Shown here: positions 1 through 64,000 of the stretch, one piece after another
How positions within the stretch are numbered: the first letter of the stretch is position 1
How the letters are laid out: the number at the start of each line of letters is the position of its first letter
Source: Shigella phage pSb-1
DNA length: 64,000 nt
Sequence record: KF620435
Reading direction: 5' to 3' (one strand)
Program-made: the position numbers and the translations under genes
The notes under the pieces: model-generated
Database searches by the model: none
The model's input: the letters and a program-made list of their open reading frames with translations, nothing else
What the model was told of the DNA's origin: nothing

Positions 1-1402
1 GCATAACATCATTCAGTCGAGCTATCATCCACCCTTTCTCAGAACCTTTAAAAGCATCCTTAAGAAGACGGTCTGCTACTTCACCAATGGTAGAATTGTC
101 ACGTAATGCACGAGCATAGTTAGCAGTAATAGTTCCAGTATTGTCTTCAGACTGACGTGCAGCAACTGTATTGCCTGCCATGTTTGAGACTACTTGCTGG
201 GTCTGCAATTGATCAATAGGTGAACCTACTTCTGCCTGTGCAATTAACTGACGTGCTTCACTCCAAGGCATATCCTTATAGCCACCAACACCCAAGTCAG
301 GCAATGCAGCCCAAGTCTTAGAAAGGTTACCACTCTTACGGTCATTAAAGATTGCTTCAGCTATTTTGTCCTGTACTTCAGGGGTCATTTGCTGATTACG
401 CCAATCTGAACCAAGTACTTTAGGAGCATAGTCTTCCAGGGTAGCTTTATTAATCTGGAATGCACCTACAGGGGAGTGACCTTGTGATGGATTATTAATC
501 ATAGTTTGTTGATGATTAGTAACCTCACCCAGTGTCATCTCAGTAATAGGCTTATCAGTAGCAGCAAAGGTATAGGTTGCATCATAAGGAGAACCAGAAC
601 GAGTACCAGCAGTACCTGGAGCAGAGCCAGAAGGAGACGTGGCATAAGTACCTGGGAATCTCTCGTTCACACCTCGCATAATCGCAGCACGTACACCTGG
701 GGAAGCATTCTGCATAGCAGACTCTGCAAGTGTAAGAGCATCCATAGGAGTAGAAGCACTACGGAAAATATCCGTCAGTATACCGGATGCAGCTTGTGAA
801 TCAGCATCATTGCGTTGACGTACACTAAGGTCAAAGCGATTAGTTGCCTGATTAATAGCTGCACCACCCTGTCCTTGCAGGCGACCTAACAATTCTAACT
901 GTTGGTCAGCAGGGAGCGTAGACAGTGCCTCTCGGGTTTGTCCCAATGCAGTATTAATACGGTTCTGGTCACCAGACTGATAAGCCTCAGACAGCAAACG
1001 AATAGCTGGGGATGCATTATCTAATGCGGAGTTAACATCCTTTAAGCGACCAAAGTTATAAGCATTGTAGTCATTGGTTCCTTGCTGACCTTGTTGAGTC
1101 AGAAGAGTACCTGCTCGTTCATCCAGATTCTGGAGAGTACGCTGACTTACCAATGAAGGGTCAACCCCCTGAAACAGTGCACCAGATGCCAAAGCATTAC
1201 GATACTCAGTAGGGTCTTGGTACTGCATAGCATTCATCATGACGGCATTGCCAGCCTCCTGCTTGGCAGCGTTCTGGAAATTACCCAGTGCATCACTTAA
1301 GCCGGAGGTGGCGTTACCAATCATGCTTCCAAATGTGCGAATGCTGTCACCAACTCCAGAGAAGTTAGGTGCATCAACATTACGCCATGTAATTTGAGCC
1401 AT
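1..1402 (-). CDS. virion structural/internal protein, N-terminal ~467 codons only (gene runs off the window start); possible lytic-transglycosylase-like stretch (GAFQINKATLEDY)
   Basis: ATG at 1402 (minus) with AGGAAA RBS 6 nt upstream; frame open by eye to position 1; sits in the late block. Confidence 0.4.
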   Translation of the reverse strand, partial: MAQITWRNVDAPNFSGVGDSIRTFGSMIGNATSGLSDALGNFQNAAKQEAGNAVMMNAMQYQDPTEYRNALASGALFQGVDPSLVSQRTLQNLDERAGTLLTQQGQQGTNDYNAYNFGRLKDVNSALDNASPAIRLLSEAYQSGDQNRINTALGQTREALSTLPADQQLELLGRLQGQGGAAINQATNRFDLSVRQRNDADSQAASGILTDIFRSASTPMDALTLAESAMQNASPGVRAAIMRGVNERFPGTYATSPSGSAPGTAGTRSGSPYDATYTFAATDKPITEMTLGEVTNHQQTMINNPSQGHSPVGAFQINKATLEDYAPKVLGSDWRNQQMTPEVQDKIAEAIFNDRKSGNLSKTWAALPDLGVGGYKDMPWSEARQLIAQAEVGSPIDQLQTQQVVSNMAGNTVAARQSEDNTGTITANYARALRDNSTIGEVADRLLKDAFKGSEKGWMIARLNDVM

Positions 1403-1414
1403 GATGGTTTCCTA

Positions 1415-1857
1415 TTAACGAGTTAGCTTATTAGCTGCAATGTAAGCATCAGCAGTAGACTGGTCACGGTTTTCTGCAACAGCACGACTACGAGCACGGT
1501 CTTCCAGTGCAGTGTTATAAGACTTAATCTGGTTGTTCAGGTTAGTGTTAGTAACACTCTTAGTAAAGTTCAACTGGTCTTTGGCTAACTTATTGGCTTG
1601 GAAACCACTGTAGATATTAGCTAATGAACCAAGTGCACCCAGTCCTAGTTGGAAGGTGGGTACGTTCATGCCCAACTGATTAGCTGAACCAGACAGGAAA
1701 GAAGTAGGGTAGATACCCCCAAATTCGTACCCATACCAATAGCTGCACCAGGGTTATAGTTCATAGCCGGGGTATTAAAGTTCTGATTGTTATTAGACAT
1801 CCAAGACATAGCAGCTGGCTGTGGGGTTTGGTTGCCTGTTAAGAATGACAAATCCAT
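1415..1857 (-). CDS. small virion protein, frameshifted (track fragments 1666..1878 and 1415..1675)
   Basis: ATG at 1857 with AGGAG RBS; the two fragments read as one protein if one C is restored in the C-run near 1716..1720. Confidence 0.35.
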
Positions 1858-1870
1858 GGGGATTCTCCTG

Positions 1871-2695
1871 TTAAACAAGGTCAGTATTAAGGGACATGTC
1901 AGAGTAGTTACCTATCATATCTAAAGACAGGTCAGCTATATCTGAGCCAGTCATGAGAGTACGTGATAAGAATGAATCCAGTGACTCCATTGACACGAAT
2001 TGCATTGGGTCAATTACACCCTGCCCAGCAGTACCAAACATTTCTTCATACTGCTTATTGATTGCCATCATATCAGTATTGTACTGCTGCATTACTCTCT
2101 CTGCTTTCTGAATAGTAGCAGCCGTAGATGCATTAATATACTGGCTAATACCATTACCTACCGAACTGGTAAGCTGCATGATGTTTTGGGCATTCATCAT
2201 TTCACTCGCTAAGGTAGACAGAGATGTACCAGTAGACAAAGCAGTACCAACATTCATAGCTACCATTGAAGCAATAGCAGCAATGATAAAGCCCAGCTTG
2301 TCCCCGAACAGTGACGTAGATACTTTAGTGATAATGGATACCAGAATCATTCCAGCAATGGCATTTGCTACAGCACCAACAATCACGGCAGCTAATCCAA
2401 CAAAACCCAGAGATGCACCAACTGCACCATATGCCCCAAGTATACCTGCACCACCAGCACCAGCTGTAAATACAGAGATAACTACAGCAACCACAACAAC
2501 AACAATCTTAAATGCCCCGGTCTGATACCATTTCTTCTTAACCTTCTTATATGAGTTCATCACTAAGTAGGAACAAGCAGTGGATAGCTGAGTACTTCGA
2601 ACCAGTGACATGGAACGGTAGATGTTAGTGTGCAGTGGAATAATGAATCCACTCTCCTCTGCATCACCCATTGCCCCGGCAACATCAATGTGCAC
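1871..2695 (-). CDS. Gly/Ala-rich multi-pass membrane protein (virion/ejection protein candidate); true start may be ATG at 2560
   Basis: Long hydrophobic runs (KIVVVVVAVVISVF, GILGAYGAVGASLGFVGLAAVIVGAV); track start is GTG; overlaps upstream ORF by 132 nt. Confidence 0.4.
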   Translation of the reverse strand: MHIDVAGAMGDAEESGFIIPLHTNIYRSMSLVRSTQLSTACSYLVMNSYKKVKKKWYQTGAFKIVVVVVAVVISVFTAGAGGAGILGAYGAVGASLGFVGLAAVIVGAVANAIAGMILVSIITKVSTSLFGDKLGFIIAAIASMVAMNVGTALSTGTSLSTLASEMMNAQNIMQLTSSVGNGISQYINASTAATIQKAERVMQQYNTDMMAINKQYEEMFGTAGQGVIDPMQFVSMESLDSFLSRTLMTGSDIADLSLDMIGNYSDMSLNTDLV

Positions 2696-4524
2696 TGACT
2701 TATTCTTATATACCTGTTATAGTGATTTAGACCCAGTACTCTGAGTTTACGGTAAGTGTTATTACCATCCTGCCAAAGTAACTCATACTCCTGCATTGAA
2801 TAGAATGTATATGTTACCTCAAGTTTCTTAGCAGAACCGGAGTTAGAAGCTGTCCTAATATTCTTACGGGTAAGGGTTATATCTCCTGCATACCTGGCTC
2901 GTAGTTGCCCCTGCTTAGCACCAGACCATGCTTGTCCTGAGTGAGTAGTTTCAAATACATAGTTCCAGCCAATAGTCATGTCATACTTGTACCGCTTATT
3001 ACTATGTATCCTAAACTCTCGCTTAGGTATAACAGGATATTCCGGTAGTGGTGGAGGAGTTCCAATAGTATGCCCTTCAGTCCTGTTCCACCATGCTACA
3101 TATTCATCAACTGCATCATTAGCTGCCTGATAACCTGCAATTACTGCTTCTAAAGTCGGGTAGGTTGGGTCAGGTGGAAATGCTTCAGTAGCCATCTGAA
3201 AGAAACGGTAAATGTATTCCTTAGCAGTATCTTCAGGAGAATTAAGAGATACACCGAATGTGCCATAAATGTACTGAATATCACCTATGTCATTATTCTT
3301 CTTAAGCTCTGTCACTACTTTATCAATTTTTCCACCAGTAGCTTTATAAAGAGCTTTCTTACAGTGTGGGTAGATTGGGTCATTTTCTACCCATTGTTTA
3401 TCATTCCTGATTGGAATGAATGGATAGAATCGGTTATCAGTAGCCTCGGTATCAAACAGTGAATCTAGTGCAACGTTACCAGAGTTCTGCTTATAGATAA
3501 GCATCTTAGGTGTACCAACAGCAGTCATCTCTGTATCAGTACGAGTAGTCTGGGATGAGTACTTACGAACCAGTGTCTCTGTGGTTGTAGTGATTGTATC
3601 AGTACGAGTAACACCGCCACCTATATCAACTACATTGGTAGTTACAGTAGTACTGGATTGGATCTCACCAAACTTTCTGTGGGTCATTACCCTGTCAGAT
3701 ACAACTACAGTTACATCATCAGGTTTCTCAGTGAATCCTCTACGATAAACCTTAACGTAGGAATTCCAGTTATCTACACTTGGTTCAGTGACGGTACTAT
3801 CCTCATCAGGTCTACCGTCAGAGTAAACAGAATGAGTATGTATAGTCTTAGTAAGGTTAGTTGTGTTAGCTGTTGTATCACTTGATACGGTAGTCCATAA
3901 CAAAGTGGAGGGTAAGTCATCCTCATCATCATAGACTGTAGTCGGTCCTACTACTGGTGGATTGGTAGAGGGAGATTTATAGAAAGAGTAATCAGCATAG
4001 AGATACAAAGCACCCGGTTCAAAGTTAGTAGGTGTGAATGTAATAGTAGAACCACCATCTAAAGAGGTCATAGTAATTTCATTGGTATCTTCATCAATGT
4101 CTATGTCGAATCGTTCCATGATTCGACTTGGGGCATTCTCATAAAGATACTGGTCACACCATTGTTCAAAATCAGCAAAGCCTATCTCTGCTGCCTGAAC
4201 ATAGACAGACTCTCCAGCAGGTGGTGTAATTTGGCCCTCTATAACAGTAGGGTCAATCTTAGCCAGTACACCTAATGAAGAACCAGCCATACCAACTTCC
4301 GAATCATAGTGGTTCTTACTCCAGCTGGAGAACAGTCGCATACGAATACCCGGCCCATTCAGATAACTATCAGAGATAGTGTCTGCCATAGTGAATCCTG
4401 TATTGGAAATAATGTTACCAATGACTACAGTCTTCATATAGTTAGGACGTTTGTGTATATCCCCTGCCATGTTATAGACAGAGGATGCTACGTATACTTT
4501 GGTCTTCCCACTGAATAAACCCAT
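2563..4524 (-). CDS. virion structural protein (653 aa)
   Basis: Long ORF in the late block; last ~45 residues are Cys/Trp-rich and may be out of frame. Confidence 0.45.
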   Translation of the reverse strand: MGLFSGKTKVYVASSVYNMAGDIHKRPNYMKTVVIGNIISNTGFTMADTISDSYLNGPGIRMRLFSSWSKNHYDSEVGMAGSSLGVLAKIDPTVIEGQITPPAGESVYVQAAEIGFADFEQWCDQYLYENAPSRIMERFDIDIDEDTNEITMTSLDGGSTITFTPTNFEPGALYLYADYSFYKSPSTNPPVVGPTTVYDDEDDLPSTLLWTTVSSDTTANTTNLTKTIHTHSVYSDGRPDEDSTVTEPSVDNWNSYVKVYRRGFTEKPDDVTVVVSDRVMTHRKFGEIQSSTTVTTNVVDIGGGVTRTDTITTTTETLVRKYSSQTTRTDTEMTAVGTPKMLIYKQNSGNVALDSLFDTEATDNRFYPFIPIRNDKQWVENDPIYPHCKKALYKATGGKIDKVVTELKKNNDIGDIQYIYGTFGVSLNSPEDTAKEYIYRFFQMATEAFPPDPTYPTLEAVIAGYQAANDAVDEYVAWWNRTEGHTIGTPPPLPEYPVIPKREFRIHSNKRYKYDMTIGWNYVFETTHSGQAWSGAKQGQLRARYAGDITLTRKNIRTASNSGSAKKLEVTYTFYSMQEYELLWQDGNNTYRKLRVLGLNHYNRYIRISQCTLMLPGQWVMQRRVDSLFHCTLTSTVPCHWFEVLSYPLLVPT

Positions 4525-4525
4525 A

Positions 4526-5368
4526 TTAGTTCAGCCCGTTGTTAGACTTCAGCTTGGTCAGAATGGTATCAATACTTGCGTTAGTGAAGCCATTCGGTGG
4601 GTTCAAGCCTTCATCAATAGTTTTCTGAGTAATCCATGCGTCAGTAAACAGCTTAGATGCTTTAACCTCTGCATCGCGTTGGTAAGAAGTAATCTGTTGA
4701 GAGTACAACTCTTTCTGTTTACCTACAGAACCAGTAACAGTAGCTCCATCGCTACGGGTATCCAGTGTCTGTGCACGTTGTGCTTCTGTCTGCTCAGTAA
4801 GCAATTTAAGCTGTTGAGGTAACATCTGGTCAGCGTTAAACAGTGCAGCACAATACGTTTCAGACTCAGTAGCAATCTTCAACTTAGTAAGAGCATATTC
4901 ACTCTTAGCAGACAGTGCCTGAATCTTAGCTAGTACAAACTGTGCTTTAGAAGTTGCCAATGTAACACGAGCAGTAACTGCCTGAATCTGTGCCAATGCA
5001 GCAGCCCAGTATGCCTGGTCACGACCAAGTAAGAACTGAACAGCATTGCTCATGCAAGATTCCATCATAGCAATGTATGCTTTGGTATATTCACCACCCG
5101 TAATACGGTTAGCTTTAAACTCAGCTTTAAGGTGATTGTGTGCAGATTCCATTAATGCATCAAACGTACCACTGCCACCTACTTCACGGGTAGTAAGGGA
5201 TTCATTGGTTATCTTAGTAATAGCACCAAAGATTGGGGAACCATCTCCACCTGGGATATCCCACTCAGGGCCAGACATATCAATATCAGGAAGGGTAAAG
5301 TCATCACCCTTAGTTAACTCTTCTAGGAGTCGGTTAGCTTCTACCTCAGCAGAACAAGACATAATCAT
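4526..5368 (-). CDS. virion structural protein (280 aa)
   Basis: Tightly packed late-block ORF upstream of the capsid gene. Confidence 0.4.
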
Positions 5369-5438
5369 TCCTCTTGGTTCAAAAAGAAACGGCCCACGGA
5401 GTTACCCCAGTGAGCCGTGTTGAACTGTAGCTTATACG

Positions 5439-6077
5439 TTAATCGTTAAGGCTACCAGCAGCAATCTGTGCTTGAGCCAGTTGAGCTAATTCAGCTTCAG
5501 TCAACGGAGGCAGTACTTCAATGGAGAACTCTCGTGCTTCGGTTGCACGGATATCCGGTAAGCCATTCTTACCTTTACGGGTAGTAATGTTGATGAACTT
5601 GCGTTCTTTAAGGAACTCGTAGATACAGTACGGAATATGATAGCCATTATCAGTCACTTCACCGAATGGAACAAACTTACGTACAGTACCCATGTATTCG
5701 TTAGCTACGGTGATAATCTCACCCGGCAGGTCTTTCTTCTTAGGGTCAAGGTTCTGGATACGTACACGAATCAGTCGAGTCTGTTCTGCACGAATCTTCT
5801 GACCCAGGGTCATCTTCTTAACACCAGCTTCTTGTTTATCACCCAGCGGATTAACAGCAGCTTCTACTACTGGTTCATCTTTTACTTGTGCAGCTTCAAT
5901 CTTCTCACGAAGCTTCTCAACGGAAATGTTGTTAGAGAACTTGATATTCATCAACGTTGCACGTTGCTTAAGAACTTCAAGTTCACTAGGCATTGCAATA
6001 TCGTTAACGGTATCTTCGTTGCCCTGTACGTTCACTTCTACGTCAGTGGTCGGTTTATCGTTAATGCTCATGTTCAT
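5439..6077 (-). CDS. structural protein (212 aa)
   Basis: Late-block ORF immediately downstream of the capsid gene. Confidence 0.4.
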   Translation of the reverse strand: MNMSINDKPTTDVEVNVQGNEDTVNDIAMPSELEVLKQRATLMNIKFSNNISVEKLREKIEAAQVKDEPVVEAAVNPLGDKQEAGVKKMTLGQKIRAEQTRLIRVRIQNLDPKKKDLPGEIITVANEYMGTVRKFVPFGEVTDNGYHIPYCIYEFLKERKFINITTRKGKNGLPDIRATEAREFSIEVLPPLTEAELAQLAQAQIAAGSLND

Positions 6078-6104
6078 ATTTCCTGTGGTTCATTTAGTTT
6101 TATT

Positions 6105-6130
6105 AAGAGGGGGACATAAGTCCCCCTTGT
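6105..6130. other. 8-bp GC stem-loop (AGGGGGAC-ATAA-GTCCCCCT) between capsid gene and next gene
   Basis: Perfect inverted repeat; T-run follows on the plus strand only. Confidence 0.5.
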
Positions 6131-6144
6131 TTTATTTCGGACTA

Positions 6145-7347
6145 TTACAGAGGAGCAACAGTCTTAATCAGAGCCAGACGTTCTGGGCGTTTAACCAGGA
6201 TACCGTAGTACCACTTGATAGAACTGAAGCCAGTTTCACCATACGGGTCATTACGGTCAGCAGTTTCTTTACCCGGCATCTTAGTCATGATAGTGAACTT
6301 AACAGACTTACCATCAGTCTGGAAGCCAATGGTAGAGAAGGAGTCGTCACCAACTACCAGCATCGGGAACACGTCGTAGTGTTCCTGACCATCAACCATA
6401 GAAGAGCGATAGCCTGGGTTATCAGTAGCCTGTGCACCAGCACCTGCCCAATGCAGCATCTCAGGAACCTGGATAATACGGAACTTATCAATACAACCGA
6501 TTTCACCATTCATCAATGTACCAGCATCAGCATAGTGCTGAACTTCGATGAATGCTTTGTTACCGAACAGGTCTTTCATCGCTTTCAGTTCTGGAACCAG
6601 TTCAGAACCAACGTACATTACACGAGTACCACCAAGTACTTTGGTATCTGTCAGTTTAGAACCAGTGATGATAGTAGTCTGGGTCGGGGTACGGTTCTCA
6701 GTAAGAATCTGGTCAAGACGCATCAGGTTCTTATAAGAAACTACGGACGGGGTAGAGCCTTCACCGGTGATGGTAGCATCAGAAACAGCAGCACCTGCGT
6801 ACAGTACAGTACCAGCAGCAGCCAGCAGGTCTTTCTGGAGAACAGCTTCAGTCAACTGTACAGCACCGTTCATCAGTTCACGTGATAGATGCTCTTTCAG
6901 CTGGTCATCAGAATCGAAGTCCAGAGACTCTTGGGTAAATTCATAGAAGAAGCCGAACTTATGAATAGAACCTTCACGAGCTAAACGAGTAAAGCCTACA
7001 CGGTTAACACGACCACCATTCTCTGACAGCAGAGGAAGTTTAGAGGTGATGTTACCAACGTCTTTGGAAGAACCGTACAGGTTACCATTAACAATGGTAG
7101 CACCATTAGCATCAATACCCTGGTCGTTAATGTTCTTATCATCGAGCAGAGGAACGTACTCATACACCTTAACAGTCTTACCATAGTTCTTCGGCATGTT
7201 AACGGTGTTAGCCAGAGGCATAAAATACTGGTCTTTACGAGACTGAATAATAGCTTTCTTCAGCCAGTAATAGGTATTCATCTGGTCGGAACCAGCACCA
7301 TCAATGCTAGATTTCTGACCGTCAATTGGAGCGTTATAGTTTAACAT
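6145..7347 (-). CDS. major capsid protein candidate (400 aa)
   Basis: Size and position after portal, acidic scaffold-like gene and small ORFs; strong hairpin downstream; N4-like synteny. Not confirmed by motif. Confidence 0.5.
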
Positions 7348-7363
7348 ATCATCTCATTCCTGT

Positions 7364-7678
7364 TTAAAGACTACCCGGTACTGGGAGTTTAGCGAAATCT
7401 TCATCACTCATAGCGAGTGGGTTTACAATAGGCGTTGCTTTACGTGTAGCAGCCCGATTAAGGGAAGCTGCTTTAGCCTGCTCACTGTTAGCCAGAGTCT
7501 GCTTAGGTCGTGCTACACGCACTACCGGCTGAACTGCTGGTTTAACTGCTTGTACCGGTTCAGGCTTAGCCACTTGGTTAAATGCTCCTTGCTGTGCAAG
7601 GAGATTACCAACGTAGTTATAAGCCTGAATGAACGGAGTACCTACCGGAATCTGACCTAACACCTGAAGACGATTCAC
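7364..7678 (-). CDS. hypothetical head-module protein (104 aa)
   Basis: ORF between scaffold-like and capsid genes. Confidence 0.3.
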   Translation of the reverse strand: MNRLQVLGQIPVGTPFIQAYNYVGNLLAQQGAFNQVAKPEPVQAVKPAVQPVVRVARPKQTLANSEQAKAASLNRAATRKATPIVNPLAMSDEDFAKLPVPGSL

Positions 7679-7827
7679 TTCGTTAGCAATGGTGTCATAA
7701 ATACCATTCTCACGTTGTTCGTGAATGGTGTGGAGTAAGCCACGATTCTGATAAAGAGCATCTTTACTGGCAGCATCCCATGTCGAGCTAATAACACCTA
7801 ATGTAGCTTGTCCTTCTTGAGTAGACT

Positions 7828-8583
7828 TTAAGTCGTCAATTTCGGTTGCAAAATCTGCTTCGGTGTCTGTAACACGGTGTTTGCCACCTGGTAATTAATT
7901 TCCTCATCAGGATTAAAGTCCAGAGGATCTGTACCAGAGTCTTTCAACAACTTTTTAATGGCTTCGGGATTCTTCTTATCCAGGTCAATCAGGAAAGAAA
8001 GTTTTTCCTCATCCATTAAACCGTTGTTCTGTAACATCAGCATTACCTTACGGTACGGCTGAAGTTCTTGCATCTTACGAGTATAGTTAGCACCCATCTG
8101 CATCAGGCTAATGGCCTCCTCCGGTGAACGGGGAGTAATCATTTTGCCGTTAGCTTTAAAAGGAGCCATCAACTTCTCATAACCTTCCTTATAGTTGAAG
8201 TCAGCAGGCAGACCTTCAGACTGTTTGCCTTCTTCTTTCTGTTCCTGGCCTGGTTCAGCAGTAGAAGGTTCAGCTTTAGTAATCGGCTCACCGTTACTAT
8301 CAACTTCTGTGTCAACAACTTTATCATCAACTTTATCAGAAGTTAAAGAATTTGCTGAATCATCTTCAACTGGTTCAGTCTCAGGGGAGGTTTCTTCGGT
8401 TGGTAGGTCTTCAACAGCAGAGGTGTCAACTTCTTCATCAGGAGTCTGTACGCCGTTGGTTTCTGGGTTGTTCTGAGTGGAAGTATCTTCCTCAGCAATA
8501 ATAGCTGGGGCTTCCATATTCAGAATCTCATCATCCGACATTGCGAGAATGTCGGAAGCTGTGGTTGCAGCTTCCGTAGTCAT
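7828..8583 (-). CDS. acidic scaffolding-like protein (251 aa)
   Basis: Very Asp/Glu-rich N-terminal half; lies between portal and capsid genes. Confidence 0.4.
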   Translation of the reverse strand: MTTEAATTASDILAMSDDEILNMEAPAIIAEEDTSTQNNPETNGVQTPDEEVDTSAVEDLPTEETSPETEPVEDDSANSLTSDKVDDKVVDTEVDSNGEPITKAEPSTAEPGQEQKEEGKQSEGLPADFNYKEGYEKLMAPFKANGKMITPRSPEEAISLMQMGANYTRKMQELQPYRKVMLMLQNNGLMDEEKLSFLIDLDKKNPEAIKKLLKDSGTDPLDFNPDEEINYQVANTVLQTPKQILQPKLTT

Positions 8584-8602
8584 AGGAAATATCTCCGGTT
8601 AA

Positions 8603-8947
8603 TTATTCGTCTTCAGGTTCAGCACGAACTGCGTCGAGTTCTTCTTCTACCTGTAGAATAACGTCAGCTTCATTCTCACCCATACGAATGGCAAGGTCGA
8701 GCCAACGACGTAAGTGACCAGCAGCTTGAGCCATGTTCAGTGCATCTGCACGGTTATTAGGTTCAAGCAGTGGGTCACCAGACTCCTGCACGTAACGTGC
8801 ACAATCTTCTACACAGAACTGGCGAAGGATTACTTTACGGAACAGTGGATTCTCCAGAAGTTTACGTACATCTTCTGCGTGTGCAACTGCACCTTTAGCA
8901 GCTTCCAGTCGATGTTCCAGTCCTGCGATTGTTGATTCTTTACTCAT
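8603..8947 (-). CDS. hypothetical head-module protein (114 aa)
   Basis: ORF directly downstream of portal gene. Confidence 0.3.
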   Translation of the reverse strand: MSKESTIAGLEHRLEAAKGAVAHAEDVRKLLENPLFRKVILRQFCVEDCARYVQESGDPLLEPNNRADALNMAQAAGHLRRWLDLAIRMGENEADVILQVEEELDAVRAEPEDE

Positions 8948-8960
8948 GTGAAGGTCTGCC

Positions 8961-11231
8961 TTATAGGTTCATACCAAGAGCCGATGCTGGGTCTTGGCTA
9001 GGGTCATAATACTGGGAACTGAGTGAATAAGTCGGATCTTGCTGTGCAGCTAAGTCACGTTCCTGTAAAGAGTTCCCGTTAGTCAAAGCGTTATATCCGA
9101 CAGCAGCAGATATGTTGGGGGTAGTTTCACCTTCTTTAGTAGGTGTTGTCAACGCCTTAGTTATTTGAAGGTTCTGGTTTCCTTGAGATTGTGCTTTTTG
9201 TTTTTCCATATCACGAGCATGTTTAGTACCAGATTCCTGTTCCAGATAATCCAAATCTTTGAGGTCACCACTAGAAGCTGCTTCTTTAGCCTTAGCCATA
9301 TTGAGTGCAATCTTACTTTGTAACTCTTCATTCTCAAGCTGTGCTTTCTGAATTGCCAATTGCTTAAGCTGTTCTTCCATAGGGTCTGGCTGTGGTTTCC
9401 AGGTACGTAATTCATGAGCAAGGTCTGGCATACGTTTAAGTTCTGCAATCTTAGCTACAAGAGATAACGTAATAGTCTGATCAACTGTATTACCTAACGT
9501 TTGAACCATGAAGCTCAGGTCCTGAGATTTCTGGTTATCAATTTCAGCAGTATTAATATCAACCTCAATATCGAAGTTACCTTTAAGGTCTTCACGGTTA
9601 ATTTCTACATACTGCTCATTAGTAATACGTACTACTTCTTTCTCAGATAAGAACACAGCATTCATTGCACAAATCTTAGTACCAATGTCTGCCATACCCT
9701 TAGCTAATCGACGAAGGATTGCCATCTCACGTTTGGATGCTGCATCGAGTGCACCACGAATACCAGCAGCCACATCTCCGTAAGCTGCACCAGTTACACC
9801 ACCAGAGAATGCTTTAACACCGGTTAGTGCTTCAGCTTCCTGGTTCTGCATCTGAGTCATCACTATTGCTGACTGAGGTAACTCAGGGAACTTGTGTTCC
9901 ATAATGGCCTGGCTAGGATTACCCTGCATTGGGTTATACTCATAGTCTTGCCCGTCATCATATCGACGTCGATTCAGAGTATCTAACATCCCTTTAGGGT
10001 AACCACGTTGTCCGTTTGCACTTCGACCTAACAGGTCAATCATCCCACGCATAGTTGCACCAAGAATTGCCTGGTTATCACCTAACAGCTCAGCATCAGC
10101 TTCACCAAAGAGTTCACGTTTACGGGGCATGTAGGGAACAACTACCAAAGGTAACTTACCATCCGGGAATGGGTTCTTCTCCATACGAATAAGGGTGGAA
10201 CCAATCCAGGTAGCTACAATTGGTTCCAGTGAACCATCATCATTAATGTCGTAAAATCCCCAGTATTCATAAGCAACAACTTTCTTACGAAGTGCATCCT
10301 TAAACTGGAAGTCACTAGGAGTTTTACTCTCATGGTCTGGGTCAGTCATAGGACTAGAACTTTCCCAGTCAATCTTATCCAGGTTGTGATAACGGTCCTT
10401 ATTCTTCATTAGGTCTGCTTTGCAAGTCTCAAATGAGATAACTGCATACAGAGCCTTATCCAAATCGCCATTACAGCTTGGGTCAATAACTACGTTATTA
10501 GGGTTAAGCATTTCAACAGTAGGTCTGTTAACCAGTGCCTTCTCTATCTCTACCTCAGTAACTCCTGTCTGGATTGCATAGGTAGCTTCCCCAGTTTCAT
10601 TGAAGTAGTTAACAGCTTCCTTAATATCTTCCGGCATCGTTTCGTCATATTCACGGGGATTCTCTGCCTGAAGCTGTAAAGCCTGCTGAAGAATATCTGC
10701 TTGTTCCTGGTTCTCAATTGGATACAACTGGAAGACCGGAGTTTCTGTTTTAATCTTAACAGTCTTACGTTCCCAACCAATGCGAGCAATACCAGTACCA
10801 TCATCCACGATACTATGTACGTAATCATCCACCAGTTTTACTTTATTAAGCTGGGTACGGAATTGGTAGTTAAGAACTAATTCATTCTGACGTGCAGCTA
10901 ACTCATCCTCAAAAGTAACAGGGGTTACCTTAAAGAGTTTGTTGGATGAGAGGAATGGTTCAGACAATGGTGCATAACGCCATTCTGCCTGACGGCGAAC
11001 CAGTCTAGGTTGGACTTGTGAACGTCCTTTAACCTTTGGGGGTTTAGCCTTACCTTTGACTTCCATCAGGTCATTCCACTCACGAATCTGTGCCATGATT
11101 GCATCGTGAGCAGGTTTAGCAGATTCCAAATCACCCTTGAGTAATTGGATACTTGGTTCCTTCTTCCAATCCGTTAATTTCTCTGATTGAGCCGGGTCTG
11201 GTAAAGGCTTAAAAGTGTCTTGGTGTTCCAT
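8961..11231 (-). CDS. portal protein candidate (756 aa)
   Basis: Size and position between lysis cassette and scaffold/capsid genes; N4-like synteny. Confidence 0.55.
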
Positions 11232-11233
11232 AG

Positions 11234-11740
11234 TTATTCCTGTTCAAAAAGTTTACGGTCAGCCTGAATCTGTTTACCCAACTCAATTAGTTGGCTGTCA
11301 CGGAGTCTAACAGTTGCCCTGAGTTCTTCAACCAAACGTCTGCCTTCTTCAAGACTGTTGTCGAGTCTGGCTGCATGGCTTGCAAGACTTCTGCACTCAA
11401 AGGTTCCGGCTTCGGCTTGACGTTTATATACCGATGCTCGTCTTTCAGACTGTTGCATCCGGCTGTCATAATCACTGCTAACGCGAGCAAGCTCGCTTGC
11501 GTAATTACTCTCAGCCGTCTGCAACCGGGAAGTAAGTAACCCAACTTCATAACTATGGTTTCTTTGGAGAGCATTGTATTTGTCCTGTAATTTTTGTATT
11601 GCCTTCTGATCTTCAATCTTTTGGTCATCCCACTTCTTTTGAACAGTAGACTGTCCGTTGGAATTACCCCAAAAGTAAATGGTGGCCCCGAGGACCACCA
11701 CCAGAAGATAAGGCCAACCTTTAGAGATTAGCATCTTCAT
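11234..11740 (-). CDS. i-spanin (Rz-like)
   Basis: N-terminal transmembrane segment ([17 protein letters not shown]) followed by Gln/Glu/Arg-rich coiled-coil-like region; follows endolysin. Confidence 0.5.
11287..11550 (-). CDS. o-spanin (Rz1-like), embedded in the i-spanin gene in another frame
   Basis: ATG at 11550; lipoprotein-type signal ([22 protein letters not shown]); fully inside 11234..11740. Confidence 0.45.
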   Translation of the reverse strand: MKLGYLLPGCRRLRVITQASLLALAVIMTAGCNSLKDEHRYINVKPKPEPLSAEVLQAMQPDSTTVLKKADVWLKNSGQLLDSVTAN

Positions 11741-12356
11741 TACATGCCTCCAGCGGCACATTGCCTATTCGGTTAGCTACCCAACCATACGTAAAGTCTG
11801 GCATGTTTAATGAGGTGTAGTGGTTCAGTTGTTTAGCATCTAATAACTTAATCATTACCTGACATGCTGCAACTTTGCCTCGTTTTTTCTGTAATGCTTT
11901 ATATGCATTAACAGTACTTGTACCGACTTTACCATCAACCTGTATTTTAGGGTAGTCTTTGCCATCACGGGACATTTCATTAAGAGATAACTGCAACCAC
12001 TTAGCAGGACGAGTTACACCTGTGTTAACACCAGCATCCACCAGCTTATGTGTTACAGCAGGAGATATATCAGCGAAGGCTACGAAGTTAGGCTTAAGTA
12101 CGTAGTCATCAATGTATATCTCAGCAGCCATCTCTTTAGATAAACCTTTCATAGAACCATCCCAACCATACTCGGTAGCCAGAACTTCTTTATGAGTCTT
12201 AGCTACAGATTGGGTAATACCATGATTAGTTTCCCCACCTGGGTCACGAGGATTGTTTACATATCCCCCTTCCATATAAAACACTGCCCCCAGGATAGCA
12301 GCGATAACTCCTCCCACTGCACCACCTTTCGCAGCAAGTTTCTGTTTAGCTTTCAT
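11721..12356 (-). CDS. endolysin, GH108-type N-acetylmuramidase with C-terminal peptidoglycan-binding region
   Basis: N-terminal motif EGGYVNNPRDPGGETNHGIT matches the GH108 signature. Confidence 0.8.
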   Translation of the reverse strand: MKAKQKLAAKGGAVGGVIAAILGAVFYMEGGYVNNPRDPGGETNHGITQSVAKTHKEVLATEYGWDGSMKGLSKEMAAEIYIDDYVLKPNFVAFADISPAVTHKLVDAGVNTGVTRPAKWLQLSLNEMSRDGKDYPKIQVDGKVGTSTVNAYKALQKKRGKVAACQVMIKLLDAKQLNHYTSLNMPDFTYGWVANRIGNVPLEACNEDANL

Positions 12357-12606
12357 GTGAATCTTCCTTTGGTCGGAATCGTATTAATCTACCTACAATA
12401 TTTAAGGCAAACAGTGCGATTGCAATATTGGAACCATGGGGAATATCTTCTAGGATGTGACGAGGTAATCCTGTCAGCATTGGTTGAATGATATCTATGG
12501 CAGAAAACATAATTAAACCAAACGTACTAATCTGAATAGATGCCCACTTCCAGCACCTTTTCCAGTTAGGTACTAACTCTACCCTTCTTTTTAACCTGCG
12601 AACCAT
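12346..12606 (-). CDS. holin candidate (small two-TM membrane protein)
   Basis: ATG at 12606; two hydrophobic segments (ISTFGLIMFSAIDII and IAIALFALNIVGRLI); immediately upstream of endolysin. Confidence 0.35.
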   Translation of the reverse strand: MVRRLKRRVELVPNWKRCWKWASIQISTFGLIMFSAIDIIQPMLTGLPRHILEDIPHGSNIAIALFALNIVGRLIRFRPKEDSHES

Positions 12607-12920
12607 GCGAATATCTCCCGTCTTGCAGCAGCCAATACACCAATAATTGCACCTGCCCCAGCCCACACCCACTTACCGAAAATTCCAGCACCAACAACTT
12701 TATGCTTAATGGTGATGAACTCTTCAATAGTAGGTTCATTCTTAGCTAGACTATCCTCCACATTCTTTAGTCTGTTACCTATGTCATTGATTGAATCCCG
12801 TAGTTCTACCAGAGTTTCCTCCAGTTTCTCACGGTCCTGCCTGTCTCTTGCCTGGTTATCAAACAGAGTCTTCAATCGTTCCTCCAGTCTGACTAGAAGC
12901 AGTTCACCTGATTCATTCAT
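12591..12920 (-). CDS. lysis-associated protein candidate (coiled-coil plus C-terminal TM)
   Basis: Charged N-terminal region then GAGIFGKWVWAGAGAIIGVLAAA hydrophobic tail. Confidence 0.3.
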   Translation of the reverse strand: MNESGELLLVRLEERLKTLFDNQARDRQDREKLEETLVELRDSINDIGNRLKNVEDSLAKNEPTIEEFITIKHKVVGAGIFGKWVWAGAGAIIGVLAAARREIFAWFAG

Positions 12921-13044
12921 AATATTACCGTAGTTATGTAGTTAGGAATCCCGATAGGGTTGTATCATAAGATGACTCCTAGATAATACTTAGTATGATG
13001 GAGTACATCCAGACATAGTGTCTGGTATTAACTACGAGGTAACT

Positions 13045-13671
13045 ATGTCTATTAAAGATATTTTCCAAAGTGGTAGGGATGTTGTATGCAAAATGAAGGG
13101 TGGTTTGTTGGTCGTGGGAAGTTATGGAGAACGAATAGTTTCTGCTAATAATATCTCAGAGCTTCCACCAGAACTGCTACCCATCCCACCAACAGAGTTA
13201 GAAGATACTTTCCTTCTGGACTTGTATACATGGACTGGGAACCAAGCAGTAAATGATCAGTCCTGGTTCAATTACTTTTCATTACCAGGGATAACTAAAT
13301 CACCCGGAGGTACAGCAGCCTTAACTATTGAAGAGGGTAATCTTAAGTTCCCTGTCAGAACCAGGAATACCCAAGTAATGTTCAGTGTTCGTATCTCGGG
13401 AACTATTGCAGGGGGTGCTGGTACAGCCAGGGAATGGAGAACACAAACAAGACGAATCAATGGAACTACAGTAGTAGGTTCAGACGCTAGTGTTAAAGTA
13501 CAAGGTACGGACATTGCTAACAGAGATAACGTACTAGCTACTTACACGCTTGGTTCAATGGACCCTTTCATGGTAGACGGTATTCAGTTGGGTATGCTTA
13601 ATATCTCAGGACAAGTGATCACCTTAACAGCAGTATCGGTTAGGGTAATGCAAACTGTAAACTCCATATAA
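13045..13671 (+). CDS. hypothetical protein on the opposite strand inside the late block (208 aa)
   Basis: ATG at 13045 with GAGGT RBS; own terminator at 13697..13717. Confidence 0.4.
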   Translation: MSIKDIFQSGRDVVCKMKGGLLVVGSYGERIVSANNISELPPELLPIPPTELEDTFLLDLYTWTGNQAVNDQSWFNYFSLPGITKSPGGTAALTIEEGNLKFPVRTRNTQVMFSVRISGTIAGGAGTAREWRTQTRRINGTTVVGSDASVKVQGTDIANRDNVLATYTLGSMDPFMVDGIQLGMLNISGQVITLTAVSVRVMQTVNSI

Positions 13672-13696
13672 AAAGTATTATTAATAAGTAAAAACT

Positions 13697-13717
13697 AACC
13701 CCGCCGAAGCGGGGTTT
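13697..13717. terminator. bidirectional hairpin terminator (CCCCGC-CGAA-GCGGGG + TTT)
   Basis: Perfect GC stem flanked by A-run and T-run, between converging genes. Confidence 0.6.
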
Positions 13718-13723
13718 CAAACA

Positions 13724-15267
13724 TCAATAAAGCACTTCCCATTTACCGTCTCCGGCTGAGAATAAGGTAACAAACTTACCTGCTTGTATCGTTTTTGCCG
13801 ATGATATATTTATGTTTCCACCAGGCTCTAGAATTAAAGTATTAGCGGTATCTGCTCGCAGCATAACTTTTCTCCCCCGTACATAAGCACCAGAGTTTTG
13901 TATGGTTATATTGTTTACGTCTGCCGCTCCGTTTATTTGAATTATATCTCCAGCTGAGGGTATGCTTAGGGTGGCGCCGGATGCTGACACTCGTGAGTCG
14001 TTCATTGGGTCCCATCGGGTTACGTTGTTAGCAATGATAACCCTTCTACTCTGTGTAAAAATATCATCGGTAATACCAACCGAATTGCAGTTGTTTCCGG
14101 TGACAACAACATCATAGCTATTAGGGTCAATTTGGATGGCGTACTTCTGACCGCCTCCACCACCTTTAAAGCTACCGTTAGAAACCACTATGCCTTTACT
14201 TAATCCGGTGAACGCATATCCACCAGTACCTTGTGGACCAATACTTCAGCTTGCAAATCAGCTGGCGATTTACCTTTTAGATTTCCATGAGATATGAAAC
14301 CGCTTAACGTGAACTCTTCACACGCATTAATTTCAAAGCCTAACCACCCATTAGAGTGCGATATATCACCATTTGAACTTGAACTACGGCAGTCCCCAAA
14401 ATCGAAACCAACACCAGTGTTGTTATACGACACATTGCCCGTCGACGTTATAAACGTGCCATTATAAAGCATTCCCTGGTGTGACGTTGTTGTGCCGTTG
14501 TTATAGCTTCTGTTGTTTGAAACTATTGAGTGAGACGTCTGGCAAACAATACCGTTTTGACCGTTGTTATGAGACTTGCACTCGGAGATCAATACCTGGT
14601 CAGCTACCGGTGTCGACGAGTTAGTGATGAACTGAATAGTAATTCCGTTTCCGCCGTTATCATGCGCATGAACTTTCGATATAGTGACTGGCGAGGTAGT
14701 AAACGTAGCGTTAGATAGCACAAGCCCGTCAGAATACGCGGATTGAATTTCGGTGTCCTTTATAGTTTCACCGCGAACATTTCTCAGGTAGATACCATAA
14801 CCAGAGCGAGTGCCGTCAACTAAACAGTTAGCTACCGTGTTACCACCGCCGACTGGGGTATCGCGTATTGTTATGCTGTGGCCTCCCGAAGCCTTTGATA
14901 CTACACGGTCCAGCACAACACCTGTGCGACCATTAATCATAATGTTATTGGCAGCTGAAGAACCGGACGTTCTTGTTCCATCTATAGTTACATTTACAAT
15001 CCTTACGGAGTTAGTATTGACTTGTATTAAGTCTTCAGTTGTATCACTTTTGCGAGAAATGAACCCAGGACCAAACACATCGCATGTAACACTGATGGTT
15101 GTTACTTTATATTCAATATTTGGATTTAGTTTTACAAAAAAACCATTTGTAGTCGCATAGTCTATTGCTGTCTGCAATACGTCCTGATCTGATAATGATG
15201 ACCGTCTAAAAATCTCAGGATCAACGCCTGACATAAAATAGAACCTTGGGATTATTTCACTTCGCAA
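13724..15267 (-). CDS. tailspike/tail fiber with beta-helix-like repeats, frameshifted (fragments 14200..15267 and 13724..14188)
   Basis: Repetitive Asn/Gly/Ser/Thr-rich sequence; downstream frame open from 14245 and continues the protein; one-base loss near 14225..14245. Confidence 0.5.
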
Positions 15268-15380
15268 TGAAGCATCACCAACACTAACCCACTTACCTAA
15301 CCCAGTACCCCCAGCACTTTCAGGAGTTGAACCGGAAGAAACGATTTTAGGTAACTCACCCTCCCAGCGATACTTACCTC

Positions 15381-15740
15381 CTATATGATAAGTAGTTCAT
15401 TTTTAGCATTAAGGGTAGCACCTGTATCAAATGATCCAGGTAATGTAACGTATTCTTCTCGAGATACGGCTAACTCCCCAAGGTCTACAGAACCAGCTGA
15501 ATGTACAAGTACAGCATTAGCACCAAGACTAACAGCAGTAGTACCTGGGGCAATACCAGCAGGTAGTGAATAGGATCTTTGCGTTTCTTTGTCATAAATG
15601 ACTTTATACCCACCTAAATCTACGCCAACTGAGAAGTAAACAACCTCAGACTGTTTAACACCAAACCTACGGGCAATGGCTTGTTTATTGGTAAGAATAC
15701 CAGTAGAGCCTTTACCACCTTGTGAGAACATTTCGTTCAT
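15381..15740 (-). CDS. hypothetical tail-module protein (119 aa)
   Basis: ORF in tail module. Confidence 0.3.
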
Positions 15741-15790
15741 AAGAACCTCTTTGTTTTTCTAGGAAACCCCTCCGAAGAGGGGGTTGTTTA

Positions 15791-16108
15791 TCAAGCGTAA
15801 CTTAATTCAACTACAGCACCAACGCCAACAGTACCTGTAAAAGTAATAGTAAGGTTGCTAGAGTCAGCTGCAATTGCAGTTACAACTGCTGCTGCTGCAC
15901 CACTACCTACTTGAATTTGATTATCAAGCTTACTACTTACTACAGTATTATCAGCACACATGAAAATAGCACCTATTGCTAATCCATTACCGTTGGTGGT
16001 TTTAATACGCAAGAACTCTACTAAGGTACTGCCAGTCTTGTTGAAGTTAGGGAACACTTCTTTAATGCGATACATAGGTATCTGGATAGTAGTACTGGGA
16101 CTAGCCAT
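15791..16108 (-). CDS. hypothetical tail-module protein (105 aa)
   Basis: ORF whose start overlaps the stop of the upstream tail gene. Confidence 0.3.
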   Translation of the reverse strand: MASPSTTIQIPMYRIKEVFPNFNKTGSTLVEFLRIKTTNGNGLAIGAIFMCADNTVVSSKLDNQIQVGSGAAAAVVTAIAADSSNLTITFTGTVGVGAVVELSYA

Positions 16109-18691
16109 ACCAACTTAGAATAGGGGATGAGTATGGGGAACCTGTAGCACTTGGAGTAGTAGTATAAGAGGGAGCCGATGCTCTTCCTTCCTGCAAAACA
16201 CCATCCCTGTATCTACGAATTGCCCCACCGATACCAAGTTTTACATCAAGATAATTACCAATAGTACATACTGATTGTGGAACACCTTTAGAAGAACCAT
16301 TCCAATAATTACTAATATCGATTTCTACAACATTATCCGAACCAGTGACATTAGCAAGTCGGTACTTCTGAGTCCTGAAACGACCACATAGCTTAACAAT
16401 AGCCCCGGTAGTACCCTTCACTACAGCAACATAGTTAGTATTATCAGTAGTATCATCGTAAGTACTAAGGTAGGCATCAACTACCCCACCATCAACGTTG
16501 ATGTATTCTACCGTAGCGTATTCTGCACCTAACGTACCTGTAACATTAGAATTGATAAATGTATAAGAAGCTAACGTAGCATGGTCTACAGCAGCCATAG
16601 CAAAGTTTGAGTAGTCTACGCCGTTCAAATAAAAACCAGAACCACCCGGTGAATTAGCGTAGTACCCATCAAACAGTAGACTGGTAGCGGATTGTGCATC
16701 TGCAATAGGTACTCCTTCAGCATTTGTACGTGTACCATCATAGAAGCAAGAGTGGGAAATAGTATCATTGCCACGAATGTCTTTGTGTGTTCCACGCCAT
16801 GCATTCTTACACCAGATATCATATAAACATCCACGGAAATTTATATTCTCTGTGCTGTAATTAGTAGCACTTGGGATGTAAATACCAACTGGACGGTCAC
16901 CAATGGGAGCCTCGTTACACCAAATATCTATGTTCTTAATTTGGAAGTAACGCACGGTCTCAGTGGCCATGAATACGCAGTTAATGTTAGCAGGAGCATA
17001 CCCACCAAAAACAGGTATTAAAGAAGTAATGCCTGATTTAGTGGATGTTCTTTTTGCTACACGACCCCCTGATAAATCAATTTTAAAGTGGGAACCTTAA
17101 GTAGTATGGGTGCATCAATCACAAATCTCTTACTTGAGTCTGCGGAAAAGATTCGGTTGAGGGAGTTAAACATTCTCTGGAATGCATCGGAAGAATCAGC
17201 AATACCTGTTGTGTCATCCCCGGTATAAGAGATTGCACCAAAATCTTCTACAGTAGCATTATTGGTATCTACCCGTTCCCAATACCAGTTTGAATTTACT
17301 GTCGCAATCACCCCACCATCATCGTCTGGTACTTCAGACATACCTGTAGTAGAACGAGCAATAAATTCACCACCACCAGTATCACTATTATCATAGTACC
17401 CAGACAAAAGGACACGTGCACCAGCTGAAGGTGGAACCAAAGTTCTTAGAGCAGCGAATGACTGCACACGTCCGATATTGGTAAAGCCAAGAGGAGAATT
17501 TAAACTATTTTCTAAAGTCTCCAAAGCAGACAACGCTTCACTAGGCATTGGCAATAGGTCAACTGTGATATTCCCTGGTGAGTAAGTTAACTGACCGTTG
17601 GATACAGAATTGATATAAACGTTAGTAGGTAGAGTAGGAAGACCATAAATCTTCTGCCCTACCACATCATATATGACCTTCATACCATTCAAATACTGAG
17701 TGGTATTCGTACTCAGAATAACATCATTCTCATGTACGTTAGCAGAACGAGCTACTTCCTGAACAGTACGGTCAGACATAATGAGCGTAGTGGATTCACC
17801 ACCAATCTGAATAATCAGACGGTCATTAGTAGCTAATGGCTCAGTTAATAGGATACGTTGGTTAGCAGCATCAACCGCATAAGACTTGTCTGCTAAACCT
17901 GCATAATAACGTTCGCCATTCTTATAGATAGCCGGTACAGATTCAAATGTGTAAGGAATAGCAATTACTTGCTCACCACCTGAAGCATACCCACCGTTGT
18001 ACAACCAGTTGATCTGAACCCAGTCAGATACATTAGGATTATCAGGAACTGCTGGAGTACCAGTCAGGAACAGGTGTACTTCATCACCTGGTTCTAATGG
18101 TTGAGCCAGAGTAACGGTTAGTGTAGATGCATCGTAAGTAAAACCATAGCCAACTAAGTTGGTATAGCCATCAATTACAATCATCGGTACACCAACCGTA
18201 CCAGCAGGCACTGGGATAGTGGTTTCACCACCGATAGCAGAACCATTATTATATGAGTATGGAATGTATGGAGGTGATGCTTTACCTTCGCCGTCATCTC
18301 CACCACTATCTGAATTAGAAGTGGCAACCAGAATCCAGGAACCAGTAGCGGAAGGGTCATCTGGAATTACACCTGTACGGTCACCTTCTACATACAGATA
18401 ATCTGTAACAACTCTTTTATTGGTATTGTCAAAACCATACAGTCGTACATAAGATGCACTGGTAGGTATGGCCTTCAGTTCAGTTTCTGATTGAACACCT
18501 AACACCATTCCATATTTATTTAAGAAATCATAAATGAGTTTGAGGTTACCTAGGTTGCAGTACACAGTACGAACCACATGGTAAGCATTACCAAGTAATG
18601 CATCTACCATTGGGTCATTGGAACTGTTCTGGCAGTAAGGATTGGTCCAATCCTGCTTTGCATCAAAGGGGGTATGTGCGTTCATCGCCAT
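16101..18691 (-). CDS. large tail protein (~860 aa), frameshifted (fragments 17057..18691 and 16101..16970)
   Basis: Second fragment's frame is open upstream to ~17096 and overlaps the first fragment's end; restoring one base near 17081..17088 joins them. Confidence 0.45.
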
Positions 18692-19391
18692 CCTCGTTGT
18701 TCAAATTTAGTTTCGGTAATTGAAATACTTCCATTAGCCAGGTCGTAATCAACAACCTCACCACAGATGCTTTCATACGTTTGCAGATACTCTGCTGCCT
18801 TAGCGTTAGCTTCAGGAGTATTCAAACCAGTATGGTAACGATAACCCACCCAGTTATGAAGTGCTGTCATTAGCGTGTCTGCTAAGTCAACTTCCTGTTC
18901 TTCATCACCCGTAAGTACAGGTGCTTAGCTTGATAAGTTACGTTAAGTGCCTCGAAGTGTCGAGGTCGCATACACTGAATAGTATCAGGCCGTGGAGTGA
19001 AGATAGCATGAGGGTCTGAATCGTCGTTCAGTCTACGTCGATTCCCTGAGTTATCAAACACATTTAAGATTTTAATAACATCATCCCGGAAAGGTTTCAT
19101 GAACCCATCCATGATATATGGATATTGAATCTCAAGTGTGGGCTTAGTAAATCTGGAGTAGGCATACTTAGATTGAAGAGGATAATCAGTACGACCTTCC
19201 TTCATTTCCACAATACAACTATTAGTTCTAAGGGGGAAACGACTATGTAATCGTACCAGCCCCTCATTAATAGCAGCTAGTATCTCAGGCTTACTATCTG
19301 GTTCAATATCTAATCTGTCATCAGTGACTGCACCAGTACCTTTCAAGGTACTTAGTGCCAAGCCACGATATACTTCCGATAATTTTTGCAT
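18682..19391 (-). CDS. tail/virion protein (~230 aa), frameshifted (fragments 18882..19391 and 18682..18870)
   Basis: Downstream frame open across the upstream stop; GGG-to-GGGG restoration at plus 18908..18910 joins the frames. Confidence 0.4.
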
Positions 19392-19397
19392 GGTTCC

Positions 19398-20986
19398 TCA
19401 CACAATGTATGAACGTAGTGGGTTAACACTATCTTCTTCTTCATCATCCCACATTGGGTCGCCCTTATTATCCACCATAGTCATACCTGCTTGTGGTTTC
19501 CAAGGATTGAGATAACCCAGCATGGAGATAGTATCAATACAGTCATCCTTACCTTTAATTCCATTAATGGTAGCTAGTTTAATCTGGCCCATGAACAGAC
19601 CCATAATAGTTGAGTCTCTCAACTCTTCCGGGAAGTACATCTTACCAGCTTTGAACCATGGAACTACCAGGTTAAAGCGTGACAGCTTAGAAGTTACAGG
19701 ACGGATGCCTGGCTTACCACCTTCAGAGGATGCAAAGTTAAAGAAGACATTACGGTTAATCATTTCTTTCTGAAGGAGTGAAATGAATCCATTTTGCTGT
19801 CCTGTGATTTCGACCCCAACGTTTTGTGGTTGGTATTCTTGAACCAGACGGAACAGGTCATCAAAGTTTTTATCCATAAGCTGACGATTAGCCACACCAT
19901 CAATCCAGAACCAATCTCCATTAGAACTATAAGCCCAAACTGATATGACACTGTAGTCACTGGTCTGTTTCTCCGAAGTAGCAAAGTCGGTTGTGATGTA
20001 ATAGTTGTAGCAGGACTTCATCCTTAACAGTTGCTGTCTGCTATACCATCTAATTTCACTATCCTGAACCAGTCTCTCATCTTCGGAGCTAATACGGAGC
20101 ATAAGTTCCTGATAGAAGCCTGCCAGCTTACCAGTCTTAACTGCCATATCGTATTGAGCTTTGATGTAATCGTAAGAGAATCGGTCATCCCATGCACCCT
20201 GAAATTCTTCCCTACTACAAGGAAACTTCTCACACACAGGCCACACGTTTACATCCCATGCACCAGACTCAACTGCTTCAATGATAATGTCTTCCTTATT
20301 AAAGGGAGTACCATTGAAAATTACTTTACGACGGGTCGGGTCAAGAGCATGGTTCACACCTTTATAAACAGTATCTTTAATAGCTTCCATGCTAGTCTTG
20401 GAGTTAGCATCCCCGTCACTAATCAAGTCATCCAGTACACAGAGTGTTGGACGCTTACCATATATCTTCGTACCACGAAGACCTGTCTTAGCACCAAATA
20501 GCTTAACACCAAGTCGATGCCCCTCTACATTACGAAACTCCAATAGGTTATCCGTAAAGGTAGCTTCGGGTATCCATTGCTGAAGGAACTCACTATTCTT
20601 GTAACGAAACTCAATGTTCTTACGTGCAGACTTAGCACCGTTATCCATTGAGTCAGATACGTAAATCATTCCTTCTACCTTACCCAGCTTGGTAAGTGCC
20701 CAAACACTGCCAGGAACAAAGTAAAGTATTCCATGAACACAGCAGTCTTACCTGCACCACGGAAACACAGATTAACTACATACTGGTTCGGACTAATCAT
20801 CTTATCCAACATCTTCAGGTGAACTGGTGGTGTTTTGTTGGATTCGCCCTCTTTGCCATTAACCAACTTAATAAAGTTGGCAAAGGTAAGAGCAAACTGA
20901 CTAGGAACATAGTTAGATGAATTAAGGTGGGAGTAATCCACCTGGTCTAGCCATTCATCCAGTTCCTGTTTAATTAACTCAGACAT
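19398..20986 (-). CDS. terL: terminase large subunit (T7 gp19-like), frameshifted (fragments 20675..21007 and 19398..20669)
   Basis: Walker A-like FRGAGKT in N-terminal fragment; Walker B-like LCVLDDLISD in the second; restoring one T at ~20700..20706 gives a continuous protein; ATG 20986 with GAGGA RBS. Confidence 0.75.
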
Positions 20987-21668
20987 CTGTAATGTCCTCA
21001 TCTGCACGTACTAGTTTAGAACCAGCAACCTCTTTGGTAGGTACGCCACTATTGATTGCATTAATCTGCTGTTCAGCTAATGCAGCAAGTGTTGCCTTGA
21101 GGTCAGTCAACCCAGAGTTCTCTCTTAAGTCCAGATTGATATTCGTTACCTGGTCTTTTGGTTTAGCTAAGTGAGTAAGGATAGAGTTAGCTGCATCACA
21201 TCTTACCTTCTCACTTGCTGCTGTAGTCATCAGTTCAACCTGAACGTTGATTGCCTTCTGATAATTATCCTGGTTTACAATCCACACTGGAACCAAACTT
21301 TGTTCCATGATGAGGTTAACTAGCTTACCTCTGTGGTAAGCAGATACGTAAGCACTAATATCTTTCTCACTGGTTCCCCGTGCTACAAGTTCTGCTTGTC
21401 GGTTAGGGAATGTCTTGAAGTAGGCTTCCTTATTTGAGTAGCCCATATGTTTGTAAGTCACATACTGAACTGCATTCATGTAGTCCTGTGTCTTAAACTT
21501 ACCTTCCTTCATTACACCAGAGTAGGAGATAAAGTTTTCACGAAAGGACTCAGCAACCAGTTGGTCTTGGGTTATGTTGTTAATCGTGTCTACCAACTCC
21601 TGGGTCACACTGTTTTTGAAGTTAGCAGGTAAGGCATTAATAATCTGCTGCTTAGTTAGTTCACTCAT
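20979..21668 (-). CDS. terminase small subunit candidate (229 aa)
   Basis: Directly upstream of and overlapping terL start; first gene of the minus-strand block. Confidence 0.35.
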   Translation of the reverse strand: MSELTKQQIINALPANFKNSVTQELVDTINNITQDQLVAESFRENFISYSGVMKEGKFKTQDYMNAVQYVTYKHMGYSNKEAYFKTFPNRQAELVARGTSEKDISAYVSAYHRGKLVNLIMEQSLVPVWIVNQDNYQKAINVQVELMTTAASEKVRCDAANSILTHLAKPKDQVTNINLDLRENSGLTDLKATLAALAEQQINAINSGVPTKEVAGSKLVRADEDITDV

Positions 21669-21839
21669 ACTTATCTCGCTACAAAGTTATGTCTATTAAA
21701 GAAGATTCTTTTCTTGGGGTGAGATACCCCTTGAAGAAACGATACCATACAGTTACACTTTAGTCATGATATAGAAAAAGTTCATGATACTAAATAGTAT
21801 GTAATGTTCCGATGACCCTATTCCCTAAAGGAGTAACCT

Positions 21840-22130
21840 TTGAGAATCTATATGAGAGTCCACGACTCTAAAGATGAATACAAGGAGCTAGACCACACTA
21901 AGGCTGGTATTCTTTCAGATGATATTATCATTACTCACGATGAAGATACCTATCATGAATTGGCTGGGATGATGCTTTTAGAGAATCGACCCGGCATTAA
22001 AATCTTAGAACCAAGAGAAACTTACTCTTTAGAAAAACATCCTTCATCTCTTGTGTTCTTCACAAAATTACCTCATAGTGTCTCCGTCAGGCGAAGCAAA
22101 GACAGTGTTCGGATGACGGTGACGATGTGA
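21840..22130 (+). CDS. early protein, paralog family member 1
   Basis: TTG start with AAGGAG RBS; shares motif around THDEDTYHELAGMMLLEN with the next five ORFs. Confidence 0.45.
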   Translation: MRIYMRVHDSKDEYKELDHTKAGILSDDIIITHDEDTYHELAGMMLLENRPGIKILEPRETYSLEKHPSSLVFFTKLPHSVSVRRSKDSVRMTVTM

Positions 22131-22329
22131 TTAGTCATGCCGCCTAGTAGACAGTGGCGGTACTCGTAAAGAGTTAATAACTTCTACAGTCAGGGTTGCC
22201 CGGCTCCTTTCCTACCTAGTAGGCTAACGATACACATGTATCTAGGGTGATGAACTGACCCGTGATTGAAAACGGTAAGGGTAGAGTCGAGAGGCTCTAC
22301 CCCATTTCTTTTTCAGGAGGTATGCAAAA

Positions 22330-22728
22330 ATGAGCATCTACGCTTTTGATATTGATATTACCGGAGTACTTCGTAAGCAAGAACCCTACTACTTAGGGGA
22401 ACCAGAGATAGTAAGTAAGTTCCTAACACCTAAACAAATGGTCTTCCTGCCTGATTGTGAAGAATCCCATGAGATAGTTGGTTCATTCTTCTTAAGTAAC
22501 CTGCAAATCAATACACGTATACTTACTGAACCAGTTGTGTATGACCTTACTAAGTATGCAGACTTCGAAACATTCTTCCCAGGAGTCAAGTTCTATAAAG
22601 TACCTGGTTGGGAAATGATAGCTGATCATAACGTCTTTAATAAAACACTTTCCATTTACTTCAGACCTATTCCTAAAGGAAGGAAAATCCATCATGAAAT
22701 TCATAATGACCATCCCCAGTTTTGCTGA
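22330..22728 (+). CDS. early protein, paralog family member 2
   Basis: Motif FLPDCEESHEIVGSFFLSN. Confidence 0.45.
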   Translation: MSIYAFDIDITGVLRKQEPYYLGEPEIVSKFLTPKQMVFLPDCEESHEIVGSFFLSNLQINTRILTEPVVYDLTKYADFETFFPGVKFYKVPGWEMIADHNVFNKTLSIYFRPIPKGRKIHHEIHNDHPQFC

Positions 22729-23005
22729 AGAGCCTATGTATACAACTGACTTCACTTTAGAAGAAGTCATGAACAGTAATCCCCAGCAAGTAATCCTGGT
22801 TCCTACCTTAGAGGACTACCATGAAGTAAGGGGTCAACTCTTCTTAGCAGGTAATGACCGTAAGGTTGTGTGTATCATTCCTCCTTCTGTCTATACCAAT
22901 AGTGGTGCGTATGATGCTCTACCTTTTATGTTGATATCTGATGACTACCAATGGGATAGTCGTTATGAGAATGAGGAATACCGTTACTACTATGTAAGGA
23001 AGTAA
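22694..23005 (+). CDS. early protein, paralog family member 3
   Basis: Motif LVPTLEDYHEVRGQLFLAGN. Confidence 0.45.
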   Translation: MKFIMTIPSFAEEPMYTTDFTLEEVMNSNPQQVILVPTLEDYHEVRGQLFLAGNDRKVVCIIPPSVYTNSGAYDALPFMLISDDYQWDSRYENEEYRYYYVRK

Positions 23006-23008
23006 GTT

Positions 23009-23332
23009 ATGCACTTCTACTCATTAGTTGCTCTAAGTACAAGTTGCTATCGCAGTAAAGTAACTAAACGGGATTGTTTAAATGGTAAACTGGATGGAAC
23101 TACTATTTTATATGAACCAAGTGAAGAAGCCGATGAGTTCATAGGTACTTGTCTAATGTTAGGCATACCCATCACTTTCACTAAGATAGATACATCAATT
23201 GAGATATCTGAGTTTGCAAGGGTATACATCTTATCAACTGCTGAACCTATGGTAGTAACTACCTTAACTGGTAGACTTATTACCCTCTATCCTTCTACCT
23301 CATATTTATCTAGCGACGAGTGTGCCCTATGA
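23009..23332 (+). CDS. early protein, paralog family member 4
   Basis: Motif LYEPSEEADEFIGTCLMLG. Confidence 0.4.
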   Translation: MHFYSLVALSTSCYRSKVTKRDCLNGKLDGTTILYEPSEEADEFIGTCLMLGIPITFTKIDTSIEISEFARVYILSTAEPMVVTTLTGRLITLYPSTSYLSSDECAL

Positions 23333-23667
23333 ATAGAGTACTATACCCCCATCAATATAAGGATGAAGTCTCTGTTTACTCCGAGAATGTCAATAAAGCT
23401 ATTGATTGGTTACTCCCACAAGACTGTCATATGCTTATGCTACCTGGTGAGTTAGCAGATAGTACCCGTGGTTCCATCCTTCTTCTCAATAGTCCAGCTA
23501 AGTTAACCATCATTAACCCAGGGGAATCCATAAAGATACCTGCTGGTGAATCTGCATTCTTGTTCTTTGAACCAAGGATAGAAGAAGGGTTCGATGGGCT
23601 TACTATGGATAGTAGACCCAATAAAGATTTTAAAAGAGTAAGGATTATATCTCATGAAACTTACTAA
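23320..23667 (+). CDS. early protein, paralog family member 5
   Basis: Motif LPGELADSTRGSILLLN. Confidence 0.4.
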   Translation: MCPMNRVLYPHQYKDEVSVYSENVNKAIDWLLPQDCHMLMLPGELADSTRGSILLLNSPAKLTIINPGESIKIPAGESAFLFFEPRIEEGFDGLTMDSRPNKDFKRVRIISHETY

Positions 23668-23980
23668 GATAGGTTATGCTGGTGGTCCTAATCCCACCAG
23701 ACACACAACCTTACAAAACCTTCTTGGAAGGCTCACTCCTATTATCCTTGTACCGGATGAGCAAACACTTCACGAAGTTAAGGGGTTAGCTCTAATATTA
23801 GGCAAAAAGGTTATTGTAAAAGTACAAGAACCAGGAAAAGAATTACCATGGCCTTCCTCCTTATACTCCCCGTGGCATGTGAATACGGATAAGTACACTC
23901 TTACCTTCACCACTAGTGATACTTTCCAATCACCACATTTGGTATATGCTCCCTCCTATTTAACTACTTATAAGGATTAA
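23654..23980 (+). CDS. early protein, paralog family member 6
   Basis: Motif LVPDEQTLHEVKGLALILGK. Confidence 0.45.
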   Translation: MKLTKIGYAGGPNPTRHTTLQNLLGRLTPIILVPDEQTLHEVKGLALILGKKVIVKVQEPGKELPWPSSLYSPWHVNTDKYTLTFTTSDTFQSPHLVYAPSYLTTYKD

Positions 23981-23981
23981 C

Positions 23982-24116
23982 ATGTGGTATGTAATAGTTA
24001 AGGGCTTACCTGAACCAGTGATAGTACACAGCCTGGCTTTCGTAGAAGTGGGTAGACCATTACTTGTAAATGGTAAGCTGTATGAGGTTTTAAGTATCAA
24101 ACGCTATGATGAATAA
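23982..24116 (+). CDS. small hypothetical protein (44 aa)
   Basis: ATG with AAGGA RBS; followed by hairpin and T-run. Confidence 0.25.
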   Translation: MWYVIVKGLPEPVIVHSLAFVEVGRPLLVNGKLYEVLSIKRYDE

Positions 24117-24342
24117 GAGATAAATAGGAGGTAGATAGATACCTCCTCATAATATTTTTGCATGTCAAAATTGTGATAGCTATGTATGGCTACAGTGGTG
24201 TGGCTGGGGCTACACCCTTACACTCAACCATCCCCCCCGGTATGTTGACGGTGTAGCCACTACCCTACCCCACCTTACACGTTACACATGCTCCGCATGT
24301 TATGGACATGTTGTCCTATCATCAACTATTGGAGCTATCATC

Positions 24343-24510
24343 ATGACTACTCAAGCTACTGTACGTATGACCGCAGGAACTTTACTTGGTACTGTTAACT
24401 CAGCTGCTACTACTGTTGCAGATACATTCGGTACAGCAACTAAAGCAGTAGGTATGCTTAATTCATATGTAAGTACTATGCAGAGAAACAAGCCATTCGT
24501 ACTAAATTAG
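24343..24510 (+). CDS. small Ala/Thr-rich protein (55 aa), below the track size cutoff
   Basis: ATG 24343 with GGAG RBS; frame checked codon by codon to TAG 24508..24510. Confidence 0.3.
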   Translation: MTTQATVRMTAGTLLGTVNSAATTVADTFGTATKAVGMLNSYVSTMQRNKPFVLN

Positions 24511-24672
24511 AAATGCATACATTCGTTAATAAACTGGCAGAGGAAACAGCTATGACTGAGACTCTGCGTAAGAAAAGTATTGAGGAATTCTGCAAGGATT
24601 CAGAAAACGCTCGTATCTATAACGCAGAATATTCCAAAGTAATTGACATCCTGACTAAAGACTAAGTCACCT

Positions 24673-24699
24673 AGGAGACTCTTCGGAGTCTCCTGTTTT
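24673..24699 (+). terminator. rho-independent terminator
   Basis: AGGAGACTC-TTCG-GAGTCTCCT followed by GTTTT. Confidence 0.6.
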
Positions 24700-24953
24700 G
24701 AACATTAGATAGTTCAACTATTCCGCATAAAAAGTTAAAAGAGATTCCTACTATGAGCAAACTAGAAAACGCATTTATCTTAACTGTTTGTGTACTTGCA
24801 TTGGTTACTTTGGTTTCCGTTCACATTGGAAAACCTCTGGTAAACACTGACTATGGTAATGGTCAAAAAGTAAAATCCATCCTGCTATCAGATAAGTAAA
24901 AACTAAGCTGTTCCACAGCTTACGGATACATTTCAACCAATTAGGAGACATCC

Positions 24954-25169
24954 ATGAACGTAGAGAATATCCGTATGATTGAGGATTGCTTTAGCAATAA
25001 ACCTGTAGACCTAAGCAATGCAAAAAGGTCTACAGATAAAGAGTATGGAGAGTTTCTATCATTACTCGATGAATACCGTATGCAAGGACATGTTGAATTA
25101 CATGCCTATCTGCATAACTCAGGCTACTTCATGGATAAACTGGAAACTGAAACAGGCTGTCCATTCTGA
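24954..25169 (+). CDS. hypothetical early protein (71 aa)
   Basis: ORF with upstream AGGAGA. Confidence 0.35.
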   Translation: MNVENIRMIEDCFSNKPVDLSNAKRSTDKEYGEFLSLLDEYRMQGHVELHAYLHNSGYFMDKLETETGCPF

Positions 25170-25297
25170 AAACCAAGACGCTCCGCGTCTTATGGATGAT
25201 GTAAATGCATCCACTAATCATTGAACTTTTATCCTTTTGTTTGGGTGTTCTCACCGACGAGTTCACCCGTAAATCACATAAATCTGGAGAGTACAAA

Positions 25298-25677
25298 ATG
25301 TCTATTCAAAAATTCACTTTCGGTCAATCTAACGCTGCTGCTACCACTGCTAAAGCTGACAAACCAAAAGCTCAGTTCTGGCTGAACATTGGTTATGTAG
25401 CTAATGAAGCTCTGATGATGAGAAATTCATCTCTCTGCCTACTGGTATTCCACTGGATACTCAGGAACCACTGCCTACTAATAGCAGCAATGCTGACTTC
25501 CGTGCTATGCGTTGTGCACAGAATGACTTGCTGGAACAGTTAATCGCATATGCTCAGAACCTGGAACCAGGTGAAGAAGGTATCATTAACCTGCAAGTTC
25601 AACTTCGTCGTGTGAAAGCAGAGGCTGCTGACATCCCAGCAGACGAGAATAAATATGCTCGTAAACTGACTTTCTAA
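25298..25677 (+). CDS. hypothetical early protein (~125 aa), frameshifted near 25410
   Basis: ATG 25298 with GGAGAG RBS; N-terminal frame then continues in the -1 frame to TAA 25675..25677; TT-to-T loss at ~25411 explains it. Confidence 0.4.
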
Positions 25678-25686
25678 TCAACCACT

Positions 25687-25716
25687 AGACTCCCTTCGGG
25701 GAGTCTTTTATTTTTA
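25687..25716 (+). terminator. rho-independent terminator
   Basis: AGACTCCC-TTCG-GGGAGTCT followed by TTTATTTTT. Confidence 0.6.
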
Positions 25717-25820
25717 ACTAGACGATAAGCTATTTCTACTTTTTGAGTATCTTTAGACGAAGGGTACTGAAACAGTAACCAGATAGATATAGATTTATAT
25801 TAGATGAAGGAGTAACCATT

Positions 25821-26006
25821 ATGCGTATAGTATGTAACCGATATAATCCAACTAGTCTGATTGAGTTCATGGAACCAATTGGTAGTCGTATTAACTACGA
25901 TAAACGATGGCAAGTAACATTAGTGGATAAACGTGAACGTCATTATGACCACTTCTTTGTAGCTAAACCTACTCGTAAACAAATCCGTAAACTTCACAAA
26001 GGATAA
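25821..26006 (+). CDS. hypothetical early protein (61 aa)
   Basis: ORF with GAAGGAG RBS. Confidence 0.3.
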   Translation: MRIVCNRYNPTSLIEFMEPIGSRINYDKRWQVTLVDKRERHYDHFFVAKPTRKQIRKLHKG

Positions 26007-26010
26007 TGCT

Positions 26011-26163
26011 ATGAAGCTACTAGCAGAGACTCTATGTATTCTATTAATGATACTGCTGGTAGCTGCATTTCCGTGGCTATTAGCCGTAGGCGTAATTATT
26101 GGTATGTTCATAGCCGGAGCGAGTGATGCTCGTGGAAGAGATGAACCAGGTGGAGAAGTGTAA
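26011..26163 (+). CDS. small membrane protein (50 aa), below track cutoff
   Basis: Hydrophobic LCILLMILLVAAFPWLLAVGVIIGMFIAG; read by eye. Confidence 0.3.
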   Translation: MKLLAETLCILLMILLVAAFPWLLAVGVIIGMFIAGASDARGRDEPGGEV

Positions 26164-26511
26164 ACACTGCTGTCACATGTCTCACTGTCAGAAGAGTGTG
26201 TACGGAGGAACCAGTGATATTCACTAACATAGAAGATGCCATTGAAGAATGTATCTTTCGTAGGTATCACACTGGTGTACAGAAACGGCACTATGGTGTT
26301 GTGCAACTCAATGGCTATCAAATGGTTGTAAGAATTGTACGTAACAGTAAACCTTTTAACTTTATGTGGAGTACTAAATCATGCGTAAGTCATTAATCAT
26401 GGGAACCAAAGCTGACGTACAAAAGATGAAAGAGCGTCTGGCTGCTAAGCAAAAGACATCTGAACCAGTACGTAAGATTGTTACCTTCAATCATCCATGT
26501 ATCAAATAACT

Positions 26512-26548
26512 AGGAGTCCTCCATTAGGGGGACTTCTATTTTTTATTC
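26512..26548 (+). terminator. hairpin plus T-run terminator candidate
   Basis: AGTCC...GGACT stem followed by TCTATTTTTTATT. Confidence 0.45.
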
Positions 26549-26587
26549 TTGAATAGTTAGATATGTATTTAAATAGGAGAAATAATC

Positions 26588-26902
26588 TTGAATGAAATTA
26601 TTTGTATACTTCCACATTCAGCTAAGATAGCTGACCGGAATATACGTATCCACTTACCATTCCCTTTAAGCAATCCATTCACTCGTAATGAAAGAACCAC
26701 AGTAGAGGATGTAGAGGTAGCTTATGAAGCTTACCTTCGTAATCGTCTTATTAATGGTGACAAGTTAATTACAGCAGAGATGGAAAGGATTGCTTCCTTT
26801 GTAACAGATAGTACAGGTAAGCCTGTTGGCTTAATTGGTACTGAATCTGATGTTAACGTTATTCGTAAAATACTAATGGAGGCACTAGGTGAACAATCTT
26901 AG
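26588..26902 (+). CDS. hypothetical early protein (104 aa)
   Basis: ORF preceded by AGGAGA. Confidence 0.35.
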   Translation: MNEIICILPHSAKIADRNIRIHLPFPLSNPFTRNERTTVEDVEVAYEAYLRNRLINGDKLITAEMERIASFVTDSTGKPVGLIGTESDVNVIRKILMEALGEQS

Positions 26903-27135
26903 TGATGTCATCGTAGATAAAACAATATTAGTAAATCCCAAAGGGTATGCCTGGTTCATGCTAAAGCATACCCGTAAGGTATATGTTAGATAGGTATATA
27001 TACGTAATTTTAGTAAGTTATCCTACAGAGAAGTACGTATTAATAATGAGATGTACTTTCTGGATGAGTCAGTGATTATCAAATCAACTGAAGACAGAAA
27101 GGCTCCTTACTTTAACTATTACGGATTCAACTAAA

Positions 27136-27357
27136 ATGATGTACTCAACTGATTATGGTCTTTGCCCTGTATGCAACAAACGTAGAGGAGTTGCCAATCA
27201 TAAACGTTGCAGTCGTATCCTACAAAAACGACGGAACCATGAAGAATGGGATAAGATATTGGAAAACCAACACAAAGATGAGTTCAAGCAGATGGCTGTT
27301 AAGGCATCTACTCAGCTCATTCGTCGTACTAACTTCATAGAAGGTTATCAGAAATGA
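27136..27357 (+). CDS. small Cys-containing basic protein (73 aa), possible zinc-ribbon
   Basis: CPVCNKRRG ... HKRCS motif. Confidence 0.3.
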   Translation: MMYSTDYGLCPVCNKRRGVANHKRCSRILQKRRNHEEWDKILENQHKDEFKQMAVKASTQLIRRTNFIEGYQK

Positions 27358-27710
27358 AGCTAATCGTAGCTGGTGGGAGAGACTTCGTAAATACCCAAGT
27401 AATGATTACAGTATTAATGGATTTAGTGGAGAAGGGTAAGATTGACCCTAATCCAGAATTAGTATGTGGTATGGCTCGTGGAGCAGATATGCTTGCATAT
27501 AGCCTATGGGCTAATAACAAAATGACTATTCATAATTTCCCAGCAAACTGGGATAAATATGGAAAATCTGCTGGTTATAGACGTAATCAGGAAATGGGTG
27601 AATTTGCAGACGCTGCTGTATGCTTCTGGGATGGTAATTCCAAAGGAACCAAGCACATGATTGATATCATGAATAGGCTTAATAAACCTGTATACGTTGT
27701 GAGGTATTAG
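27354..27710 (+). CDS. SLOG/DUF2493-like Rossmann protein
   Basis: N-terminal KLIVAGGRDF and overall ~120 aa pattern typical of phage DUF2493 proteins. Confidence 0.45.
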   Translation: MKLIVAGGRDFVNTQVMITVLMDLVEKGKIDPNPELVCGMARGADMLAYSLWANNKMTIHNFPANWDKYGKSAGYRRNQEMGEFADAAVCFWDGNSKGTKHMIDIMNRLNKPVYVVRY

Positions 27711-27965
27711 ATGATTATTACATATCCTACAGGCAAGAACGTGGAATATATGGGACATACTATCCAAGTGCCTCACTGGGTTAAGTATGTAGCACTATTA
27801 CCACGACAGTATAAGAGTGCTAATACCTCACTAATAGGATTCTCTAAGAAGCCTAAGCTAACAGAAAACAATATCTGGGTATCCTCTGGGAGACAAGAAG
27901 AGATTGGTTTCTGTGATTTAAGTATTGTAGATAATAACATCTATGGGACATTGAAAAAGGTATGA
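27711..27965 (+). CDS. hypothetical protein (84 aa)
   Basis: ORF with overlapping start/stop. Confidence 0.3.
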   Translation: MIITYPTGKNVEYMGHTIQVPHWVKYVALLPRQYKSANTSLIGFSKKPKLTENNIWVSSGRQEEIGFCDLSIVDNNIYGTLKKV

Positions 27966-28276
27966 AAACTATTCTAGTAGTTCATGATTCTACATTTACT
28001 GATGTAGATAAGATGATGCGTAATATTGATTATGTATCTCAGACAAGCCAAGCATTCAATGAAGAGTTTACTCTTTACTGTAATGCTGAATCTCCACTGG
28101 TTCCTATCCTTAAGGATTCAGGGCTACCATTCTCTACAGAGAACTTCCCAGAAGAACCGGACTATGTAATTTCATTTATCTATGACTTACATGATGGTTC
28201 TGAAACTAGTGAACTAGCTATGAACCAGTGGCGTAGTAAACGTCCTGTGTTTGCATTTCAGGTACTTAAACCATGA
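27962..28276 (+). CDS. hypothetical protein (104 aa)
   Basis: ORF with overlapping start/stop. Confidence 0.3.
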   Translation: MKTILVVHDSTFTDVDKMMRNIDYVSQTSQAFNEEFTLYCNAESPLVPILKDSGLPFSTENFPEEPDYVISFIYDLHDGSETSELAMNQWRSKRPVFAFQVLKP

Positions 28277-28653
28277 AGATTATGTCATTAGGTAACGACA
28301 CCAATGCTTTACTAGGTGTATCTGCACGTCCAATCATCATTGTTAATAAACATCATGGTAAATCAGGTGAGTATATTGGACGTGGTTCACCATTAGGCAA
28401 TCCATTTGTCATTGGTAAACATGGAACCAGAGAGCAAGTAATTGCTAAGTATAAAGTCTGGTTACAAGATCAGATTGATAAAGGTAATCCAGTTGTACTG
28501 GATGAACTTAATCGTCTGGGTAATAAAGCCATTGACGAGAAAGGGTTAGCCTTACAGTGCTTCTGTTATCCGAAACCATGCCATGGTGAGGTTATTAAAG
28601 AGAAGCTAGTAAAGGCTATGTATAACTACTTTGTAGAAAATCCAAAAGGATAA
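28273..28653 (+). CDS. DUF4326-like protein
   Basis: Motifs GRGSPLGNPF and CFCYPKPCHG. Confidence 0.45.
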   Translation: MKIMSLGNDTNALLGVSARPIIIVNKHHGKSGEYIGRGSPLGNPFVIGKHGTREQVIAKYKVWLQDQIDKGNPVVLDELNRLGNKAIDEKGLALQCFCYPKPCHGEVIKEKLVKAMYNYFVENPKG

Positions 28654-28656
28654 TTC

Positions 28657-29007
28657 ATGAAAGAAATCTTAGTATTCACTACCAATGTACTTGGGCAGCA
28701 TACCAATACTGCTGCCAAACTGGCATATAAGAAGCATGGTGCTCGCTGGGGTATGGCCTATGGTCATTACGGTAATAGCTTTGCCATTCCAGTAAGGGAT
28801 GGCAGTGGTAACCGAATTAAAGAAGGTGCTATCTATGGCTTCGTTGAAGGCTTTATTTCCTATGCATCTACTAATCCACAGTGGGATTTCAAAGTAATGG
28901 AAGATGCCCTTCTGGACCCATACCTGTTCAATAATGTCACTGGCAATGTGCTATTGCCAGAAGCATGGCGTAAATACTTAGGGGATGCTTACAATTATTG
29001 GAGTTAA
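28657..29007 (+). CDS. Rossmann-like protein of unknown function (116 aa)
   Basis: Gly-rich motif FTTNVLGQHTNTAAKLAYKKHGARWGMAYGHYGNSFAIP; family not resolved by eye. Confidence 0.3.
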   Translation: MKEILVFTTNVLGQHTNTAAKLAYKKHGARWGMAYGHYGNSFAIPVRDGSGNRIKEGAIYGFVEGFISYASTNPQWDFKVMEDALLDPYLFNNVTGNVLLPEAWRKYLGDAYNYWS

Positions 29008-29055
29008 AGCTGCTCCGCAGCTTTTGGTTATTAATCACATTTAGGAGAATAAGCG

Positions 29056-29871
29056 ATGTACTCATCTATTGAACATCAGAAGCAACTCGAAAAACTATTC
29101 AATAAAAATCAGCTCTTGCCTCGCATGAGGAAGGAATTCGAGGACTCCGAAGAAATTGACTTTAAGGCATTCGCTGCCTATTTAGAAATTGATTATAAGC
29201 TGCTCATTGATGCAATGGTGCAGATTGCCTTACATAAACGTGCCAACATCCAAACTATGATTGGCTCCCTCATGAGTCACTCAGATGATGCTCAGTACAT
29301 CGCTGATTGTCTGTATAAGATGGCAGAGAATGACTGCTTCAACTATGACCCTACCATCGACATGTTCGGTGTTATCTATGAGATTAGTGAAGATGTTCAG
29401 ATGGAATTGGAAGCATTCCAGTACCCATTGCCCATCGTAAGTGCTCCTAAGCCTGTTAAGTGTAACCGTGATACTGGTTACTACGAAAGCAGGGGCAGCA
29501 TCATCCTCAAGAAGAACCATCATGAGATGGATGTCTGTCTTGACCACATCAACCGCATGAATAACCAACGTCTCTGCATTAACTGGGACGTTGCTAACTA
29601 TGTAAAAGACTCCCGTCCTAACATGGATAAACCTAAAGAAGGTGAAACTCGTCAGGACTATGAGAAACGTGTTAAAGCCTTTGAGAAGTACAGCCGTACT
29701 GCTAAGGAAGTAATGGAGTTAGTGACCAAAGAAGGTAATAACTTCTCCTTGGCTCACAAATACGATAAACGTGGGCGTACATATGCCTGTGGTTACCACA
29801 TAAATTATGCAGGTACTTCATGGAATAAGGCAGTGGTAGAATTCGCACAAAAAGAACTCGTGGAGGACTAA
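29056..29871 (+). CDS. phage RNA polymerase II, small subunit (N-terminal part of a split T7-like single-subunit RNAP)
   Basis: C-terminal KRGRTYACGYHINYAG aligns with T7 RNAP WRGRVYAVSMFNPQG; N4 splits its RNAP II the same way. Confidence 0.6.
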   Translation: MYSSIEHQKQLEKLFNKNQLLPRMRKEFEDSEEIDFKAFAAYLEIDYKLLIDAMVQIALHKRANIQTMIGSLMSHSDDAQYIADCLYKMAENDCFNYDPTIDMFGVIYEISEDVQMELEAFQYPLPIVSAPKPVKCNRDTGYYESRGSIILKKNHHEMDVCLDHINRMNNQRLCINWDVANYVKDSRPNMDKPKEGETRQDYEKRVKAFEKYSRTAKEVMELVTKEGNNFSLAHKYDKRGRTYACGYHINYAGTSWNKAVVEFAQKELVED

Positions 29872-30485
29872 TGAAAATCTGCAAGGACTGTGGGGAAACA
29901 AAAGACCTCACAGAGTTCGTACCAAAATCATCTTGCAAAGACGGTTATGAGGTACGGTGTCGTAAATGTCGAGCCTTAAGGTATAACAAAGCTGACCCAG
30001 TATGTATGTTCAGGAAGACCTATCTAACTCAACTAACTCACTCTATAAAAAGAGGACACCCACCACCCAGCTATTCACTAGAGGATTTCTATGAATGGTT
30101 GGATAAGCAACCAAATATCCATCAACTATGGGATGATTATGTGGCGAGTAACTATGCAAAAGACTACAAACCATCCGTAGACCGTATTAATGACCACAAA
30201 CCATATACTCTAGATAACATTCAGCTAATGTCCTGGAAAGAGAATAGAGATAAAGGAGCACGTAGCAAGAAAGAAGGTAACATTGCCACTGCACAACCCG
30301 TTATCGCCTATCATCTAGATGGTACATTCTATAAAGAATTTGCTACTACAGCAGAAGCTGCACGTCATGTAAGTGGTAGAACGTGGGGTATTATAACAGT
30401 AGCCAATGGCATCCCTGTGAAAGATGGTAGAGGTCATATTTATAACCCCAAAACGTACAAAGGCTTTAAGTGGGCCTGGAAATAA
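29871..30485 (+). CDS. HNH homing endonuclease with C-terminal NUMOD-like DNA-binding motif
   Basis: Cys pairs at N-terminus, HNH-type DRINDHKPYTLDNIQLMSWKEN, then QPVIAYHLDGTFYKEFATTAEAARHVSG. Confidence 0.65.
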   Translation: MKICKDCGETKDLTEFVPKSSCKDGYEVRCRKCRALRYNKADPVCMFRKTYLTQLTHSIKRGHPPPSYSLEDFYEWLDKQPNIHQLWDDYVASNYAKDYKPSVDRINDHKPYTLDNIQLMSWKENRDKGARSKKEGNIATAQPVIAYHLDGTFYKEFATTAEAARHVSGRTWGIITVANGIPVKDGRGHIYNPKTYKGFKWAWK

Positions 30486-30541
30486 TCATCCAATAAGCAG
30501 GCTCTCCATAGTGGGGAGCCAAGAAGCAAAAGGAACATAAA

Positions 30542-31758
30542 ATGCAACTGTTAACCGCTCGTGAATACCTGAAAGTAGATATTGCTAATAACTATGGCTT
30601 AGATAAAAAGACATGGGATGAACGTATTAGCTGGTTCGATGAGAATGAAGCTAACCTGCTTAATCTGGTAGATGAAGCTGAAGATTCTGCTCTGTTCTTT
30701 GCTGGTGTAAATGCATGGAAAGATATGAAAGCCGGTAAGCCTATTGGTTATGCTGTAGCTCTGGATGCTACATCATCTGGCTTACAGTTACTGGCCTGCC
30801 TGACTGGTGACCGTTCTGCTGCTGAACTGTGTAACGTAGTTAACTACATGGGAGAGAATGGTAAGCCATTACGTCGTGATGCTTATACAGTCATCTACCA
30901 CAAGATGCTGGACATCCTTGGTGAAGCATCTCGTATTAAACGTAGTGACACTAAGCAGGCAGTTATGACTGCATTCTACGGTTCAGAAGCCAAGCCTAAA
31001 GAAGTATTCGGTGAAGGTATTCGTCTCAAGACTTTTGAAAATGTAATGGAAACTGTTGCTAGTGGTCCTTGGGCACTGAACAAGTTCTTACTGCAATGTG
31101 GTAACCCGGATGCTAACCGTTACATATGGGTACTGCCTGACAACTTCCACGCTGTCATTAAGGTCATGGTTCCAGAAGTACAAACTGTTAACTTCTTAGG
31201 TAAGCCATTCGACATCACTCGTATGGTTCAGGGCACTGAAGAGAAGACTCGTATGCTCTCTGCTAACATCACCCACTCTATTGATGGATGGTGGTACGTG
31301 AGATGCTGCGTCGTTGTAACTTCGACCGTGACTTAGTGGAAGCTGTGCGAGAACTCTGCGATGAAGGTCCATCAGAATATGGGGAAATTGCAGGTAATCT
31401 GGAGAAGGTACAGGAGTTATGGAGCCATTATGAGAAATCTGGCTTCTTATCCTTATCAATCCTGGATTATCTTGACCCATGTACTATTGCTTATGTAGAT
31501 CGTCAGGTAGTAGCAGATATGATTGACACTATGCCTAAGAAACCATTCCCTGTAATGACTGTACACGACTGCTTCCGTTGCCATCCTAACTACGGTAATG
31601 ACCTGCGTCGTCAGTACAATCAGATTCTGTCTGACATTGCTAAGAGTGACCTACTGGGCTTCATCCTGTCTCAGGTACTGGGACAAGAGTTCTCTGCTGG
31701 TAAGCTGGATGACAGCCTCTGGCAGGACATCCTTGAAACAGACTATGCATTAAGTTAA
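30542..31758 (+). CDS. phage RNA polymerase II, large subunit (T7-like palm/fingers), frameshifted (fragments 30542..31336 and 31288..31758)
   Basis: ALDATSSGLQ (motif A), RSDTKQAVMTAFYGS (motif B), VMTVHDCF (motif C); frame change after HSIDG near 31286..31290. Confidence 0.7.
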
Positions 31759-31764
31759 TAAACT

Positions 31765-31799
31765 AGCCTCACTCCCGAAGGAGTGAGGCTTATTTTTTG
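31765..31799 (+). terminator. rho-independent terminator
   Basis: 11-bp stem AGCCTCACTCC-CGAA-GGAGTGAGGCT followed by TATTTTTTG. Confidence 0.65.
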
Positions 31800-31815
31800 C
31801 TTGGAGGTAACAACT

Positions 31816-31998
31816 ATGCTAATCCCTTTTGAAGTAATCTTTCAGCTAATACTGATAGTTTTATCTGTACTAGTTCTGTCTACAATAGTTCATGCCCACA
31901 AAACTAAGTTTGCTTATTACTACTATGGAGCATACTCACTAGGCTGCTTTGCAATGGCAGGATGGCTAGCTTTTGCTATCTACTGTGTAAACAACTAA
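31816..31998 (+). CDS. small membrane protein (60 aa)
   Basis: ATG 31816 with GGAGGT RBS; two hydrophobic segments. Confidence 0.35.
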   Translation: MLIPFEVIFQLILIVLSVLVLSTIVHAHKTKFAYYYYGAYSLGCFAMAGWLAFAIYCVNN

Positions 31999-32028
31999 CC
32001 CTCCTTTTGGAGGGTTTTTATTTTTATT
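31998..32028 (+). terminator. rho-independent terminator
   Basis: ACCCTCC-TTTT-GGAGGGT followed by TTTTATTTTTATT. Confidence 0.6.
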
Positions 32029-32072
32029 CATCATGTATACTAATCCTGCTATTTACTTATGAGGAAATTGAT

Positions 32073-32906
32073 ATGCCAACTTTGAAAGTAGGTTTTAACA
32101 AAACCACCAATGTTGCAACTGTACTGGATGCCAGTGGTTCTATCCCAGGTGGTTCCGTAGAAGTAGGTACTTTTGTACACCCTGATGCCACTTACCCTGA
32201 TAGTTTAGTTATCTTTCATGGTGTTCGTGATCTGCTGTATAAACGCTCTGCTAAAAACCCAGCCGAAGCAGGCTTCTGGCCTAACAACATCGTGGATATG
32301 CAGTCCATCTCTATTGATATGAAAGCTACTCCACGACTGACTATTGCTACCAAACTGCCTCGTGTAGTCTCCACCATCGAAGGTGAAGATATTAACTGGC
32401 ATGTTGATGTAGCAGGTGGTAAAGCACCATTTACTTATAAATGGCAGTTCAAAGCAAATACTGCTGGTGCAGCATTCGCTGATATTAGCTCTAGTACTAA
32501 CCCATCTGCTGCTACTGCAACATTGATTCTTAATGATGTAACAGCTACTTCTGCTGGTATTTATAAAGTGATTGTTACTGATGCTAATGGAACCACTGTA
32601 GAAGATGAATCGTTGTTAGCTGTAGGCTACTACGAAGCAAGCTCTCTGGTAGCTACTCCTGATTCACTTGCTCTGTCTGTTGCTGACGATCTTGCTGCCG
32701 GTAAGACCGTAACAATTGTTGCTATGCCTGTTGGTTCTTCTTCTGGTGCTTTGTCTATCAAGACCGCTCCAGATTCTGGTCGTGCTACGGCTACCATTGC
32801 TGGTAATGTACTGACAGTTAAACCAGTGGCTGCTGGTGATGCTACTTCTGTAGTAGTTACCAATGGTACGGTAGATGTGACCATCCCTGTTACTGTTGCA
32901 GAATAA
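32073..32906 (+). CDS. Ig-like (Big_2-type) domain protein, N4 gp17-like capsid decoration candidate
   Basis: ATG with GAGGAA RBS; Thr/Ala/Val-rich beta-strand repeats (TVTIVAMPVGSSSGALSIK, VVVTNGTVDVTIPVTV). Confidence 0.4.
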   Translation: MPTLKVGFNKTTNVATVLDASGSIPGGSVEVGTFVHPDATYPDSLVIFHGVRDLLYKRSAKNPAEAGFWPNNIVDMQSISIDMKATPRLTIATKLPRVVSTIEGEDINWHVDVAGGKAPFTYKWQFKANTAGAAFADISSSTNPSAATATLILNDVTATSAGIYKVIVTDANGTTVEDESLLAVGYYEASSLVATPDSLALSVADDLAAGKTVTIVAMPVGSSSGALSIKTAPDSGRATATIAGNVLTVKPVAAGDATSVVVTNGTVDVTIPVTVAE

Positions 32907-32956
32907 GAGTATCCTTTGTTTGGGGTTATAAACCCTGAAATGAAACCCTCAAGTTT

Positions 32957-32987
32957 GACCTCCCTATTGAAGGGAGGTCTTTTTTTG
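32957..32987 (+). terminator. rho-independent terminator
   Basis: GACCTCCC-TATTGAA-GGGAGGTC followed by TTTTTTT. Confidence 0.6.
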
Positions 32988-33011
32988 ACTTAAACATCCT
33001 GGAGCCAGGAA

Positions 33012-33197
33012 ATGAAATCCGAAACAGTCTTTGCTTTGATTGTAGGCTTTGCGTTTGGGCTGTTCACTATGGGTATGTTAATGACTCATATTGGCCCAAA
33101 CTCTAAGGCCAAGGTTGATTCACTCAAGGCTGAATGTGAATTAAATATCCCTCGTAATCAAAACTGTGTAATGCAGTTCGTACCGGAGAAGAAATGA
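33012..33197 (+). CDS. small membrane protein (61 aa)
   Basis: Hydrophobic N-terminus FALIVGFAFGLFTMGMLM. Confidence 0.3.
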   Translation: MKSETVFALIVGFAFGLFTMGMLMTHIGPNSKAKVDSLKAECELNIPRNQNCVMQFVPEKK

Positions 33198-33379
33198 AAT
33201 TAACTCAGTCCCAAGCAATCTTCCTTCGTATGGTTCAAGGTGGCTCTGCCACCAGCAACCGTAATAACAAAACCGCACAGTCTCTTAAGAAGCTGGGCTT
33301 AGTACAGTTCAATGCTGGTCTTGGGTGGTCATTAACCCCTACCGGAGCACTGCAACTCAACGAATTAAAGGGTAACTAA
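33194..33379 (+). CDS. hypothetical protein (61 aa)
   Basis: ORF with overlapping start. Confidence 0.3.
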   Translation: MKLTQSQAIFLRMVQGGSATSNRNNKTAQSLKKLGLVQFNAGLGWSLTPTGALQLNELKGN

Positions 33380-33709
33380 ATGAAAACTTTACTTAAAGGT
33401 ATTGCAGTAGCTGCACTGATAGCTTTGGTTCCAAATGCACAAGCAATTGAACCAGAACCTATTCTGGAAGGTGCTCAGGCTTATCTGGATGACACCAGGG
33501 ATGCGTTCGGACAAGGATTCTTCATGGGCAGTATGATCTCTTACATCGAGAGCACAAATAACTGTGTTCCCGAAGGTATTAAGTATTCAGTCATTCCGCC
33601 TAAAATTGCCAAAGTAGTTATTTATGATTCTGCAATCCTCAAATTGAAGAATACATCTCAAATTGTTGTGTACTCAGTACACAAGGCATACCCCTGCACT
33701 AAATCTTAA
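33380..33709 (+). CDS. secreted/periplasmic protein candidate (109 aa)
   Basis: Signal-peptide-like N-terminus MKTLLKGIAVAALIALVPNAQA. Confidence 0.35.
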   Translation: MKTLLKGIAVAALIALVPNAQAIEPEPILEGAQAYLDDTRDAFGQGFFMGSMISYIESTNNCVPEGIKYSVIPPKIAKVVIYDSAILKLKNTSQIVVYSVHKAYPCTKS

Positions 33710-33743
33710 TTAGCAATTCCATTAGCTTTAGGAGAGTAAGTAA

Positions 33744-33947
33744 ATGGCAAGCATTGACTCCTTGACCGTATGTAATTCACGTCAAGCTCGTAACTTTATT
33801 ATCCGTGCCCTAAAAGCAGGCAACGTACCGTTCCTGACTTCATCACCCGGCATGGGTAAATCTGCAATCATTCGTTCTATTGCAGAAGAATTTGGCATGA
33901 AGCTGATAGACCACCGTCTATCTACTTCTGCCCCGGAAGACCTTAAC
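33744..33947 (+). CDS. MoxR-like AAA ATPase, exon 1 (Walker A)
   Basis: SSPGMGKS P-loop; frame ends at TAA 33948..33950 just after EDLN, where MoxR-type proteins continue. Confidence 0.6.
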
Positions 33948-34816
33948 TAATAGGGCTTTGTGGGGGTGACCTCACATCGAAAGCTATCTAAATGGGGAAA
34001 CTCCTACTATTACAGGGAAACCATGATACACTCTGGTTTCCCAATAGAGGACAATCCCATGCTAAATATTAATGAAAGTTGGAAAGACATTGTTGGTTAT
34101 GAAGGTTACTATGAAGTCTCTACGCATGGTCGCGTTAGAAATACCCGTACAGGTATGATAAAGAACCAATGTGTACAGACTAGCGGTAAGTATCTACAAG
34201 TCAGTTTGTGGAAAGGCAACAAAGAAAAAAGATGTTTAATACATCGCTTAGTTGCTATAGCCTTCATTCCTAACCCTGAAGACAAGCCTCAAGTAAACCA
34301 TTTAGACAAAAATGATAAGAACAACCATGTTCAAAATTTGGAATGGGTAACCATATCCGAGAATCATTTACATGCATTTGCTAATGGTAGAAAAGGCTCC
34401 AAATCCCGACTAGGTGAAAAAACTAGTAAAGCCTCTCAGTACCGATATGTGTACTGGGATACCAAAAGAGCTGTTTGGAAAGCATCTATAAAGATAGATG
34501 GCAAAACAGTAAACATTGGTAGATTCAATACTGACCTAGAGGCAGCTTTAGCCGCTGATGAGGCAATTGATTCCTGGGGCTGGGATAGAATTAAAAACTT
34601 TCAATAATTAAATGCCTAACGACTATCGAAAACACGTAGTGATACGGAAGTGAGTAGAGTAGGGTGCAAGCCAATGGCACTCGAAAAGATAGCCACCCGG
34701 ACAGGTAAAGCTGAGGGTGTTGATATAGTCTGGTCTGCGTAGTAATACGTAGCTGTATATGTCCAACTCGCATATACGGGTAGAGCCTTGCAAACTCTAC
34801 TGAACATAACGTAGTG
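33948..34816 (+). mobile_element. group I intron (IA2-like) with HNH homing endonuclease ORF; boundaries within a few nt
   Basis: Splits the ATPase gene between Walker A and Walker B; second exon has no start codon; GACTAT (34619..34624) pairs with ATAGTC in GATATAGTCTGG (~34746..34757), as in P7 of T4 td-type introns. Confidence 0.6.
34059..34607 (+). CDS. intron-encoded HNH homing endonuclease (NUMOD4 + HNH + AP2-like)
   Basis: WKDIVGYEGYYEVSTHGRVRN; HRLVAIAF...NHLDKNDKNNHVQNLEWVTISEN; C-terminal YRYVYWDTKRAVWKASIKIDGKTVNIGRF; AGAGGA RBS before ATG 34059. Confidence 0.7.
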   Translation: MLNINESWKDIVGYEGYYEVSTHGRVRNTRTGMIKNQCVQTSGKYLQVSLWKGNKEKRCLIHRLVAIAFIPNPEDKPQVNHLDKNDKNNHVQNLEWVTISENHLHAFANGRKGSKSRLGEKTSKASQYRYVYWDTKRAVWKASIKIDGKTVNIGRFNTDLEAALAADEAIDSWGWDRIKNFQ

Positions 34817-35664
34817 GTCTGCCATTCCGTAATGGTGACCGTGCAGAGTTTATTCCATTCGCTGACTTATTCCCTATTGAAGGGGATGAAGTACCAGAAG
34901 GATATAACGGGTGGCTCCTGTTCCTTGATGAGTTCCCATCCGCTCGTAAAGAAGTAATAGCTGCTGCATACAAACTAATTCTAGACCGTATGACAGGTCA
35001 GAAAAAACTTCATCCTAATGTGATGATTGTCTGTGCTGGTAACAAAGCTACTGACCGTGCCATTGTTAACCCGCTAGGCACTGCAATGCAGTCTCGTGTG
35101 GTCCATTTTGAAATGGAACTTAACTTCGACATCTTTGTTGAAGACGTAATGATTCCTCAACAATGGGATGAACGTCTGGTTGCATTCTTACATGCTAACC
35201 CTGGTTATCTGCATGACTTCGACCCGGCCCATAAGAACAAAACATTCTGTTGTCCTCGTACTTGGGACTTTGTTAATAAAGACCTCAAGAACCAGCCAGA
35301 AGGTGCTCTTCCTGATGAAGATTCCATCTACTATGCAGGTCACGTTACTGCTGGTAAGGCTACAGAATTTGTTCAGTTCACTCAGGTATATAATCGTATC
35401 ATTACGATTGAAAAGGTAGTCAAAGACCCACTGGGCTGTGCACTACCGGAAGATAACAACCTGTGCTGGGCTACCGTTAACCATCTGGCTAACAAAACTA
35501 CTGAAGAGAACTTTGTTGATGTTCTTCAGTACATTGAACGCTTTAAAACGTTCACCCATAAGATTCTGTACTTCCGTACAGTAGGCAATGCATTACCAGA
35601 TCTTCAGGCTACTCCTGAATGGCGTAAGGCTGCTGCTAATATCTCTCGTTACATTCACGGATAA
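34816..35664 (+). CDS. MoxR-like AAA ATPase, exon 2 (Walker B onward)
   Basis: In-frame continuation GLPFRNGDRAEF...GWLLFLDEF (Walker B) with no initiation codon until far downstream. Confidence 0.6.
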   Translation, partial: GLPFRNGDRAEFIPFADLFPIEGDEVPEGYNGWLLFLDEFPSARKEVIAAAYKLILDRMTGQKKLHPNVMIVCAGNKATDRAIVNPLGTAMQSRVVHFEMELNFDIFVEDVMIPQQWDERLVAFLHANPGYLHDFDPAHKNKTFCCPRTWDFVNKDLKNQPEGALPDEDSIYYAGHVTAGKATEFVQFTQVYNRIITIEKVVKDPLGCALPEDNNLCWATVNHLANKTTEENFVDVLQYIERFKTFTHKILYFRTVGNALPDLQATPEWRKAAANISRYIHG

Positions 35665-35671
35665 TCACAAC

Positions 35672-36845
35672 ATGAACCAATTTCCTCAGCACACACTTAG
35701 TGATGAACAACTCATGCGTGAGTACGACCGTATTCAGGCTAAGGCGTTTCTTGGACGCAGTGCAGCGTTCTTTGGTTCATTACTGTGTAGTCTTAAGTTC
35801 TCATGGAATCGTGAGAATTGTCCCACTGCATGTACTGATGGGATAGAACTCCATTTCAACCCAGACTTCTTTATCTGGATGTGTCCAGATGCAAGAGAAA
35901 CAGTGTTAATGCACGAACTCTGGCATGTGGCATATCTACATGACATCCGTCGTGGAAGCCGTGACCCAGAAGTCTGGAACCAGGCATGTGACCACTTCAT
36001 TAACCTTCAGTTAGAAGAAGATGGTTACAAGTTCACTGGCATTGATAAAGGCATTTGCAAAGACCCTCAATATAAAGGATGGGTCGAAGAAGACATCTAC
36101 GATGACCTGATGAAGAACCTCAGAAAAGGCAGAAGCCGTCTGGGGGTGCTGGAGCTGGTCTTGCTGGCGACATGAAATCCCCACTTCGGGGCAGTCCCAG
36201 GGTGCTGTTGTCAACAACGTAGTACGTGCAATGCAGAGCCAGAAGATGGCTGGTGGACAGATGCCCGGTAAAGGTGCTGGTCGTATGGAAGAGGTTATTA
36301 CCCAATTCCTTAAACCAGTGGTTCCATGGCAGGAAGTTCTGATGAACTTCTTTACCGACATTGATGACACTCACTATACGTGGGCCAGGCCTAACCGTCG
36401 TTACACTGACATTTATCTACCTTCCCTGGAAGATGATGAAGGACGCTTACGACACTTAGCTTATTTTGAGGATGTATCTGGTTCTATTAGTAGTGCTGAT
36501 TCTCTGCGTTTTAACTCAGAGGTTGCCTATGTTAAGAGCCAGTTCAATCCTAAGAAGATGTCCCTAATTACCTTCGACGATGTTATCCAGGAAGAGATAG
36601 ACATCACTGAAGAAGATACTTTTGAAGAGATTAAGATTACAGGTCGTGGTGGTACAAGCCTTGTGCCTGTACGAGATTGGATTATTAAGAATAAGCCAAC
36701 CGCTGCAATCATATTCTCCGATATGTATGTTCGTCCAATGGAAGAATTGCCATTTGATATCCCCATCATCTGGTGTGTTCTGAATAATCCCAATGCTACC
36801 GTACCTTTTGGGGAGGTAGTTCATATCCCTAAAGGAATGAAATAA
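35672..36845 (+). CDS. metallopeptidase (HExxH) - von Willebrand A domain protein, frameshifted twice (~36142..36146 and ~36178..36182)
   Basis: HELWHVAYLH zinc-binding motif; C-terminal vWA-like region; three frames link through a G-run and a C-run in a Gly-rich linker. Confidence 0.5.
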
Positions 36846-37351
36846 TGGTTGTTAATGGTAATTCTCTTTATCGTTCATCCCAATTGCTGGATGTCCCAGA
36901 CCGTAAGGTATCCGAACATGGTGTAAGCTATGGATTAGGTGAAGCTGGTTATGATATTCGTATCAAACAGGATATTACCTTCTATCGCTTATTTGGGTTG
37001 ATTCCAATGGTGAAGGTCGTTGATGGAGATCAAGTATCACGCCATTTCGGTAAGTTCACATTGGCTTCAGCAATTGAGAAGTTCAACATGTCCCCATCCT
37101 GTGTAGCTATCGTTCATGACAAGTCTACATGGGCAAGACGTGCATTATCTGTGTTCAATACCGTAATAGAACCAGGATGGAAAGGGTATTTGACTCTTGA
37201 ACTGGTCTATCATGGTCGTAAGAAATTACATATCCCGGCTGGTGCTGGGATAGCTCAAGTATTATTTCATCTGGTTCAAGAACCTGCTAATTACAATGGC
37301 AAGTATCAGAACCAGGAAAACCAACCAGTAGCTGCTAGACCTTCAAAATAA
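36845..37351 (+). CDS. dcd: dCTP deaminase / dUTPase-fold protein
   Basis: GVSYGLGEAGYDIRI and overall 168 aa pattern. Confidence 0.45.
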   Translation: MVVNGNSLYRSSQLLDVPDRKVSEHGVSYGLGEAGYDIRIKQDITFYRLFGLIPMVKVVDGDQVSRHFGKFTLASAIEKFNMSPSCVAIVHDKSTWARRALSVFNTVIEPGWKGYLTLELVYHGRKKLHIPAGAGIAQVLFHLVQEPANYNGKYQNQENQPVAARPSK

Positions 37352-37381
37352 AAGGCTATCCGGCTTAATCAAGGAAACAAC

Positions 37382-37582
37382 ATGTCAATATTTCAAGTAA
37401 CTCCTACCGACAGCACTATGCGTAAAACTATTGTTGCAACTAATGTAGTAGATGTAGATGAAACTCCAGCTGGTGCTGTAATTCATCTGATTGATGGTCG
37501 TTCAGTATCTGTGAAAGAAAGCTATCGTTCAGTACGTGGTTACGTTCGTAAAGCTTTGACTGCTGCTTCAGAAGCAGAGTAA
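37382..37582 (+). CDS. hypothetical protein (66 aa)
   Basis: ORF with AAGGAAACA upstream. Confidence 0.3.
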   Translation: MSIFQVTPTDSTMRKTIVATNVVDVDETPAGAVIHLIDGRSVSVKESYRSVRGYVRKALTAASEAE

Positions 37583-37619
37583 GTAGCTGCCTAAATAGCC
37601 CAGCATATTTGGGCTATTT

Positions 37620-37898
37620 GTGAAGAAACTAACTCAACCCCACATAGGAACCATCATGGAATCTTTAGCAGCAATCCTTGTTCTGTTATTCGTATTAGCT
37701 GTATACCTTATCCCTACTATCATTGCTTTTGCACGAGGCCACGCCTCTAAGTGGGGTATTGGTGTGCTTAATATCGTATTAGGCTGGTCACTAGTCTTCT
37801 GGGTAGTAGCATTGATTTGGTCGCTGTCCAACAAAGGTCAGAACCAAGTTACAAATGTAACTGTTGTTCAAACCAATGGTGGCAGTAAAGCAGAGTAA
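37620..37898 (+). CDS. superinfection-immunity (Imm)-like small membrane protein
   Basis: Two TM segments with IPTIIAFARGH ... LNIVLGWSLVFWVVALIWS. Confidence 0.4.
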   Translation: MKKLTQPHIGTIMESLAAILVLLFVLAVYLIPTIIAFARGHASKWGIGVLNIVLGWSLVFWVVALIWSLSNKGQNQVTNVTVVQTNGGSKAE

Positions 37899-37973
37899 CT
37901 AACCTAAGCATCATTACATAGTGGTGCTTGTGGAAGTTGCTTCCAGCTCATTGCTTATCCATCTCCTAACCCA

Positions 37974-38000
37974 AGCCCACCTAACCCGTGGGCTTTTTTA
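37974..38000 (+). terminator. rho-independent terminator
   Basis: AGCCCAC-CTAACCC-GTGGGCT followed by TTTTTTA. Confidence 0.55.
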
Positions 38001-38015
38001 ATTACAGGTACTGTT

Positions 38016-38408
38016 ATGTTTCAAAATAGACGAGGTAAATCAGTCCTATATGACATGGACTTTAGCAAACTGGAAGAGAGACTAATTGCTCATGCAGGCA
38101 TTCATGACTCAGTGGACATTACTGTTTCTAAGTTTGATTTAAAGAATCTGGAAAAAATGTTCTCCAAGATGGATCAAGCATTAACTAGAGGTTGGGCGCC
38201 TGTATTTGTTGATACATATATACCTTCCCCACCAAGACTTAAGAGCCAGGTAGACAGGATTATAGATTCCTTCTGGGAAAATCCAGTAGAAGGTGATGTA
38301 TATCTTTACCTGGCTCAATTGGAAAAGAATCCCAGAACCAAAGACGTATTTAAGGGTAAGAGCACTACCCATCACTACCCCTGGTATAGAAGAGGTAGTA
38401 AATACTAA
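38016..38408 (+). CDS. hypothetical protein (130 aa)
   Basis: ORF. Confidence 0.3.
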   Translation: MFQNRRGKSVLYDMDFSKLEERLIAHAGIHDSVDITVSKFDLKNLEKMFSKMDQALTRGWAPVFVDTYIPSPPRLKSQVDRIIDSFWENPVEGDVYLYLAQLEKNPRTKDVFKGKSTTHHYPWYRRGSKY

Positions 38409-38851
38409 TGCGTATCCCATTCCTAAGAAAAAGGGAACGAAATCCTGTTCTTTACAATAAAGGCATAGAGGATGAGTATGAACTCAATCGTAAAGCTCGT
38501 TCCTACACAACAGAATTATTCATAGGGACTAGAAATCCTGATAGATTACTGGACTTTGTTTTTGAACAAGTCTTTATCATATACAGCTTAGCTATGTCTG
38601 CTGGTTCACAAGAAGTAAGTGATAAGGCAAGAAATGCTCTCTGTATGCTCCGTAGGGAGTATGAAGCCCTCATGTATGAAGACTTATACTCCTTTAAAAA
38701 AGAAACCGCTGTAGCGTGTTCTGTGGCTCTTACTGAAGGTGTAGCAGTATTACAGGAACTACCTCGTAGTGAGTTTAAGCTGGTATATGTTCAGGTTAAG
38801 AAAATCACAGAAACGAGAAGTGGTATCACCAACTATCTAAGGTCATTCTAA
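38408..38851 (+). CDS. hypothetical protein (147 aa)
   Basis: ORF with overlapping start/stop. Confidence 0.3.
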   Translation: MRIPFLRKRERNPVLYNKGIEDEYELNRKARSYTTELFIGTRNPDRLLDFVFEQVFIIYSLAMSAGSQEVSDKARNALCMLRREYEALMYEDLYSFKKETAVACSVALTEGVAVLQELPRSEFKLVYVQVKKITETRSGITNYLRSF

Positions 38852-39768
38852 TGATTAAGGCATCAGTTATTGCAGATTCCGTTCATCCAGAAACAGGAAC
38901 TCGTATCACAACCTTTGAATTGGTTTATCCCCGATTCATTCACAGTGAGTTTATGACACACCGTGTATTCAACCGCAATGCTTCAAGCAGTCGTGCTATC
39001 CCCACTGCTAAGTTCATCGAACAGGTTCGTAATGAGCCAGTGATGCCAAGTCACTGGGGCAAGAACCAGAAAGGCATGCAGGCATTTGAAGAACTATTAG
39101 AAGACCAACGCAGTGATGCAATTTTTATCTGGGAACAGGCTGCATCCAGTGTTGCTACCTATGCAGAAATGCTGCGTCGTGGGCAAGTGCATAAGCAGAT
39201 TGTTAACCGCATTCTGGAACCATTCACACATATTCGTGTAGTAGTAACCTCAACTAGCTGGGCTAATTTCTATGGACTGCGTGACCACAAAGATGCACAA
39301 CCAGAGATTCGTGAACTGGCTCAGGCAATGCGTAAGGCACATGAAGAAAGTACACCGAGAGCATTACCATATGGGCAATGGCATCTACCGTATATTGCCC
39401 ATATTGATCGTGTTGGGGCTTACAATTTCTGCAAACGCAATCGAGTTACACGCGATGAACCAAGTGATGCAGAAGTACATGGACTACTTCTCAAAGTAAG
39501 TGCTGCACGCTGTGCACGTGCTTCTTATAACAATTTTGAAGGACGTCCATCCACTATTGAAGAAGACCTTGGCTTATTCGCTAAATTAGTGGAAAACCAA
39601 CCTATTCATGCTTCTCCAACGGAACATCAAGCTACACCTATGAACCTTGGTGAAAAGTACGTTAATAACATGAACCAGTTACCTGGGAACAAGGTGTTAC
39701 ATCCATGGATAAAGAAGGAAATCTGTACTCAGGTAACCTGCTTCATTTTATCCAATTCCGTAAATTAA
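38851..39768 (+). CDS. thyX: FAD-dependent thymidylate synthase ThyX-like
   Basis: THRVFNRNASSSR fits the ThyX RHR-x7-S-x-R signature; C-terminal ~25 residues may be out of frame. Confidence 0.55.
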   Translation: MIKASVIADSVHPETGTRITTFELVYPRFIHSEFMTHRVFNRNASSSRAIPTAKFIEQVRNEPVMPSHWGKNQKGMQAFEELLEDQRSDAIFIWEQAASSVATYAEMLRRGQVHKQIVNRILEPFTHIRVVVTSTSWANFYGLRDHKDAQPEIRELAQAMRKAHEESTPRALPYGQWHLPYIAHIDRVGAYNFCKRNRVTRDEPSDAEVHGLLLKVSAARCARASYNNFEGRPSTIEEDLGLFAKLVENQPIHASPTEHQATPMNLGEKYVNNMNQLPGNKVLHPWIKKEICTQVTCFILSNSVN

Positions 39769-39790
39769 TCCCAGGTGAGACTATTACTGA

Positions 39791-40027
39791 ATGAAACGCC
39801 TAGCTATTCAAGCAATGATTATAAGTATCATCCTGGTTCTGGAATTTGTATTTTCATTGCACAATGCTCAGAGCCTAGAAGAGATGTTCTTCGTAGTGGC
39901 TCGCTTCTCTGCATGTGTTCTTGGCCTATGGTGTGTATATTATTATGCACGAGACTATGTAGCCATTAAGGAACATGATGAAGCGAAAGAACGTATGAGA
40001 CGCTTCATTGAAGAAAATAGTAAGTAA
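39791..40027 (+). CDS. small membrane protein (78 aa)
   Basis: Two hydrophobic segments. Confidence 0.3.
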   Translation: MKRLAIQAMIISIILVLEFVFSLHNAQSLEEMFFVVARFSACVLGLWCVYYYARDYVAIKEHDEAKERMRRFIEENSK

Positions 40028-40032
40028 ACCTA

Positions 40033-40059
40033 AGACCTCCTCCGGGAGGTCTTTTTTTG
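40033..40059 (+). terminator. rho-independent terminator
   Basis: AGACCTCC-TCCG-GGAGGTCT followed by TTTTTTT. Confidence 0.6.
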
Positions 40060-40086
40060 GTTTCAATTACTGTCCCAGGAGGACTT

Positions 40087-40311
40087 ATGGCAAGTTGGTA
40101 TGCAACTATGTTGGAGAAAGACTCCAATGGAATATACAGGGAATCTACAGGCAGTTTTAAAAACATCTGTATAGATGGGCGTTTATGCAAAATTAACGCA
40201 ATAGATACTGCGGAAGAAATTCTGTTTAAAGAAGCAGGGTATGCAGGTTTTAAGTTGGAAAAACTTAATAGAGCCTGGGATTACAGAAATCCCATTATTA
40301 TTAAAAAATAA
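40087..40311 (+). CDS. hypothetical protein (74 aa)
   Basis: ATG 40087 with AGGAGGA RBS. Confidence 0.3.
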   Translation: MASWYATMLEKDSNGIYRESTGSFKNICIDGRLCKINAIDTAEEILFKEAGYAGFKLEKLNRAWDYRNPIIIKK

Positions 40312-40320
40312 GGAAACAAT

Positions 40321-40539
40321 ATGCCTGCTAAATACCGTATCAAAGACACACCAGTAATGTGTGAGGGTGAGAAGGGCGACATTGTATATGCCTGTATCCA
40401 GGATGATTTCAATGCTGCTCAGATGCTAACCCAAATGACAAATACACTACATGTATCAGTAACACTGGACCCTACCGGTGACTATCCATGCTTCCCTATC
40501 CCTGCCCATAACCTGGAGCAAATTCATGATCAATCCTGA
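40321..40539 (+). CDS. hypothetical protein (72 aa)
   Basis: ORF with AAGGAAACA upstream. Confidence 0.3.
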   Translation: MPAKYRIKDTPVMCEGEKGDIVYACIQDDFNAAQMLTQMTNTLHVSVTLDPTGDYPCFPIPAHNLEQIHDQS

Positions 40540-40846
40540 AGTTATTCATAGTAAAACCGGTAAGGCTGTCCCACTTAGTGAGATTGCAGTAACTGGTGAT
40601 ATTGCTGCTTGTCCTGCAAATATTGCTTCTCTCTGTATGTGCATTGCTGCACTAGCAGAAGAACGTAAGTTATGGCTGGAACCAAGCAAGGAAATGATTC
40701 AGGCTGGTTTAGCTGAAGTGCAAAACACATTAGATAACTGGGAAGAGAACGGCCCACTCCCTTATGGGACGGTCAACGATATAACAGATGACATGGCATC
40801 AGATATGGCTGTGTTTGTATTACAAGCAATGGCAAGTAAACGTTAA
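40526..40846 (+). CDS. hypothetical protein (106 aa)
   Basis: ATG 40526 with GGAG RBS. Confidence 0.3.
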   Translation: MINPEVIHSKTGKAVPLSEIAVTGDIAACPANIASLCMCIAALAEERKLWLEPSKEMIQAGLAEVQNTLDNWEENGPLPYGTVNDITDDMASDMAVFVLQAMASKR

Positions 40847-40886
40847 TCAATGTTAAGAAGCAACATTTAATCTGGAGAGTAAATAA

Positions 40887-43454
40887 ATGTTAGTTGCAGA
40901 TACCAATGAAGTAGCTACCTCAGCGACACTGGGTGGCAAAGAAACAATTGCCTTTGGCATCTCTGATGACCCGGCATTCTTTCACGTATTAAGTACTTCC
41001 CTGTATAACAATCCTACTCTGGCAGTAGTTCGTGAGACTATCTGTAACAGTTGGGATGCTCATATTGAAGCAGGCAAAACTGATATTCCTATTCGTATCA
41101 CTATTGATACTGATAACTTTATTACCTTCCGTGACTACGGTAATGGAATCCCAGATGAACTCATTGGTTCCATTTATGGTGTCTACGGTGCATCTACTAA
41201 GAAGTCCAACAGTAGTGTTACTGGTGGCTTTGGTCTGGGATGTAAATCCCCATTCGCTTACACAGATAGCTTTCAGGTTACTTCATGGAACCAAGGAAAG
41301 ATGTCGGTATATAACGTAGCTAAGGCTGCGATTGAGAATGATGGTAAGCCGGGTATTGTTCCTATTGTTACCAATATTCCTACTGAGGAATCTGGTCTGG
41401 AAGTTAAATTCCAGTTAGACAAACATGACGTAAATACCTTTGTACATTACATTACATCAATTGTATTTAACGGTGAGATTAAAGCCGAGCTTAGTATCCC
41501 TAAACTTGTTAAAACAGAAGCAGGAAATAGTATTCAACAAGGTGACTACACTCTACTGAATACACTGGGTATGTCATTTGAACCTGGTTCATATGATATG
41601 TCTGATAGCTGGTATAAAGGCTATATGGGTAACAGTAACATATTCGTTCGTTACGGTAACGTAATGTACCCAATTGTATCCAGTCCTGCTAGTGAAGAAG
41701 CTGTAGGACTTATACTCAACTTTATGAACATCATTGGTGCATCTAATTTAGTAGTTCAGGCTGCACCAGATACTCTAGCTATTGCCCCTAGTCGAGAAAC
41801 GCTGTCTAACCAGAAGTTAACCGACGATGGTATTACTACTCTGTGTGTAGATTTAGTAGACCGTATGGAGAAAGAAATTAAGGCTAAGATTCCTGAAGCT
41901 ATTAAGCAAATTGAAGAATATGCCTCTAAATCCTCTACTCGCTTCTGGGAATATCCATCTTTCCTGGGTGCTGTTACAGACAGGACTGTTCAACGCTATA
42001 TGTCTTCTAGTTTGTGGGCTAAGCAACGTAAGCATTACATCAAACACTGGCGTAATTTATCCAATAAGGCATTATTAGCTCGTCCTGAATATGCAGGTCT
42101 TAAGAAACTGTATGGTAAGGCTATGCGTGCTCTTAAGGATACTCGTGAAGGAAATACATATTCCCAATTCCAGGAATTTGTATATCGTCATCTGCACTTA
42201 CCTCAGCTTGCTGCTTTAAAAGCTACTGGTATTAAGTGGTCTGGTTACATAGTGAACCAGGGTAACAGTGTTGACTTGGTAAAAGGTAAACTTACTGATT
42301 ACTTTAAGATGTACCATAACTCCCATCAGAGTATTGGCATATTCACTACCAAGAACGTTGTAGTTACTCGACGTTTATCTGACTGTGCAGACTCTTTCTC
42401 GTACTTCCCTGAATACAATCGAGGCGACCTGGAGCGTACAGCTTTTGTTCACGTCGTTGGTCCTAAGAAGGGTGCAGCGGAGGAAACTGTAGCTAAGTTC
42501 ACTGCTATGGGTTATCGGGTAATTGACCTTACTCAATATAATGAGTGGGACAAACCAACTAACTTCCGTAGAGAACAAGCTAAGATGGCTGCCGAGAAAC
42601 GGGCTAAGACAATAGCTGCCAATAAAACCAAAGCAGGAGGTAAAACTAATGCTCTTATTTCATTGAATGCAGTTCTTGGTACTACTCTTGTACGAGATAA
42701 AAATGGTGATTGGGTATCTAAGCCATACATTGATAAGGATTTTGCTGACCCGAGATTAAATGAGAAATCTGATTTCATCGAAGTAGAGCAACCTAAGTAC
42801 TATGTACTGGCTAATCAGGTTAGTTCTGGTAGTCCTGTAACTGCTCGAATTGGAACCATGTGGAAATGGTACGAGTTATCCGATGAGATGAAAGCAGAGA
42901 CAGTTGTCTGCCGTAATCAAATTGAGGCTAACAAGGCAAAACGACGTGGTGCTATTCATATTGATGATGTTCGCTTTAGTGAACTGATGTCAGTTATTAC
43001 CAGTAAAGGCTTCAAGAAATATGTTACTGAACACCGTATTGGTATTTTGGAATATGTAGGACTGGATGACAGAGAGTATTGGGAAATCCTCGACATACTG
43101 GGTCTAACATTCAAACCATTACAGAATCTGATTTTTAAACCAGAATATGAATGGGCATATGACTTTCTACGAAATCGACCACACGACAACAAAGAAAAAC
43201 TTGTTGAAATGGGTTGTATTAAGTCAGTTGATGACTTAGAGCCATATAGCATGATGGTTAATCCACGTAACCATAAGTACTTTGAAATACTTAATGGTTA
43301 CAAAGGATTATTCAGTTATAGCTGGAATAAAAATGACATCCTACAGACGCTGGACTTAGGTAGTTTAGTCAAACACCTCAAGAAGAATCCAGAGGATATT
43401 CCTGGGTTTAAGTCCCTCTACCGTAATCGTCTAAATAAACTGAAAGGTAACTAA
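40887..43454 (+). CDS. rIIA: rIIA-like protein with N-terminal GHKL/HATPase_c-type ATPase fold
   Basis: Bergerat-fold motifs ETICNSWDA, DYGNGIP, GGFGLGCKS; 855 aa; followed by rIIB-sized gene. Confidence 0.6.
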   Translation: MLVADTNEVATSATLGGKETIAFGISDDPAFFHVLSTSLYNNPTLAVVRETICNSWDAHIEAGKTDIPIRITIDTDNFITFRDYGNGIPDELIGSIYGVYGASTKKSNSSVTGGFGLGCKSPFAYTDSFQVTSWNQGKMSVYNVAKAAIENDGKPGIVPIVTNIPTEESGLEVKFQLDKHDVNTFVHYITSIVFNGEIKAELSIPKLVKTEAGNSIQQGDYTLLNTLGMSFEPGSYDMSDSWYKGYMGNSNIFVRYGNVMYPIVSSPASEEAVGLILNFMNIIGASNLVVQAAPDTLAIAPSRETLSNQKLTDDGITTLCVDLVDRMEKEIKAKIPEAIKQIEEYASKSSTRFWEYPSFLGAVTDRTVQRYMSSSLWAKQRKHYIKHWRNLSNKALLARPEYAGLKKLYGKAMRALKDTREGNTYSQFQEFVYRHLHLPQLAALKATGIKWSGYIVNQGNSVDLVKGKLTDYFKMYHNSHQSIGIFTTKNVVVTRRLSDCADSFSYFPEYNRGDLERTAFVHVVGPKKGAAEETVAKFTAMGYRVIDLTQYNEWDKPTNFRREQAKMAAEKRAKTIAANKTKAGGKTNALISLNAVLGTTLVRDKNGDWVSKPYIDKDFADPRLNEKSDFIEVEQPKYYVLANQVSSGSPVTARIGTMWKWYELSDEMKAETVVCRNQIEANKAKRRGAIHIDDVRFSELMSVITSKGFKKYVTEHRIGILEYVGLDDREYWEILDILGLTFKPLQNLIFKPEYEWAYDFLRNRPHDNKEKLVEMGCIKSVDDLEPYSMMVNPRNHKYFEILNGYKGLFSYSWNKNDILQTLDLGSLVKHLKKNPEDIPGFKSLYRNRLNKLKGN

Positions 43455-43458
43455 TCTG

Positions 43459-45489
43459 ATGAAAATCGAACTGATTTCTATCATCGCACTGGCAGTTGAC
43501 AGTCGTAACCTCACACTGTGGAAGCCTGATGGCTCCACGGTTGTATATCCTCAGAGCGACCCACGGGTTGCTCGTATTGTATCTGAAGCACAAACCAAAG
43601 GCCTGGGAACTACCAAAGATCAGATAGAAGTAAACATTGCACCAGAAGTAAACCTGCGTACTGAATACCTGGAAGCAGAGAAGAACACTAACGGATTCGT
43701 CCGTTTCTTCAAGGTAGCTAAAGCTAAACTTAAAGAGTTCTTCCAGGATGGTACGGGTACTCAACCTGACCGTATAGTTTCTGATATTAAGCTGGGGAAT
43801 CCTACTAAGACACTGGTATCTAAAGCTATGGATACCTTTCTGGCTGTACAAGCTAATGAACCAGAAGTAACTGTAACAGATGGTTATTACGACAGGCGTG
43901 ACAACCTGATGTGGGTTACTGGCTGGGATAAGGACCATAACCATCCTGCACTGGTTCGTTTTATCAATGACGTACTGTGTTGGGGTTATAAGCATACTGA
44001 CAATATTCTTAAGCAAGAATGGCCTATTGCAATTCGTGCAGTATCCGATGATGAAATGGGTGAGTTTGCTAAACAAGCTCAGCACATCAAAGGAGTACAC
44101 ATTGTATTTACCAGTCGTGATGAAACGCCACTACCCTATGTGGAAGTAGCTAAAACTACGAACCAGGATAAGCTGGCTGCTGCTTCTGAGAAGTTAGCTG
44201 CATTAGGAGCTATTAGTACCGATGATGCTAACTTCCATACTGAAGTGAAGGAAGATGAAGTGGTTGTTGCTGTTACCAATAATGGGGTTATCCCTGGAGT
44301 TGAGAACCTGCATCGTCACTTACGTCAGTCTGCCAAGCTGAAAGACTACAAGGGCTTTACTAAGTTCCTTGAGCGTCTGGCTCCAGTTATTAAAGACCGT
44401 CTGCACTCAGTGGAAGACCTGATGAAGTTCATGGAAACTGCTGAACTGCCTATCGCTGATGATGGCTCTATCCTGTTCCTGAAACGACTTATGTTCAGGG
44501 GTACAGAAGATGGTAAGCGTGTATTCGTTGACTGTCACTCAGGTAACATACGTCAGTGGGTAGGCTGTAAAGTACAGGTACGAGAAGACCTGGTAGACCC
44601 TGACCGTCGTCAGGACTGCTCCAACGGCCTGCACGTAGCATCCATGAGTTATATCCGTAGCTTCGGTGGTGACGTAACTATCCTTGGTAAAGTAGCACCT
44701 GAAGATGTATTTGCTGTTCCTGAGTACAGTACCAATAAGATGCGTGTATCTGCATATCATATTATTGCTGAGCTGCCGGAAGAGGAACGTAATAACGTTA
44801 ACAACGGTATCTACCTGTCTAAAACAGAAGTAGGTAAGAAATTGCTTAACGATGCCATCGTTGGGAACCATAGTTCACCTACCACACTTATTATGGTTGG
44901 TGGTCATCGTGGTACTAACCTCAAGTACACTAATCTCACATCTGGTTCTGTAGAACAATTCCGTACAGTTGCTAGTAAAGAAGCACTGAACATGGAAGAG
45001 TCACTGAATGAAGCTGTAGCTGCTGAACCAGTGAAAGCTACTGACCTTAAACCTGTTGTTAAGAAGGCTCCTACTGTGAAAGAACAAATCCAGGAACTGG
45101 TCAAAGAGTTCCTCAATGCAACAACACCGGAAGATAAGTTAGCTGCTGCTGACCTTCTGGTAGAACTGCGTTCCAAAGCCAAAAAGCCTTGGGGTGCATT
45201 CGATGTAGGTAGTGATGTGGTAGCTAAGATTGCTGATGTACGTGCAACTTACACAGCTAAACCTATTGGCAAACCTAAACCAGTGAAGGCAAGTAAGCCT
45301 GCTAAACCGGTTAATAGCAAACATGCTGATAATCTGCGTAACATCCTGAACGATACGACGTACTCCGACTACCAGAAAGGTCATGCTCTGCAAGACTATA
45401 AGCGTCATGCTAAGAAGTCATTCACTGCAATGGGTCTGACTGAAGAAGAAGCTAAGTTAGCTACCAAGCTGGTCAAGGCTGCTAAGTAA
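43459..45489 (+). CDS. rIIB: rIIB-like protein (676 aa)
   Basis: Size and position directly after rIIA-like gene; no motif-level confirmation. Confidence 0.4.
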   Translation: MKIELISIIALAVDSRNLTLWKPDGSTVVYPQSDPRVARIVSEAQTKGLGTTKDQIEVNIAPEVNLRTEYLEAEKNTNGFVRFFKVAKAKLKEFFQDGTGTQPDRIVSDIKLGNPTKTLVSKAMDTFLAVQANEPEVTVTDGYYDRRDNLMWVTGWDKDHNHPALVRFINDVLCWGYKHTDNILKQEWPIAIRAVSDDEMGEFAKQAQHIKGVHIVFTSRDETPLPYVEVAKTTNQDKLAAASEKLAALGAISTDDANFHTEVKEDEVVVAVTNNGVIPGVENLHRHLRQSAKLKDYKGFTKFLERLAPVIKDRLHSVEDLMKFMETAELPIADDGSILFLKRLMFRGTEDGKRVFVDCHSGNIRQWVGCKVQVREDLVDPDRRQDCSNGLHVASMSYIRSFGGDVTILGKVAPEDVFAVPEYSTNKMRVSAYHIIAELPEEERNNVNNGIYLSKTEVGKKLLNDAIVGNHSSPTTLIMVGGHRGTNLKYTNLTSGSVEQFRTVASKEALNMEESLNEAVAAEPVKATDLKPVVKKAPTVKEQIQELVKEFLNATTPEDKLAAADLLVELRSKAKKPWGAFDVGSDVVAKIADVRATYTAKPIGKPKPVKASKPAKPVNSKHADNLRNILNDTTYSDYQKGHALQDYKRHAKKSFTAMGLTEEEAKLATKLVKAAK

Positions 45490-45551
45490 TAGCCTGTTCA
45501 AATGGCCTCACTTATAATAAAGTGAGGCTATCTTTGAAGAGGAAATAAGCT

Positions 45552-45923
45552 ATGTCTAAAGTATTCAGAAGTAATCGCAAAGCAACTGATGAAGACATCA
45601 TTCGTATGAATGCTGTTGGTCTGTCCCTCGCAACTATCGCTAAGACGTTGGGGGTTCACCCCACTACGGTTACTTTGCGATTGCGTTCTCTAAATATTGA
45701 ACCAGCCGACACACGTCGGACGTTCATGGAAAACGTATTACGTCCTTTACCAACCCATGTGGCTGATTGGCTATCAGAACAAGTTGGCCCTAAGTATGAG
45801 ATTCGCTCATATGTAAGGGACTTGATTCTGGAGGCATATAATAATCGCCACCTTAACCAAGAGAGTGAGCATGACAAGTTCATCCGTTTGTACGCTGGAA
45901 AGAACCGGGATGAATTGGGGTGA
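45552..45923 (+). CDS. small DNA-binding protein candidate (123 aa)
   Basis: HTH-like segment AVGLSLATIAKTLGVHPTTVTLRLR. Confidence 0.3.
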   Translation: MSKVFRSNRKATDEDIIRMNAVGLSLATIAKTLGVHPTTVTLRLRSLNIEPADTRRTFMENVLRPLPTHVADWLSEQVGPKYEIRSYVRDLILEAYNNRHLNQESEHDKFIRLYAGKNRDELG

Positions 45924-46389
45924 CATATTTACTTATCGGAACGGTAAATTGTACTGGAAGGTAAAAGCAGCGGCGCATACCGTAGTTGGCTCGGAAGCCG
46001 GGTGCTATGACAAATCCTCCGGGTATGTTCTAGTACGCTACAAACGAAGACTACGGAGAGCACACTGCATAATATGGGAAATGCACAATGGTCCTATACC
46101 TAAAGGTATGCTCATTGACCATCTAGATAGGGTAAGGACCAATAATCACATTGGAAACCTTCGCTTAGGTGGTCAAGACCTCAACCAAAAGAATCGTAGT
46201 AAACAATTTAATAACTCTTCCGGAATAACAGGTATTTCCTGGGATAAGGAAAGAAGTAAGTGGAATGCTAAGATTCAGGTGGAGGGCAAAACTATTAATC
46301 TAGGTCGCTTTACGGACTTAGATGAAGCTGCCAGAGTCCGCTATCAAGCAGAAAAAGACTATGGCTTCACTCCAACACACGGGAAATAA
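45910..46389 (+). CDS. free-standing HNH homing endonuclease with AP2-like domain
   Basis: HCIIWEMHNGPIPKGMLIDHLDRVRTNNHIGNLRLG; C-terminal GISWDKERSKWNAKIQVEGKTINLGRF. Confidence 0.65.
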   Translation: MNWGDIFTYRNGKLYWKVKAAAHTVVGSEAGCYDKSSGYVLVRYKRRLRRAHCIIWEMHNGPIPKGMLIDHLDRVRTNNHIGNLRLGGQDLNQKNRSKQFNNSSGITGISWDKERSKWNAKIQVEGKTINLGRFTDLDEAARVRYQAEKDYGFTPTHGK

Positions 46390-46391
46390 CA

Positions 46392-46835
46392 ATGTCAGAT
46401 ATTATCACCCAAACCAAAAAATGGTTTGAAATCGCAGTACCAAATCCGACGAGTAAGAACATTAGTACCCAGATGGGTTGCCATCTGGAAGAAGTAGAAG
46501 AAATGCTTCAGACCATTTATCCAAATGGTATCTACGATGCAGAATTGCTACAACGTGCGCAAGATGCTCTTACAAATCTGGCAAATCATATGAAGCGTAA
46601 AGCTGATGCCTACCGTATTGATGTTAGTACCGACCTGCTGGACTCACTGGCAGACCAGATTGTTACAGCAACTGGCGTCGGTACTTTCCTTGGGATGAAT
46701 GTCCCCGGAGCATTGGCTGAAGTCAATCGCTCAAACTATTCTAAGTTTGAAGATGGCGAACCTGTCTTCAATGAGAATAAGAAAGTTATGAAAGGGAAAG
46801 ACTACACTCCCCCAGATTTAACCCCTTACATCTAA
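46392..46835 (+). CDS. MazG-like nucleotide pyrophosphohydrolase candidate
   Basis: Acidic helical protein with HLEEVEEM-type motif; weak by-eye match. Confidence 0.35.
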   Translation: MSDIITQTKKWFEIAVPNPTSKNISTQMGCHLEEVEEMLQTIYPNGIYDAELLQRAQDALTNLANHMKRKADAYRIDVSTDLLDSLADQIVTATGVGTFLGMNVPGALAEVNRSNYSKFEDGEPVFNENKKVMKGKDYTPPDLTPYI

Positions 46836-46856
46836 CCCTCTACGGAGGGTTTTTTA
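46834..46856 (+). terminator. rho-independent terminator
   Basis: AACCCTC-TACG-GAGGGTT followed by TTTTT. Confidence 0.55.
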
Positions 46857-46868
46857 CTGGAGATTTTA

Positions 46869-48177
46869 ATGTTTTCCAAACCTACCAAAGCCCCACTGAA
46901 CAAGGGGCAAGAAGCGGTTGCGAAGGAGTTCTTCGACTTCCTGCTCGACCCTAATGCTACCGAATTCAATATTAGTGGCCCAGGGGGAACTGGCAAGACA
47001 TTCCTGATGTCGCACCTCATTGATGACACTATGCCTGCATATATGGAAACTTGCTCCCTTATGGGAACCAAGCCTCTGTATAACGAAGTGTTATGACTGC
47101 GACCACGAACAAGGCTGCTGAAGTTCTGGCTCAGGCTACTGGACGCCCAACGTCTACCTATCACTCCTTCCAGGGCTGATTGTTAAGAATGACTTTAAAA
47201 CTGGTGAGGCTAATGTCGTACCTTCTAAGTCATTCAATATTAAGAAGAACAAAATCATCTTCGTAGATGAAGCATCCATGATTGACCGTCAGTTACTTAA
47301 GTATGCTCGTGAAGGTACTCACCAGTGCAAACTGGTATTCGTAGGTGATGCTTCTCAGCTTCTGCCTGTTAAAGAGAATAAGTCTCCAGTGTATGCAGGC
47401 AATATCCCAACACACTATCTGACTGAACAGATGCGTACCGATGCACCGGAACTTAAAGCATTGCACCAGCAATTGCGTGATACGGTAGAAGGTAAGACAG
47501 GCTTCCTGCCTATTAAATGTATTCCAGGCATCATTGACTGGGTACAAGGAGAAGAGATGGAGAAACTGGTTCTCAGTCACTTCACTCAACCTACCAACAG
47601 CCGTATTGTTGCTTACACGAATGATCAGGTTATTAATTACAATAACTACATTCGTGAAGCTAATGGCTACGTGGGCGAGTACTCCATTGGTGAACAGTTA
47701 GTATCTAACTCTGCTGTTCGCTTGGGTGTGGAAGACCGTCTGTCTATTGAACAAGACGTAAAACTCATTGACCAGGATAGTAGTACTCGCATGATTCCAG
47801 TTACAGGTGATCTGGAACTAGAAGTTCGTGATAGTACTCTGGACCTTGGTTATGGTGGTATTGTAAGTGAAGTTCCAGTACCTACTGACCCAGAATACTT
47901 CAACCGTTTGGTTAAGTGGCTAGGTAAAGAGAAGAACTGGGAACCTTACTTCCGTCTTAAAGAAACCATCCCAGACCTACGTGCTACTCATGCATGTACT
48001 GTCCATAAATCGCAAGGCTCTACTTACGACACAATCTTCATTGATGCAGATGACCTCTCAAGCTGTCGCCAACCAGATATGGTTGCTCGTCTGCTTTACG
48101 TCGCTGTGTCTCGTGCCCGTAAGCGAGTAGTGTTCTATGGCAATCTTGCCAGTAAGTACGGTGGTCTAACTTTCTAA
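46869..48177 (+). CDS. Dda/RecD-like SF1 DNA helicase, frameshifted twice (~47084..47096 and ~47170..47179)
   Basis: Walker A GPGGTGKTF (frame 1), TATTNKAAEVL...TYHSFQG (frame 2), IIFVDEASMI Walker B and TVHKSQGSTYD (frame 3). Confidence 0.7.
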
Positions 48178-48187
48178 GGGAGGATAT

Positions 48188-48718
48188 ATGCCTCAGATTG
48201 GTTCAGCGACTATTGGTCAGGTTGCCAATAGCAGTGATATAGTCAAACACCTGTTCTTAGCAGAACTGGTTCGTCTTGATAGTGTGTTAAACGGTATCAT
48301 TGATAAGAACGACCGTATCAATGGTATTGATGTATCGGCTGGATTCCTTTATCAAGGGGAGTTCTATCAGCGTTCTAACGCTGCCAGACCTCCAACCTAC
48401 GGTGAGAGATTAACACTTAACCCAGAACTATGGCCTGCAATGGACAAGTATCTGAAAGCCTCCAGTCGTTTGATTATGGAAGTACACCTTGTGAACCAGA
48501 CTGTATATCGCCTGGTTCGTGGTTGTATGTCCTATCAGGATGTACGTGATGCTTTACCTGAATGCCTGGTAGCGCAAGACCAGACCGGTAAGTACAAGGA
48601 ACTGCCACGTACTCGTGAAGCAGCCTGGACTCTTGCTGGGGATCCCATGGCAATAAAACAGTATGAGAAGATTCTTCCCTCTATTGAGTACTATGCAGCT
48701 TCTCATCTGATTTTCTAG
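48188..48718 (+). CDS. hypothetical protein (176 aa)
   Basis: ORF with GGGAGG RBS. Confidence 0.3.
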   Translation: MPQIGSATIGQVANSSDIVKHLFLAELVRLDSVLNGIIDKNDRINGIDVSAGFLYQGEFYQRSNAARPPTYGERLTLNPELWPAMDKYLKASSRLIMEVHLVNQTVYRLVRGCMSYQDVRDALPECLVAQDQTGKYKELPRTREAAWTLAGDPMAIKQYEKILPSIEYYAASHLIF

Positions 48719-48727
48719 GGTAAAGCT

Positions 48728-51307
48728 ATGCGTTACATCACCTCTCAAGATACGGGTAAGTATCCTATTGCTATCCTCGGTCATCAAATCCGAAGGGAGG
48801 AGATGATTAAAACCTACCTGCTGCCTAATGACCTAAGCATGGAAGATTTCATCTTCATTGAACTTCATTCTGCCCCTGGCAAGAAGAAGACTCCTGCAAG
48901 GGAGATTAAGGAGTTCATACAGCAGGAACTGCAGCAAGTACTGGATGATGCAGAGACTCAGTACATTATCTGTACCGATTCTGATTACTTTAAAATACTG
49001 ACTAAAGAAGCTAAAGCAGAGGCTAACCTCGGCTATGTTTGTGACTCAGTATGGGGTAAGCAGAAGGTTATCTATGCACCTAGCTACAGGCAGGTCTTTT
49101 ATGACCCACCTGTAGTGAAAGCCAAGATTGCTCAGGGTATGGATGCATTACTTAACCACATTCGTGGGCAGTATGCTGAACCAGGTCAGGGAATCATTGA
49201 GTTTGAAGCCTACCCGGATACTCCAGAGAAGATTAAAGCTTGGCTAGACCAACTGCTTGAGATGAATAAGCCACTGGCTATAGACATTGAAGCATTCGGT
49301 TTAAAGCACTATAACGCTGGCATAGGAACAATTACATTCTGTTGGAGTAAGACACAGGGCATAGCCTTTAATGTGGACTACGAGCCGATTCCTGGGGCTA
49401 CTGAAGCACCATACGGGCGTATTAACAGAAATGATGTTGTTCGAAACCTTCTTCGTGAGTTCTTCATTAAGTACACCCAACGTCAGATGTATCACAACAT
49501 TAGCTATGACGTGTATGTGCTTATCTATCAGTTATTCATGGATAACCTGATTGATACAGAAGGCTTACTGCATGGCATGGAAATCATGCTACGTAACTGG
49601 GATTGCACTAAGTTAATCACCTACCTGGCTACTAACAGTTGTGCTGGTAACCACCTTAGTCTGAAAGACCAGGCTCAGGAGTATGCTGGTAACTATGCTC
49701 AGGATGACATTAAAGACATTCGTCTTATTCCTAATGAGCAATTGTTACGTTACAACCTCATTGATGGTTTGTGTACGTGGTACACCTACGAGAAGCACTG
49801 GGATACTCTCATTGCTGATGACCAACTGGATGTTTACAACAACATCTTTAAGCCAGCTTGTGAAGACATCATCCAGATGCAGTTAACCGGTATGCCCATG
49901 AATATGGAAACCGTTAACCAAGTAGCTAAGGAGATGGAAACTGACAGGAACCAGGCTTTGAAAACTATTCGTGAGTCTAAGCTCATGAAGAATTTCACAC
50001 TGATGCTTCGTCAGGAATGGGTAGACGATAAGAACGCCAAGCTCAAGAAAAAGCAAGTAACGCTTGCTGACTGTGACATCGAGTTTAATCCTAACTCCGG
50101 TCCACAATTACAGAAGCTATTATTTGATTATATTGGCTTACCGGTTCTTGGTCTTACTAAGAGCAAGCAACCTGCTACTGACGGTGACACTATTAAAGCA
50201 CTGCGTACGCATACGCAGAGTGAAGATGTTAAGGAACTGCTCAATGCACTTATCGACTATAAGCTCGTGGATAAGATTATCACTAGCTTTATACCAGCTT
50301 TCCGGAATGCCCAACCGGGACCGGATGGCTGGCACTACCTATTCGGTAACCTCAATCTGGGAGGCACAGTCTCCGGTAGGTTATCAGCTTCAGAACCAAA
50401 TCTACAAACAATTCCATCCGGCTCTAAATATGCCAAGAAGATTAAGAAATGCTTCGAAGCTCCTCCAGGCTGGATATTTTGCGGCTTGGATTTCGCCTCG
50501 CTGGAAGACAGAATCTCTGCACTAACTACTAAAGACCCCCAGAAGCTTAAGGTATATACCGATGGCTATGATGGTCACAGTCTTCGTGCGTATGCTTACT
50601 TTGGTGAGCAGATGCCAGACATAGTAGATACTGTAGAATCCATTAACTCCATTCAGCATAAGTACAAATCATTACGTAGTGACTCGAAGGCTCCAACCTT
50701 CCTGCTTACCTATGGTGGTACTTATATGGGCTTAATGAAAAACTGTGGCTTCTCAGAGGAGAAGGCTAAGACTACAGAGAAACGTTATCACGATCTCTAT
50801 GTAGTTAGTGACAGGTGGGTTCAGGCTAAGCTAGACGAAGCTGCCAAAACTGGTTATGTTACTGCCGCATTCGGTTTGAGAGTGCGTACTCCTTTACTGG
50901 CTCAGGTATTACGTGGGACATGTAAGACTCCGTATGAAGCAGAAGCAGAAGGCAGAACTGCTGGTAATGCCTTAGGGCAAAGCTGGTGTCTACTGAATAA
51001 CCGTGCTGGCTCAGAATTTATGCGTAAAGTTAGAGCCAGTGAGTTCAGATTAGATATACGTCCTAGTATTCATATTCATGATGCCCAGTACTTCATGATT
51101 CGTGACAACATGGATACCCTGCAGTTCACGAACAAGCATTTGGTTGAAGCCGTTAACTGGCAAGACCATCCTGATATTGCTCATCCAGAAGTTGGTTTGG
51201 GTGGGGAACTATCCTTGTTTTACCCAACGTGGGCTAACGAGATTGAAATTCCAAATCACGCTACCCCAGAAGAAGTTCATCAAATAATTCAAAAGGCATT
51301 CACATGA
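48728..51307 (+). CDS. DNA polymerase, family A, with 3'-5' exonuclease domain
   Basis: Exo motif LAIDIEAFG; Pol A motifs GRLSASEPNLQTIP, CGLDFASLEDRI, FLLTYGGTYMGL, IHIHDAQYF. Confidence 0.9.
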   Translation: MRYITSQDTGKYPIAILGHQIRREEMIKTYLLPNDLSMEDFIFIELHSAPGKKKTPAREIKEFIQQELQQVLDDAETQYIICTDSDYFKILTKEAKAEANLGYVCDSVWGKQKVIYAPSYRQVFYDPPVVKAKIAQGMDALLNHIRGQYAEPGQGIIEFEAYPDTPEKIKAWLDQLLEMNKPLAIDIEAFGLKHYNAGIGTITFCWSKTQGIAFNVDYEPIPGATEAPYGRINRNDVVRNLLREFFIKYTQRQMYHNISYDVYVLIYQLFMDNLIDTEGLLHGMEIMLRNWDCTKLITYLATNSCAGNHLSLKDQAQEYAGNYAQDDIKDIRLIPNEQLLRYNLIDGLCTWYTYEKHWDTLIADDQLDVYNNIFKPACEDIIQMQLTGMPMNMETVNQVAKEMETDRNQALKTIRESKLMKNFTLMLRQEWVDDKNAKLKKKQVTLADCDIEFNPNSGPQLQKLLFDYIGLPVLGLTKSKQPATDGDTIKALRTHTQSEDVKELLNALIDYKLVDKIITSFIPAFRNAQPGPDGWHYLFGNLNLGGTVSGRLSASEPNLQTIPSGSKYAKKIKKCFEAPPGWIFCGLDFASLEDRISALTTKDPQKLKVYTDGYDGHSLRAYAYFGEQMPDIVDTVESINSIQHKYKSLRSDSKAPTFLLTYGGTYMGLMKNCGFSEEKAKTTEKRYHDLYVVSDRWVQAKLDEAAKTGYVTAAFGLRVRTPLLAQVLRGTCKTPYEAEAEGRTAGNALGQSWCLLNNRAGSEFMRKVRASEFRLDIRPSIHIHDAQYFMIRDNMDTLQFTNKHLVEAVNWQDHPDIAHPEVGLGGELSLFYPTWANEIEIPNHATPEEVHQIIQKAFT

Positions 51308-51609
51308 CCAAAAGTACTAAAGAAACTGTAGTCAAAAAATATCATTGGATGGTAGCAGCACAAGTAGTATTCCAGCTTCCTAAAGTGGATGATGGTTCCC
51401 TGCTTACCATGAACACGATGTTGCTCACTGATGAACCTTATGTGACCTATAAAGATTTGGCCCGTGCCAATCATTCCTTGAAGATTAGTCTGGACCAGCG
51501 TTTCGATACCTCAGTTGACTTGAAAGACATTGTTTACCTGTCCCTCAGCAACCTGGGTCTGATGTCTGAACCAGAGTTCCAGGCAAACATGATTCCTAAG
51601 GATAAATAA
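51304..51609 (+). CDS. hypothetical protein (101 aa)
   Basis: ORF overlapping pol stop. Confidence 0.3.
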   Translation: MTKSTKETVVKKYHWMVAAQVVFQLPKVDDGSLLTMNTMLLTDEPYVTYKDLARANHSLKISLDQRFDTSVDLKDIVYLSLSNLGLMSEPEFQANMIPKDK

Positions 51610-51628
51610 TGCTAAGCTCTCCGGTGGA

Positions 51629-51892
51629 TTGAATAACTGGTATGTAGTACCAGTTAAGCACCCTCAACGGAAAGAGCAAGAGCCATATCAAGCAGAGTGT
51701 GAAGATATTATACAAGCACTAGGCATGACCTTCGATGAAGGTTGTGCCTTTAAAGCTCTGTGGCGAAATGCTGCTGCCCGTATGGGTAATGGTAAACCTG
51801 GAAACTCTTCGGTGTACGACTCAGAGAAGATTGTGCACTATGCCAATCGCATATTGAAAAAGGCTTATAATGAAGATAACCAACAATCATGA
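51629..51892 (+). CDS. hypothetical protein (87 aa)
   Basis: ORF. Confidence 0.3.
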   Translation: MNNWYVVPVKHPQRKEQEPYQAECEDIIQALGMTFDEGCAFKALWRNAAARMGNGKPGNSSVYDSEKIVHYANRILKKAYNEDNQQS

Positions 51893-52742
51893 TGTCTCAC
51901 TGGCTCTGGCTGTATGGCTATTGCATGACGAATATGACTATGTAGATAACCCTAAGTACCTGTCTGTTACTACATTGCTTAAGCCCATTAAGCAAATCGT
52001 CATGAAGCATCGTGTAGATTTAAGTGACCAGTCAATTGATGTTATGGATTTCGTCTCCACATCAATGGGTACTGGTTTACATGATTCTATCGAGAAAGCC
52101 TGGAAGCTAGGTCATAAGACTGCATTGAAGAAGTTGGGGTATCCTCAACGAGTAATTGATGCAGTAGTCATTAACCCAACCGAAGCAGACTTTGATACTA
52201 ACCCTGACCTTATCCCAATCTACATTGAACAGCGTGGAACCAGGATAGTTAAGGGTTGGACTATCGGTGGTAAGTTCGACATCGTAACAGAAGGTCTGCT
52301 GCAGGACTTTAAGTCTACCTCCACCTATTCCTGGGTTGCTGGTTCCCGTGATGATGAACACAAGATGCAAGGTAGCTTGTACCGTTGGATTCACAACGAC
52401 ATCATTACTGAGGATGTAATTCGTATTAACTACATCTTCACTGACTTCATGAAGCATATGGCTAATAGCAATCCGAACTATCCTGCTAATCGTATTATGC
52501 ATAAGGATATTCCGTTGCTATCTATCGAGAAGACTGAACGTTGGGTAGAAGAGAAGATTCACCTCATTGAGAAGTACTGGAATGCACCTGAAGAGAAAAT
52601 TCCTGAATGTACTGACGAGGAGTTGTGGCGAACAGAGCCACAGTTCAAGTACTTCTCTGATGCTTCTAAGGTAGATGTACCTGGAGCCAGAAGTACCAAA
52701 AACTTTGATGATATGGCATCTGCTCGTATCTTCATGGACTGA
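51870..52742 (+). CDS. PD-(D/E)xK-type nuclease candidate (290 aa)
   Basis: GGKFDIVTEGLLQDFKS resembles the D...(D/E)xK core; position in replication module. Confidence 0.35.
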   Translation: MKITNNHDVSLALAVWLLHDEYDYVDNPKYLSVTTLLKPIKQIVMKHRVDLSDQSIDVMDFVSTSMGTGLHDSIEKAWKLGHKTALKKLGYPQRVIDAVVINPTEADFDTNPDLIPIYIEQRGTRIVKGWTIGGKFDIVTEGLLQDFKSTSTYSWVAGSRDDEHKMQGSLYRWIHNDIITEDVIRINYIFTDFMKHMANSNPNYPANRIMHKDIPLLSIEKTERWVEEKIHLIEKYWNAPEEKIPECTDEELWRTEPQFKYFSDASKVDVPGARSTKNFDDMASARIFMD

Positions 52743-52847
52743 AAAAGGTGGCAAGGGTGCTATCAAGGTCGTGGAGGGGCAGGTTAAGCGTTGTCTATAC
52801 TGCCCTGTCGCATCCATTTGCAAACAAAGAGAGAGATATTTTCCATC

Positions 52848-55001
52848 ATGAGTATTGACCTGACCGGAGTCACTCACCACCCTGCAATCGAAGAAATTGT
52901 AGACGTGCTGTGTAACAAGACACAAAACAACGACAGAGGATTCTTCCGTGTCGAAGTAGCCTACTTCCTGGCTAAAATGGCATCCTGCATGGGTGCAACC
53001 ATTGTCACTAAAGACCGTGGTGACTTACCAGTCAACATTTACGCTATGGCATTAGCAACGTCTGGCTTCGGTAAAGGTCACTCGGTAAATATTATTGAAG
53101 ATGGGTTCATGACTGGCTTCCGTAAACGTTTTATGGAAGACACCATGCCCGTCATTGCAAATGACCGTCTATGGAAAATTGCTAACGAACGTGCTGCTCG
53201 ACAAGGTACAGACCAGAATGATGAATTTGATAAAGTTGAAGCAGAGTATAAGCGTGCCGGGGCATATCCGTTTACGTTTGACTCTGGTACTCCACCAGCA
53301 GTTAAACAACTACGGCATAAGCTGTTAATGGCTGGGTGTGGTTCAATCAACCTACAGATTGATGAAATTGGTTCGAACCTGTTGGCTAACACAGATGTAT
53401 TAACCCTGTTCCTGGAGCTATATGACCAGGGTAAGGTTAAGCAGAAGTTAACCAAGAACACTGCTGAAAGCGTTCGTGGTGAAGAACTGGATGGTAAGAC
53501 CCCAGCTAACCTGTTGCTGTTTGGTACACCAAGTAAGTTGTTAGATGGTGGTCAGACTGAAGACCAGTTCTATGACTTTCTGGATACAGGGTATGCACGT
53601 CGCTGTCTGTTTGCCATTGGGCATTTAGACAAACGAGCACATGCAACAATGTCTCCAGAAGAAATCTACCGTAACCTGATTAAGCAGGATAACGTACAGT
53701 CTCTTGGCAAGTGGGCTAATCACTTCCATAGCCTGGCTGACCCAAACCTGTTTGGCTTTAAGATGGTTGTAGAAGATGCTGTGGGTATTGCTCTGATTAC
53801 TTACAAAATTGATTGTGAGAAACAAGCAGAAGCTATGGCTGACCACGAAGAAATTCGTAAGGCTGAAATCTCCCACCGTTACTTCAAAGCTCTTAAGCTG
53901 GCAGGTGCATTAGCGTTTGTTGACCAGAGTTCATTCATTGAGATGTCCCATCTTAAACAAGCAATCCTGCTTGTAGAGGAATCCGGGGCAGCATTCCAGG
54001 GTATTCTCAATCGTGAGAAAGCCTATGTGAAGCTGGCTAAGTACATTGCCTCTGTAGGTAAAGAAGTAACTCATGCTGACTTACTGGAGTCATTGCCGTT
54101 CTATAAGAGTGGCAATGCAGCTCGTAATGAGATGATGACTCTTGCTACAGCATGGGGATATAAACAGCACATCATCATTAAGAAAACCTTCAATGAAGGT
54201 ATTGAGTTCTTCCGTGGTGAAACTCTGAAAGAAACTGACATCAATGAGATGATAGTGGCATATAGTGATAGCTTTGCTTATGACTACATTGGTGAACGTG
54301 TACCGTTCGACCAGTTGCATGTATTAACCCAAGCTCCCGGTATGCACTGGGTGAACCATCACATGAAGAATGGGCATCGTTCTGAAGAGAACGTTATTCC
54401 AGGATTTAACATGATTGTTATTGACTGTGATGGTGGAGTACCACTGCATACGTGCCATGAACTAATGAAGGAATATAAGTTCATGACCTATACCACTAAA
54501 CGTCATTCTGATGAAGAGAACCGATTCCGACTGATTATTCCAATGAACTATGAGTTACACCTCGATACTGAGGAATACAAAGAGTTCATGAATAACGTCA
54601 TGTCCTGGCTACCGTTCGAAACGGATGAATCTGCTAACCAGCGAGCCAAGAAATGGATGTCCTGCGAGACTGGTTCTTATCATTACAATCTTGAAGCAAA
54701 TCTGTTGGACGTGCGTGACTTTATTCCTCGTACTAGTAAGAACGAGCAGTTCCAGAACCAGATGAAGGAAGTACAGTCGTTGGATAATCTGGAGCGTTGG
54801 TTCGCTAGTCGTATTGCTACCGGTAATCGTAATAATCAAATGATTAAGTACGCACTGGCATTGGTTGACAGTGGTTGGGATTTTGCCCAAGTACAGCAAG
54901 CCGTCCACTCATTCAATAAGAAACTGGCTAATCCATTACCAGATGATGAATTGAATGCAACCGTAATGGTCACCGTGGCTAAACGCTTCGCTGGCAAGTA
55001 A
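52848..55001 (+). CDS. DNA primase / replication initiation protein (D5/VirE-like)
   Basis: P-loop-like ATSGFGKGHS; C-terminal region with IVIDCDGG; family assignment tentative. Confidence 0.4.
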   Translation: MSIDLTGVTHHPAIEEIVDVLCNKTQNNDRGFFRVEVAYFLAKMASCMGATIVTKDRGDLPVNIYAMALATSGFGKGHSVNIIEDGFMTGFRKRFMEDTMPVIANDRLWKIANERAARQGTDQNDEFDKVEAEYKRAGAYPFTFDSGTPPAVKQLRHKLLMAGCGSINLQIDEIGSNLLANTDVLTLFLELYDQGKVKQKLTKNTAESVRGEELDGKTPANLLLFGTPSKLLDGGQTEDQFYDFLDTGYARRCLFAIGHLDKRAHATMSPEEIYRNLIKQDNVQSLGKWANHFHSLADPNLFGFKMVVEDAVGIALITYKIDCEKQAEAMADHEEIRKAEISHRYFKALKLAGALAFVDQSSFIEMSHLKQAILLVEESGAAFQGILNREKAYVKLAKYIASVGKEVTHADLLESLPFYKSGNAARNEMMTLATAWGYKQHIIIKKTFNEGIEFFRGETLKETDINEMIVAYSDSFAYDYIGERVPFDQLHVLTQAPGMHWVNHHMKNGHRSEENVIPGFNMIVIDCDGGVPLHTCHELMKEYKFMTYTTKRHSDEENRFRLIIPMNYELHLDTEEYKEFMNNVMSWLPFETDESANQRAKKWMSCETGSYHYNLEANLLDVRDFIPRTSKNEQFQNQMKEVQSLDNLERWFASRIATGNRNNQMIKYALALVDSGWDFAQVQQAVHSFNKKLANPLPDDELNATVMVTVAKRFAGK

Positions 55002-55057
55002 GCAAACAGGAGTCTTTCTTTGGTTTGAAGGACTCCTAAATTAAATGAGGAAAAATA

Positions 55058-55810
55058 ATGTCCGAAGTAATTCCCAATGATATGAACACTCAGCTAATCC
55101 TGATTGCAGGATTCTCAGCGAGTGGTAAATCAGCATCACTGCGTAATATCAGGAACCAGGAACGCTGGCTCTATCTGAATACTGAAGCAGGTAAACGTCT
55201 GCCTTTCCGTAATAAATTCAATACCTACAACATTGAAGACCCATACCAAATCTGGGAAGCATTTGATGTTGCATCTCCTGGTGGAGAAATGGCAGACGAT
55301 GTTGATGGTATCATCATTGACTCAGCAACCTTCATGATGGACATGCTGGAATCCCAGTACGTATTGCCATCTGCAAACACGCAAAAGGCGTGGGGTGATT
55401 TTGCACAGTTCTTTAAGATACTGCTGCAACAAAAAGTAGTTAAGTTTGGTAAGCCAGTAATTATTACTGCTCATGCTAAAGACGAACTGGATGAAGCTGC
55501 TGGTGTAATGAAAACATTCATCCCAGTGAAAGGTTCTCTGAAGAATAACGGGCTTGAAGCCTACTTCTCTACCGTGGTTTACGCAGAGCGTGTAGACATT
55601 AAAGAACTGGAGAAGTATGGGAACAAGATGTTAGAAATTACGGAAGAAGAACGTGACTTAGGGTATAAGCACGTATTCCAGACCCGTCCTACCAAGAAGT
55701 CGGTTGGTAAACGACTTCGTTCCCCAATGGGTATGTTTGATAAGTCCGAGACTTACATTGATAACGATGCCCAGAAACTCTTAGACCATCTGGCTGAATA
55801 CTACGCTTAA
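55058..55810 (+). CDS. RecA-fold ATPase (Sak4-like recombination/annealing ATPase candidate)
   Basis: Walker A AGFSASGKSA and Walker B-like IIIDSATF. Confidence 0.4.
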   Translation: MSEVIPNDMNTQLILIAGFSASGKSASLRNIRNQERWLYLNTEAGKRLPFRNKFNTYNIEDPYQIWEAFDVASPGGEMADDVDGIIIDSATFMMDMLESQYVLPSANTQKAWGDFAQFFKILLQQKVVKFGKPVIITAHAKDELDEAAGVMKTFIPVKGSLKNNGLEAYFSTVVYAERVDIKELEKYGNKMLEITEEERDLGYKHVFQTRPTKKSVGKRLRSPMGMFDKSETYIDNDAQKLLDHLAEYYA

Positions 55811-55849
55811 GCGTTTGCCTGGTTGTTAATCACTTATTAGGAAAATCAT

Positions 55850-56646
55850 ATGTCATTGTTCAGTAATCTGAAAGAAAAAACCAAAAACGTTGAAGCTGTT
55901 AAAGACTCCCTGGGTGGTGGTGGCTTCGGTGCAAAAGAATCCGATATCTACACCGGTACTGTAAAAGTAGCTTACGTAGGTAAAGCTGACTCTGGTGCAG
56001 ACTGGATGCAGTTAATCATTGAAGACCTGAAAAACTCAGATGGCGTACCTGCCGGTGAGTTCCGTGCTCAGGTGTACTTCACTTCTGGTAATGCTAAAGG
56101 CAATAAGCGACTTACGAGAAGAACGGTAAAGAGTACTTCCTGCCTGGCTACACTGTCATTAATGACATGATGCTGATGGCTACTGGTTGTGAACTGCCAG
56201 ATGCAGACTTCGAAGAGAAGATCGTTAAAGTCTACGACTTCGATGCTAAAGCAGAAGTTAATAAATCCGTCATGGTTCCAGTTGATCTGGTTGGTCAGAC
56301 TGTTACCTTCGCTCTGGAAAAAGTTCTGGAATCCAAGCAGGTTAAGGGTGACAACGGCTACGTTGACTCTGGTGAAACTCGTGAAGTAAACGAGATTCAG
56401 AAAGTGTTTCACCCGGAACTGCTGGTCACAGTCGTCGAGGCTCAGGAAGCAGAGAAGGCTGAGAAAGAACTGACCCCAGAACTGGCTGTATTCTACGCAG
56501 CATGGCTGGAAAAGAACAAAGGTAAAACCCGTGATAAGACCAAGGGTTCTGCTGGTGGTAATGGTAAAGGTGGCTTGCCTCCTAAACCAGGTGCTGGCAC
56601 GAGTACTACTCCTGCTGGTGGTAAATCACTGTTCGGTAAACGTTAA
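55850..56646 (+). CDS. single-stranded DNA-binding protein candidate (N4 gp45-like), frameshifted near 56103..56106
   Basis: Fragments 55850..56170 and 56167..56646 join if AA becomes AAA at ~56103; Gly-rich C-terminal tail. Confidence 0.4.
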
Positions 56647-57200
56647 TGAAAATCCCAATTGTTGGTGCAGACATTAGTCTCCGCAATTGGGGTTTAGCTC
56701 GTGGGATGCTGGACATTGAGTCCGGCGTCTTCGAGCAGGTCGAACTTAAACTGGTTCAAACTGAAGTTGACCACAACAAACAAGTTCGAACCAACTCCAA
56801 AGATATACAAGCCGCTCACGATTTGTTTCTTGGTTGTGAGGAATGGTTACGATCTGCTAAAGCAGTATTCGTAGAAGTACCAGTAGGCTCTCAGTCTGCT
56901 AATGGTATGAAATCCTATGGAGTATGCGTAGGATTAATTGGTGCATTTCGTGCATTGGGTTGTCCAATCTTTGAAGTATCCCCAATTGAAAACAAACTTG
57001 CACTGGTCGGTGATAAAACTGCATCCAAAGACACGATGATTCGTGCTGCTCATGCCATCTATCCCGAAGCCAACTGGCTCACAGATAAGAAAGGTAAACT
57101 TCTGAATAAGAATGAGCACTTAGCTGATGCAATCGGTGCAATCCATGCTGGTGTAAATCTCCCAGCTTTCCAGAACCTTATTAAGTTATTAAAGGCGTAA
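56646..57200 (+). CDS. RuvC-like Holliday junction resolvase candidate
   Basis: N-terminal MKIPIVGADISLRNWGLA resembles the first RuvC catalytic motif. Confidence 0.35.
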   Translation: MKIPIVGADISLRNWGLARGMLDIESGVFEQVELKLVQTEVDHNKQVRTNSKDIQAAHDLFLGCEEWLRSAKAVFVEVPVGSQSANGMKSYGVCVGLIGAFRALGCPIFEVSPIENKLALVGDKTASKDTMIRAAHAIYPEANWLTDKKGKLLNKNEHLADAIGAIHAGVNLPAFQNLIKLLKA

Positions 57201-57201
57201 T

Positions 57202-57645
57202 ATGCAAATCATTTTGAACCAGTCCGAAGTAGAAGCTGCTGTACAGGCTTATGTCGATGATCAAATCAATCTTGCTGGTGACATTAATATTGTCATCAAT
57301 GCAGACGGTACAGCCTCCGTTGGTATCAACGAAGATGTAAGTCATAACGATGATACTCCACCCTTGGTAGAGAAGAAAACTCGCCGTTCTCGTAAGAACC
57401 CTCAAGAAGCTAAACACCGTCCGGTAGAACCAGAGCCGGAAGAAGTAGTTGAAGAGATAAAGGAAGAAGAAACCCAGACCTCTACTGGTGGTCCGAACGG
57501 GAGTTCTACGCCGGAACCTGAAGAAGAAGCAGTAGCTGAACCAGAAGCACAAGAAGAAGTTGTGCAGGAAGAAGTTAAGGCTGAAGAACCAGCAGAGAAA
57601 CCTGCTACTAAGCCTTCACTGTTCGCTGGCCTTAAACGTAGTTAA
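57202..57645 (+). CDS. highly acidic low-complexity protein (147 aa)
   Basis: Glu/Pro-rich tail EPEPEEVVEEIKEEE...EPEEEAVAEPEAQEEVVQEE. Confidence 0.35.
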   Translation: MQIILNQSEVEAAVQAYVDDQINLAGDINIVINADGTASVGINEDVSHNDDTPPLVEKKTRRSRKNPQEAKHRPVEPEPEEVVEEIKEEETQTSTGGPNGSSTPEPEEEAVAEPEAQEEVVQEEVKAEEPAEKPATKPSLFAGLKRS

Positions 57646-57780
57646 TCTGGTAGGTGGCTCAGAAGCTGCTGCTATTTGTGGTAGTGTTCGTAATTCTGAT
57701 GCTATTGCTTATCAGGATTCTGGACGTGTCGGCTCCATACATAGCATTTATCATCACTGTGCTTATACTTTGGAAACTCA

Positions 57781-58050
57781 GTGATAAAAACGGTGGTGAC
57801 AAGCCGCCAGAGTAACAACAACAACCGAACCAGTGTGCAGGAATACTCTCCCCTGTGCATTGGTTCAACTGAGGCTAATATGAACAAATTTACTATTCAC
57901 TGGCTCAATGGGAAGGTTAGTTCTTTCATGGGTGGAGAACCCGTTGAAGGAAAGAAAGCATTTCACATTGAATCAGAAGGCTGCAAAATCTTAGTACCAT
58001 ATGTTTGGTATAAAGATGGTGAAGTAGAAGCATTAAAAAAGAGTAGTTAA
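57781..58050 (+). CDS. hypothetical protein (89 aa)
   Basis: Last plus-strand ORF before the non-coding region. Confidence 0.3.
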   Translation: MIKTVVTSRQSNNNNRTSVQEYSPLCIGSTEANMNKFTIHWLNGKVSSFMGGEPVEGKKAFHIESEGCKILVPYVWYKDGEVEALKKSS

Positions 58051-58222
58051 TATCGTGAAGGGTTCTGTTAGAATCCTTTGAGATAGGAACTCCTATCATA
58101 ACCTTTCTTAACTTAATCTTTGCCGTATGGCACTGACGCTAGGGGTGGCCCCCCATCCGTCAGTCAGACTATTTTAAGAATGGGTTATCACAGAAAATGT
58201 AAAGCAACATTCGGGTTAATCA

Positions 58223-58250
58223 ATGGCCTCTCCCTATAGAGGCCATTTCT
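58223..58250 (+). terminator. hairpin terminator candidate (ATGGCCTCT-CCCTAT-AGAGGCCAT + TTCT)
   Basis: 9-10 bp perfect stem followed by T-rich tract. Confidence 0.5.
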
Positions 58251-58263
58251 GAATCTTAGGCTA

Positions 58264-58291
58264 TATCCCAAAGGTTAGTATCTTTGGGATA
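58264..58291 (+). other. second strong hairpin (ATCCCAAAG-GTTAGTAT-CTTTGGGAT)
   Basis: 9-bp perfect inverted repeat. Confidence 0.5.
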
Positions 58292-58450
58292 AGGCTTCAG
58301 ATCCCTTATCAACTAACGCTCATGTTGAGCACAACATTAACTAATAATGTCGGATAGTTCATTACGCTATTCATTCAGCATCGAGATGTTAGGTCTTACA
58401 TGTAATATAGGGTATAAAGGGAGGATTCGTCCCCTCCTCCTATTATAATG

Positions 58451-58520
58451 GTCGGGGTAGCACGTAGGCATGTGCAGCTGGTCGCTACTTCTCTCGCTGG
58501 TTCGAATCCAGCCCCTGACC
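58451..58520 (+). tRNA. tRNA-like element 1; anticodon arm not foldable by eye
   Basis: 7-bp acceptor GTCGGGG/CCCTGAC, D-arm GCAC-GTAGGCAT-GTGC, T-arm GCTGG-TTCGAAT-CCAGC; only 20 nt between D and T arms with no 5-bp stem. Confidence 0.35.
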
Positions 58521-58789
58521 TACTGACATCCTATCAATGAGTACATTAGGCTAACGTGCGGAGGTTTACACTGTAGCCGGTGTAGGTAGAGAAGACGGCA
58601 GGGTAGCTACCTGTGCTTAGTGTACTCTTTGATAGGTTGTACTATCAAAGTCCAGACGATATCTGAGTGACTATAAAAACAGATGGAGCCAGGTGGAATC
58701 CCTGGCAATTAATTCAAAGTAGCATTGCACTAATCCATCTCGGAATTCAAAGGCCAACCATGGAGCAGTGCTACTTTGAATTAGAAGAA

Positions 58790-58905
58790 TTATGACGGGT
58801 CTGGTGAAGTAGATGGGGTTCGATTCCCTCCGGTGGATAAAACCACTAGCGTGCTTGGTGCACGAATAAGACTTAATACTGGTGGTTCGATTCCATCCCC
58901 CGTTA
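58790..58905 (+). ncRNA. tRNA-like region with two T-arm motifs; boundaries unresolved
   Basis: GGGG-TTCGATT-CCCT at ~58815..58829 and GGTGG-TTCGATT-CCATC at 58881..58897; 13-bp inverted repeat just upstream (58711..58781). Confidence 0.25.
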
Positions 58906-59100
58906 TCCGAAGTCGCCAGGTACTTATGGCAAACGGGTAGTAACGAACTAGTCATTCGTCAAACGCCCACCCAATTATGAGTCAGCAAGAACGCCTTCAC
59001 TTAAACTTAAACAAAAAAGCTTAACGCAATAATTATGTAGGGGTATGTAAGGATTGCGAAGAAGGAGCCAGTTAAAGCCTGGCATGACTCACCTATTTAT

Positions 59101-59185
59101 GCCCACTTAGCTCAATGGTAGAGCGCAGGAAAGCTTCGAGAGAACAAGGTGTCTGTGGTCACTGGTTCGAATCCAGTAGTGGGTA
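59101..59185 (+). tRNA. tRNA-like element 3 (type II length); anticodon arm not foldable by eye
   Basis: Acceptor GCCCACT/AGTGGGT, D-arm GCTC-AATGGTA-GAGC, T-arm ACTGG-TTCGAAT-CCAGT; 35-nt middle with no canonical 5-bp stem. Confidence 0.4.
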
Positions 59186-59412
59186 CTCATTAATAGAGAA
59201 CATAGTCCTGATTGCATTGCACTCTAAAGACAATGCCGGTGAGACAGTCCGGCACTCTAGTTATTGTAAACATGCCTATCGATATGAGTATGAGCAGACT
59301 ATAATGCTCAAATACAGTTATCTATTATCGGACTATCAATCCTGTTTGCTGGTACAAGCACCAGTGGTAATAGTTAACTGGCCTAGCCTCGTTAGCTGCG
59401 TTAAAGCTACTA

Positions 59413-59438
59413 AGTCCCTCTTCGGAGGGACTTTTTTA
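59413..59438 (+). terminator. rho-independent terminator
   Basis: AGTCCCTC-TTCG-GAGGGACT followed by TTTTTT. Confidence 0.6.
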
Positions 59439-59608
59439 TTTGAGTATTAATAATTGGACATTCACTATGATTGACCTAATCTCTACTCCGTATGCCTATG
59501 AGGTAACGGATAACCGAGGGCACAAGTACTTGGTATTTGCAGGTAGCGTAGCCTATAACAACGCAGTCATGTTTAAGTACAAACTCAAACCACTCTATGA
59601 GGCTAATA

Positions 59609-59746
59609 ATGGAATTTGATGATTTAGATTTTGAAGCTATCGAAAAAGCGAACCAAGCAAAACTGGAACAAGCTAACCGTGAAGCTGAAGAACTGGAAAA
59701 TGCCAAAGATAACAATGAATGTACAAGTGGTGGTTGCACTATCTAG
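59609..59746 (+). CDS. small acidic protein (45 aa), below track cutoff
   Basis: ATG 59609, frame checked to TAG 59744..59746; the overlapping minus ORF 59476..59739 is judged spurious. Confidence 0.25.
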   Translation: MEFDDLDFEAIEKANQAKLEQANREAEELENAKDNNECTSGGCTI

Positions 59747-59869
59747 TACAAAAGCGTAAGGTGGTTTTTACCGAAAGGTACTGAACTACCCGACAAAGTA
59801 GTAAGGCTTAAAAAGCCAAAACAAAACAAGCCCTCCTAGTGAGGGCTTTCTCATTTATAGGAAAATAGC

Positions 59870-60103
59870 ATGACACAAGTATCTATTACCTCTGTTGTTC
59901 GTGAGGCCATTCTCAACAATACTGTTCGTACATATTCATTTGATGAAATCGCGGAGAAACTTGGAGTAACTCGTTACGTAGCTAAGAAACTTTACTTCTC
60001 GTTCCTGTGGTTCCCTTCCGAAGAAACATTACGGAAGATTAAAGAGACTGGTAAATTTCCAAGCGAAGGGCGTAAGCCTAAGATGTGGAGAAAATGTGAC
60101 TAA
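59870..60103 (+). CDS. hypothetical protein (77 aa)
   Basis: ATG with AGGAAAA upstream; ends before the bidirectional terminator. Confidence 0.35.
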   Translation: MTQVSITSVVREAILNNTVRTYSFDEIAEKLGVTRYVAKKLYFSFLWFPSEETLRKIKETGKFPSEGRKPKMWRKCD

Positions 60104-60140
60104 ATCATTTACAGCACATCAAGTATGAGTATTAGTAGAA

Positions 60141-60164
60141 GCCCCTCTAATGAGGGGCTTTTTC
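60141..60164. terminator. bidirectional terminator between converging genes
   Basis: GCCCCTC-TAAT-GAGGGGC followed by TTTTTC. Confidence 0.55.
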
Positions 60165-60192
60165 ATTTAGTTAGTGAGGTTGAGCCACGGGT

Positions 60193-63100
60193 TCAGGGTA
60201 TGGGCACGTAAGCCTTGTCCGAAACCGAATGAGTAACCGAGGTTGCCTGTGCAGCAATACTAAAGATGTTGTCCTGAATAGGCAAACCAACGTTACCAAA
60301 CATGGTAGGAGTTGGAGCCAACATAGCCATAGCAGCATGTACTGGGTTATTACGAATCATGGACACTGCAACTTTTGCAGAACGAATCTTAAAGTTGTAG
60401 AACCACATTAAACCAACACTTTCCATATACCCACGGAATCGACCAGGTAAACGGTCATAGTTAATGAACTCTTCCGTTACACGTCCCAGTGCTTCTTCAC
60501 GAGTCTTACCTTTACGCTGGGTCAATTCATCATAGATGATTGCTTTAGCGATAAAGTCAGAGTACTCAACCGTTTTCTGGATACCCTGGAATAGAGCAGT
60601 ATCCTTAGTGAAAAGTGCATAACGACCTGCGTTACGTACAGACTTAGGCAGCTTATCAGCTAGCTTATCCATGTATTCGTGAAGTTTACCTTCAGTAATC
60701 AGGATGTCATCACGACCAATACCAGCATCTGCAATTGAAGAGAACTCACCAGCTTCTAACAGAGGCCAGATACTCAAACGCTTATGGCTATCCGTAATGG
60801 ACTGAATCTCAGCCTTAAGTTTACGAATCTGGTTCGGGTTAGTAGCTGCACGTAATTCTGCTTCTGCATCTACCTGACGAAGTCGAGATTTCAGGTACTG
60901 GTTAATCTCAGCAGTCTTCTGTGGAATGCTCTTAGCAATGTTCTTAACAGGTACACCACGAGCAACCATCTGGTAAAGGTTAGCCAAGAAGTTAACAGCA
61001 GGTACAATCACTGACTTAACTACAATCAGGGTCTTAGCTTCTTTAACTAAGTTTTGAACCAGATTCTCACCACCCATTACATACTTATAGGCACGGTTGC
61101 CAAATACACCCAACATAGCTTTCTTGAAGGTATCCAGTGTTTCTGGGGACCAACGAGAATTACCAGACCAGGCATCCCCAACAGAAGCTGCACGATAACC
61201 CAGAGCATCATTCAGCATGTCACGACGTACCCACAACTCACCTGGGCCAAACAGACTTTCTGCTTTCTGACGTGTTTCACTGTTCATCAGCTTAAGAGCA
61301 TCAGCAGTCACTGGGTCCAGTTTGGAACCAAGAAGGTTCACGTACTGGGACTTATTAGAAGCAGACATCTTAATGTCGTTCTCATACATGCTATACAGGT
61401 TCTCAATTAGCATATCGTTGAAACGCTGAGCCTTAGCCTCTTCTACCTGACGACCACGCCATACACCGATTGCACGGGCAAGATGGTTTTCACCCTCGAT
61501 GTGCTTCAGCATATTAGGGTCAATGGATTGCTCGTAAGCAACCACATTACCATTGGCATCATATACAGGCAGGAGTGGTTCATTACCACGTTCACCACGA
61601 GCCAGTGCTTTAGTGATACGGTCTACGGAAGGCTTGTCAGTGATACGACCAGCTACCATGGTTCCCATAGTAAAGCCTGTACCAAGGTCTACACCACCAG
61701 CAGTATTGCGAACGTTCTGTAAGATACCTTGGGAGAACGGAGCCTGTGCCTGTACTGGTGCAAAGTAGTAGCTACGTGCCGGTCCACGATTAGCAGAGCT
61801 ACCTTGATAAGTGCCCAGTCGTACATAGGATTTTTCAATCAAATCAGCAAACTGACTATCTTCAGCAACAATCAGGTTAACACCTTGTTTGTTCTCACCG
61901 GGAATATACCCTTTGTACTGGTTCAGGGTTGCACGGCTATCAGACTTGGCTTTAGCCATTTCATCTTTACGCTGACCAACCAGGTAAGAAGTAGCAAAGT
62001 CCATGCCTTCAATTTCTGTCTGAGCCAGTGAAGATAACATCTCACGGTCAGTCTTATTCATTGCTTCCAGTGCATACAGGGTAATGAGTTTATCCAGTTG
62101 AGCTACGTCTACAGTAGAACGTGTAGTCTTACGTTCACCCAGCAAGCGAGAAATTGCAGTAGCATTACGCAGCAGGTTATTACCGACTGTACCGTTAATC
62201 ATGTACTGAGCCAGTTGCTTAGATTTACGGCTAATCAGGGGCCAGTTACGCCCTGCTTGTTTCTGCAAATCTGCTTCCAGTTTATTAACTTCACGGTCAA
62301 CAATCTTCTGGTCAGTCAGCAAGTCACGGATTTCAGCCAGAGACATAGTATCACGCAGGACAGCTAAGTCAGTTTTACCCATGCCAGTATGCATTGCTTT
62401 CCACTCTTCATTAGTCAGTTTACGACTGAACTTAGATGCGATAGTGGTAGGCAAGTGTTCACGGAACTGTTGACGGTCAGCTTGTACCTGTGCACGAACT
62501 GCCTTAATCAAATCGTATACAGAAGCATTGCTCTTAGTACGTCCAATTATGTCATTAACCAGGTCATGGAAAGGTTGCCATACTTTACCCTGGTTCATTG
62601 CAGCCATAACACCTTCCGCTACGATTGAACCATTCTTCTCTGTAGCAATAGCAGCTATCAGTTGTGCAGCATGAGCAGCACCTTTAACCAACGGGTTTTT
62701 GGTATTAGCTGCAACTTCACGAGCACCTTCCAATGCACGGGTAGACAGTACATCAATAGAGTCCACCAGATACTGGTTAGCACGGTCAATAGCATTACCG
62801 GTAGGAGTAGCAACGGAATCATAGAAGGACTCTGCATTAAGACTGGTCTGCATGATTGTCTGAGCCAGTGCATCCATACCTTCCTGTACGTTAGTGGCTT
62901 TAGTATCACCTGCTACACGAGCATTCAGACTAGCCATTGCAGCAGTACCGATGTTAGTCAGCATTGCATCAACGGTATTACCTGATTTCTTATCTGCTTT
63001 CATAACAGGAATGTCAGCCAGTACTTTACGTACCTCTTCACTTACCATTGCCAGGCCAACAAAGGTAGGCAGTAAGGAAGAACGACCCTGTGCATCAAAC

Positions 63101-63879
63101 TCAATGTTGTTAGCACCCATGATGGTATCGAACCTCTGCTGTGCATAATAACGGTCAGCAGGGTTAGTACTATCTGGGTCAGACATGAACGCTTCAACAG
63201 TCAGGTTCTTAGTAACATGTGTGTAGTATTCCTGTGCACGAGCCAAAGCAGCTGGATTAATAGCAGCCTCGGTAGCCAGTGCAGCAACAATATTAGTGAA
63301 GAGACGTTGTTCCTGCATATTCATAGTGAAACCATGAGCCTGAACATCACGAGTTACTTTAGTTGCATTCACTACTGCATCAGAGAACTTACCTTTACGA
63401 ATTACTTGCTGTACTGGCTCTGAACCAATGTAGTCAGTAATCAGCTTATCGAAGGTCTTACCTAGCTCTTCCAGACGGGTATTGTCACCGTATGCTTTGT
63501 TATGGAACAGAGTAGTGTCTTTGGCTACAGCAGCAGTAGGAGCTTGTCCACGCATAACTACAGCAGAGTTAAACAGTAAGCCAGAGAACATATCATCTGC
63601 ATTAGCAGGAGCTTTCTTACGTCCAAATATCAGACGTTTGATTGCTTCATATACAGCCTGAACCATAGTTTTAAGTGCAGTGGTTTTCTTCTGCTTACTA
63701 ATAAGTTCACGGTTAGTTAAGCCCCAAGCCATGTACTCATTCAGTGCAGCAGCTTTAGCCATTGCTGGTTCAATGAAGCCATTAGACAAGTGACCATTAA
63801 TGGTATTCAGTGCATCAGCATATGCTTCACGTACTGCCGGAGATTCATCCTTAACATCCAGAGAACGGAACTGGTTCAT
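60193..63879 (-). CDS. giant virion protein (1228 aa); probably the C-terminal region of the virion-encapsidated RNA polymerase (N4 gp50 position)
   Basis: Last minus-strand gene, convergent with end of early block as in N4; frame is open 14 codons upstream of its ATG and overlaps the end of an upstream ORF. Confidence 0.4.
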   Translation of the reverse strand: MNQFRSLDVKDESPAVREAYADALNTINGHLSNGFIEPAMAKAAALNEYMAWGLTNRELISKQKKTTALKTMVQAVYEAIKRLIFGRKKAPANADDMFSGLLFNSAVVMRGQAPTAAVAKDTTLFHNKAYGDNTRLEELGKTFDKLITDYIGSEPVQQVIRKGKFSDAVVNATKVTRDVQAHGFTMNMQEQRLFTNIVAALATEAAINPAALARAQEYYTHVTKNLTVEAFMSDPDSTNPADRYYAQQRFDTIMGANNIEFDAQGRSSLLPTFVGLAMVSEEVRKVLADIPVMKADKKSGNTVDAMLTNIGTAAMASLNARVAGDTKATNVQEGMDALAQTIMQTSLNAESFYDSVATPTGNAIDRANQYLVDSIDVLSTRALEGAREVAANTKNPLVKGAAHAAQLIAAIATEKNGSIVAEGVMAAMNQGKVWQPFHDLVNDIIGRTKSNASVYDLIKAVRAQVQADRQQFREHLPTTIASKFSRKLTNEEWKAMHTGMGKTDLAVLRDTMSLAEIRDLLTDQKIVDREVNKLEADLQKQAGRNWPLISRKSKQLAQYMINGTVGNNLLRNATAISRLLGERKTTRSTVDVAQLDKLITLYALEAMNKTDREMLSSLAQTEIEGMDFATSYLVGQRKDEMAKAKSDSRATLNQYKGYIPGENKQGVNLIVAEDSQFADLIEKSYVRLGTYQGSSANRGPARSYYFAPVQAQAPFSQGILQNVRNTAGGVDLGTGFTMGTMVAGRITDKPSVDRITKALARGERGNEPLLPVYDANGNVVAYEQSIDPNMLKHIEGENHLARAIGVWRGRQVEEAKAQRFNDMLIENLYSMYENDIKMSASNKSQYVNLLGSKLDPVTADALKLMNSETRQKAESLFGPGELWVRRDMLNDALGYRAASVGDAWSGNSRWSPETLDTFKKAMLGVFGNRAYKYVMGGENLVQNLVKEAKTLIVVKSVIVPAVNFLANLYQMVARGVPVKNIAKSIPQKTAEINQYLKSRLRQVDAEAELRAATNPNQIRKLKAEIQSITDSHKRLSIWPLLEAGEFSSIADAGIGRDDILITEGKLHEYMDKLADKLPKSVRNAGRYALFTKDTALFQGIQKTVEYSDFIAKAIIYDELTQRKGKTREEALGRVTEEFINYDRLPGRFRGYMESVGLMWFYNFKIRSAKVAVSMIRNNPVHAAMAMLAPTPTMFGNVGLPIQDNIFSIAAQATSVTHSVSDKAYVPIP

Positions 63880-64000
63880 CAGGTCTTCAATATTCTGAAC
63901 GGCTTCATTAGGAGTGCTTCATAATGAGCCAGTACAGATTCAAAGGTAGAAGCATGTACCAATTCATGAACCAGAGTCTCTAAGGAAGGGGTAACTAAGT
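63879..64000 (-). CDS. 3' end of an upstream minus-strand ORF (partial); either separate virion gene or upstream part of vRNAP
   Basis: Frame open from window edge to TGA at 63881..63879, overlapping the ATG of the 1228-aa ORF (TGATG). Confidence 0.3.
   Translation of the reverse strand, partial: LVTPSLETLVHELVHASTFESVLAHYEALLMKPFRILKT

Follow-up and report, generated by a model that had tools for sequence, protein, structure and literature searches.

Several apparently essential genes of the Shigella phage pSb-1 (sequence record KF620435) appear as two or three adjoining ORFs in the 64,000-nt stretch analysed here (the window). An original prediction, made from this stretch alone, listed such splits as single-base, −1 frame breaks at homopolymers and ascribed them to sequencing or assembly error. 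We asked how many such breaks the window holds, and whether they belong to the phage or to its deposited sequence.

Census of small indels in the window

The window carries the N4-like genes in collinear order, among them that of the giant virion RNAP (vRNAP), with ~95% nucleotide identity to members of Gamaleyavirus, and on this basis is placed in that group (G7C/N4-like, Schitoviridae). The closest DNA matches of large megablast queries were ~95–96% identical, with ~95% identity to St11Ph5, HK2, ZQ2 and PW8. The relatives used for comparison were St11Ph5 (NC_070873), G7C (NC_015933), EC1-UPM (NC_041906), HK2 (PP514361) and PW8 (PQ362703); for the tail genes, HK2 or the IMG/VR contig L008 served as additional references. 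The Gamaleyavirus relatives share with the window a gene order that runs from gp51 to gp69 and then across the early genes as far as vRNAP, at 93–96% nucleotide identity and typically 95–100% amino acid identity in restored frames. The window differs from them by a ~220-nt deletion in gp41, and by a tailspike receptor-binding module for which L008 is the sole close DNA match. An odd tRNA-like gene has an identical form in HK2, which rules it out as an indel casualty.

As the original prediction had proposed, proteins of close N4-like genomes were compared with the window by tblastn. Frame switches were found in 17 genes, with 95–100% amino acid identity on either side. In total, 24 small indels are found only in the window (22 deletions of one base, one of two bases, and a single-base insertion). 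Of these, 22 are coding and are spread over the 17 genes, including terL, vRNAP, RNAP1/2, helicase, SSB, ThyX, exonuclease, tailspike and gp66; the other two are intergenic. The events are listed below.

Minus-strand genes:
1707..1709, minus strand: gp52 break; GGG against GGGG in St11Ph5, a 1-nt deletion; repaired, 147/147 aa
2713..2714, minus strand: gp53 break; CC against CCC in relatives, ACC(C)TG; repaired, 884/884 aa
7887..7888, minus strand: gp57 break; CC against CCC in relatives, ACC(C)TGG; repaired, 406/406 aa
14229..14230, minus strand: tailspike (gp63.1) break 2; CC against CCC in the reference, ACC(C)TT
15378..15390 (~15386), minus strand: tailspike (gp63.1) break 1; net −1 frame change against a divergent reference, base not placed
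16114..16114, minus strand: gp66 break 2; C against CCC in HK2, a 2-nt deletion, AAC(CC)TT
17095..17096, minus strand: gp66 break 1; CC against CCC in HK2, ACC(C)TT
18920..18921, minus strand: gp67 break; GG against GGG in relatives; repaired, 236/236 aa
20686..20687, minus strand: terL (gp68) break; base absent after CCCAG; repaired, 529/529 aa
60246..60247, minus strand: vRNAP (gp50) break near the C-terminus; base absent, GCC(C/T)TG
63915..63917, minus strand: vRNAP (gp50) break; GT-GC against GTACC in relatives, base absent

Plus-strand genes:
24480..24480 (site 24479), plus strand: gp1 break; G absent, ATG(G)CAG; repaired, 107/107 aa
25409..25409, plus strand: gp2 (RNAP1 subunit A) break; G absent, GAAG(G)CTC; repaired, 157/157 aa
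31286..31287, plus strand: gp16 (RNAP2) break; GG against GGG (or GGA) in relatives; repaired, 405/405 aa
36118..36119 (site 36117), plus strand: gp25 (vWA) break 1; CC against CCC in relatives, ACC(C)TC
36179..36182 (site 36178), plus strand: gp25 (vWA) break 2; CCCC against CCCCC in relatives
39675..39676 (site 39674), plus strand: gp30 (ThyX) break near the C-terminus; CC against CCC in relatives; repaired, 314/314 aa
47089..47089, plus strand: gp37 helicase break 1; T against TT in relatives, the sole A/T-type deletion
47173..47175, plus strand: gp37 helicase break 2; GGG then C, one base longer in relatives (GGGG or GGGA)
51611..51611 (site 51610), plus strand: gp41 break at codon 2; G absent, ATG(G)CT
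52738..52738, plus strand: gp42 exonuclease; extra A between G and C, CATGG(A)CTG, the sole insertion
56108..56108 (site 56107), plus strand: gp45 SSB break; C absent, AAG(C)CGA

Intergenic sites:
22279..22281 (site 22278), no strand: deletion in a terminator-like hairpin; GGG against GGGG in relatives
58436..58437 (site 58435), no strand: deletion; CC against CCC in St11/G7C/PW8

With 22 small edits, all 17 genes became single ORFs of reference length, as expected from the claim that restoring one base yields continuous proteins. For genes with two breaks, repair of both sites gave 391/391 aa for gp25, 436/436 aa for gp37 and 1277/1277 aa for the C-terminal part of vRNAP. Repaired gp66 has 967 aa, against 965 in HK2, and repaired SSB has 265 aa against 267, a gap accounted for by a separate in-frame 6-nt difference. 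In the exonuclease, the extra A makes a TGA that removes 36 aa, and deleting it gave 326/326 aa. A tblastn search with the HK2 tail fibre placed the first tailspike frame switch at 15384/15378; one inserted base there links three pieces into 672 aa, and L008 carries an intact 639-aa homolog. In the genes that are hit twice (gp25, gp37, gp50, gp63.1 and gp66), both hits have one sign, and neither compensates the other. In the intergenic hairpin, the complementary arm keeps CCCC, leaving one unpaired C in an otherwise perfect stem.

All indels are singletons, absent from 3–5 independent relatives whose genes are intact (20 sites were checked against 3–4 genomes, and four tail-gene sites against HK2 or L008 only). 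The base missing from terL is G in St11/HK2 and A in G7C/EC1/PW8. A 3001:3001 alignment over the terL region had made PW8 a candidate sharer of this deletion, which was rejected because its terL proved to be intact (1590 nt) and PW8 carries the extra base at each of the 20 sites covered. Exact DNA patterns over the terL site, with or without the missing base, had no match in IMG/VR or the JGI metagenomes, and identical sequences were likewise not found for the portal, DNAP and MCP proteins. Sites 40068 and 15770 were dropped as deletions, since at least one relative (G7C and/or EC1) matches the window there; on this comparison, these differences are natural polymorphisms.

The original prediction was borne out at each of its 12 sites, which lay 0–27 nt from where it had placed them (the first gp25 site is at 36117, instead of ~36144). 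Relatives are one base longer at these sites and the downstream part lies in the −1 frame, as supported by 3–4 independent intact relatives per site, or by one for the tailspike and gp66 sites. The split genes are real features of the record, but the 12 sites fall in 10 genes rather than in the twelve that it counted. It missed 12 further events, namely those in gp53, gp57, gp1, ThyX, gp41 and the exonuclease, both in vRNAP, gp66 at 16114, the tailspike at ~15386, and the two at 22278 and 58435. Its uniform −1 direction holds for most events and is slightly overstated, the exceptions being the +1 insertion at 52738 and the 2-nt deletion at 16114.

The split of gp24 was also considered as a frameshift, and was rejected. 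This gene is divided by an 868-nt intron-like insert carrying an HNH gene, rather than by an indel. Exon 1 ends in U and the intron in G, the predicted spliced junction restores D-L-S-G-L-P, and the ORF within the insert is of the HNH/NUMOD4 type. The insert matches Rfam RF00028 at 26.8 bits (E = 1.6e-4), under the gathering score of 50. Among the Gamaleyavirus relatives compared, only PW8 shares it. The interruption is predicted to be a true biological group I intron with an HNH gene.

Spectrum and placement of the indels

The indels are strongly biased in direction (23 deletions against one insertion), length and base. All 22 placeable deletions (~15386 was left out) fall in reference runs of at least 2 nt (p = 2e-8), although relatives differ in the restored base in several length-2 cases, and the run assignment is partly a judgement. 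The homopolymer context noted originally is therefore beyond chance, and can be stated more sharply: 21 of the 22 lost a C/G base (p = 2e-7), from C/G runs of 2–5 nt. The deletion rate per run climbs with length, from 0.15% for runs of 2 to 1.7% for 3, 2.4% for 4 and 4.3% for 5. Among runs of at least 3 nt, 10 of 301 C/G runs were shortened against 0 of 712 A/T runs, with only ~27 conserved-flank runs of at least 5 nt comparable. Sequence context also mattered: deletions hit 7 of 121 ACCCT sites compared with 4 of 574 C3 runs elsewhere (p = 7e-4), and each of the six CC to C events lies in a GCC context. Three events fall outside this signature: the loss of T at 47089, the extra A at 52738 and the unplaced event at ~15386. 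Random in-silico corruption of the sequence was rejected as a source, since uniform deletions would not yield 21/22 C/G or the ACCCT/GCC specificity.

Event positions are uniform along the window (KS p = 0.94), and the coding share (22/24) is close to the coding fraction of 91.6%, indicating that the events are blind to selection. Downstream of the breaks, the restored frames contain 0 stops in 3466 codons and have a pN/pS of 0.046, compared with 0.069 upstream of the breaks and 0.072 for genes without a break. Purifying selection on the restored frame has not weakened past the breaks.

Singleton status, repairs, selection, uniform placement, and the base and k-mer spectrum together support the error reading of the original prediction. 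We consider it very probable (about 0.93) that the indels are sequencing or consensus errors in the deposited sequence of an intact, functional-looking phage genome, rather than biology. The real phage almost certainly encodes full-length proteins. We infer this origin from sequence comparison, rather than from reads, quality values or metadata. In nearly all cases a short C/G run would have been read one base too short (as in CC to C or CCC to CC), with a preference for ACCCT/AGGGT and GCC/GGC contexts, and each undercount would shift the frame by −1, causing ORF finders to give 17 genes as two to three fragments. The cause would lie in sequencing or polishing, most plausibly in a long-read (nanopore-type) assembly that lacked short-read or homology polishing. 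The window is a circularly permuted contig that spans the physical genome ends and holds the terminal-repeat region in a single copy, consistent with a raw de novo assembly. Error-free long A/T runs are atypical of older nanopore, 454 and Ion Torrent data, and the few long A/T runs of the window are error-free, which counts against a ready platform assignment.

Alternative origins of the breaks

The deletions might instead be real, the genome being a defective, decaying or mutator-derived, non-viable one with truly broken essential genes. The breaks are present in the sequence as given, and slippage at short G/C runs is a genuine mutational mode. However, general decay would be expected to bring stops and nonsynonymous changes. 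In the window, 22 events break the frames of 17 genes, terL, vRNAP, RNAP1/2, helicase and SSB among them, yet not one nonsense substitution was found in the broken genes, and pN/pS past the breaks is not above that of intact genes. Nor does the window show the varied indel size and sign of pseudogenes: the indels are almost all −1, and none of the frame-breaking ones exceeds 2 nt (the gp41 deletion being a separate difference). Every event is, moreover, a singleton against 4–5 relatives. Lytic N4-like phages are not known to have a dormant state in which such a broken genome could persist. We regard real decay as very improbable.

Slightly less probable still is a variant of the error reading, in which sequence-specific modification of phage or host DNA interfered with base calling at ACCCT/AGGGT-like and GCC-like motifs. 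In its favour are the strong k-mer specificity and the known clustering of systematic nanopore errors at modified motifs (PMC8011154). Dcm methylation was unconvincing as the driver: three events overlap CCWGG sites, but these are 3 of 24 events on 146 such sites. Errors occur at only ~6% of ACCCT sites and also in several other contexts, and the genes with matches in annotated relatives included no methyltransferase or hypermodification gene. Simple undercalling of C/G runs would suffice (PMC8486125). If modification were the cause, the errors would be the footprint of an epigenetic motif, from a previously undescribed DNA modification of this Gamaleyavirus phage or one imposed by its host.

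Pervasive recoding of real frameshifts, whether by programmed −1 ribosomal frameshifting or by slippage of transcription at the runs, appears effectively refuted already: all but two events require the same −1 shift and both frames are open (trivially) around each site, but none of the sites carries an X_XXY_YYZ slippery heptamer, the sense strand has no common motif (G runs at some sites, C runs at others), the runs of 1–4 nt fall far short of what RNA polymerase slippage would require, the relatives are unbroken at every site, one event would need +1 and another −2, and two further like events are intergenic.

Consequences for annotation and comparison with known systems

These errors matter for practice rather than for biology. 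Read as it stands, the ORF track contains ~40 spurious fragment 'genes' and hides full-length terL, vRNAP, RNAP2, helicase, SSB, tailspike and gp66. If left uncorrected, the fragments would distort annotation, domain calls and the clustering of proteins, as well as searches for 'novel small genes' or 'split genes'. The caution that fragment ORFs should not be read as gene boundaries was sound, as relatives are intact and the fragments merge on repair; they should be merged accordingly. The 24 coordinates, with the repair rule of adding one C/G to the run, give corrected proteins that can be used downstream.

Among known systems, programmed −1 frameshifting, as in phage tail assembly chaperones, likewise places the downstream part of a protein in the −1 frame. 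The window differs from it in having neither heptamer nor conservation, 22 coding sites rather than one, and breaks in essential enzymes.

Nanopore or long-read-only assemblies (Homopolish, PMC8011154; survey, PMC8486125) resemble the window in that deletions far outnumber insertions and C/G homopolymers of at least 3 nt are read worse than A/T (both PMC8486125), and in that errors depend on the k-mer. Residual systematic errors in such assemblies are homopolymer indels that frameshift genes, and can be corrected from close homologs; Racon-level polishing leaves ~1 deletion per 2.8 kb (PMC8011154), a rate like the ~1 error per 2.7 kb of the window, both being about 1 per 2–3 kb. In contrast to these assemblies, the errors of the window are almost confined to C/G runs of 2–5 nt, with none in the longest A/T runs.

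Phage genomes provide a further parallel. In long-read-only phage assemblies of the HYPPA study (PMC10438801), a double frameshift left the DNAP of phage Toyotomi in three pieces, an essential gene divided by single-base errors as in the window, and these assemblies also included a permuted contig with a collapsed terminal repeat. That study concerned T7-like phages, whereas the window belongs to a ~72-kb N4-like genome with a far heavier load, spread over 17 genes.

Indels peculiar to the window

A megablast search against the phage collection placed the window with the G7C-like, N4-like coliphages (genus Gamaleyavirus, Schitoviridae). Most of it is ~94–96% identical to St11Ph5, HK2, ZQ2, PD205, EC1-UPM and PW8, and the search returned no closer record. 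The minus-strand portion starts inside gp51 and carries the structural genes up to gp69, the plus-strand portion extends over early and replication genes as far as gp47, and the virion RNA polymerase is cut off by the window end within its C-terminal third. The point at which the reference records start and end (window ~23650–25175) is crossed without interruption, and the terminal-repeat region annotated in G7C is present in one copy, indicating that the contig is circularly permuted with a collapsed direct terminal repeat. Such a layout is expected of a de novo assembly that is circularly permuted.

The window was aligned with three complete genomes, St11Ph5 (NC_070873), G7C (NC_015933) and EC1-UPM (NC_041906), and every gap was listed. 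HK2 (PP514361) served as an additional reference for gp66, a contig from IMG/VR whose 639-aa homolog is intact served for the tailspike, and PW8 (PQ362703) was a fourth whole genome. All St11Ph5 proteins were compared with the window by tblastn, and each site was viewed in local alignment. Small indels found only in the window numbered 24. Of these, 22 delete one base, one deletes two (16114), and one inserts a single base (52738). Two are intergenic (22278 and 58435), and the 22 coding events break 17 genes. The tail-gene sites 14230, ~15386, 16114 and 17096 were each compared with one intact reference. Candidates at 40068 and 15770 were rejected as ordinary polymorphisms, at least one relative being identical there.

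In silico repair consisted of 20 one-base insertions, one dinucleotide insertion and the removal of A52738, after which each broken gene formed a single ORF of reference length, with 2-aa exceptions in gp66 and SSB.

Broken genes, number of events, and length after repair against the reference (gp41, with one event, is described below)
gp1, one event: 107 aa; reference 107 aa
gp2 (RNAP1-A), one: 157 aa; reference 157 aa
gp16 (RNAP2), one: 405 aa; reference 405 aa
gp25, two: 391 aa; reference 391 aa
gp30 (ThyX), one: 314 aa; reference 314 aa
gp37 (helicase), two: 436 aa; reference 436 aa
gp42 (exonuclease), one: 326 aa; reference 326 aa
gp45 (SSB), one: 265 aa; reference 267 aa
gp50 (vRNAP), C-terminal part, two: 1277 aa; reference 1277 aa
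gp52, one: 147 aa; reference 147 aa
gp53, one: 884 aa; reference 884 aa
gp57, one: 406 aa; reference 406 aa
gp63.1 (tailspike), three pieces joined, two: 672 aa; without a full-length reference
gp66, two: 967 aa; reference 965 aa
gp67, one: 236 aa; reference 236 aa
terL, one: 529 aa; reference 529 aa

All twelve sites of the original prediction proved real in the genome alignments, tblastn and local inspection, lying 0–27 nt from where it had placed them; it counted twelve genes, and its sites occupy ten. The uniform direction that it described nearly holds, the two-base deletion at 16114 and the insertion at 52738 being the exceptions. Its warning against trusting the boundaries of the fragment ORFs was right, and applies equally to a further seven genes. 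Its attribution of the breaks to sequencing or assembly error is supported by four independent lines, namely selection, placement, the composition of the damage and a hairpin, and we consider the breaks to be very probably artefacts (probability about 0.93).

Probable mobile-element loci and other features

Several further features were observed in the window.

Loci described in this section
33944–34811: 868-nt insert that, rather than a small indel, splits gp24 (ATPase, 33744–35664)
33960–34607: ORF in the gp24 insert, a homing endonuclease with NUMOD4, HNH_3 and AP2
29871–30485: 204-aa ORF between gp15 and gp16
45865–46389: 174-aa ORF between gp35 and gp36, with an HNH_3 domain
51608–51892: gp41
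59101–59185: tRNA-like gene
13255–15577: 2.3-kb tailspike module

The boundaries of the gp24 insert are group I-like, with U at the end of exon 1 and G at the end of the insert. The predicted spliced junction gives D-L-S-G-L-P, matching St11Ph5 gp24, and the first 177 nt of exon 2 contain no start codon of their own. The Rfam group I intron model (RF00028) matched the insert below threshold (26.8 bits, E = 1.6e-4). PW8 contains the same insert (98.7% identity), annotated ATPase / HNH / ATPase, and it is absent in St11Ph5, G7C and EC1-UPM. The two free-standing ORFs would be typical mobile homing-endonuclease cargo, variable among relatives; the 204-aa ORF had no Pfam match, and G7C carries an HNH endonuclease at its position.

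In addition to a frameshift in codon 2, gp41 is missing its C-terminal ~70 aa. About 220 nt of St11Ph5 (27547–27768) are absent between window 51852 and 51870, which may be a true loss or a fault of assembly; G7C and EC1-UPM have HNH endonuclease genes at this junction. The tRNA-like gene matched Rfam RF00005 (54 bits), was not detected by ARAGORN, and has an anticodon-loop region of 24 nt, compared with 11 in the model. HK2 has the same extended form (98% over 201 nt); at the homologous position, ECBP1 and Bp4 carry a normal tRNA-Ile. The gene may be either a disrupted tRNA or a tRNA with a mini-insert.

GATC occurs at 35 sites in the whole window, compared with 201 ± 12 expected from dinucleotide-preserving shuffles (~six-fold depletion), and 7 of the 35 lie inside the tailspike module. 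No DNA homology links the module to other Gamaleyaviruses; it matches an unrelated IMG/VR contig at 88% identity. Together, the GATC cluster and the foreign match suggest that this receptor-binding module was recently acquired horizontally. The public PW8 record (PQ362703.1) also seems to have flaws: in place of gp66 it shows a misc_feature of 2135 nt, 'similar to hypothetical protein', and its Sak4-like gp44 is shortened and followed by an HNH gene. It was deposited as circular.

Selection on the restored frames

pN/pS was calculated from codons mapped via the St11Ph5 alignment, reading post-break segments in the restored frame, with each indel mended. The value was 0.046 downstream of breaks (3466 codons, 0 stops), 0.069 upstream, and 0.072 in 21 unbroken genes. 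Synonymous divergence from St11Ph5 is ~0.2, and the restored frames were therefore fully constrained by purifying selection during essentially all of that divergence. The breaks are not real unless they arose extremely recently. The low downstream pN/pS and the absence of stops contradict a genome in true decay; moreover, no niche is known in which a dead lytic phage could persist. Comparison of St11Ph5 proteins (tblastn) and codons revealed no nonsense substitutions in any gene.

The events are uniformly distributed along the window (KS p = 0.94), and their coding share (22/24, 91.7%) compares with a window coding fraction of 91.6%. They are unfiltered by selection despite striking terL, vRNAP, RNAP2, the helicase and SSB. 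Paired events inside one gene share the same sign, and thus do not compensate each other. At one intergenic deletion (22279–22281), a hairpin has GGG on one arm and CCCC on the complementary arm, where relatives have GGGG and CCCC. Several observations contradict programmed −1 frameshifting or transcriptional slippage: no site inspected has a slippery heptamer, the runs are short, the sense-strand base is mixed, the same kind of event is found in intergenic DNA, and the frame is intact in all relatives. Judged from homolog comparison, the breaks are very probably a textbook example of consensus indels left uncorrected when a phage genome was assembled, and no biological feature.

Error spectrum and comparison with sequencing platforms

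C or G was lost in 21 of 22 placeable deletions (window G+C 42.6%, p = 2e-7), and all 22 lie at reference runs of at least 2 nt (p = 2e-8). The per-run deletion rate was 0.15% for 2 nt, 1.7% for 3 nt, 2.4% for 4 nt and 4.3% for 5 nt. Among runs of at least 3 nt with strictly conserved flanks, 10/301 C/G runs were shortened versus 0/712 A/T runs, including none of all comparable A/T runs of 5–7 nt. The homopolymer context originally proposed was thus right but too general, C/G runs being specifically affected. ACCCT was affected in 7/121 cases versus 4/574 for the remaining C3 runs (odds ratio 8.75, p = 7e-4); by next base, C-runs of at least 3 nt were affected in 12/277 (T), 3/451 (A) and 0/132 (G) cases, and all six CC-to-C events occurred in GCC. 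Miscalling driven by a DNA-modification motif is a possible but unlikely cause and is not needed as an explanation, with neither a modification gene among the genes matched to annotated relatives nor a convincing motif in its support. Three events fall outside the C/G-run signature (T deletion at 47089, A insertion at 52738, and ~15386, where the exact base is not placeable), and may have a separate origin.

In classic flow-chemistry errors, the longest runs fail first, whichever the base. The window differs in that short C/G runs are affected and A/T runs of 5–7 nt spared. For a comparison of rates, we take the P. aeruginosa genome in a published polishing study to be about 6.8 Mb. After Racon-level polishing, 2417 deletions, 538 insertions and 622 mismatches remained in it (PMC8011154), which under this assumption is roughly one deletion per 2.8 kb; the window has one event per 2.7 kb. 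In nanopore data, C and G homopolymers >2 nt are read significantly less well than those of A/T, with deletions predominating (PMC8486125). The systematic errors that remain are mostly indels in homopolymers, which shift gene frames (PMC8011154), and genes split by double frameshifts are known from long-read-only phage assemblies (PMC10438801). This behavior agrees with the C/G-run deletions and gene frameshifts of the window, a spectrum that points, with moderate confidence, to a nanopore-type platform.

Follow-up and report, generated by a model that had tools for sequence, protein, structure and literature searches.

The late region of Shigella phage pSb-1 (sequence record KF620435; the window analysed here is the whole stretch of 64,000 nucleotides) contains one gene that runs against all of its neighbours, which raises the questions of what this gene encodes and why it lies where it does. 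The region around this open reading frame (ORF; 13045-13671, plus strand) is 92-94% identical to Gamaleyavirus genomes (G7C/Bp4-like, N4 family, Schitoviridae), and the names and order of the neighbouring genes were taken from the annotated relatives UE-M3 and Bp4. By this order, the ORF is a single plus-strand gene between a minus-strand gp63-like gene (12591-12920) on its left and the minus-strand tailspike ORFs, starting at 13724, on its right. The lysis side comprises, all on the minus strand, the genes for MCP, gp57-like, gp58-like, portal, Rz, endolysin, holin and the gp63-like protein; the tailspike ORFs are followed by tail genes and terminase, also on the minus strand. With gp63-like, holin, endolysin and Rz genes on one side and tailspikes on the other, the opposite-strand location between lysis cassette and tailspike described in a first-pass annotation of this DNA was confirmed. 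In N4, rightward transcripts are early and middle and leftward transcripts are late (PMC4496689), so that the ORF has early/middle polarity within a late block.

The ORF starts with an ATG at 13045, ends with a TAA at 13669-13671 and encodes a protein of 208 aa with a predicted mass of 22.6 kDa, corresponding to orf14 of Bp4, UEM3_012 of UE-M3 and phrog_17779. A Shine-Dalgarno sequence, GAGGT, is located at 13036-13040 on the plus strand, 4 nt 5' of the ATG, and is conserved in UE-M3 and Bp4; reading frame and ribosome binding site are thus as previously annotated. An in-frame GTG at 13018, the left limit given in the first-pass annotation, would extend the protein to 217 aa. As this codon lies within a hairpin (13010-13025) and lacks a Shine-Dalgarno sequence, and as homologues of the ORF begin with MSIKD, translation probably starts at the ATG at 13045.

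The ORF is a genuine gene under purifying selection. Its product matched the PHROGs profile phrog_17779 (function unnamed) over residues 1-207 of 208 with E = 1.2e-116, and it is 92-96% identical to the Bp4, UE-M3 and nithesis proteins. Alignment of the close homologues (n = 40, approximately 200-225 aa) revealed strong conservation of the C-terminal 150 residues and a more variable N-terminus, the ORF being full length and collinear with all aligned homologues. Values of dN/dS (Nei-Gojobori) were 0.07-0.11 against UE-M3, Bp4 and nithesis and 0.07-0.17 over all close pairs, and were low in both the N-terminal and the C-terminal part. The GC skew switches to positive exactly across 13045-13671, and the base composition is not deviant (GC 0.39-0.44 across the ORF vs 0.41-0.46 in the flanks). 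No signal peptide or transmembrane segment was visible in the protein sequence. The family is already present in databases, either unnamed or mislabelled: GenBank records of UE-M3 and UE-S5b carry the label 'tail needle knob' for the homologue, and the label 'protease' on other homologues goes back to an old remark on similarity to a 'predicted protease' of a prophage. This last label was discarded, no protease family being matched in Pfam.

Among 75 GenBank records matching the neighbouring lysis region, the ORF was intact (at least 80% coverage) in approximately 10, and remnants were found in 8 records; a scan of IMG/VR yielded only 6 loci. N4 has no gene at this position, and the Gamaleyavirus HK2 lacks the ORF, its intergenic region being retained no further than the hairpin at 13010-13025. 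ECBP1 carries a clean internal deletion corresponding to 13028-13568 of the window, with loss of the Shine-Dalgarno sequence, the start codon and approximately 175 codons, and in at least four other Gamaleyaviruses (ZQ2, PE007, EC1-UPM and PD205) just the last 33-37 codons are kept. The ORF is an accessory, dispensable gene of Bp4-type Gamaleyaviruses. This synteny comparison bears out the accessory nature suggested in the first-pass annotation: absent from N4 and HK2, deleted in ECBP1 and reduced to remnants elsewhere, the ORF is not a core structural gene conserved in all relatives.

The same annotation had found no recognisable motif in the protein, a statement that no longer holds given a knob domain seen in a structure model and an N-terminal module common to a solved capsid decoration protein. 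In an AlphaFold2 model built from 20 homologues (mean pLDDT 81.8), residues 55-208 (154 residues; 13207-13668, plus strand) are predicted to form a TNF/C1q-like jelly-roll knob, with pLDDT mostly 81-97 over 10-residue blocks, compared with 48-68 in the N-terminal 50 residues. Neither the ORF protein nor its counterpart gp46 of Shigella phage B2 had a match in Pfam, including Tail_spike_N. The best fold matches of the predicted knob were the tail-needle knobs of phages Sf6 and HS1 (PDB 3RWN, 4K6B) and fibre tips; further matches were the short-fibre tips of cyanophages, spike protein P5 of PRD1 and BclA, a collagen-like protein of Bacillus, followed by many TNF/C1q heads. Foldseek agreed and added PLTL and BC2L-C, which are trimeric TNF-like lectins that bind fucose.

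A profile search of 1.84 billion representative proteins retrieved 174 relatives of the knob, in proteins of 170-900 aa, and the knob domain was located at the extreme C-terminus in every one of the 174. In several of them (P0042, P0062, P0081 and ZPAH14, from Aeromonas phages and metagenomes) it is directly preceded by collagen triple-helix repeats, while others carry phage tail-fibre repeats or an SGNH esterase domain. Because the knob is always C-terminal in these relatives and follows collagen or tail-fibre repeats, the C-terminal domain is, judged by its sequence family, a generic trimeric fibre-tip module. The predicted head fold is common to the knob and to BclA, C1q, PLTL and the BC2L-C N-domain; the Gly-X-Y repeats of the BclA and C1q collagen stalk are absent from the ORF protein, but present in its sequence relatives, and these collagen repeats ahead of the knob support the reading of a trimeric ligand-binding tip. 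By analogy with the lectins, carbohydrate-binding activity of the knob is a possibility.

The likeness to tail-needle knobs is confined to the fold. Both the Sf6/HS1 proteins and, by prediction, the ORF protein carry a TNF-like jelly-roll knob at the C-terminus, but the sequence identity is only 14-18% and there is no sequence-level match. In Sf6 the tail is plugged by a long coiled-coil needle of the gp26 type, to which the knob is fused, whereas the knob of the ORF protein follows a 47-residue module resembling a decoration protein (Dec) and a short linker. The 54 residues before the knob are predicted to form a beta-hairpin and one short helix, and have no sequence match to needle proteins. 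A needle split between two proteins, the gp63-like gene providing the coiled coil and the ORF the knob, was also considered and rejected, since gp63 is conserved with or without the ORF, including in N4, and since the tail plug of N4 is gp53 (PMC13434306).

A different relationship emerged for the N-terminus. Compared with the PDB, the ORF family profile gave a sole sequence-level match, to chain 9d82_J, the decoration protein gp45 of Shigella phage B2 (E = 5.7e-8; residues 1-47 vs 1-48). Cryo-EM has identified gp45 as a 99-residue homotrimeric capsid decoration ('head fibre') protein at quasi-sixfold positions of the T=9 N4-type capsid (PMC11654681). Pairwise, the ORF protein and the gp45 N-terminus are 38% identical over 34 aa. 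Within B2, an Ithacavirus of the Schitoviridae, gp45 and gp46 share 49% identity over 45 aa (E = 1e-14). The gp46 proteins of B2 and Salmonella phage SP154 are full-length orthologues of the ORF (52-66% identity), encoded immediately downstream of gp45 and co-oriented with it in both phages; in an identity matrix the gp45 and gp46 N-termini were 46-51% identical, as close as gp46 orthologues are among themselves. The ORF fits the consensus of this module of approximately 48 residues, M.Y..I.DIL.DGKD...K..GG..VVG..GE.ILAAKD.SELP, with identities of 38-51%. We thus delineate an N-terminal module of residues 1-47 (13045-13185, plus strand), predicted as beta-hairpin plus helix and homologous to gp45 residues 1-48, and a proline-rich linker of residues 48-54 (13186-13206, plus strand), within ...PPELLPIPPTELED, which varies in length and sequence among homologues and has low pLDDT. 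A profile of the module returned only truncated copies of the ORF gene from a set of 5.8 billion proteins.

The remainder of gp45 suggests which of its parts contacts the capsid. Residues 55-99 match the last 45 positions (233-277) of the phi29 head-fibre family PF11133 (E = 3e-10), and C-terminal motifs of this type occur in the head-fibre proteins of a wide range of unrelated phages; in Pfam searches it was absent from the ORF protein and from B2 gp46. As the rest of gp45 is thus a generic motif of unrelated phages, capsid specificity most likely resides in the common N-terminal module. From these sequence relationships we infer that the generic C-terminal motif is the distal trimerising part and the N4-family-specific N-terminal module the capsid anchor. 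The ORF protein and gp45 are both small N4-family proteins that have a module of approximately 47 residues in common and whose genes run opposite to those for structural proteins; they differ in that gp45, with 99 aa, ends in the phi29-type motif in place of the 154-residue TNF-like knob, and only gp45 has a proven location on the capsid. The supplement of the B2 paper mentions neither gp45 nor gp46, and neither the combination of anchor and knob nor the link to the solved decoration protein was found in the searchable literature.

Profile matches and the structure model together establish the two-module architecture and both homologies, to the gp45 anchor and to TNF/C1q-like knobs. On this basis we propose, giving it an even chance, that the ORF product is a minimal trimeric capsid-anchored fibre that displays an auxiliary adhesin knob. 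The fibre would consist of the 47-residue gp45-type anchor, the short proline-rich linker and the jelly-roll knob. Through the anchor, the trimer would attach to the T=9 capsid of N4 type at those hexamer positions where gp45 sits in B2, and the knob would project outward as an auxiliary adhesin or lectin aiding reversible binding to surface glycans. Such a fibre would not be needed for infection, and its gene, situated in the gap that separates two leftward late units, would be transcribed alone and in the rightward direction. In this proposed role the protein would resemble the phi29 head fibre gp8.5 and T4 Hoc, which are likewise non-essential, outward-projecting capsid proteins that are sporadically lost; there is no sequence or fold relation to either, so that the resemblance would be a functional one.

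The position of the gene on the opposite strand is no argument against a role in the virion, since decoration genes of the N4 family themselves lie outside the leftward late block: the gene of B2 gp45 is on the rightward strand, and the Hoc-like Dec gene of the window (31962-32906) is on the plus strand. The MCPs of pSb-1 and B2 are 59% identical. Several observations nevertheless count against a capsid location. The short mass-spectrometry table of B2 contains gp45, but not gp46 (PMC11654681). The N-terminal module is short and its model of low confidence (pLDDT 48-68), the knob is closest in structure to a tail-tip domain and many relatives bear the knob on tail-fibre-like proteins, and the ORF adjoins tailspike genes in pSb-1. 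Moreover, in the related phage Moo19 a Hoc-like decoration protein occupies the same quasi-sixfold site as gp45 in B2 (PMC11654681), so that the Hoc-like Dec protein of pSb-1 and the proposed fibre would have to compete for sites or partition them.

Relatives that share only the knob and have other N-termini are encoded within structural operons, which speaks for a virion role: between the portal and the prohead protease/capsid gene in Uetakevirus PAT1 and Aeromonas phage Gekk3-15, and, in a siphovirus contig, between the gene for the head-closure protein and that for the major tail protein. In the T7-like phage CLB_P1, the KP34-like phage H01 and a P2-like prophage, knob relatives adjoin lysis or packaging genes. 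The 'head decoration' label (phrog_9703) of one relative, P0046, was not counted as support for the capsid; the gene is located between lysis and tail-completion genes of a P2-like prophage.

The main rival of the capsid-anchored fibre is an accessory receptor-binding protein of the tail, a knob trimer that would dock via its N-terminal module on the branched tailspike/adaptor complex or on the tail tip and recognise a second receptor. We consider this reading a serious one, though clearly less probable. It would account for the neighbourhood of the gene, which adjoins the tailspike cassette in pSb-1 and tail fibre genes in B2 and SP154, and for the fold of the knob, with the Sf6/HS1 tail-needle knobs and fibre tips as best matches and tail-fibre repeats preceding the knob in relatives; it also agrees with the 'tail needle knob' labels of UE-M3 and UE-S5b. 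In addition, the secondary receptor-binding protein is unknown for G7C-like phages, which lack N4 gp64/gp65 (PMC10743462, PMC13434306). The gene is, however, missing or deleted in most Gamaleyaviruses and in N4, a poor fit with an essential secondary receptor binder. The N-terminus that would have to dock on the tail is homologous to a capsid decoration protein, has no similarity to the N-terminal attachment domains of gp63.1- and gp66-type spikes, matches neither Tail_spike_N nor any other Pfam family and provides no coiled-coil needle, and the protein is not modelled or listed among the tail components of B2 (PMC11654681).

An unlikely alternative is a non-virion moron expressed rightward, early or middle, which would act inside or on the host cell during infection, for instance by excluding superinfection, taking over the host or countering its defences. 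The isolated position of the ORF, with a terminator on one side and a separate operon on the other, the early/middle polarity of N4 (PMC4496689), the sporadic distribution and the repeated loss would suit such a gene, as would the relatives in CLB_P1, H01 and the P2-like prophage, which next to lysis or packaging genes occupy slots typical of morons. Yet an anchor, a stalk or collagen segment and a C-terminal trimeric knob make up the architecture known from fibre tips, whether extracellular or on virions, the sequence shows neither a signal peptide nor a transmembrane segment, and the N-terminal module is common to a proven virion protein; the base composition, furthermore, is that of the genome, and in several phages relatives are co-directional within head/neck operons. 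From sequence and model, the ORF protein is thus probably a virion component rather than a generic moron.

A chance ORF or a decaying, functionless remnant, as might be suspected from long antisense ORFs elsewhere in the window (e.g. 5926-6885, overlapping the capsid gene), several frameshifts in the window, with apparent homopolymer frameshifts in the tailspike genes, and the remnants of the ORF in relatives, is extremely improbable and, as read from sequence, refuted by full length and collinearity with all homologues, the confidently predicted knob, the family of 174 members and the dN/dS of 0.07-0.17, together with a good Shine-Dalgarno sequence.

On its right-hand side, the ORF converges with the tailspike gene. 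The right-hand homology boundary, a recombination junction, lies at 13672-13674: the sequence ceases to resemble Bp4, nithesis, ECBP1 and A221 (Ackermannviridae) at 13674, 3 nt past the stop codon, and beyond this point Bp4 and A221 each have a different terminator hairpin and a different tailspike. Tailspike swapping in G7C-like phages has been described as bounded by terminator-like stem-loops (bioRxiv 10.1101/542787), and the boundary seen here fits this description. On sequence comparison, the ORF sits exactly where tailspike genes are swapped between phages, and its 3' end, together with the adjacent hairpin, would form the fixed left flank of a swappable tailspike cassette.

This hairpin, AACCCCGC-CGAA-GCGGGGTT at 13697-13716, is GC-rich, consists of a perfect 8-bp stem and a 4-nt loop and is common to the convergent ORF and tailspike gene. 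Compared with shuffled sequences, it folds stably on both strands (-14.4 kcal/mol, z -3.4, on the plus strand; -18.7 kcal/mol, z -3.9, on the minus strand). A scan for the terminator consensus called it on the minus strand only, where AGTTTTTACT comes after the stem; on the plus strand there are no more than three T (TTT) before the sequence continues with CAAAC. With the T-run on the minus-strand side, the hairpin appears to be an intrinsic terminator belonging mainly to the tailspike unit. Of the 'perfect bidirectional hairpin terminator' of the first-pass annotation, the perfect hairpin stands, but the bidirectionality only in part. That it is the ORF's own terminator is not supported, given the strand of the T-run and the different hairpins at this position in Bp4 and A221; UE-M3 shares the hairpin of the window.

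One exchange has crossed a family border. Phages nithesis and A221 share an uninterrupted block of 2,662 bp at 93.4% identity, in which the final 276 nt of the ORF are followed by the terminator and a complete gene for a 765-aa tailspike. In A221 the ORF fragment is unannotated and located between the VriC gene and the first tailspike gene, and similar fragments occur in at least seven other Ackermannviridae genomes. Since Gamaleyavirus has the intact gene and the myoviruses have truncated copies, the sequences place the direction of transfer as from Gamaleyavirus to Ackermannviridae myoviruses.

Taken more widely, and with correspondingly greater caution, a single N-terminal capsid anchor might in N4-family phages display interchangeable tips, the helical head-fibre tip of gp45 or the TNF-like lectin knob of gp46 and the ORF, as an optional capsid glycan-adhesion system separate from the tailspikes, with the 3' end of the ORF serving as homology arm for the movement of tailspike cassettes, even into Ackermannviridae; we offer this scheme tentatively. 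If the reading as a capsid-anchored fibre is right, a gene that dozens of genomes of therapeutic-candidate coliphages and Salmonella phages list as 'hypothetical', 'protease' or 'tail needle knob' would encode a second, optional capsid decoration with a lectin-like knob, with a bearing on adhesion to host or mucus and on virion antigenicity. Phage-display engineering of N4-like capsids would also be affected, because the anchor would be a portable tag of 47 residues. Whatever its function, the ORF shows where the tailspike exchange cassette has its fixed left edge, and its truncated Ackermannviridae copies give the direction of one inter-family transfer, which is useful for predicting or engineering host range.

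On its left, the ORF is separated from the divergent gp63-like gene by 124 nt (12921-13044), of which 105 nt, from 12921 to approximately 13025, are nearly invariant in UE-M3, Bp4, ECBP1 and HK2, the last without the ORF. Judged from this sequence, the leftward gp63-lysis-portal unit is probably transcribed from a promoter in the invariant stretch, and a promoter for the ORF itself, with host RNAP plus N4SSB or N4 RNAPII as candidate polymerases, probably also lies within 12921-13044. A sigma-70-like candidate on the plus strand at 12972-12999 (ATGACT, 16-nt spacer, TATGAT; 9 of 12 matches) has hexamers conserved in relatives; the sigma-70 scan as a whole was not above chance, with 4 sites found vs 4.9 expected in shuffled sequences. 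The N4 review provides no usable late or middle promoter consensus, a search for motifs of the 124-nt region elsewhere in the window gave nothing meaningful, and an Rfam scan of 12400-14300 gave nothing near any gathering score.

The intergenic region contains a perfect hairpin, CCAGACA-TAG-TGTCTGG (13010-13025; 7-bp stem, 3-nt loop), which is identical in UE-M3 and Bp4 and degraded in HK2. Transcription from the sigma-70-like candidate would start near 13006, and so would place this hairpin at the 5' end of the mRNA. Wherever the ORF is deleted or replaced, the change has its left limit at this hairpin, homology ending at 13027 in ECBP1 and at 13021 in HK2. A role of this hairpin as a promoter of the N4 vRNAP type, described as a GC-rich heptamer with a 5'G..A3' loop (PMC4496689), was rejected in view of its loop (TAG/CTA); hairpins matching that description were found instead in the early region.

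The optional 208-aa ORF (13045-13671) is linked to a tailspike block shared by a Gamaleyavirus and an Ackermannviridae phage. Comparison of the loci of nithesis (L013, 3352-6013) and A221 (L004, 4969-7629) revealed a block of 2,662 bp with 93.4% identity, which corresponds to the window from 13396-13674 onward and comprises 276 nt from the 3' end of the ORF, the terminator and a complete 765-aa tailspike gene. Of the two phages, nithesis is a Gamaleyavirus podovirus and A221 an Aglimvirinae myovirus. A221 carries the truncated ORF piece without annotation, as do at least seven further Ackermannviridae genomes, and this piece marks the direction of transfer.

In pSb-1 itself, the distal tailspike gave no megablast match in a collection of 50,697 phage records over its C-terminal two-thirds (13724-15262, minus strand), which consist of a beta-helix and a depolymerase-type C-terminal beta-sandwich. 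Relatives match only from approximately 15260, where the conserved N-terminal part that serves for attachment is reached. This tailspike may have a new allele of the receptor-binding part.

Several large genes of the window are split into pieces in different frames, both within 13724-19391 and at 7364-8583 and 30542-31758. The distal tailspike gene is found in three pieces (154, 355 and 119 aa), as is the gp66-like tailspike (544, 289 and 105 aa), the HK2 counterpart of which is a single 965-aa gene; a truncation affects the gp68-like protein, whereas the genes for the RNA polymerase II (RNAPII) large subunit and the gp57-like protein are each in two pieces. Comparison of 15263-19400 with HK2 revealed five indels (near 15384, 15765, 16113, 17094 and 18918), all of them 1-2-nt deletions and mostly located within short C or G runs. 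The gene breaks look like homopolymer sequencing errors rather than real pseudogenes.

Upstream of the ORF, a perfect hairpin with a 7-bp stem and a 3-nt loop (13010-13025) lies 20 nt 5' of the start and is kept in relatives. It coincides with the left breakpoint in ECBP1, where the ORF is deleted (13027), and in HK2, where it is replaced (13021). The hairpin could act in the mRNA as a 5' stem-loop, serve as a hotspot of recombination or belong to the promoter region of the leftward unit. Further into the conserved gp63-ORF intergenic region, a small stem-loop (12946-12960; AATCCC-GATA-GGGTT) carries in HK2 one altered pair, C-G to T-A, which is apparently compensatory. This hints that the leftward unit might have a conserved structure, the stem-loop, in its 5' region.

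Four other perfect hairpins on the plus strand, with 6-8-bp stems and loops centred at 24293, 24913, 25183 and 29015, share a TCC loop, which in three of the four is flanked to give the heptamer GC-TCC-GC. Read on the template strand, the loop is 5'-GGA-3', which fits the published description of the early promoters of the N4 virion RNA polymerase (PMC4496689). As a T-rich stretch follows the hairpin at 29015, this one could also be a terminator.

The Ithacaviruses B2 (L003, 7364-8982) and SP154 (L012, 3613-4970) carry a single rightward cluster of lysis genes, the capsid decoration protein Dec (gp45), the knob protein gp46, which is the B2 orthologue of the ORF, and the small DUF7740 protein gp47; tail fibre genes face this cluster. 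Since gp45 and gp46 have an N-terminal module in common, the two proteins could be competitors for a single site, or could even assemble into mixed trimers.

Elsewhere in the window, the genes for the two subunits of the N4-type RNA polymerase II are separated by an endonuclease VII/HNH-like ORF (phrog_1035; 29871-30485, plus strand), which probably represents the insertion of a homing endonuclease. Long opposite-strand ORFs of chance origin do occur in the pSb-1 genome, as exemplified by a most likely spurious 319-aa ORF (5926-6885, plus strand) that lies opposite the gene for the major capsid protein, in antisense orientation.

What the first reader, a model, noticed from the sequence alone, without database searches (positions are those of the whole stretch)
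21840..23980. Tandem array of six paralogous small genes at the start of the early region
Six consecutive ORFs of 96-132 aa with overlapping or abutting start/stop codons share a core motif (ITHDEDTYHELAGMMLLEN; FLPDCEESHEIVGSFFLSN; LVPTLEDYHEVRGQLFLAGN; LYEPSEEADEFIGTCLMLG; LPGELADSTRGSILLLN; LVPDEQTLHEVKGLALILGK) but are otherwise divergent. A diversified paralog family as the first-transcribed genes is the pattern expected for host-takeover or anti-defence factors; it has no assigned function here.
Basis: partly seen in the sequence, partly recalled or inferred. Interest (0 to 1): 0.65.

Follow-up and report, generated by a model that had tools for sequence, protein, structure and literature searches.

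The report
Right-end paralog gene array plus RNA
Six small neighbouring genes of an N4-like coliphage are real, fast-evolving copies of one protein fold of unknown function, but they sit at the last-injected end of the genome rather than in the early region, and the first gene is separated from the rest by a conserved pseudoknotted RNA that is in no RNA database.

Summary
The window is a Gamaleyavirus (N4-like, Schitoviridae) genome joined across its ends. The six ORFs exist as described and are homologous. p1, p2, p3 and p6 converge in iterated HMM searches with no decoy hits. p5 and p4 join through profile-profile matches (78% and 73%). AlphaFold models of p3 and p4 have the same order of elements and hit the same uncharacterised N4-like phage proteins. 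p1 is N4 gp70 and p2 is N4 gp71.

The positional reading is wrong. The physical left end lies at about 24201, so the array is at the right end, which enters the cell last. All three virion-polymerase hairpin promoters lie downstream (24287, 25177, 29009).

The 199-nt gap between p1 and p2 is not empty. It holds a roughly 185-nt pseudoknotted RNA ending in a terminator, conserved from N4 to Achromobacter phages and absent from Rfam.

Function is not established. My best guess is a set of middle-phase, non-enzymatic binding proteins.

The parts
21731..21759 (+). Candidate promoter for p1: TTGAAG, 17-nt spacer, TACACT (sigma-70-like). The hexamers are conserved from N4 to Gamaleyavirus while the spacer varies. 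It overlaps the conserved box TTAsACTTTAGwC (21753-21765).
   Evidence: Alignment of the gp69-gp70 intergenic region from 10 phages. The box occurs only once in the window. It falls below the scanner's threshold. Inferred, not shown.
21840..22130 (+). p1, the ortholog of N4 gp70 (96 aa). The TTG start aligns with the N4 ATG and lies 5 nt after the GGAG.
   Evidence: phmmer to N4 gp70 gives 1e-17. It matches phrog_7213. It is a superfamily member. dN/dS is 0.24. An ortholog exists in Achromobacter Axy24_078.
22131..22313 (+). Conserved structured RNA of about 185 nt that starts right after the p1 stop codon. Its elements are:
- hairpin P1 (22140-22160);
- a pseudoknot between the P1 loop GUAGA (22147-22151) and UCUAC (22183-22187);
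- an invariant AAUAAC box (22176-22181);
- a multi-helix junction (about 22189-22259) with an invariant anti-SD-like CUCCUU (22204-22209);
- a hairpin (22260-22275);
- an intrinsic terminator (22279-22303) with a U-run (22305-22313).
   Evidence: - RNAalifold predicts 42 pairs.
- The covariance model finds full-length matches at the same position in N4, the KP8 clade and Achromobacter phages.
- 97.6% of cells are paired and 33 of 42 pairs show compensatory changes; 0 of 500 shuffles reach this.
- The pseudoknot was not in the model. It is 95% paired, with 3 of 5 pairs compensatory.
- Many G-U pairs indicate RNA of the + strand.
- There is no Rfam match.
22330..22728 (+). p2, the ortholog of N4 gp71 (132 aa). 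Its SD (AGGAGG, 22315-22320) follows the terminator U-run directly.
   Evidence: phmmer to N4 gp71 gives 2.6e-8. It matches phrog_9160. It is a superfamily member. dN/dS is 0.21.
22694..23005 (+). p3 (G7C gp71.1 type, 103 aa). It overlaps the end of p2 by 35 nt.
   Evidence: It matches phrog_11661. The AF2 model has pLDDT 87.5 and pTM 0.80.
23009..23332 (+). p4 (G7C gp71.2 type, 107 aa). This divergent member has lost the motif His.
   Evidence: It matches phrog_12099. It aligns to p5 along its full length. hhalign to p5 gives 73%. The AF2 model has pLDDT 86.1 and the same element order as p3, and it hits the same BFVD set, including the p3 ortholog.
23329..23667 (+). p5 (112 aa from the ATG at 23329; the listed ORF starts at the GTG at 23320). 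Its start forms an ATGA overlap with the p4 stop.
   Evidence: It matches phrog_12606. hhalign to the superfamily gives 78%, E 2e-5. It is present in 15 of 26 close relatives.
23654..23980 (+). p6 (108 aa). It overlaps p5 by 14 nt.
   Evidence: It matches phrog_16338, the hub of the cross-hits. It is a superfamily member. It is present in 13 of 26 close relatives.
23982..24116 (+). p7, a 44-aa ortholog of N4 gp72. It is the last gene of the operon and is not a member of the paralog family.
   Evidence: phmmer to N4 gp72 gives 1.5e-18. It matches phrog_19797.
24126..24147 (.). Bidirectional terminator-like hairpin closing the operon, about 50 nt before the physical genome end.
24196..24206 (.). 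Junction of the physical genome ends. The homolog of the N4 and G7C left terminus begins here. In the virion, the right-hand copy of the terminal repeat would follow the array at this point.
   Evidence: G7C position 6 maps to window 24206, and the G7C record marks positions 1-1160 and 71758-72917 as 'contains terminal repeat'. The St11Ph5 record ends at window position ~24202. The N4 left end aligns here.
24287..24299 (+). First true early promoter, the homolog of N4 vRNAP P1: CATGC-TCC-GCATG followed by TTATGGA. Two more lie at 25177 and 29009. These are listed as context and are not part of the array.
   Evidence: Hairpin scan compared with the N4 P1 and P2 sequences.

Best explanation
The locus is the right-end accessory module of an N4-like (Gamaleyavirus) phage. 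It reads gp70, then a conserved pseudoknotted RNA with an intrinsic terminator, then a translationally coupled operon (p2 to p6 plus gp72).

Shown:
- The six proteins are tandem duplicates of one small alpha/beta domain of about 100 aa. It is built as a strand, an acidic loop, a helix carrying the (H/A)(E/D)xxGxx(L/F)L motif, and then a beta-sheet.
- The duplication is old. N4 gp70 and gp71 are already paralogs, and Achromobacter phages carry an equivalent array.
- The distal part of the array is reshuffled between close relatives by cassette gain, loss and replacement.
- The genes are real and under purifying selection, but they evolve about 6-8 times faster at the protein level than the adjacent gp69.
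- They lie on the last DNA to enter the cell and have no vRNAP hairpin promoter.

Inferred:
- They are transcribed from a promoter upstream of gp70, either from a promoter recognised by host sigma-70 RNAP or by phage RNAPII, in the middle phase.
- The RNA and terminator make gp70 the main product and admit only read-through, possibly regulated, into p2 to p7.
- No residue other than one Gly is conserved across all six, and there is no similarity to any enzyme. The proteins most likely act as non-catalytic binders of host factors, or of factors from competing phages, with each paralog tuned to a different target or target variant.
For: - Identity and position.
- Homology of the six proteins.
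- Breadth of the family: (Klebsiella KP8, Achromobacter, Pseudomonas Zuri). In an exhaustive search only 30 clusters among 1.84 billion representatives matched, all of them small proteins. Seven of the ten looked up sit on 20-73 kb contigs, four of these 67-73 kb. One is Klebsiella phage KP8.
- Variability and selection.
- No enzymatic or known family.
- Operon anatomy and terminators.
- The RNA element.
- Timing by analogy: the LUZ7 right-end ORFan cluster is transcribed mid-infection (PMC9163698), and vRNAP promoters are restricted to the first-injected left end (PMC4496689).
Against: - There are no expression data for this phage, or for N4, covering these genes.
- The promoter assignment rests only on conserved hexamers.
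- The LUZ7 cluster is positionally analogous but not sequence-related.
- Nothing ties the proteins to a particular target. dN/dS of about 0.2 shows no gene-wide positive selection, so 'arms-race' diversification is not demonstrated.
- gp70 is conserved across subfamilies, which fits a core phage function at least as well as an accessory one.
- The p4 model was built from an alignment that included the other paralogs, which could bias it towards the shared fold. Its hits to independently built BFVD models argue against that bias.
Confidence: 0.55

Rival explanations
1. One reading: the six genes are the first-transcribed (early) genes and act in host take-over or against defences that attack incoming DNA.
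For: In the circularised map they lie immediately upstream of the early region, in the same orientation. They are small, diversified and unannotated.
Against: - The physical end lies between them and gp1.
- There is no vRNAP hairpin promoter upstream or inside.
- A terminator closes the operon before the end.
- This end enters the cell last (PMC4496689).
Confidence: 0.07
2. The proteins serve a phage-internal function at the genome end, such as replication, recombination, end protection or packaging. gp70 and the RNA would be the conserved core, and the paralogs would be accessory subunits.
For: - gp70 and the RNA are conserved in position from N4 to Achromobacter phages.
- The module is adjacent to the terminase genes and to the terminal repeat.
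- The authors of the LUZ7 study suggest a replication-related role for its right-end cluster (PMC9163698).
- The genes are under purifying selection.
Against: - Copy number and membership vary freely between near-identical phages (N4 has 2, G7C has 4, PhAPEC7 has 8), which is unusual for machinery.
- There is no nucleic-acid-binding signature. The pI ranges from 4.4 to 9.2.
Confidence: 0.17
3. The proteins act in phage-phage competition or superinfection exclusion. They would be expressed once the whole genome is inside and would block incoming relatives.
For: Variation resembles alleles and cassettes among co-circulating close relatives. The genes are positioned late in entry. The proteins are cytoplasmic, small and non-enzymatic.
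Against: There are no membrane segments or signal peptides, which many exclusion proteins have. There is no direct evidence. The data do not distinguish this view from the best explanation.
Confidence: 0.1
4. The ORFs or the shared motif are chance features or annotation artefacts.
For: The window carries apparent 1-nt indels in other genes, so its sequence quality is imperfect.
Against: All six are conserved as intact ORFs in dozens of phages. dN/dS is 0.16-0.25. The HMM, hhalign and structural evidence agrees.
Confidence: 0.01

Closest known systems
N4 gp70, gp71 and gp72 (right-end ORFs of coliphage N4), and G7C gp70, gp71, gp71.1 and gp71.2
   Same: These are direct orthologs in the same position and orientation: p1 is gp70, p2 is gp71 and p7 is gp72.
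   Different: N4 has only two members and the window has six. Neither the paralogy of gp70 with gp71 nor any function is noted in the database records or the papers I read. PHROGs splits them into six separate families.
The 'small cluster of short ORFs at the 3' end' noted in N4-like genomes: JWAlpha/JWDelta (PMC3915230), KP8 (PMC6950046), and LUZ7 gp87-gp115 (PMC9163698)
   Same: The architecture is the same: rightward small ORFs between the terminase genes and the right terminal repeat. In Achromobacter Axy24, four of five such genes belong to the same family. In LUZ7, 17 of 29 form a tandem paralog family, and the cluster is transcribed mid-infection (PMC9163698).
   Different: The LUZ7 ORFs are about 65 aa long and show no sequence similarity to this family. 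None of these papers reports paralogy, a fold or the RNA element.
Hypervariable accessory or anti-defence gene clusters at phage genome ends, such as the T7 0.x genes and the T5 pre-early region (from my own knowledge)
   Same: The genes are small, fast-evolving, variably present and unannotated, and they are clustered at a genome end.
   Different: Those clusters are at the first-injected end and are expressed first. This one is at the last-injected end. I did not screen the proteins against any anti-defence collection.
Transcription-attenuating leader RNAs and riboswitches (aptamer plus intrinsic terminator upstream of an SD)
   Same: A multi-helix, pseudoknotted RNA with invariant single-stranded boxes ends in a terminator placed directly before the SD of the next gene.
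   Different: It has no Rfam match, no identified ligand and no demonstrated alternative antiterminator fold. It also forms the 3' UTR of gp70, so it could equally be a 3'-UTR-derived sRNA or a stabiliser.

Membership tests
N4 gp70/gp71 right-end family (PHROGs 7213, 9160, 11661, 12099, 12606, 16338) | Significant sequence homology to N4 gp70 or gp71, or to their PHROG profiles | tested here: met
   Each ORF hits its own PHROG at 1e-45 to 1e-65. p1 matches N4 gp70 at 1e-17 and p2 matches N4 gp71 at 2.6e-8.
N4 gp70/gp71 right-end family | Position between the terminase small-subunit-like gp69 and the right terminal repeat, transcribed rightward | tested here: met
Single paralog superfamily comprising all six ORFs | Mutual homology detectable by profile methods without decoy hits | tested here: met
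   p1, p2, p3 and p6 converge. p5 matches the superfamily at 78% and p4 matches p5 at 73%. The direct p4-to-superfamily match is only 5%, so p4 is linked transitively and by structure.
Single paralog superfamily comprising all six ORFs | Same three-dimensional fold | tested here: met
   Models of p3 and p4 have the same order of elements and retrieve the same BFVD proteins, including each other's orthologs. p1, p2, p5 and p6 were not modelled here; orthologs of p2 and p6 are among the BFVD hits.
N4 early genes (vRNAP regulon) | Located at the first-injected left end, downstream of a DNA-hairpin promoter (5-7 bp stem, 3-nt loop, conserved flanks) | tested here: not met
   Such hairpins occur only at 24287, 25177 and 29009, and none lies in 21600-24210. 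The array is left of the physical end at ~24201.
N4 middle genes (RNAPII regulon) | Transcription by the gp15/gp16 polymerase with gp2 from AT-rich middle promoters | not testable with these tools
   No usable promoter consensus was available. Only an analogy with LUZ7 mid-infection transcription exists (PMC9163698).
Known defence proteins (PADLOC) and annotated families in Pfam, NCBIfam and PHROGs | Profile match to a described family | tested here: not met
   There was no hit in Pfam, NCBIfam or PADLOC. The PHROG matches are all 'unknown function'. No dedicated anti-defence library was available.
SF2 helicase RecA-like domain | Significant structural match plus Walker or helicase motifs | tested here: not met
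Any Rfam family (for the p1-p2 spacer RNA) | Covariance-model match | tested here: not met
   There was no match at E<=1 apart from a chance miRNA hit elsewhere, and none in the N4 or Axy24 copies.
Riboswitch or attenuator leader | Conserved aptamer-like structure with covariation, followed by a terminator upstream of the regulated ORF | tested here: met
Riboswitch or attenuator leader | Mutually exclusive antiterminator fold and a ligand or protein effector | not tested
   I found no alternative pairing. This needs in-line probing or read-through assays.

The most novel reading that the evidence does not exclude
The module could be a regulated cassette. In this reading, the pseudoknotted RNA after gp70 is a new class of sensor or attenuator (riboswitch-like or protein-responsive) that gates read-through into a Schitoviridae-wide arsenal of fold-novel, diversifying inhibitor proteins. 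These would act in mid or late infection, for example against abortive-infection systems or competing phages.
Probability: 0.15. Interest if true: 0.75.

Novelty: new member of a known kind. Interest (0 to 1): 0.5.

Why it matters
Most genes of N4-like phages that are being developed for therapy are unannotated.

This analysis unites six separate 'hypothetical' PHROG families, together with N4 gp70 and gp71, into one fold family. That family recurs in multiple copies at the right end of phages infecting Escherichia and Achromobacter. Structural matches also occur in phages of Klebsiella and Pseudomonas. It gives a defined, variable module to test for host-range and defence-evasion effects.

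It also corrects a tempting misreading caused by circularised assemblies. These genes are on the last DNA to enter the cell, not the first.

The conserved pseudoknotted RNA with a terminator between gp70 and the paralog operon is a candidate new RNA family. It is a concrete handle on how the module is expressed.

Tried and rejected
- Pfam, NCBIfam, PADLOC and a PDB sequence search gave nothing.
- The afdb50 fold library was unavailable.
- The first search for homologous proteins listings were each swamped by one subfamily: gp70, then p3, then p4. They served as AF2 alignment material but not for reaching beyond the family.
- The conserved box TTAsACTTTAGwC upstream of p1 was tested as a possible repeated (middle) promoter motif. 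It is unique in the window.
- The sigma-70 scanner found no site at 9 of 12 or better upstream of p1.
- A MAFFT and RNAalifold run across all clades of the spacer failed to recover the middle helices. A clade-restricted alignment plus a covariance model was needed.
- I considered and rejected a stop-codon read-through signal for the RNA, because N4 has UGA followed directly by UAA.
- I rejected a DNA cruciform or minus-strand RNA because of the many G-U pairs.
- The CRISPRi-ART paper holds no N4 gene-fitness data. Literature searches found no functional study of gp70-72.
- The LUZ7 right-end ORFs were tested for homology to this family and none was found.
- Six of the pattern hits in IMG/VR were chance matches that the covariance model did not confirm.
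Full report
**What the window is.** The region matches Gamaleyavirus phages (N4-like, Schitoviridae) at 84-91% nucleotide identity. The closest records include EC1-UPM, St11Ph5 and VTCCBPA_322.

In linear records whose ends were determined or set by convention, the six ORFs sit at the extreme right end. They lie after the leftward terminase genes gp68 and gp69 and are named gp70, gp71, gp71.1, gp71.2 and so on. N4 itself has gp70, gp71 and gp72 there.

G7C position 1 maps to window ~24201, and the G7C record marks positions 1-1160 and 71758-72917 as 'contains terminal repeat'. The N4 left-terminal sequence aligns at the same place. The window is therefore an assembly joined across the physical ends. 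The array is the last unique DNA before the right terminal repeat, not the start of the early region.

**The observation.** All six ORFs and the quoted motifs are present. A seventh ORF of 44 aa (23982-24116) is the gp72 ortholog.

Junctions from p2 to p7 are overlaps or gaps of 1-3 nt, which fits one translationally coupled operon. p1 is different. It is followed by 199 non-coding nt that contain an intrinsic terminator (22279-22302 plus a T-run), and the p2 Shine-Dalgarno sequence comes directly after it. A second, bidirectional terminator-like hairpin (24126-24147) closes the operon about 50 nt before the genome end.

**Are the six homologous?** PHROGs files them in six different families, but with cross-hits from p1 and p3 to p6's family and between p2 and p3.

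I collected about 60 arrays from GenBank phages, IMG/VR and metagenomes, anchored on gp69. I then ran iterated HMM searches against a database of 1,111 ORFs that included all six-frame ORFs of the window and opposite-strand decoys.
- Searches seeded from p1, p2, p3 or p6 each converged on the same ~110-117 proteins. All of them were array ORFs, and no decoy was hit. Both N4 gp70 and N4 gp71 were included.
- p4 and p5 stayed separate at this threshold. With the deeper profiles, hhalign gives 78% (E 2e-5) for the superfamily against p5 and 73% (E 3e-5, 62 columns) for p4 against p5. A further family, F6 (a singleton in PhAPEC7), bridges both groups at 85% and 40%.
- MAFFT aligns p4 and p5 along their full length, with invariant E, A, G, L and S residues and a shared C-terminal R-(L/I)-IT..P-SY motif. 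That motif also resembles the C-terminus of p6.
- A joint alignment puts the motif of all six in one register.
- AlphaFold2 models of p3 (pLDDT 87.5, pTM 0.80) and p4 (pLDDT 86.1, pTM 0.75) have the same order of elements: strand, short helix, strand, long helix, then five strands.
- Foldseek against BFVD returns the same set of uncharacterised proteins for both models. The p4 model hits the EC1-UPM ortholog of p3, and both hit p6-type and gp71-type proteins.

I conclude that the six are one fold family, with p4 and p5 forming its divergent branch. One family found in other phages' arrays (F5, absent from this window) is unrelated.

**How far the family reaches.** By sequence it is small.
- Three word-seeded searches of 5.8 billion proteins returned only unannotated proteins without Pfam domains. 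The longest host contigs are about 70-74 kb.
- An exhaustive HMMER search of 1.84 billion cluster representatives found only 30 clusters at E<=1e-3, all of 54-132 aa. Ten were looked up. Seven sit on 20-73 kb contigs, four of these 67-73 kb. One is Klebsiella phage KP8.

By structure it extends to other Schitoviridae genera, with several copies in each: KP8 (4 proteins), Achromobacter JWAlpha, JWDelta and the Axy phages, and Pseudomonas phage Zuri.

In Achromobacter phage Axy24, the five rightward genes lying between a short leftward block that begins with gp69 and the 410-bp terminal repeat include a clear gp70 ortholog. Three more carry the motif, with hhalign probabilities of 50-90%.

Papers on JWAlpha and KP8 mention a small right-end cluster of short ORFs transcribed in a separate direction, and the KP8 paper calls it a conserved feature of N4-like genomes. 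Neither analyses it further (PMC3915230, PMC6950046).

**What the proteins resemble.** There is no match in Pfam, NCBIfam or PADLOC, and no PDB sequence match.

Across all six proteins only one Gly is invariant. The His of the HE..G motif is replaced in p4 and p5. pI ranges from 4.4 to 9.2, and no Pfam, NCBIfam or PADLOC match suggests secretion or membrane insertion. This argues for binding modules rather than enzymes, but it is an inference.

**Evolutionary behaviour.**
- In 26 relatives whose gp69 is 92-100% identical at the protein level (25 of them 97% or more), orthologs of p1 to p6 are only 60-97% identical. The medians are 81, 81, 84, 67, 90 and 82%.
- p5 is present in 15 of the 26 relatives and p6 in 13.
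- The head of the array (gp70, RNA, p2, p3, p4) is constant in Gamaleyavirus. The tail is a shuffled set of p5-, p6-, F5- and F6-type cassettes.
- Totals run from 2 in N4, through 4 in G7C, to 8 in PhAPEC7.
- Pairwise dN/dS is 0.16-0.25 for every family, against 0.03 for gp69, and no pair exceeds 1.

These are functional coding genes under relaxed or partly diversifying constraint. Gene-wide positive selection is not shown.

**Expression.** N4 early promoters are DNA hairpins. By comparison with N4 P1 and P2, the window has exactly three such sites, at 24287, 25177 and 29009. All lie to the right of the physical end. No comparable hairpin lies in 21600-24210.

The review PMC4496689 states that these promoters are constrained to the left end, which is injected first. 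It also states that injection of the rest of the genome is completed only once the middle transcription machinery has been made. The array therefore cannot be first-transcribed.

Upstream of p1, alignment from N4 to Gamaleyavirus shows conserved TTGAAG and TACACT hexamers 17 nt apart with a variable spacer between them. This is a candidate sigma-70-type site. The associated box is unique in the window, so it is not a repeated middle-promoter motif.

In the distant N4-like phage LUZ7, 29 small rightward ORFs occupy the same position, and 17 of them form one paralog family unrelated in sequence to this one. That cluster is covered by mid-infection transcripts (PMC9163698). By analogy I assign this array to the middle phase. 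This assignment is inferred, not shown.

**The spacer RNA.** The gap between p1 and p2 is conserved in every relative, including N4.
- The window copy folds at -60.8 kcal/mol, z = -2.45.
- RNAalifold on seven Gamaleyavirus-type copies predicts 42 pairs: a 5' hairpin, a multi-helix junction, a further hairpin and the terminator. Ten of the pairs carry compensatory changes, and controls are clean.
- A covariance model built from those seven copies finds full-length matches at the same position and on the same strand in the KP8 clade (38-42 bits), N4 (30.5 bits, E 4e-6), Achromobacter Axy24 (45.9 bits, exactly between the gp70 ortholog and the next paralog), two further phage contigs of 72-74 kb found by pattern scan in IMG/VR (39 and 45.9 bits), and one metagenomic contig.
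- On the resulting 12-sequence alignment, which is fitted to the model, 97.6% of cells pair and 33 of 42 pairs show changes on both sides. Shuffles give 19.9 +/- 2.1 (0 of 500 reach the observed value), and slid controls give 5-10.
- The many G-U pairs indicate an RNA of the array's strand.
- A pseudoknot that was not part of the model links the first hairpin's loop (GUAGA, 22147-22151) with UCUAC (22183-22187). It is 95% paired, and three of its five pairs covary (UA/GU/CG, AU/GC, AU/UA). Its covariation score is 0.418 against 0.141 +/- 0.05 for shuffles.
- AAUAAC and an anti-SD-like CUCCUU are invariant single-stranded boxes.
- Rfam 15 has no match in the window, N4 or Axy24 copies.

The RNA begins at the gp70 stop codon and ends in a terminator immediately upstream of the next gene's SD. 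It is therefore both the gp70 3' UTR and the leader of the paralog operon. The simplest reading is an attenuator that makes gp70 the major product and limits, or regulates, read-through. An sRNA derived from the 3' UTR is an alternative. I found no antiterminator fold and no effector.

It is a diversified accessory family of unknown function, but it is not early.

The function remains open. I favour middle-phase, non-catalytic binders of host factors or of factors from competing phages, with about 0.3 confidence for that step. A phage-internal role at the genome end is the main rival.

The most novel item in these coordinates is the conserved pseudoknotted RNA.

Noticed in passing
window 22131-22313 (+): A conserved pseudoknotted RNA of about 185 nt with an intrinsic terminator lies between p1 (gp70) and p2 (gp71). 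It is found at the same position in N4, the KP8 clade and Achromobacter phages. It shows strong covariation and is not in Rfam.
   Followed up: yes
window ~20688 (minus-strand gene 19398-21007): The terminase large subunit (gp68) is split into two ORFs (19398-20669 and 20675-21007) by a 1-nt deletion relative to G7C and St11Ph5 (CCCAG-CTTGG against CCCAGGCTTGG).
   Followed up: partly
window 24343-24665 and 25205-25677 (+): gp1 and gp2 also appear split by single-base frameshifts. gp1 appears as 24343-24510 plus 24513-24665. gp2 appears as 25205-25543 plus 25507-25677, with its frame lost after GYVANEA in an A-run. This is seen when compared with intact N4 gp1 and gp2. Three indels in essential genes within about 5 kb suggest sequencing or assembly errors rather than pseudogenes.
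   Followed up: partly
window 24287, 25177, 29009 (+): Three N4-type virion-RNAP hairpin promoters are present. Each has a 5-7 bp stem ending in GC and a TCC loop, followed by TTATGGA or TTTTGG. They are homologs of N4 P1, P2 and P3.
   Followed up: partly
window 21716-21730 (+): A conserved hairpin GGGGT-gagat-ACCCC, flanked by TTCTTTTCTT and TTGAAGAA, lies in the gp69/gp70 divergent intergenic region. It is conserved in N4 but weaker in the KP8 clade. Its role is unknown; it could be a late-promoter or regulatory element.
   Followed up: no
P0008, P0061, P0339: Homologs of gp70 and p4 are annotated on a 2.76-Mb Enterococcus faecium contig. This is most likely contamination or a chimeric assembly containing an N4-like coliphage.
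   Followed up: no
window 23009-23332; P0333: p4 is 100% identical to psb1_0032 of Shigella phage pSb-1, although no phage record matched the 2.7-kb query spanning the array (21500-24200) at more than 95% identity. This points to a mosaic origin of the cassettes.
   Followed up: no
L064 (LUZ7 FN422398 68698-74345): Seventeen of the 29 right-end LUZ7 ORFans (gp87-gp115) form one tandem paralog family by phmmer. It is unrelated in sequence to the family studied here but sits in the same genomic position.
   Followed up: partly
L001 6172-6501, L002 5828-6142 and others (family F5): A further cassette of about 104 aa occurs in many relatives' arrays but is absent from this window. It shows no profile similarity to the paralog family.
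   Followed up: partly

Follow-up and report, generated by a model that had tools for sequence, protein, structure and literature searches.

The early region of the N4-like phage pSb-1 encodes SLOG, DUF4326 and predicted macro-like proteins that may act on ADP-ribose-type molecules

We analysed a window of 64,000 nt from Shigella phage pSb-1 (record KF620435), a Gamaleyavirus and thus a G7C/N4-like coliphage of the Schitoviridae. Five tightly packed genes on the + strand occupy positions 27354-29007 of the window; the cluster belongs to an early region of N4 type and is directly followed by the gene for RNAP1. They encode proteins of 118 aa (p1, 27354-27710, starting with MKLIVAGGRDF), 84 aa (p2, 27711-27965), 104 aa (p3, 27962-28276), 126 aa (p4, 28273-28653, containing GRGSPLGNPF and CFCYPKPCHG) and 116 aa (p5, 28657-29007). 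A sequence-only reading had described these as five overlapping small genes. The five ORFs are present at these positions and are tightly packed, but only some of them overlap. ATGA overlaps of 4 nt each were found at 27962 (p2/p3) and 28273 (p3/p4), p1 and p2 directly abut at 27710/27711, and a gap of 3 nt separates p4 from p5 (28653/28657). Each of the five proteins matched a PHROG family, and pairwise dN/dS values against relatives were between 0.01 and 0.36. We concluded that p1 to p5 are real genes. PADLOC returned zero matches.

The RNAP1 gene (29056-29871, + strand), a homologue of N4 gp15, was identified by its match to phrog_2166 (4.7e-115) and by synteny in N4-like loci, and it serves as the landmark for assigning the cluster to an early region of the N4 type. 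The early placement proposed from sequence was borne out, since synteny with N4 and G7C puts the block between gp9 and gp15/RNAP1. Upstream of the cluster, a terminator-like hairpin (12-bp stem, then a run of T) is present at 26511-26538 on the + strand. This hairpin likely ends the preceding early unit and forms the left boundary of the transcription unit of the cluster. The next strong terminator-like site on the + strand was found only at 31765-31790, with none inside the block. Tight packing and the 4-nt overlaps suggest that the genes are expressed in a coupled manner, and the products of the cluster probably stem from the earliest transcripts of the infection. A further hairpin, AAGCTGCTCCGCAGCTT, with a 7-bp stem and a 3-nt loop, is located between p5 and RNAP1 (29007-29023). 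A second copy with a compensatory stem change occurs at 24905-24921, and the same hairpin precedes RNAP1 in loci L001, L002, L006, L013 and L014 and also in N4. It is a candidate for an N4-type virion-RNAP promoter or for an early-unit boundary.

By sequence, p1 is a stand-alone SLOG protein of the YspA/DUF2493 clade, and the assignment that had been made from the KLIVAGGRDF motif holds. The protein scored 39 bits against Pfam PF10686 (YspA SLOG; curated cut-off 28.2, E 7.1e-10) over the whole model of 66 positions, matched phrog_289 at 6.5e-31, and has a phage homologue annotated as DUF2493. Its closest phage match is from EC1-UPM, with 98% identity. The motifs AGGR, GxARGxD, PAxW, RN and SxGT are kept, as are the residues at all 17 positions that do not vary among 12 aligned sequences of the clade (A6, G7, R9, G39, A41, G43, D45, P63, A64, W66, G74, R77, N78, M81, S96, G98 and M102). 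In a profile search against the PDB, the top match of p1 was DprA, which was weak (E 0.02). Searches of the PDB with the single sequences of p1, p4 and p5 gave chance-level matches only.

The identification of p4 as a DUF4326 protein from its GRGSPLGNPF and CFCYPKPCHG motifs was likewise confirmed, with 78.9 bits against Pfam PF14216 (curated cut-off 25, E 4.8e-22). This homologue of N4 gp12 has intact YIGRGSPLGNP and CxCxPxxCHG motifs. Since the homologue search with p4 gave only near-identical Gamaleyavirus proteins, it was repeated with a profile of distant DUF4326 members, and p4 keeps every nearly invariant residue of a 125-sequence DUF4326 alignment. The invariant Cys/His loop of the family looks catalytic or metal-binding. 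A profile search of the PDB gave no significant match for p4. In the structural model, the Cys/His motif sits on a strand-loop-helix element, and the best fold match was the C-terminal domain of RapZ, followed by Cys-phosphatases, which weakly points to a phosphate-binding site. DUF4326 was proposed to be a member of the rhodanese-phosphatase superfamily (PMC9503650).

Upstream of the cluster, a gene on the + strand (26588-26902, 104 aa) encodes a DUF4326 paralogue that is homologous to N4 gp9 (phrog_464 at 4.9e-17). Its score against Pfam DUF4326 (17 bits, E 0.0099) is below the cut-off of 25. The sequence GLIGTESDVN stands in place of the Cys/His motif, so that all Cys/His residues are gone, and HLPFPLSNPF is found where the family has GRGSPLGNPF. 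The dN/dS values of this paralogue were 0.09-0.13.

The product of p5 had been labelled as a Gly-rich Rossmann-like protein, which turned out to be imprecise. It is a member of the A1S_2505 family (NCBIfam NF049995; 83.2 bits, cut-off 45, E 1.4e-23), shares 48% identity with N4 gp14, and its model resembles macrodomains. Two independent programs gave TARG1/DarG-type macrodomains as best matches of the model, with moderate Z and TM scores, and p5 is thus predicted to have a macro fold. Sequence-based comparisons did not reveal this relationship: p5 had no Pfam match at E<=10 and no significant match in a PDB profile search, and none of 60 long members of its family matched the Macro HMM (PF01661) at E<=0.001. 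T4 Tk.4 (AdfM), an anti-DarTG2 macrodomain (preprint 10.1101/2025.11.20.689424), does itself match PF01661. A relationship of p5 to T4 AdfM was rejected at the sequence level, as profile comparison gave a probability of 0.7%.

The consensus of the A1S_2505 family contains two glycine-rich motifs, FGSNxAGxHGAGAA and TRIGCGLAG, which by their resemblance would correspond to the loops of macrodomains that contact the diphosphate and the distal ribose of ADP-ribose. Long gp14 alleles, such as that of N4 (~128 aa), keep both motifs. In contrast, p5 is a short allele, in which the first motif is degraded to FTTNVLGQHTNTAA and a deletion of 9 residues is found at the position of TRIGCGLAG. Of the two candidate Gly-rich macrodomain loops, one therefore lacks the glycines and one is missing altogether. 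The TRIGCGLAG deletion is common to the whole G7C-type clade, and one protein (P0008) has this deletion and keeps the first motif. Other family-invariant residues are retained in p5 (N10, H15, K26, H27, R30, Y38, N40 and S41). If the motifs are indeed the macrodomain loops, canonical ADP-ribose binding by p5 is doubtful because both are degraded or deleted, and for the same reason p5 may not be an enzyme. Having lost their motifs, p5 and the gp9-like paralogue may be binders or have a changed function, rather than being enzymes.

The remaining small genes were less informative. The p2 protein is a homologue of G7C gp9.2 (phrog_1972 at 2.1e-19); it had no Pfam, NCBIfam or PADLOC match, and all 12 homologues recovered came from N4-like loci. 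The p3 protein is a homologue of N4 gp11 (phrog_7827 at 1.4e-59) with dN/dS values of 0.01-0.18, and its family comprises 97 phage records, all from Escherichia/Shigella, Klebsiella, Erwinia or Gamaleyavirus phages. It had no informative Pfam/NCBIfam match and no significant match in a PDB profile search; judging from the pattern of its sequence, it may be a small alpha/beta protein. Neither p2 nor p3 had a detectable tie to the ADP-ribose theme or to p1, p4 and p5. An early ORF of 73 aa (27136-27357, + strand) overlaps the start of p1 by 4 nt. It is a homologue of G7C gp9.1, as seen from phrog_6887 (1.4e-42) and the G7C annotation, and shows a CxxC...HxxC spacing and dN/dS values of 0.09-0.21.

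Phage N4 has the same block, as do more than 70 deposited genomes. N4 (gp9, gp11, gp12 and gp14) and G7C (gp9-gp14) have orthologues of the gp9-like paralogue, p3, p4 and p5 in the same order before RNAP1 (gp15). Both lack the SLOG gene that the pSb-1 cluster carries as p1, and the small ORF gp11.1 of G7C is absent here. The SLOG gene is also missing in IME11 and others, and in these phages and in G7C the neighbouring genes are about 90% identical. The SLOG, DUF4326 and gp11 genes are present or absent independently of each other among close relatives. Relatives can have further small ORFs (gp11.1, an endonuclease) between the cluster genes, and DUF4326 is missing in some. Because of this independent gain and loss, the earlier description of the five genes as one module overstates their coherence. 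The p5 family behaves differently from a typical patchy anti-defence gene; its spread appears closer to that of a core early gene, with 66 Escherichia records versus 69 for RNAP1 and equal record numbers for Achromobacter, Pectobacterium and Stenotrophomonas. Phage records amount to ~1,400 for DUF4326, ~970 for YspA-type SLOG and ~300 for gp14/A1S_2505, and 4,849 cluster representatives of the gp14 family occur in metagenomes. An anti-signalling hotspot of N4-like phages was described between the primase-polymerase and vRNAP genes (preprint 10.64898/2026.06.04.730250). We rejected an identity of the cluster with this hotspot, which lies at ~57.2-60.2 kb of the window and is a different locus.

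We also compared the domain composition of related proteins. Among the 60 long members of the p5 family, PF10686 SLOG domains were present in 10, DprA-type SLOG domains in 4, NADAR in 2 and DUF4326 in 1. Phmmer searches with the proteins of the window gave 9 macro-like/SLOG fusions, with both domain orders, and one protein (P0214) is a triple fusion of DUF4326 (residues 14-82), a macro-like domain (91-203) and SLOG (210-309). In the crAss-like phage cr116_1, the macro-like domain is part of a 2508-aa polyvalent protein, which also has an ART-PolyVal ADP-ribosyltransferase domain. Viral fusions of SLOG, Macro, NADAR and DUF4326 were reported before, and a joint processing of ADP-ribose derivatives was predicted from them (PMC9503650, PMC7824862); these predictions support the earlier statement that the literature links the families to NAD/ADP-ribose processing. 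Our fusion data reproduce this logic independently for the gp14/A1S_2505 family. Since the families of p1, p4 and p5 are fused into single proteins elsewhere, the three proteins probably act together on an ADP-ribose-type molecule. Stand-alone phage proteins of related types were experimentally shown to counteract DarTG, namely the NADAR protein AdfN (PMC11825919) and the macro protein AdfM of T4 (preprint 10.1101/2025.11.20.689424). We rejected the idea that the cluster forms a writer/eraser pair with a phage-encoded ADP-ribosyltransferase, as none is annotated in positions 1-57,000 of the 73,312-nt record of the relative 24-32N.

Based on these data we tentatively propose, with somewhat less than even confidence, that the cluster is the right-hand part of an N4-type early region with an extra SLOG gene, and that p1, p4 and p5 form a linked set that removes host ADP-ribose adducts or NAD-derived signals. 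The shared substrate would contain ADP-ribose or be a related ribonucleotide; we infer this substrate, the roles of the three proteins and a purpose in counter-defence. The macro-like p5 would recognise the ADP-ribose moiety, the SLOG protein p1 would bind the nucleotide or cut the base-ribose bond, and the Cys/His loop of p4 would handle the ribose-linked phosphate. The likeliest purpose of such a set would be to eliminate ADP-ribose adducts made by the host, or immune signals derived from NAD, ahead of replication; possible targets include DNA ADP-ribosylation of the DarT type and signals of the TIR/Thoeris type. A role in counter-defence is plausible, and the literature has predicted one before. 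In the searchable literature we found no reported phenotype for the cluster genes or for N4 gp9, gp11, gp12 and gp14, and no experimentally assigned function for DUF4326, phage YspA-type SLOG or gp14/A1S_2505.

The same families could instead serve nucleotide supply rather than evasion of immunity, with SLOG acting as a LOG-like phosphoribohydrolase on (modified) NMPs and DUF4326 and the macro-like protein processing ribose-phosphate by-products. Solved LOG-family relatives of SLOG hydrolyse AMP (summarized in preprint 10.1101/2025.06.06.658234), DUF4326 is encoded as nrdA.1 beside the ribonucleotide reductase genes in T4-like phages, and the macro-like gene is found among thyX, RNR, PhoH, polymerase and exonuclease genes in Pseudomonas phage IME180 and Rhodobacter phage RcPeripeteia. 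However, in 24-32N the genes for dCTP deaminase, thymidylate synthase and pyrophosphohydrolase do not adjoin the cluster but lie far downstream in the middle region, and the cluster genes are dispensable among close relatives. Fusion to NADAR and to a polyvalent protein bearing an ADP-ribosyltransferase also favours ADP-ribose over bulk nucleotide metabolism, and we consider such a housekeeping role unlikely.

As another explanation, SLOG, DUF4326 and the degenerate macro-like protein might bind ssDNA or RNA and aid N4-style transcription, replication or host takeover, with no ADP-ribose chemistry. DprA as top PDB profile match of p1, the RapZ C-terminal domain as top fold match of p4, and the purifying selection on the motif-poor p5 and gp9-like paralogue are in agreement with this. 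So is the gp14-like gene, which is usually directly upstream of RNAP1 in the N4-like loci fetched and belongs to a family with ~300 phage records. The DprA match is weak, however, and in its nucleotide loops p1 bears the residues of SLOG domains that are catalytic or bind a ligand; the appearance of the DUF4326 Cys/His loop also argues against mere nucleic-acid binding, and the published RNAPII cofactors of N4 are gp1 and gp2, not gp9-gp14 (PMC13434306). We therefore regard this role as improbable. The genes might also have no joint function and be an accidental run of mosaic early ORFs at a site where N4-like phages store accessory genes. The absence of SLOG between conserved neighbours, the insertions and the missing DUF4326 genes described above would fit, as would the lack of ties of p2 and p3 to the other three genes. 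Without a functional link, however, one would hardly expect the same three families to be fused repeatedly, once all three together, and the close spacing with overlaps of 4 nt points to coupled expression. We consider a purely accidental arrangement unlikely.

The proposed linked set of p1, p4 and p5 can be extended to a more specific and speculative version, which we consider to have a low probability. SLOG, DUF4326 and the gp14-type macro-like protein would perform three steps of one hitherto undescribed pathway dismantling an ADP-ribose-based host weapon: the macro-like protein would release or recognise the adduct, SLOG would remove the base, and the Cys loop of DUF4326 would remove the ribose phosphate. 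The motif-less gp14 of the G7C clade and the Cys-less gp9 paralogue would have turned into decoys or sponges that bind this molecule without catalysis. If this is true, N4-like coliphages would be a tractable system to obtain a first function for DUF4326 and the A1S_2505 family. E. coli K-12 is a host for N4-like coliphages, and nature already provides variants that differ in the presence of the SLOG gene and in the gp14 allele (long or short). The cluster is therefore a convenient test bed for asking if the three families undo ADP-ribosylation or degrade signals derived from NAD. As a system it is not of a new kind, and its proposed function has been published before. New are the fusions of the three families of the cluster, the motif loss of p5 in its clade, the DUF4326 paralogue lacking Cys/His residues, and the fold resemblance of DUF4326.

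Among known systems, the cluster shares its logic with the predicted viral network of Iyer, Burroughs, Anantharaman and Aravind (2022, PMC9503650) and the survey of jumbo phages (PMC7824862), which comprise the same families, the same fusion and neighbourhood arguments and early deployment. These studies are computational, and the N4 early cluster is not among their descriptions; the macro-like member found here differs in being outside Pfam Macro and degenerate. Like p5, T4 AdfM is a small stand-alone phage protein, but neither AdfM nor Pfam Macro shows sequence or profile similarity to p5. The DarG/TARG1-type macrodomains resemble the p5 model most, whereas the Gly-rich motifs of p5 are degraded or deleted. 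RapZ and the Cys-based phosphatases (PTP/DUSP/PTEN) show no sequence similarity to p4, and these phosphatases have a CX5R motif instead of CxCxPxxCH. The DprA/SLOG-like protein ORF83, which the EVADES preprint (10.1101/2025.06.06.658234) lists among inhibitors of type III Avs, is a small stand-alone phage SLOG protein like p1. From its published description, the pocket pattern RN...T-x-D of ORF83 is similar in spacing to R77-N78...T99-x-H101 of p1, a spacing that p1 shares with its Tunisvirus homologue. This description would be consistent with homology of ORF83 and p1 at the family level, and homologues of ORF83 in amoeba viruses are fused to DUF4326.

The five genes of the cluster (27354-29007, + strand) were found with their quoted motifs at the positions the sequence-only reading had assigned to them. 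It had described the genes as overlapping, which held for two junctions (4-nt ATGA overlaps); the others are one direct abutment and one 3-nt gap, in a tightly packed row. A 73-aa ORF before the first gene, p1, overlaps it by 4 nt. Each of the five ORFs matched a PHROG family, was full length against its homologues and was under purifying selection (dN/dS 0.01-0.36 against relatives).

The proposed assignment of p1 (27354-27710) to SLOG/DUF2493 was confirmed by a match above cut-off to Pfam PF10686 (YspA SLOG); one phage homologue is annotated as DUF2493. In an alignment with four stand-alone phage homologues and seven SLOG domains from fusion proteins, p1 retained 17 of the 17 invariant positions, including AGGR, GxARGxD, R77-N78 and S96-x-G98-T99. 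A profile search of the PDB returned only DprA as a weak match (E 0.02), and p1 therefore has no close relative of solved structure. The fourth protein, p4 (28273-28653), is the homologue of N4 gp12 and strongly matched DUF4326, as predicted. The residues that are nearly invariant across 125 aligned sequences were all retained (Y34-I-G-R, S39-P-L-G-N-P, C96-x-C98-x-P100-x-x-C103-H104-G105). A second DUF4326-like gene, homologous to N4 gp9, lies at 26588-26902, outside the interval of the sequence-only reading. This paralogue lacks the Cys/His motif, with GLIGTESDVN at the site of CFCYPKPCHG in p4, and purifying selection persists despite the loss. The second and third proteins, p2 and p3, are homologues of G7C gp9.2 and N4 gp11. 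All recovered p2 homologues came from N4-like loci, and the 97 phage records matching p3 were all from Escherichia/Shigella, Klebsiella, Erwinia or Gamaleyavirus phages. Pfam and NCBIfam searches gave no informative match for either protein, nor did a PDB profile search for p3.

The fifth protein, p5 (28657-29007), had been called Rossmann-like, and this had to be revised. It had no match in Pfam and belongs to NCBIfam NF049995 (A1S_2505 family, phage non-structural proteins) as a macro-like homologue of N4 gp14. The family consensus is FGSNxAGxHGAGAA ... TRIGCGLAG, two motifs which we infer by comparison to resemble the two glycine-rich loops that hold ADP-ribose in macrodomains. In p5 the first motif is changed to FTTNVLGQHTNTAA, and TRIGCGLAG was lost by a 9-residue deletion in p5 and the whole G7C-type clade. 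The deletion is not a sequencing error because it is common to many independent sequences. A homologue from this clade (P0008) combines an intact first motif with the deletion, suggesting that the deletion came first. At the position of p5, other, closely related Gamaleyavirus-like genomes (L013, L014) carry the long allele of N4 type. When these two loci were compared with L001-L007, gp14 was either short (116-119 aa) or of the long N4 type between flanking genes of about 90% identity, which suggests allele replacement by recombination. Two alleles of the gene are thus in circulation.

The p5-family profile matched 4,849 cluster representatives at E <= 0.001. We scanned the 60 hits of at least about 190 aa among the best 150 matches against Pfam and found PF10686 SLOG domains in 10 of the 60, DprA-type SLOG in 4, NADAR in 2 and DUF4326 in 1. 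When the long hits were searched with p1, p4 and p5, nine proved to be macro-like/SLOG fusions, with the domains in either order. Among them, P0214 is a triple fusion of DUF4326 (14-82), macro-like (91-203) and SLOG (210-309) domains, with the DUF4326 and SLOG parts confirmed by Pfam. Phages outside the N4 group also carry the macro-like domain. In a Bacillus phage it is joined to a weak DprA-type match, and in a Rhodobacter phage a YspA SLOG gene lies 3 kb away. The crAss-like phage cr116_1 encodes a 2508-aa protein (1046-8249 of its locus) with an ART-PolyVal ADP-ribosyltransferase domain (residues 248-376) and a macro-like domain near residue 985; judged from its domains, it is possibly a writer-plus-eraser polyvalent protein. 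Iyer and colleagues reported an association of viral SLOG, Macro, NADAR and DUF4326 (PMC9503650; PMC7824862), and our results reproduce this pattern for a family outside Pfam Macro.

The cluster belongs to the early region at the left end, and the RNAP1 gene (N4 gp15) follows directly downstream of it. In N4, the early genes gp1, gp2, gp15 and gp16 are transcribed by the virion polymerase (PMC13434306). Sigma-70-like promoter matches were depleted in 24000-33000 (5 found, 24.4 expected), as expected where phage polymerases read the region. Terminator-like hairpins were enriched in the same interval (19 found, 5.1 expected); on the + strand nearby, strong ones occur only ahead of the gp9-like gene (26511-26538) and behind RNAP2 (31765-31790). 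A palindromic 17-nt hairpin, AAGCTG(T/C)TCC(A/G)CAGCTT, with a 7-bp stem and a 3-nt loop, occurs at 24905-24921 and 29007-29023. The two copies differ by a compensatory change from T-A to C-G at the stem top, and six related loci, N4 included, also have the hairpin upstream of their RNAP1 gene. Its loop reads GGA on the template strand, which fits N4 virion-polymerase promoters. We regard it as a candidate promoter or terminator.

Over the 2.6 kb around the cluster, 76 deposited phages matched at 80-93% identity, nearly all of them Escherichia phages of the genus Gamaleyavirus (Schitoviridae, N4-like). The window opens with 24 kb that in related genomes form the right end (structural genes); the early region of the left end follows from about 24.6 kb. 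Since the annotated genomes of G7C, PBM-2 and 24-32N begin about 2.7-3.7 kb upstream of their cluster counterparts, the window is a rotated or concatemeric assembly with the genome ends inside it, at 24200-24600. The RNAP2 gene (N4 gp16 homologue, 30542-31758) is split into two overlapping ORFs (30542-31336, 31288-31758): compared with PBM-2, a GGG run near 31285 has lost one base. The gene is essential, and the loss probably arose in sequencing or assembly. The vRNAP gene (60193-64000, - strand) loses its frame near 63915 by a 1-nt deletion relative to 24-32N. A small ORF (26889-27134) shares 98% identity with the PBM2_08 protein, which is intact at 81 aa. An in-frame TAG (26991-26993) stands in place of a Lys of that relative, so the ORF is either a pseudogene or a sequence error. 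Together, these three defects outside the cluster suggest sequencing or assembly errors. Between RNAP1 and RNAP2, as in G7C (gene 15.1), lies an HNH/endonuclease VII-type homing endonuclease gene (29871-30485); PBM-2 and 24-32N lack it there.

More than 70 deposited genomes carry this block, the counterpart of N4 gp9-gp14 by homology, and its members already bear the labels 'DprA', 'DUF4326' and 'ADP-ribosylglycohydrolase' from annotation pipelines. The functional idea is likewise already published as a computational prediction. New in our analysis are the fusion evidence specific to gp14/A1S_2505, with the triple fusion as one case; the existence of two gp14 alleles and the loss of motifs within the G7C clade; the degenerate paralogue of gp9; and a RapZ-like fold match for DUF4326. 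The cluster offers a tractable test bed. An anti-signalling hotspot was described for N4-like phages (preprint 10.64898/2026.06.04.730250). The cluster is not this hotspot, which is a different locus, a variable region at 57200-60190 between a RuvC-like gene and vRNAP. In 24-32N the hotspot region carries a DUF2829 gene and a gene annotated as anti-CRISPR; DUF2829 is the domain of the Thoeris inhibitor Tad2. No DUF2829 gene was found at 57200-60190 of the window, and the ORFs there had no Pfam match.

Beyond family, fold, fusion and position, we infer that p1, p4 and p5 may act early in infection on one ADP-ribose-containing or related ribonucleotide substrate. The macro-like p5 would recognise the substrate, the SLOG protein would either bind it or cleave it between base and ribose, and the Cys/His loop of p4 would handle a ribose phosphate. 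The likeliest purpose would be the removal of host-made ADP-ribose adducts or the destruction of NAD-derived signals. We give this explanation, counter-defence purpose included, a little short of an even chance; the remaining weight falls on nucleotide housekeeping, on early factors binding nucleic acids, and on the absence of any joint function. The degraded p5 motifs and the Cys-less gp9 paralogue suggest that both proteins bind rather than catalyse, or that their role has changed.

Gene content and distribution also bear on these alternatives. Of 26 viral loci fetched with the p5 profile, 23 also hold RNAP1, and in all 23 the gp14-like gene lies upstream of it, in most directly adjacent. 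The other genes vary. G7C, IME11 and several others, with flanking genes about 90% identical, lack the SLOG gene, while it occurs in PBM-2, 24-32N and EC1-UPM as well as in more distant N4-like phages. Some loci have no DUF4326 gene, and relatives have extra small ORFs inserted between cluster genes. This variability counts against a fixed module. The p5 family occurred in 299 phage records versus 466 for RNAP1. By organism name, the two counts were equal for Achromobacter, Pectobacterium and Stenotrophomonas and close for Escherichia (66 versus 69); Vibrio, with 107 RNAP1 records, was absent from the organisms listed for the p5 family. This distribution looks more like that of a core early gene than of a typical accessory anti-defence gene.

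For the proposed linked action of p1, p4 and p5 on an ADP-ribose-type substrate there are parallels in known systems. T4 AdfN, a NADAR protein, counters DarTG1 (PMC11825919), and the T4 macrodomain protein AdfM (Tk.4) counters DarTG2 (preprint 10.1101/2025.11.20.689424). The DprA/SLOG-like ORF83 is a listed inhibitor of type III Avs, and its amoeba-virus homologues are DUF4326 fusions (preprint 10.1101/2025.06.06.658234). The residue pattern in the published description of ORF83, RN followed about 21 residues on by T-x-D/S/H, also occurs in p1. AdfN, AdfM and ORF83 are an experimental precedent, as stand-alone phage proteins of families neighbouring those of the cluster.
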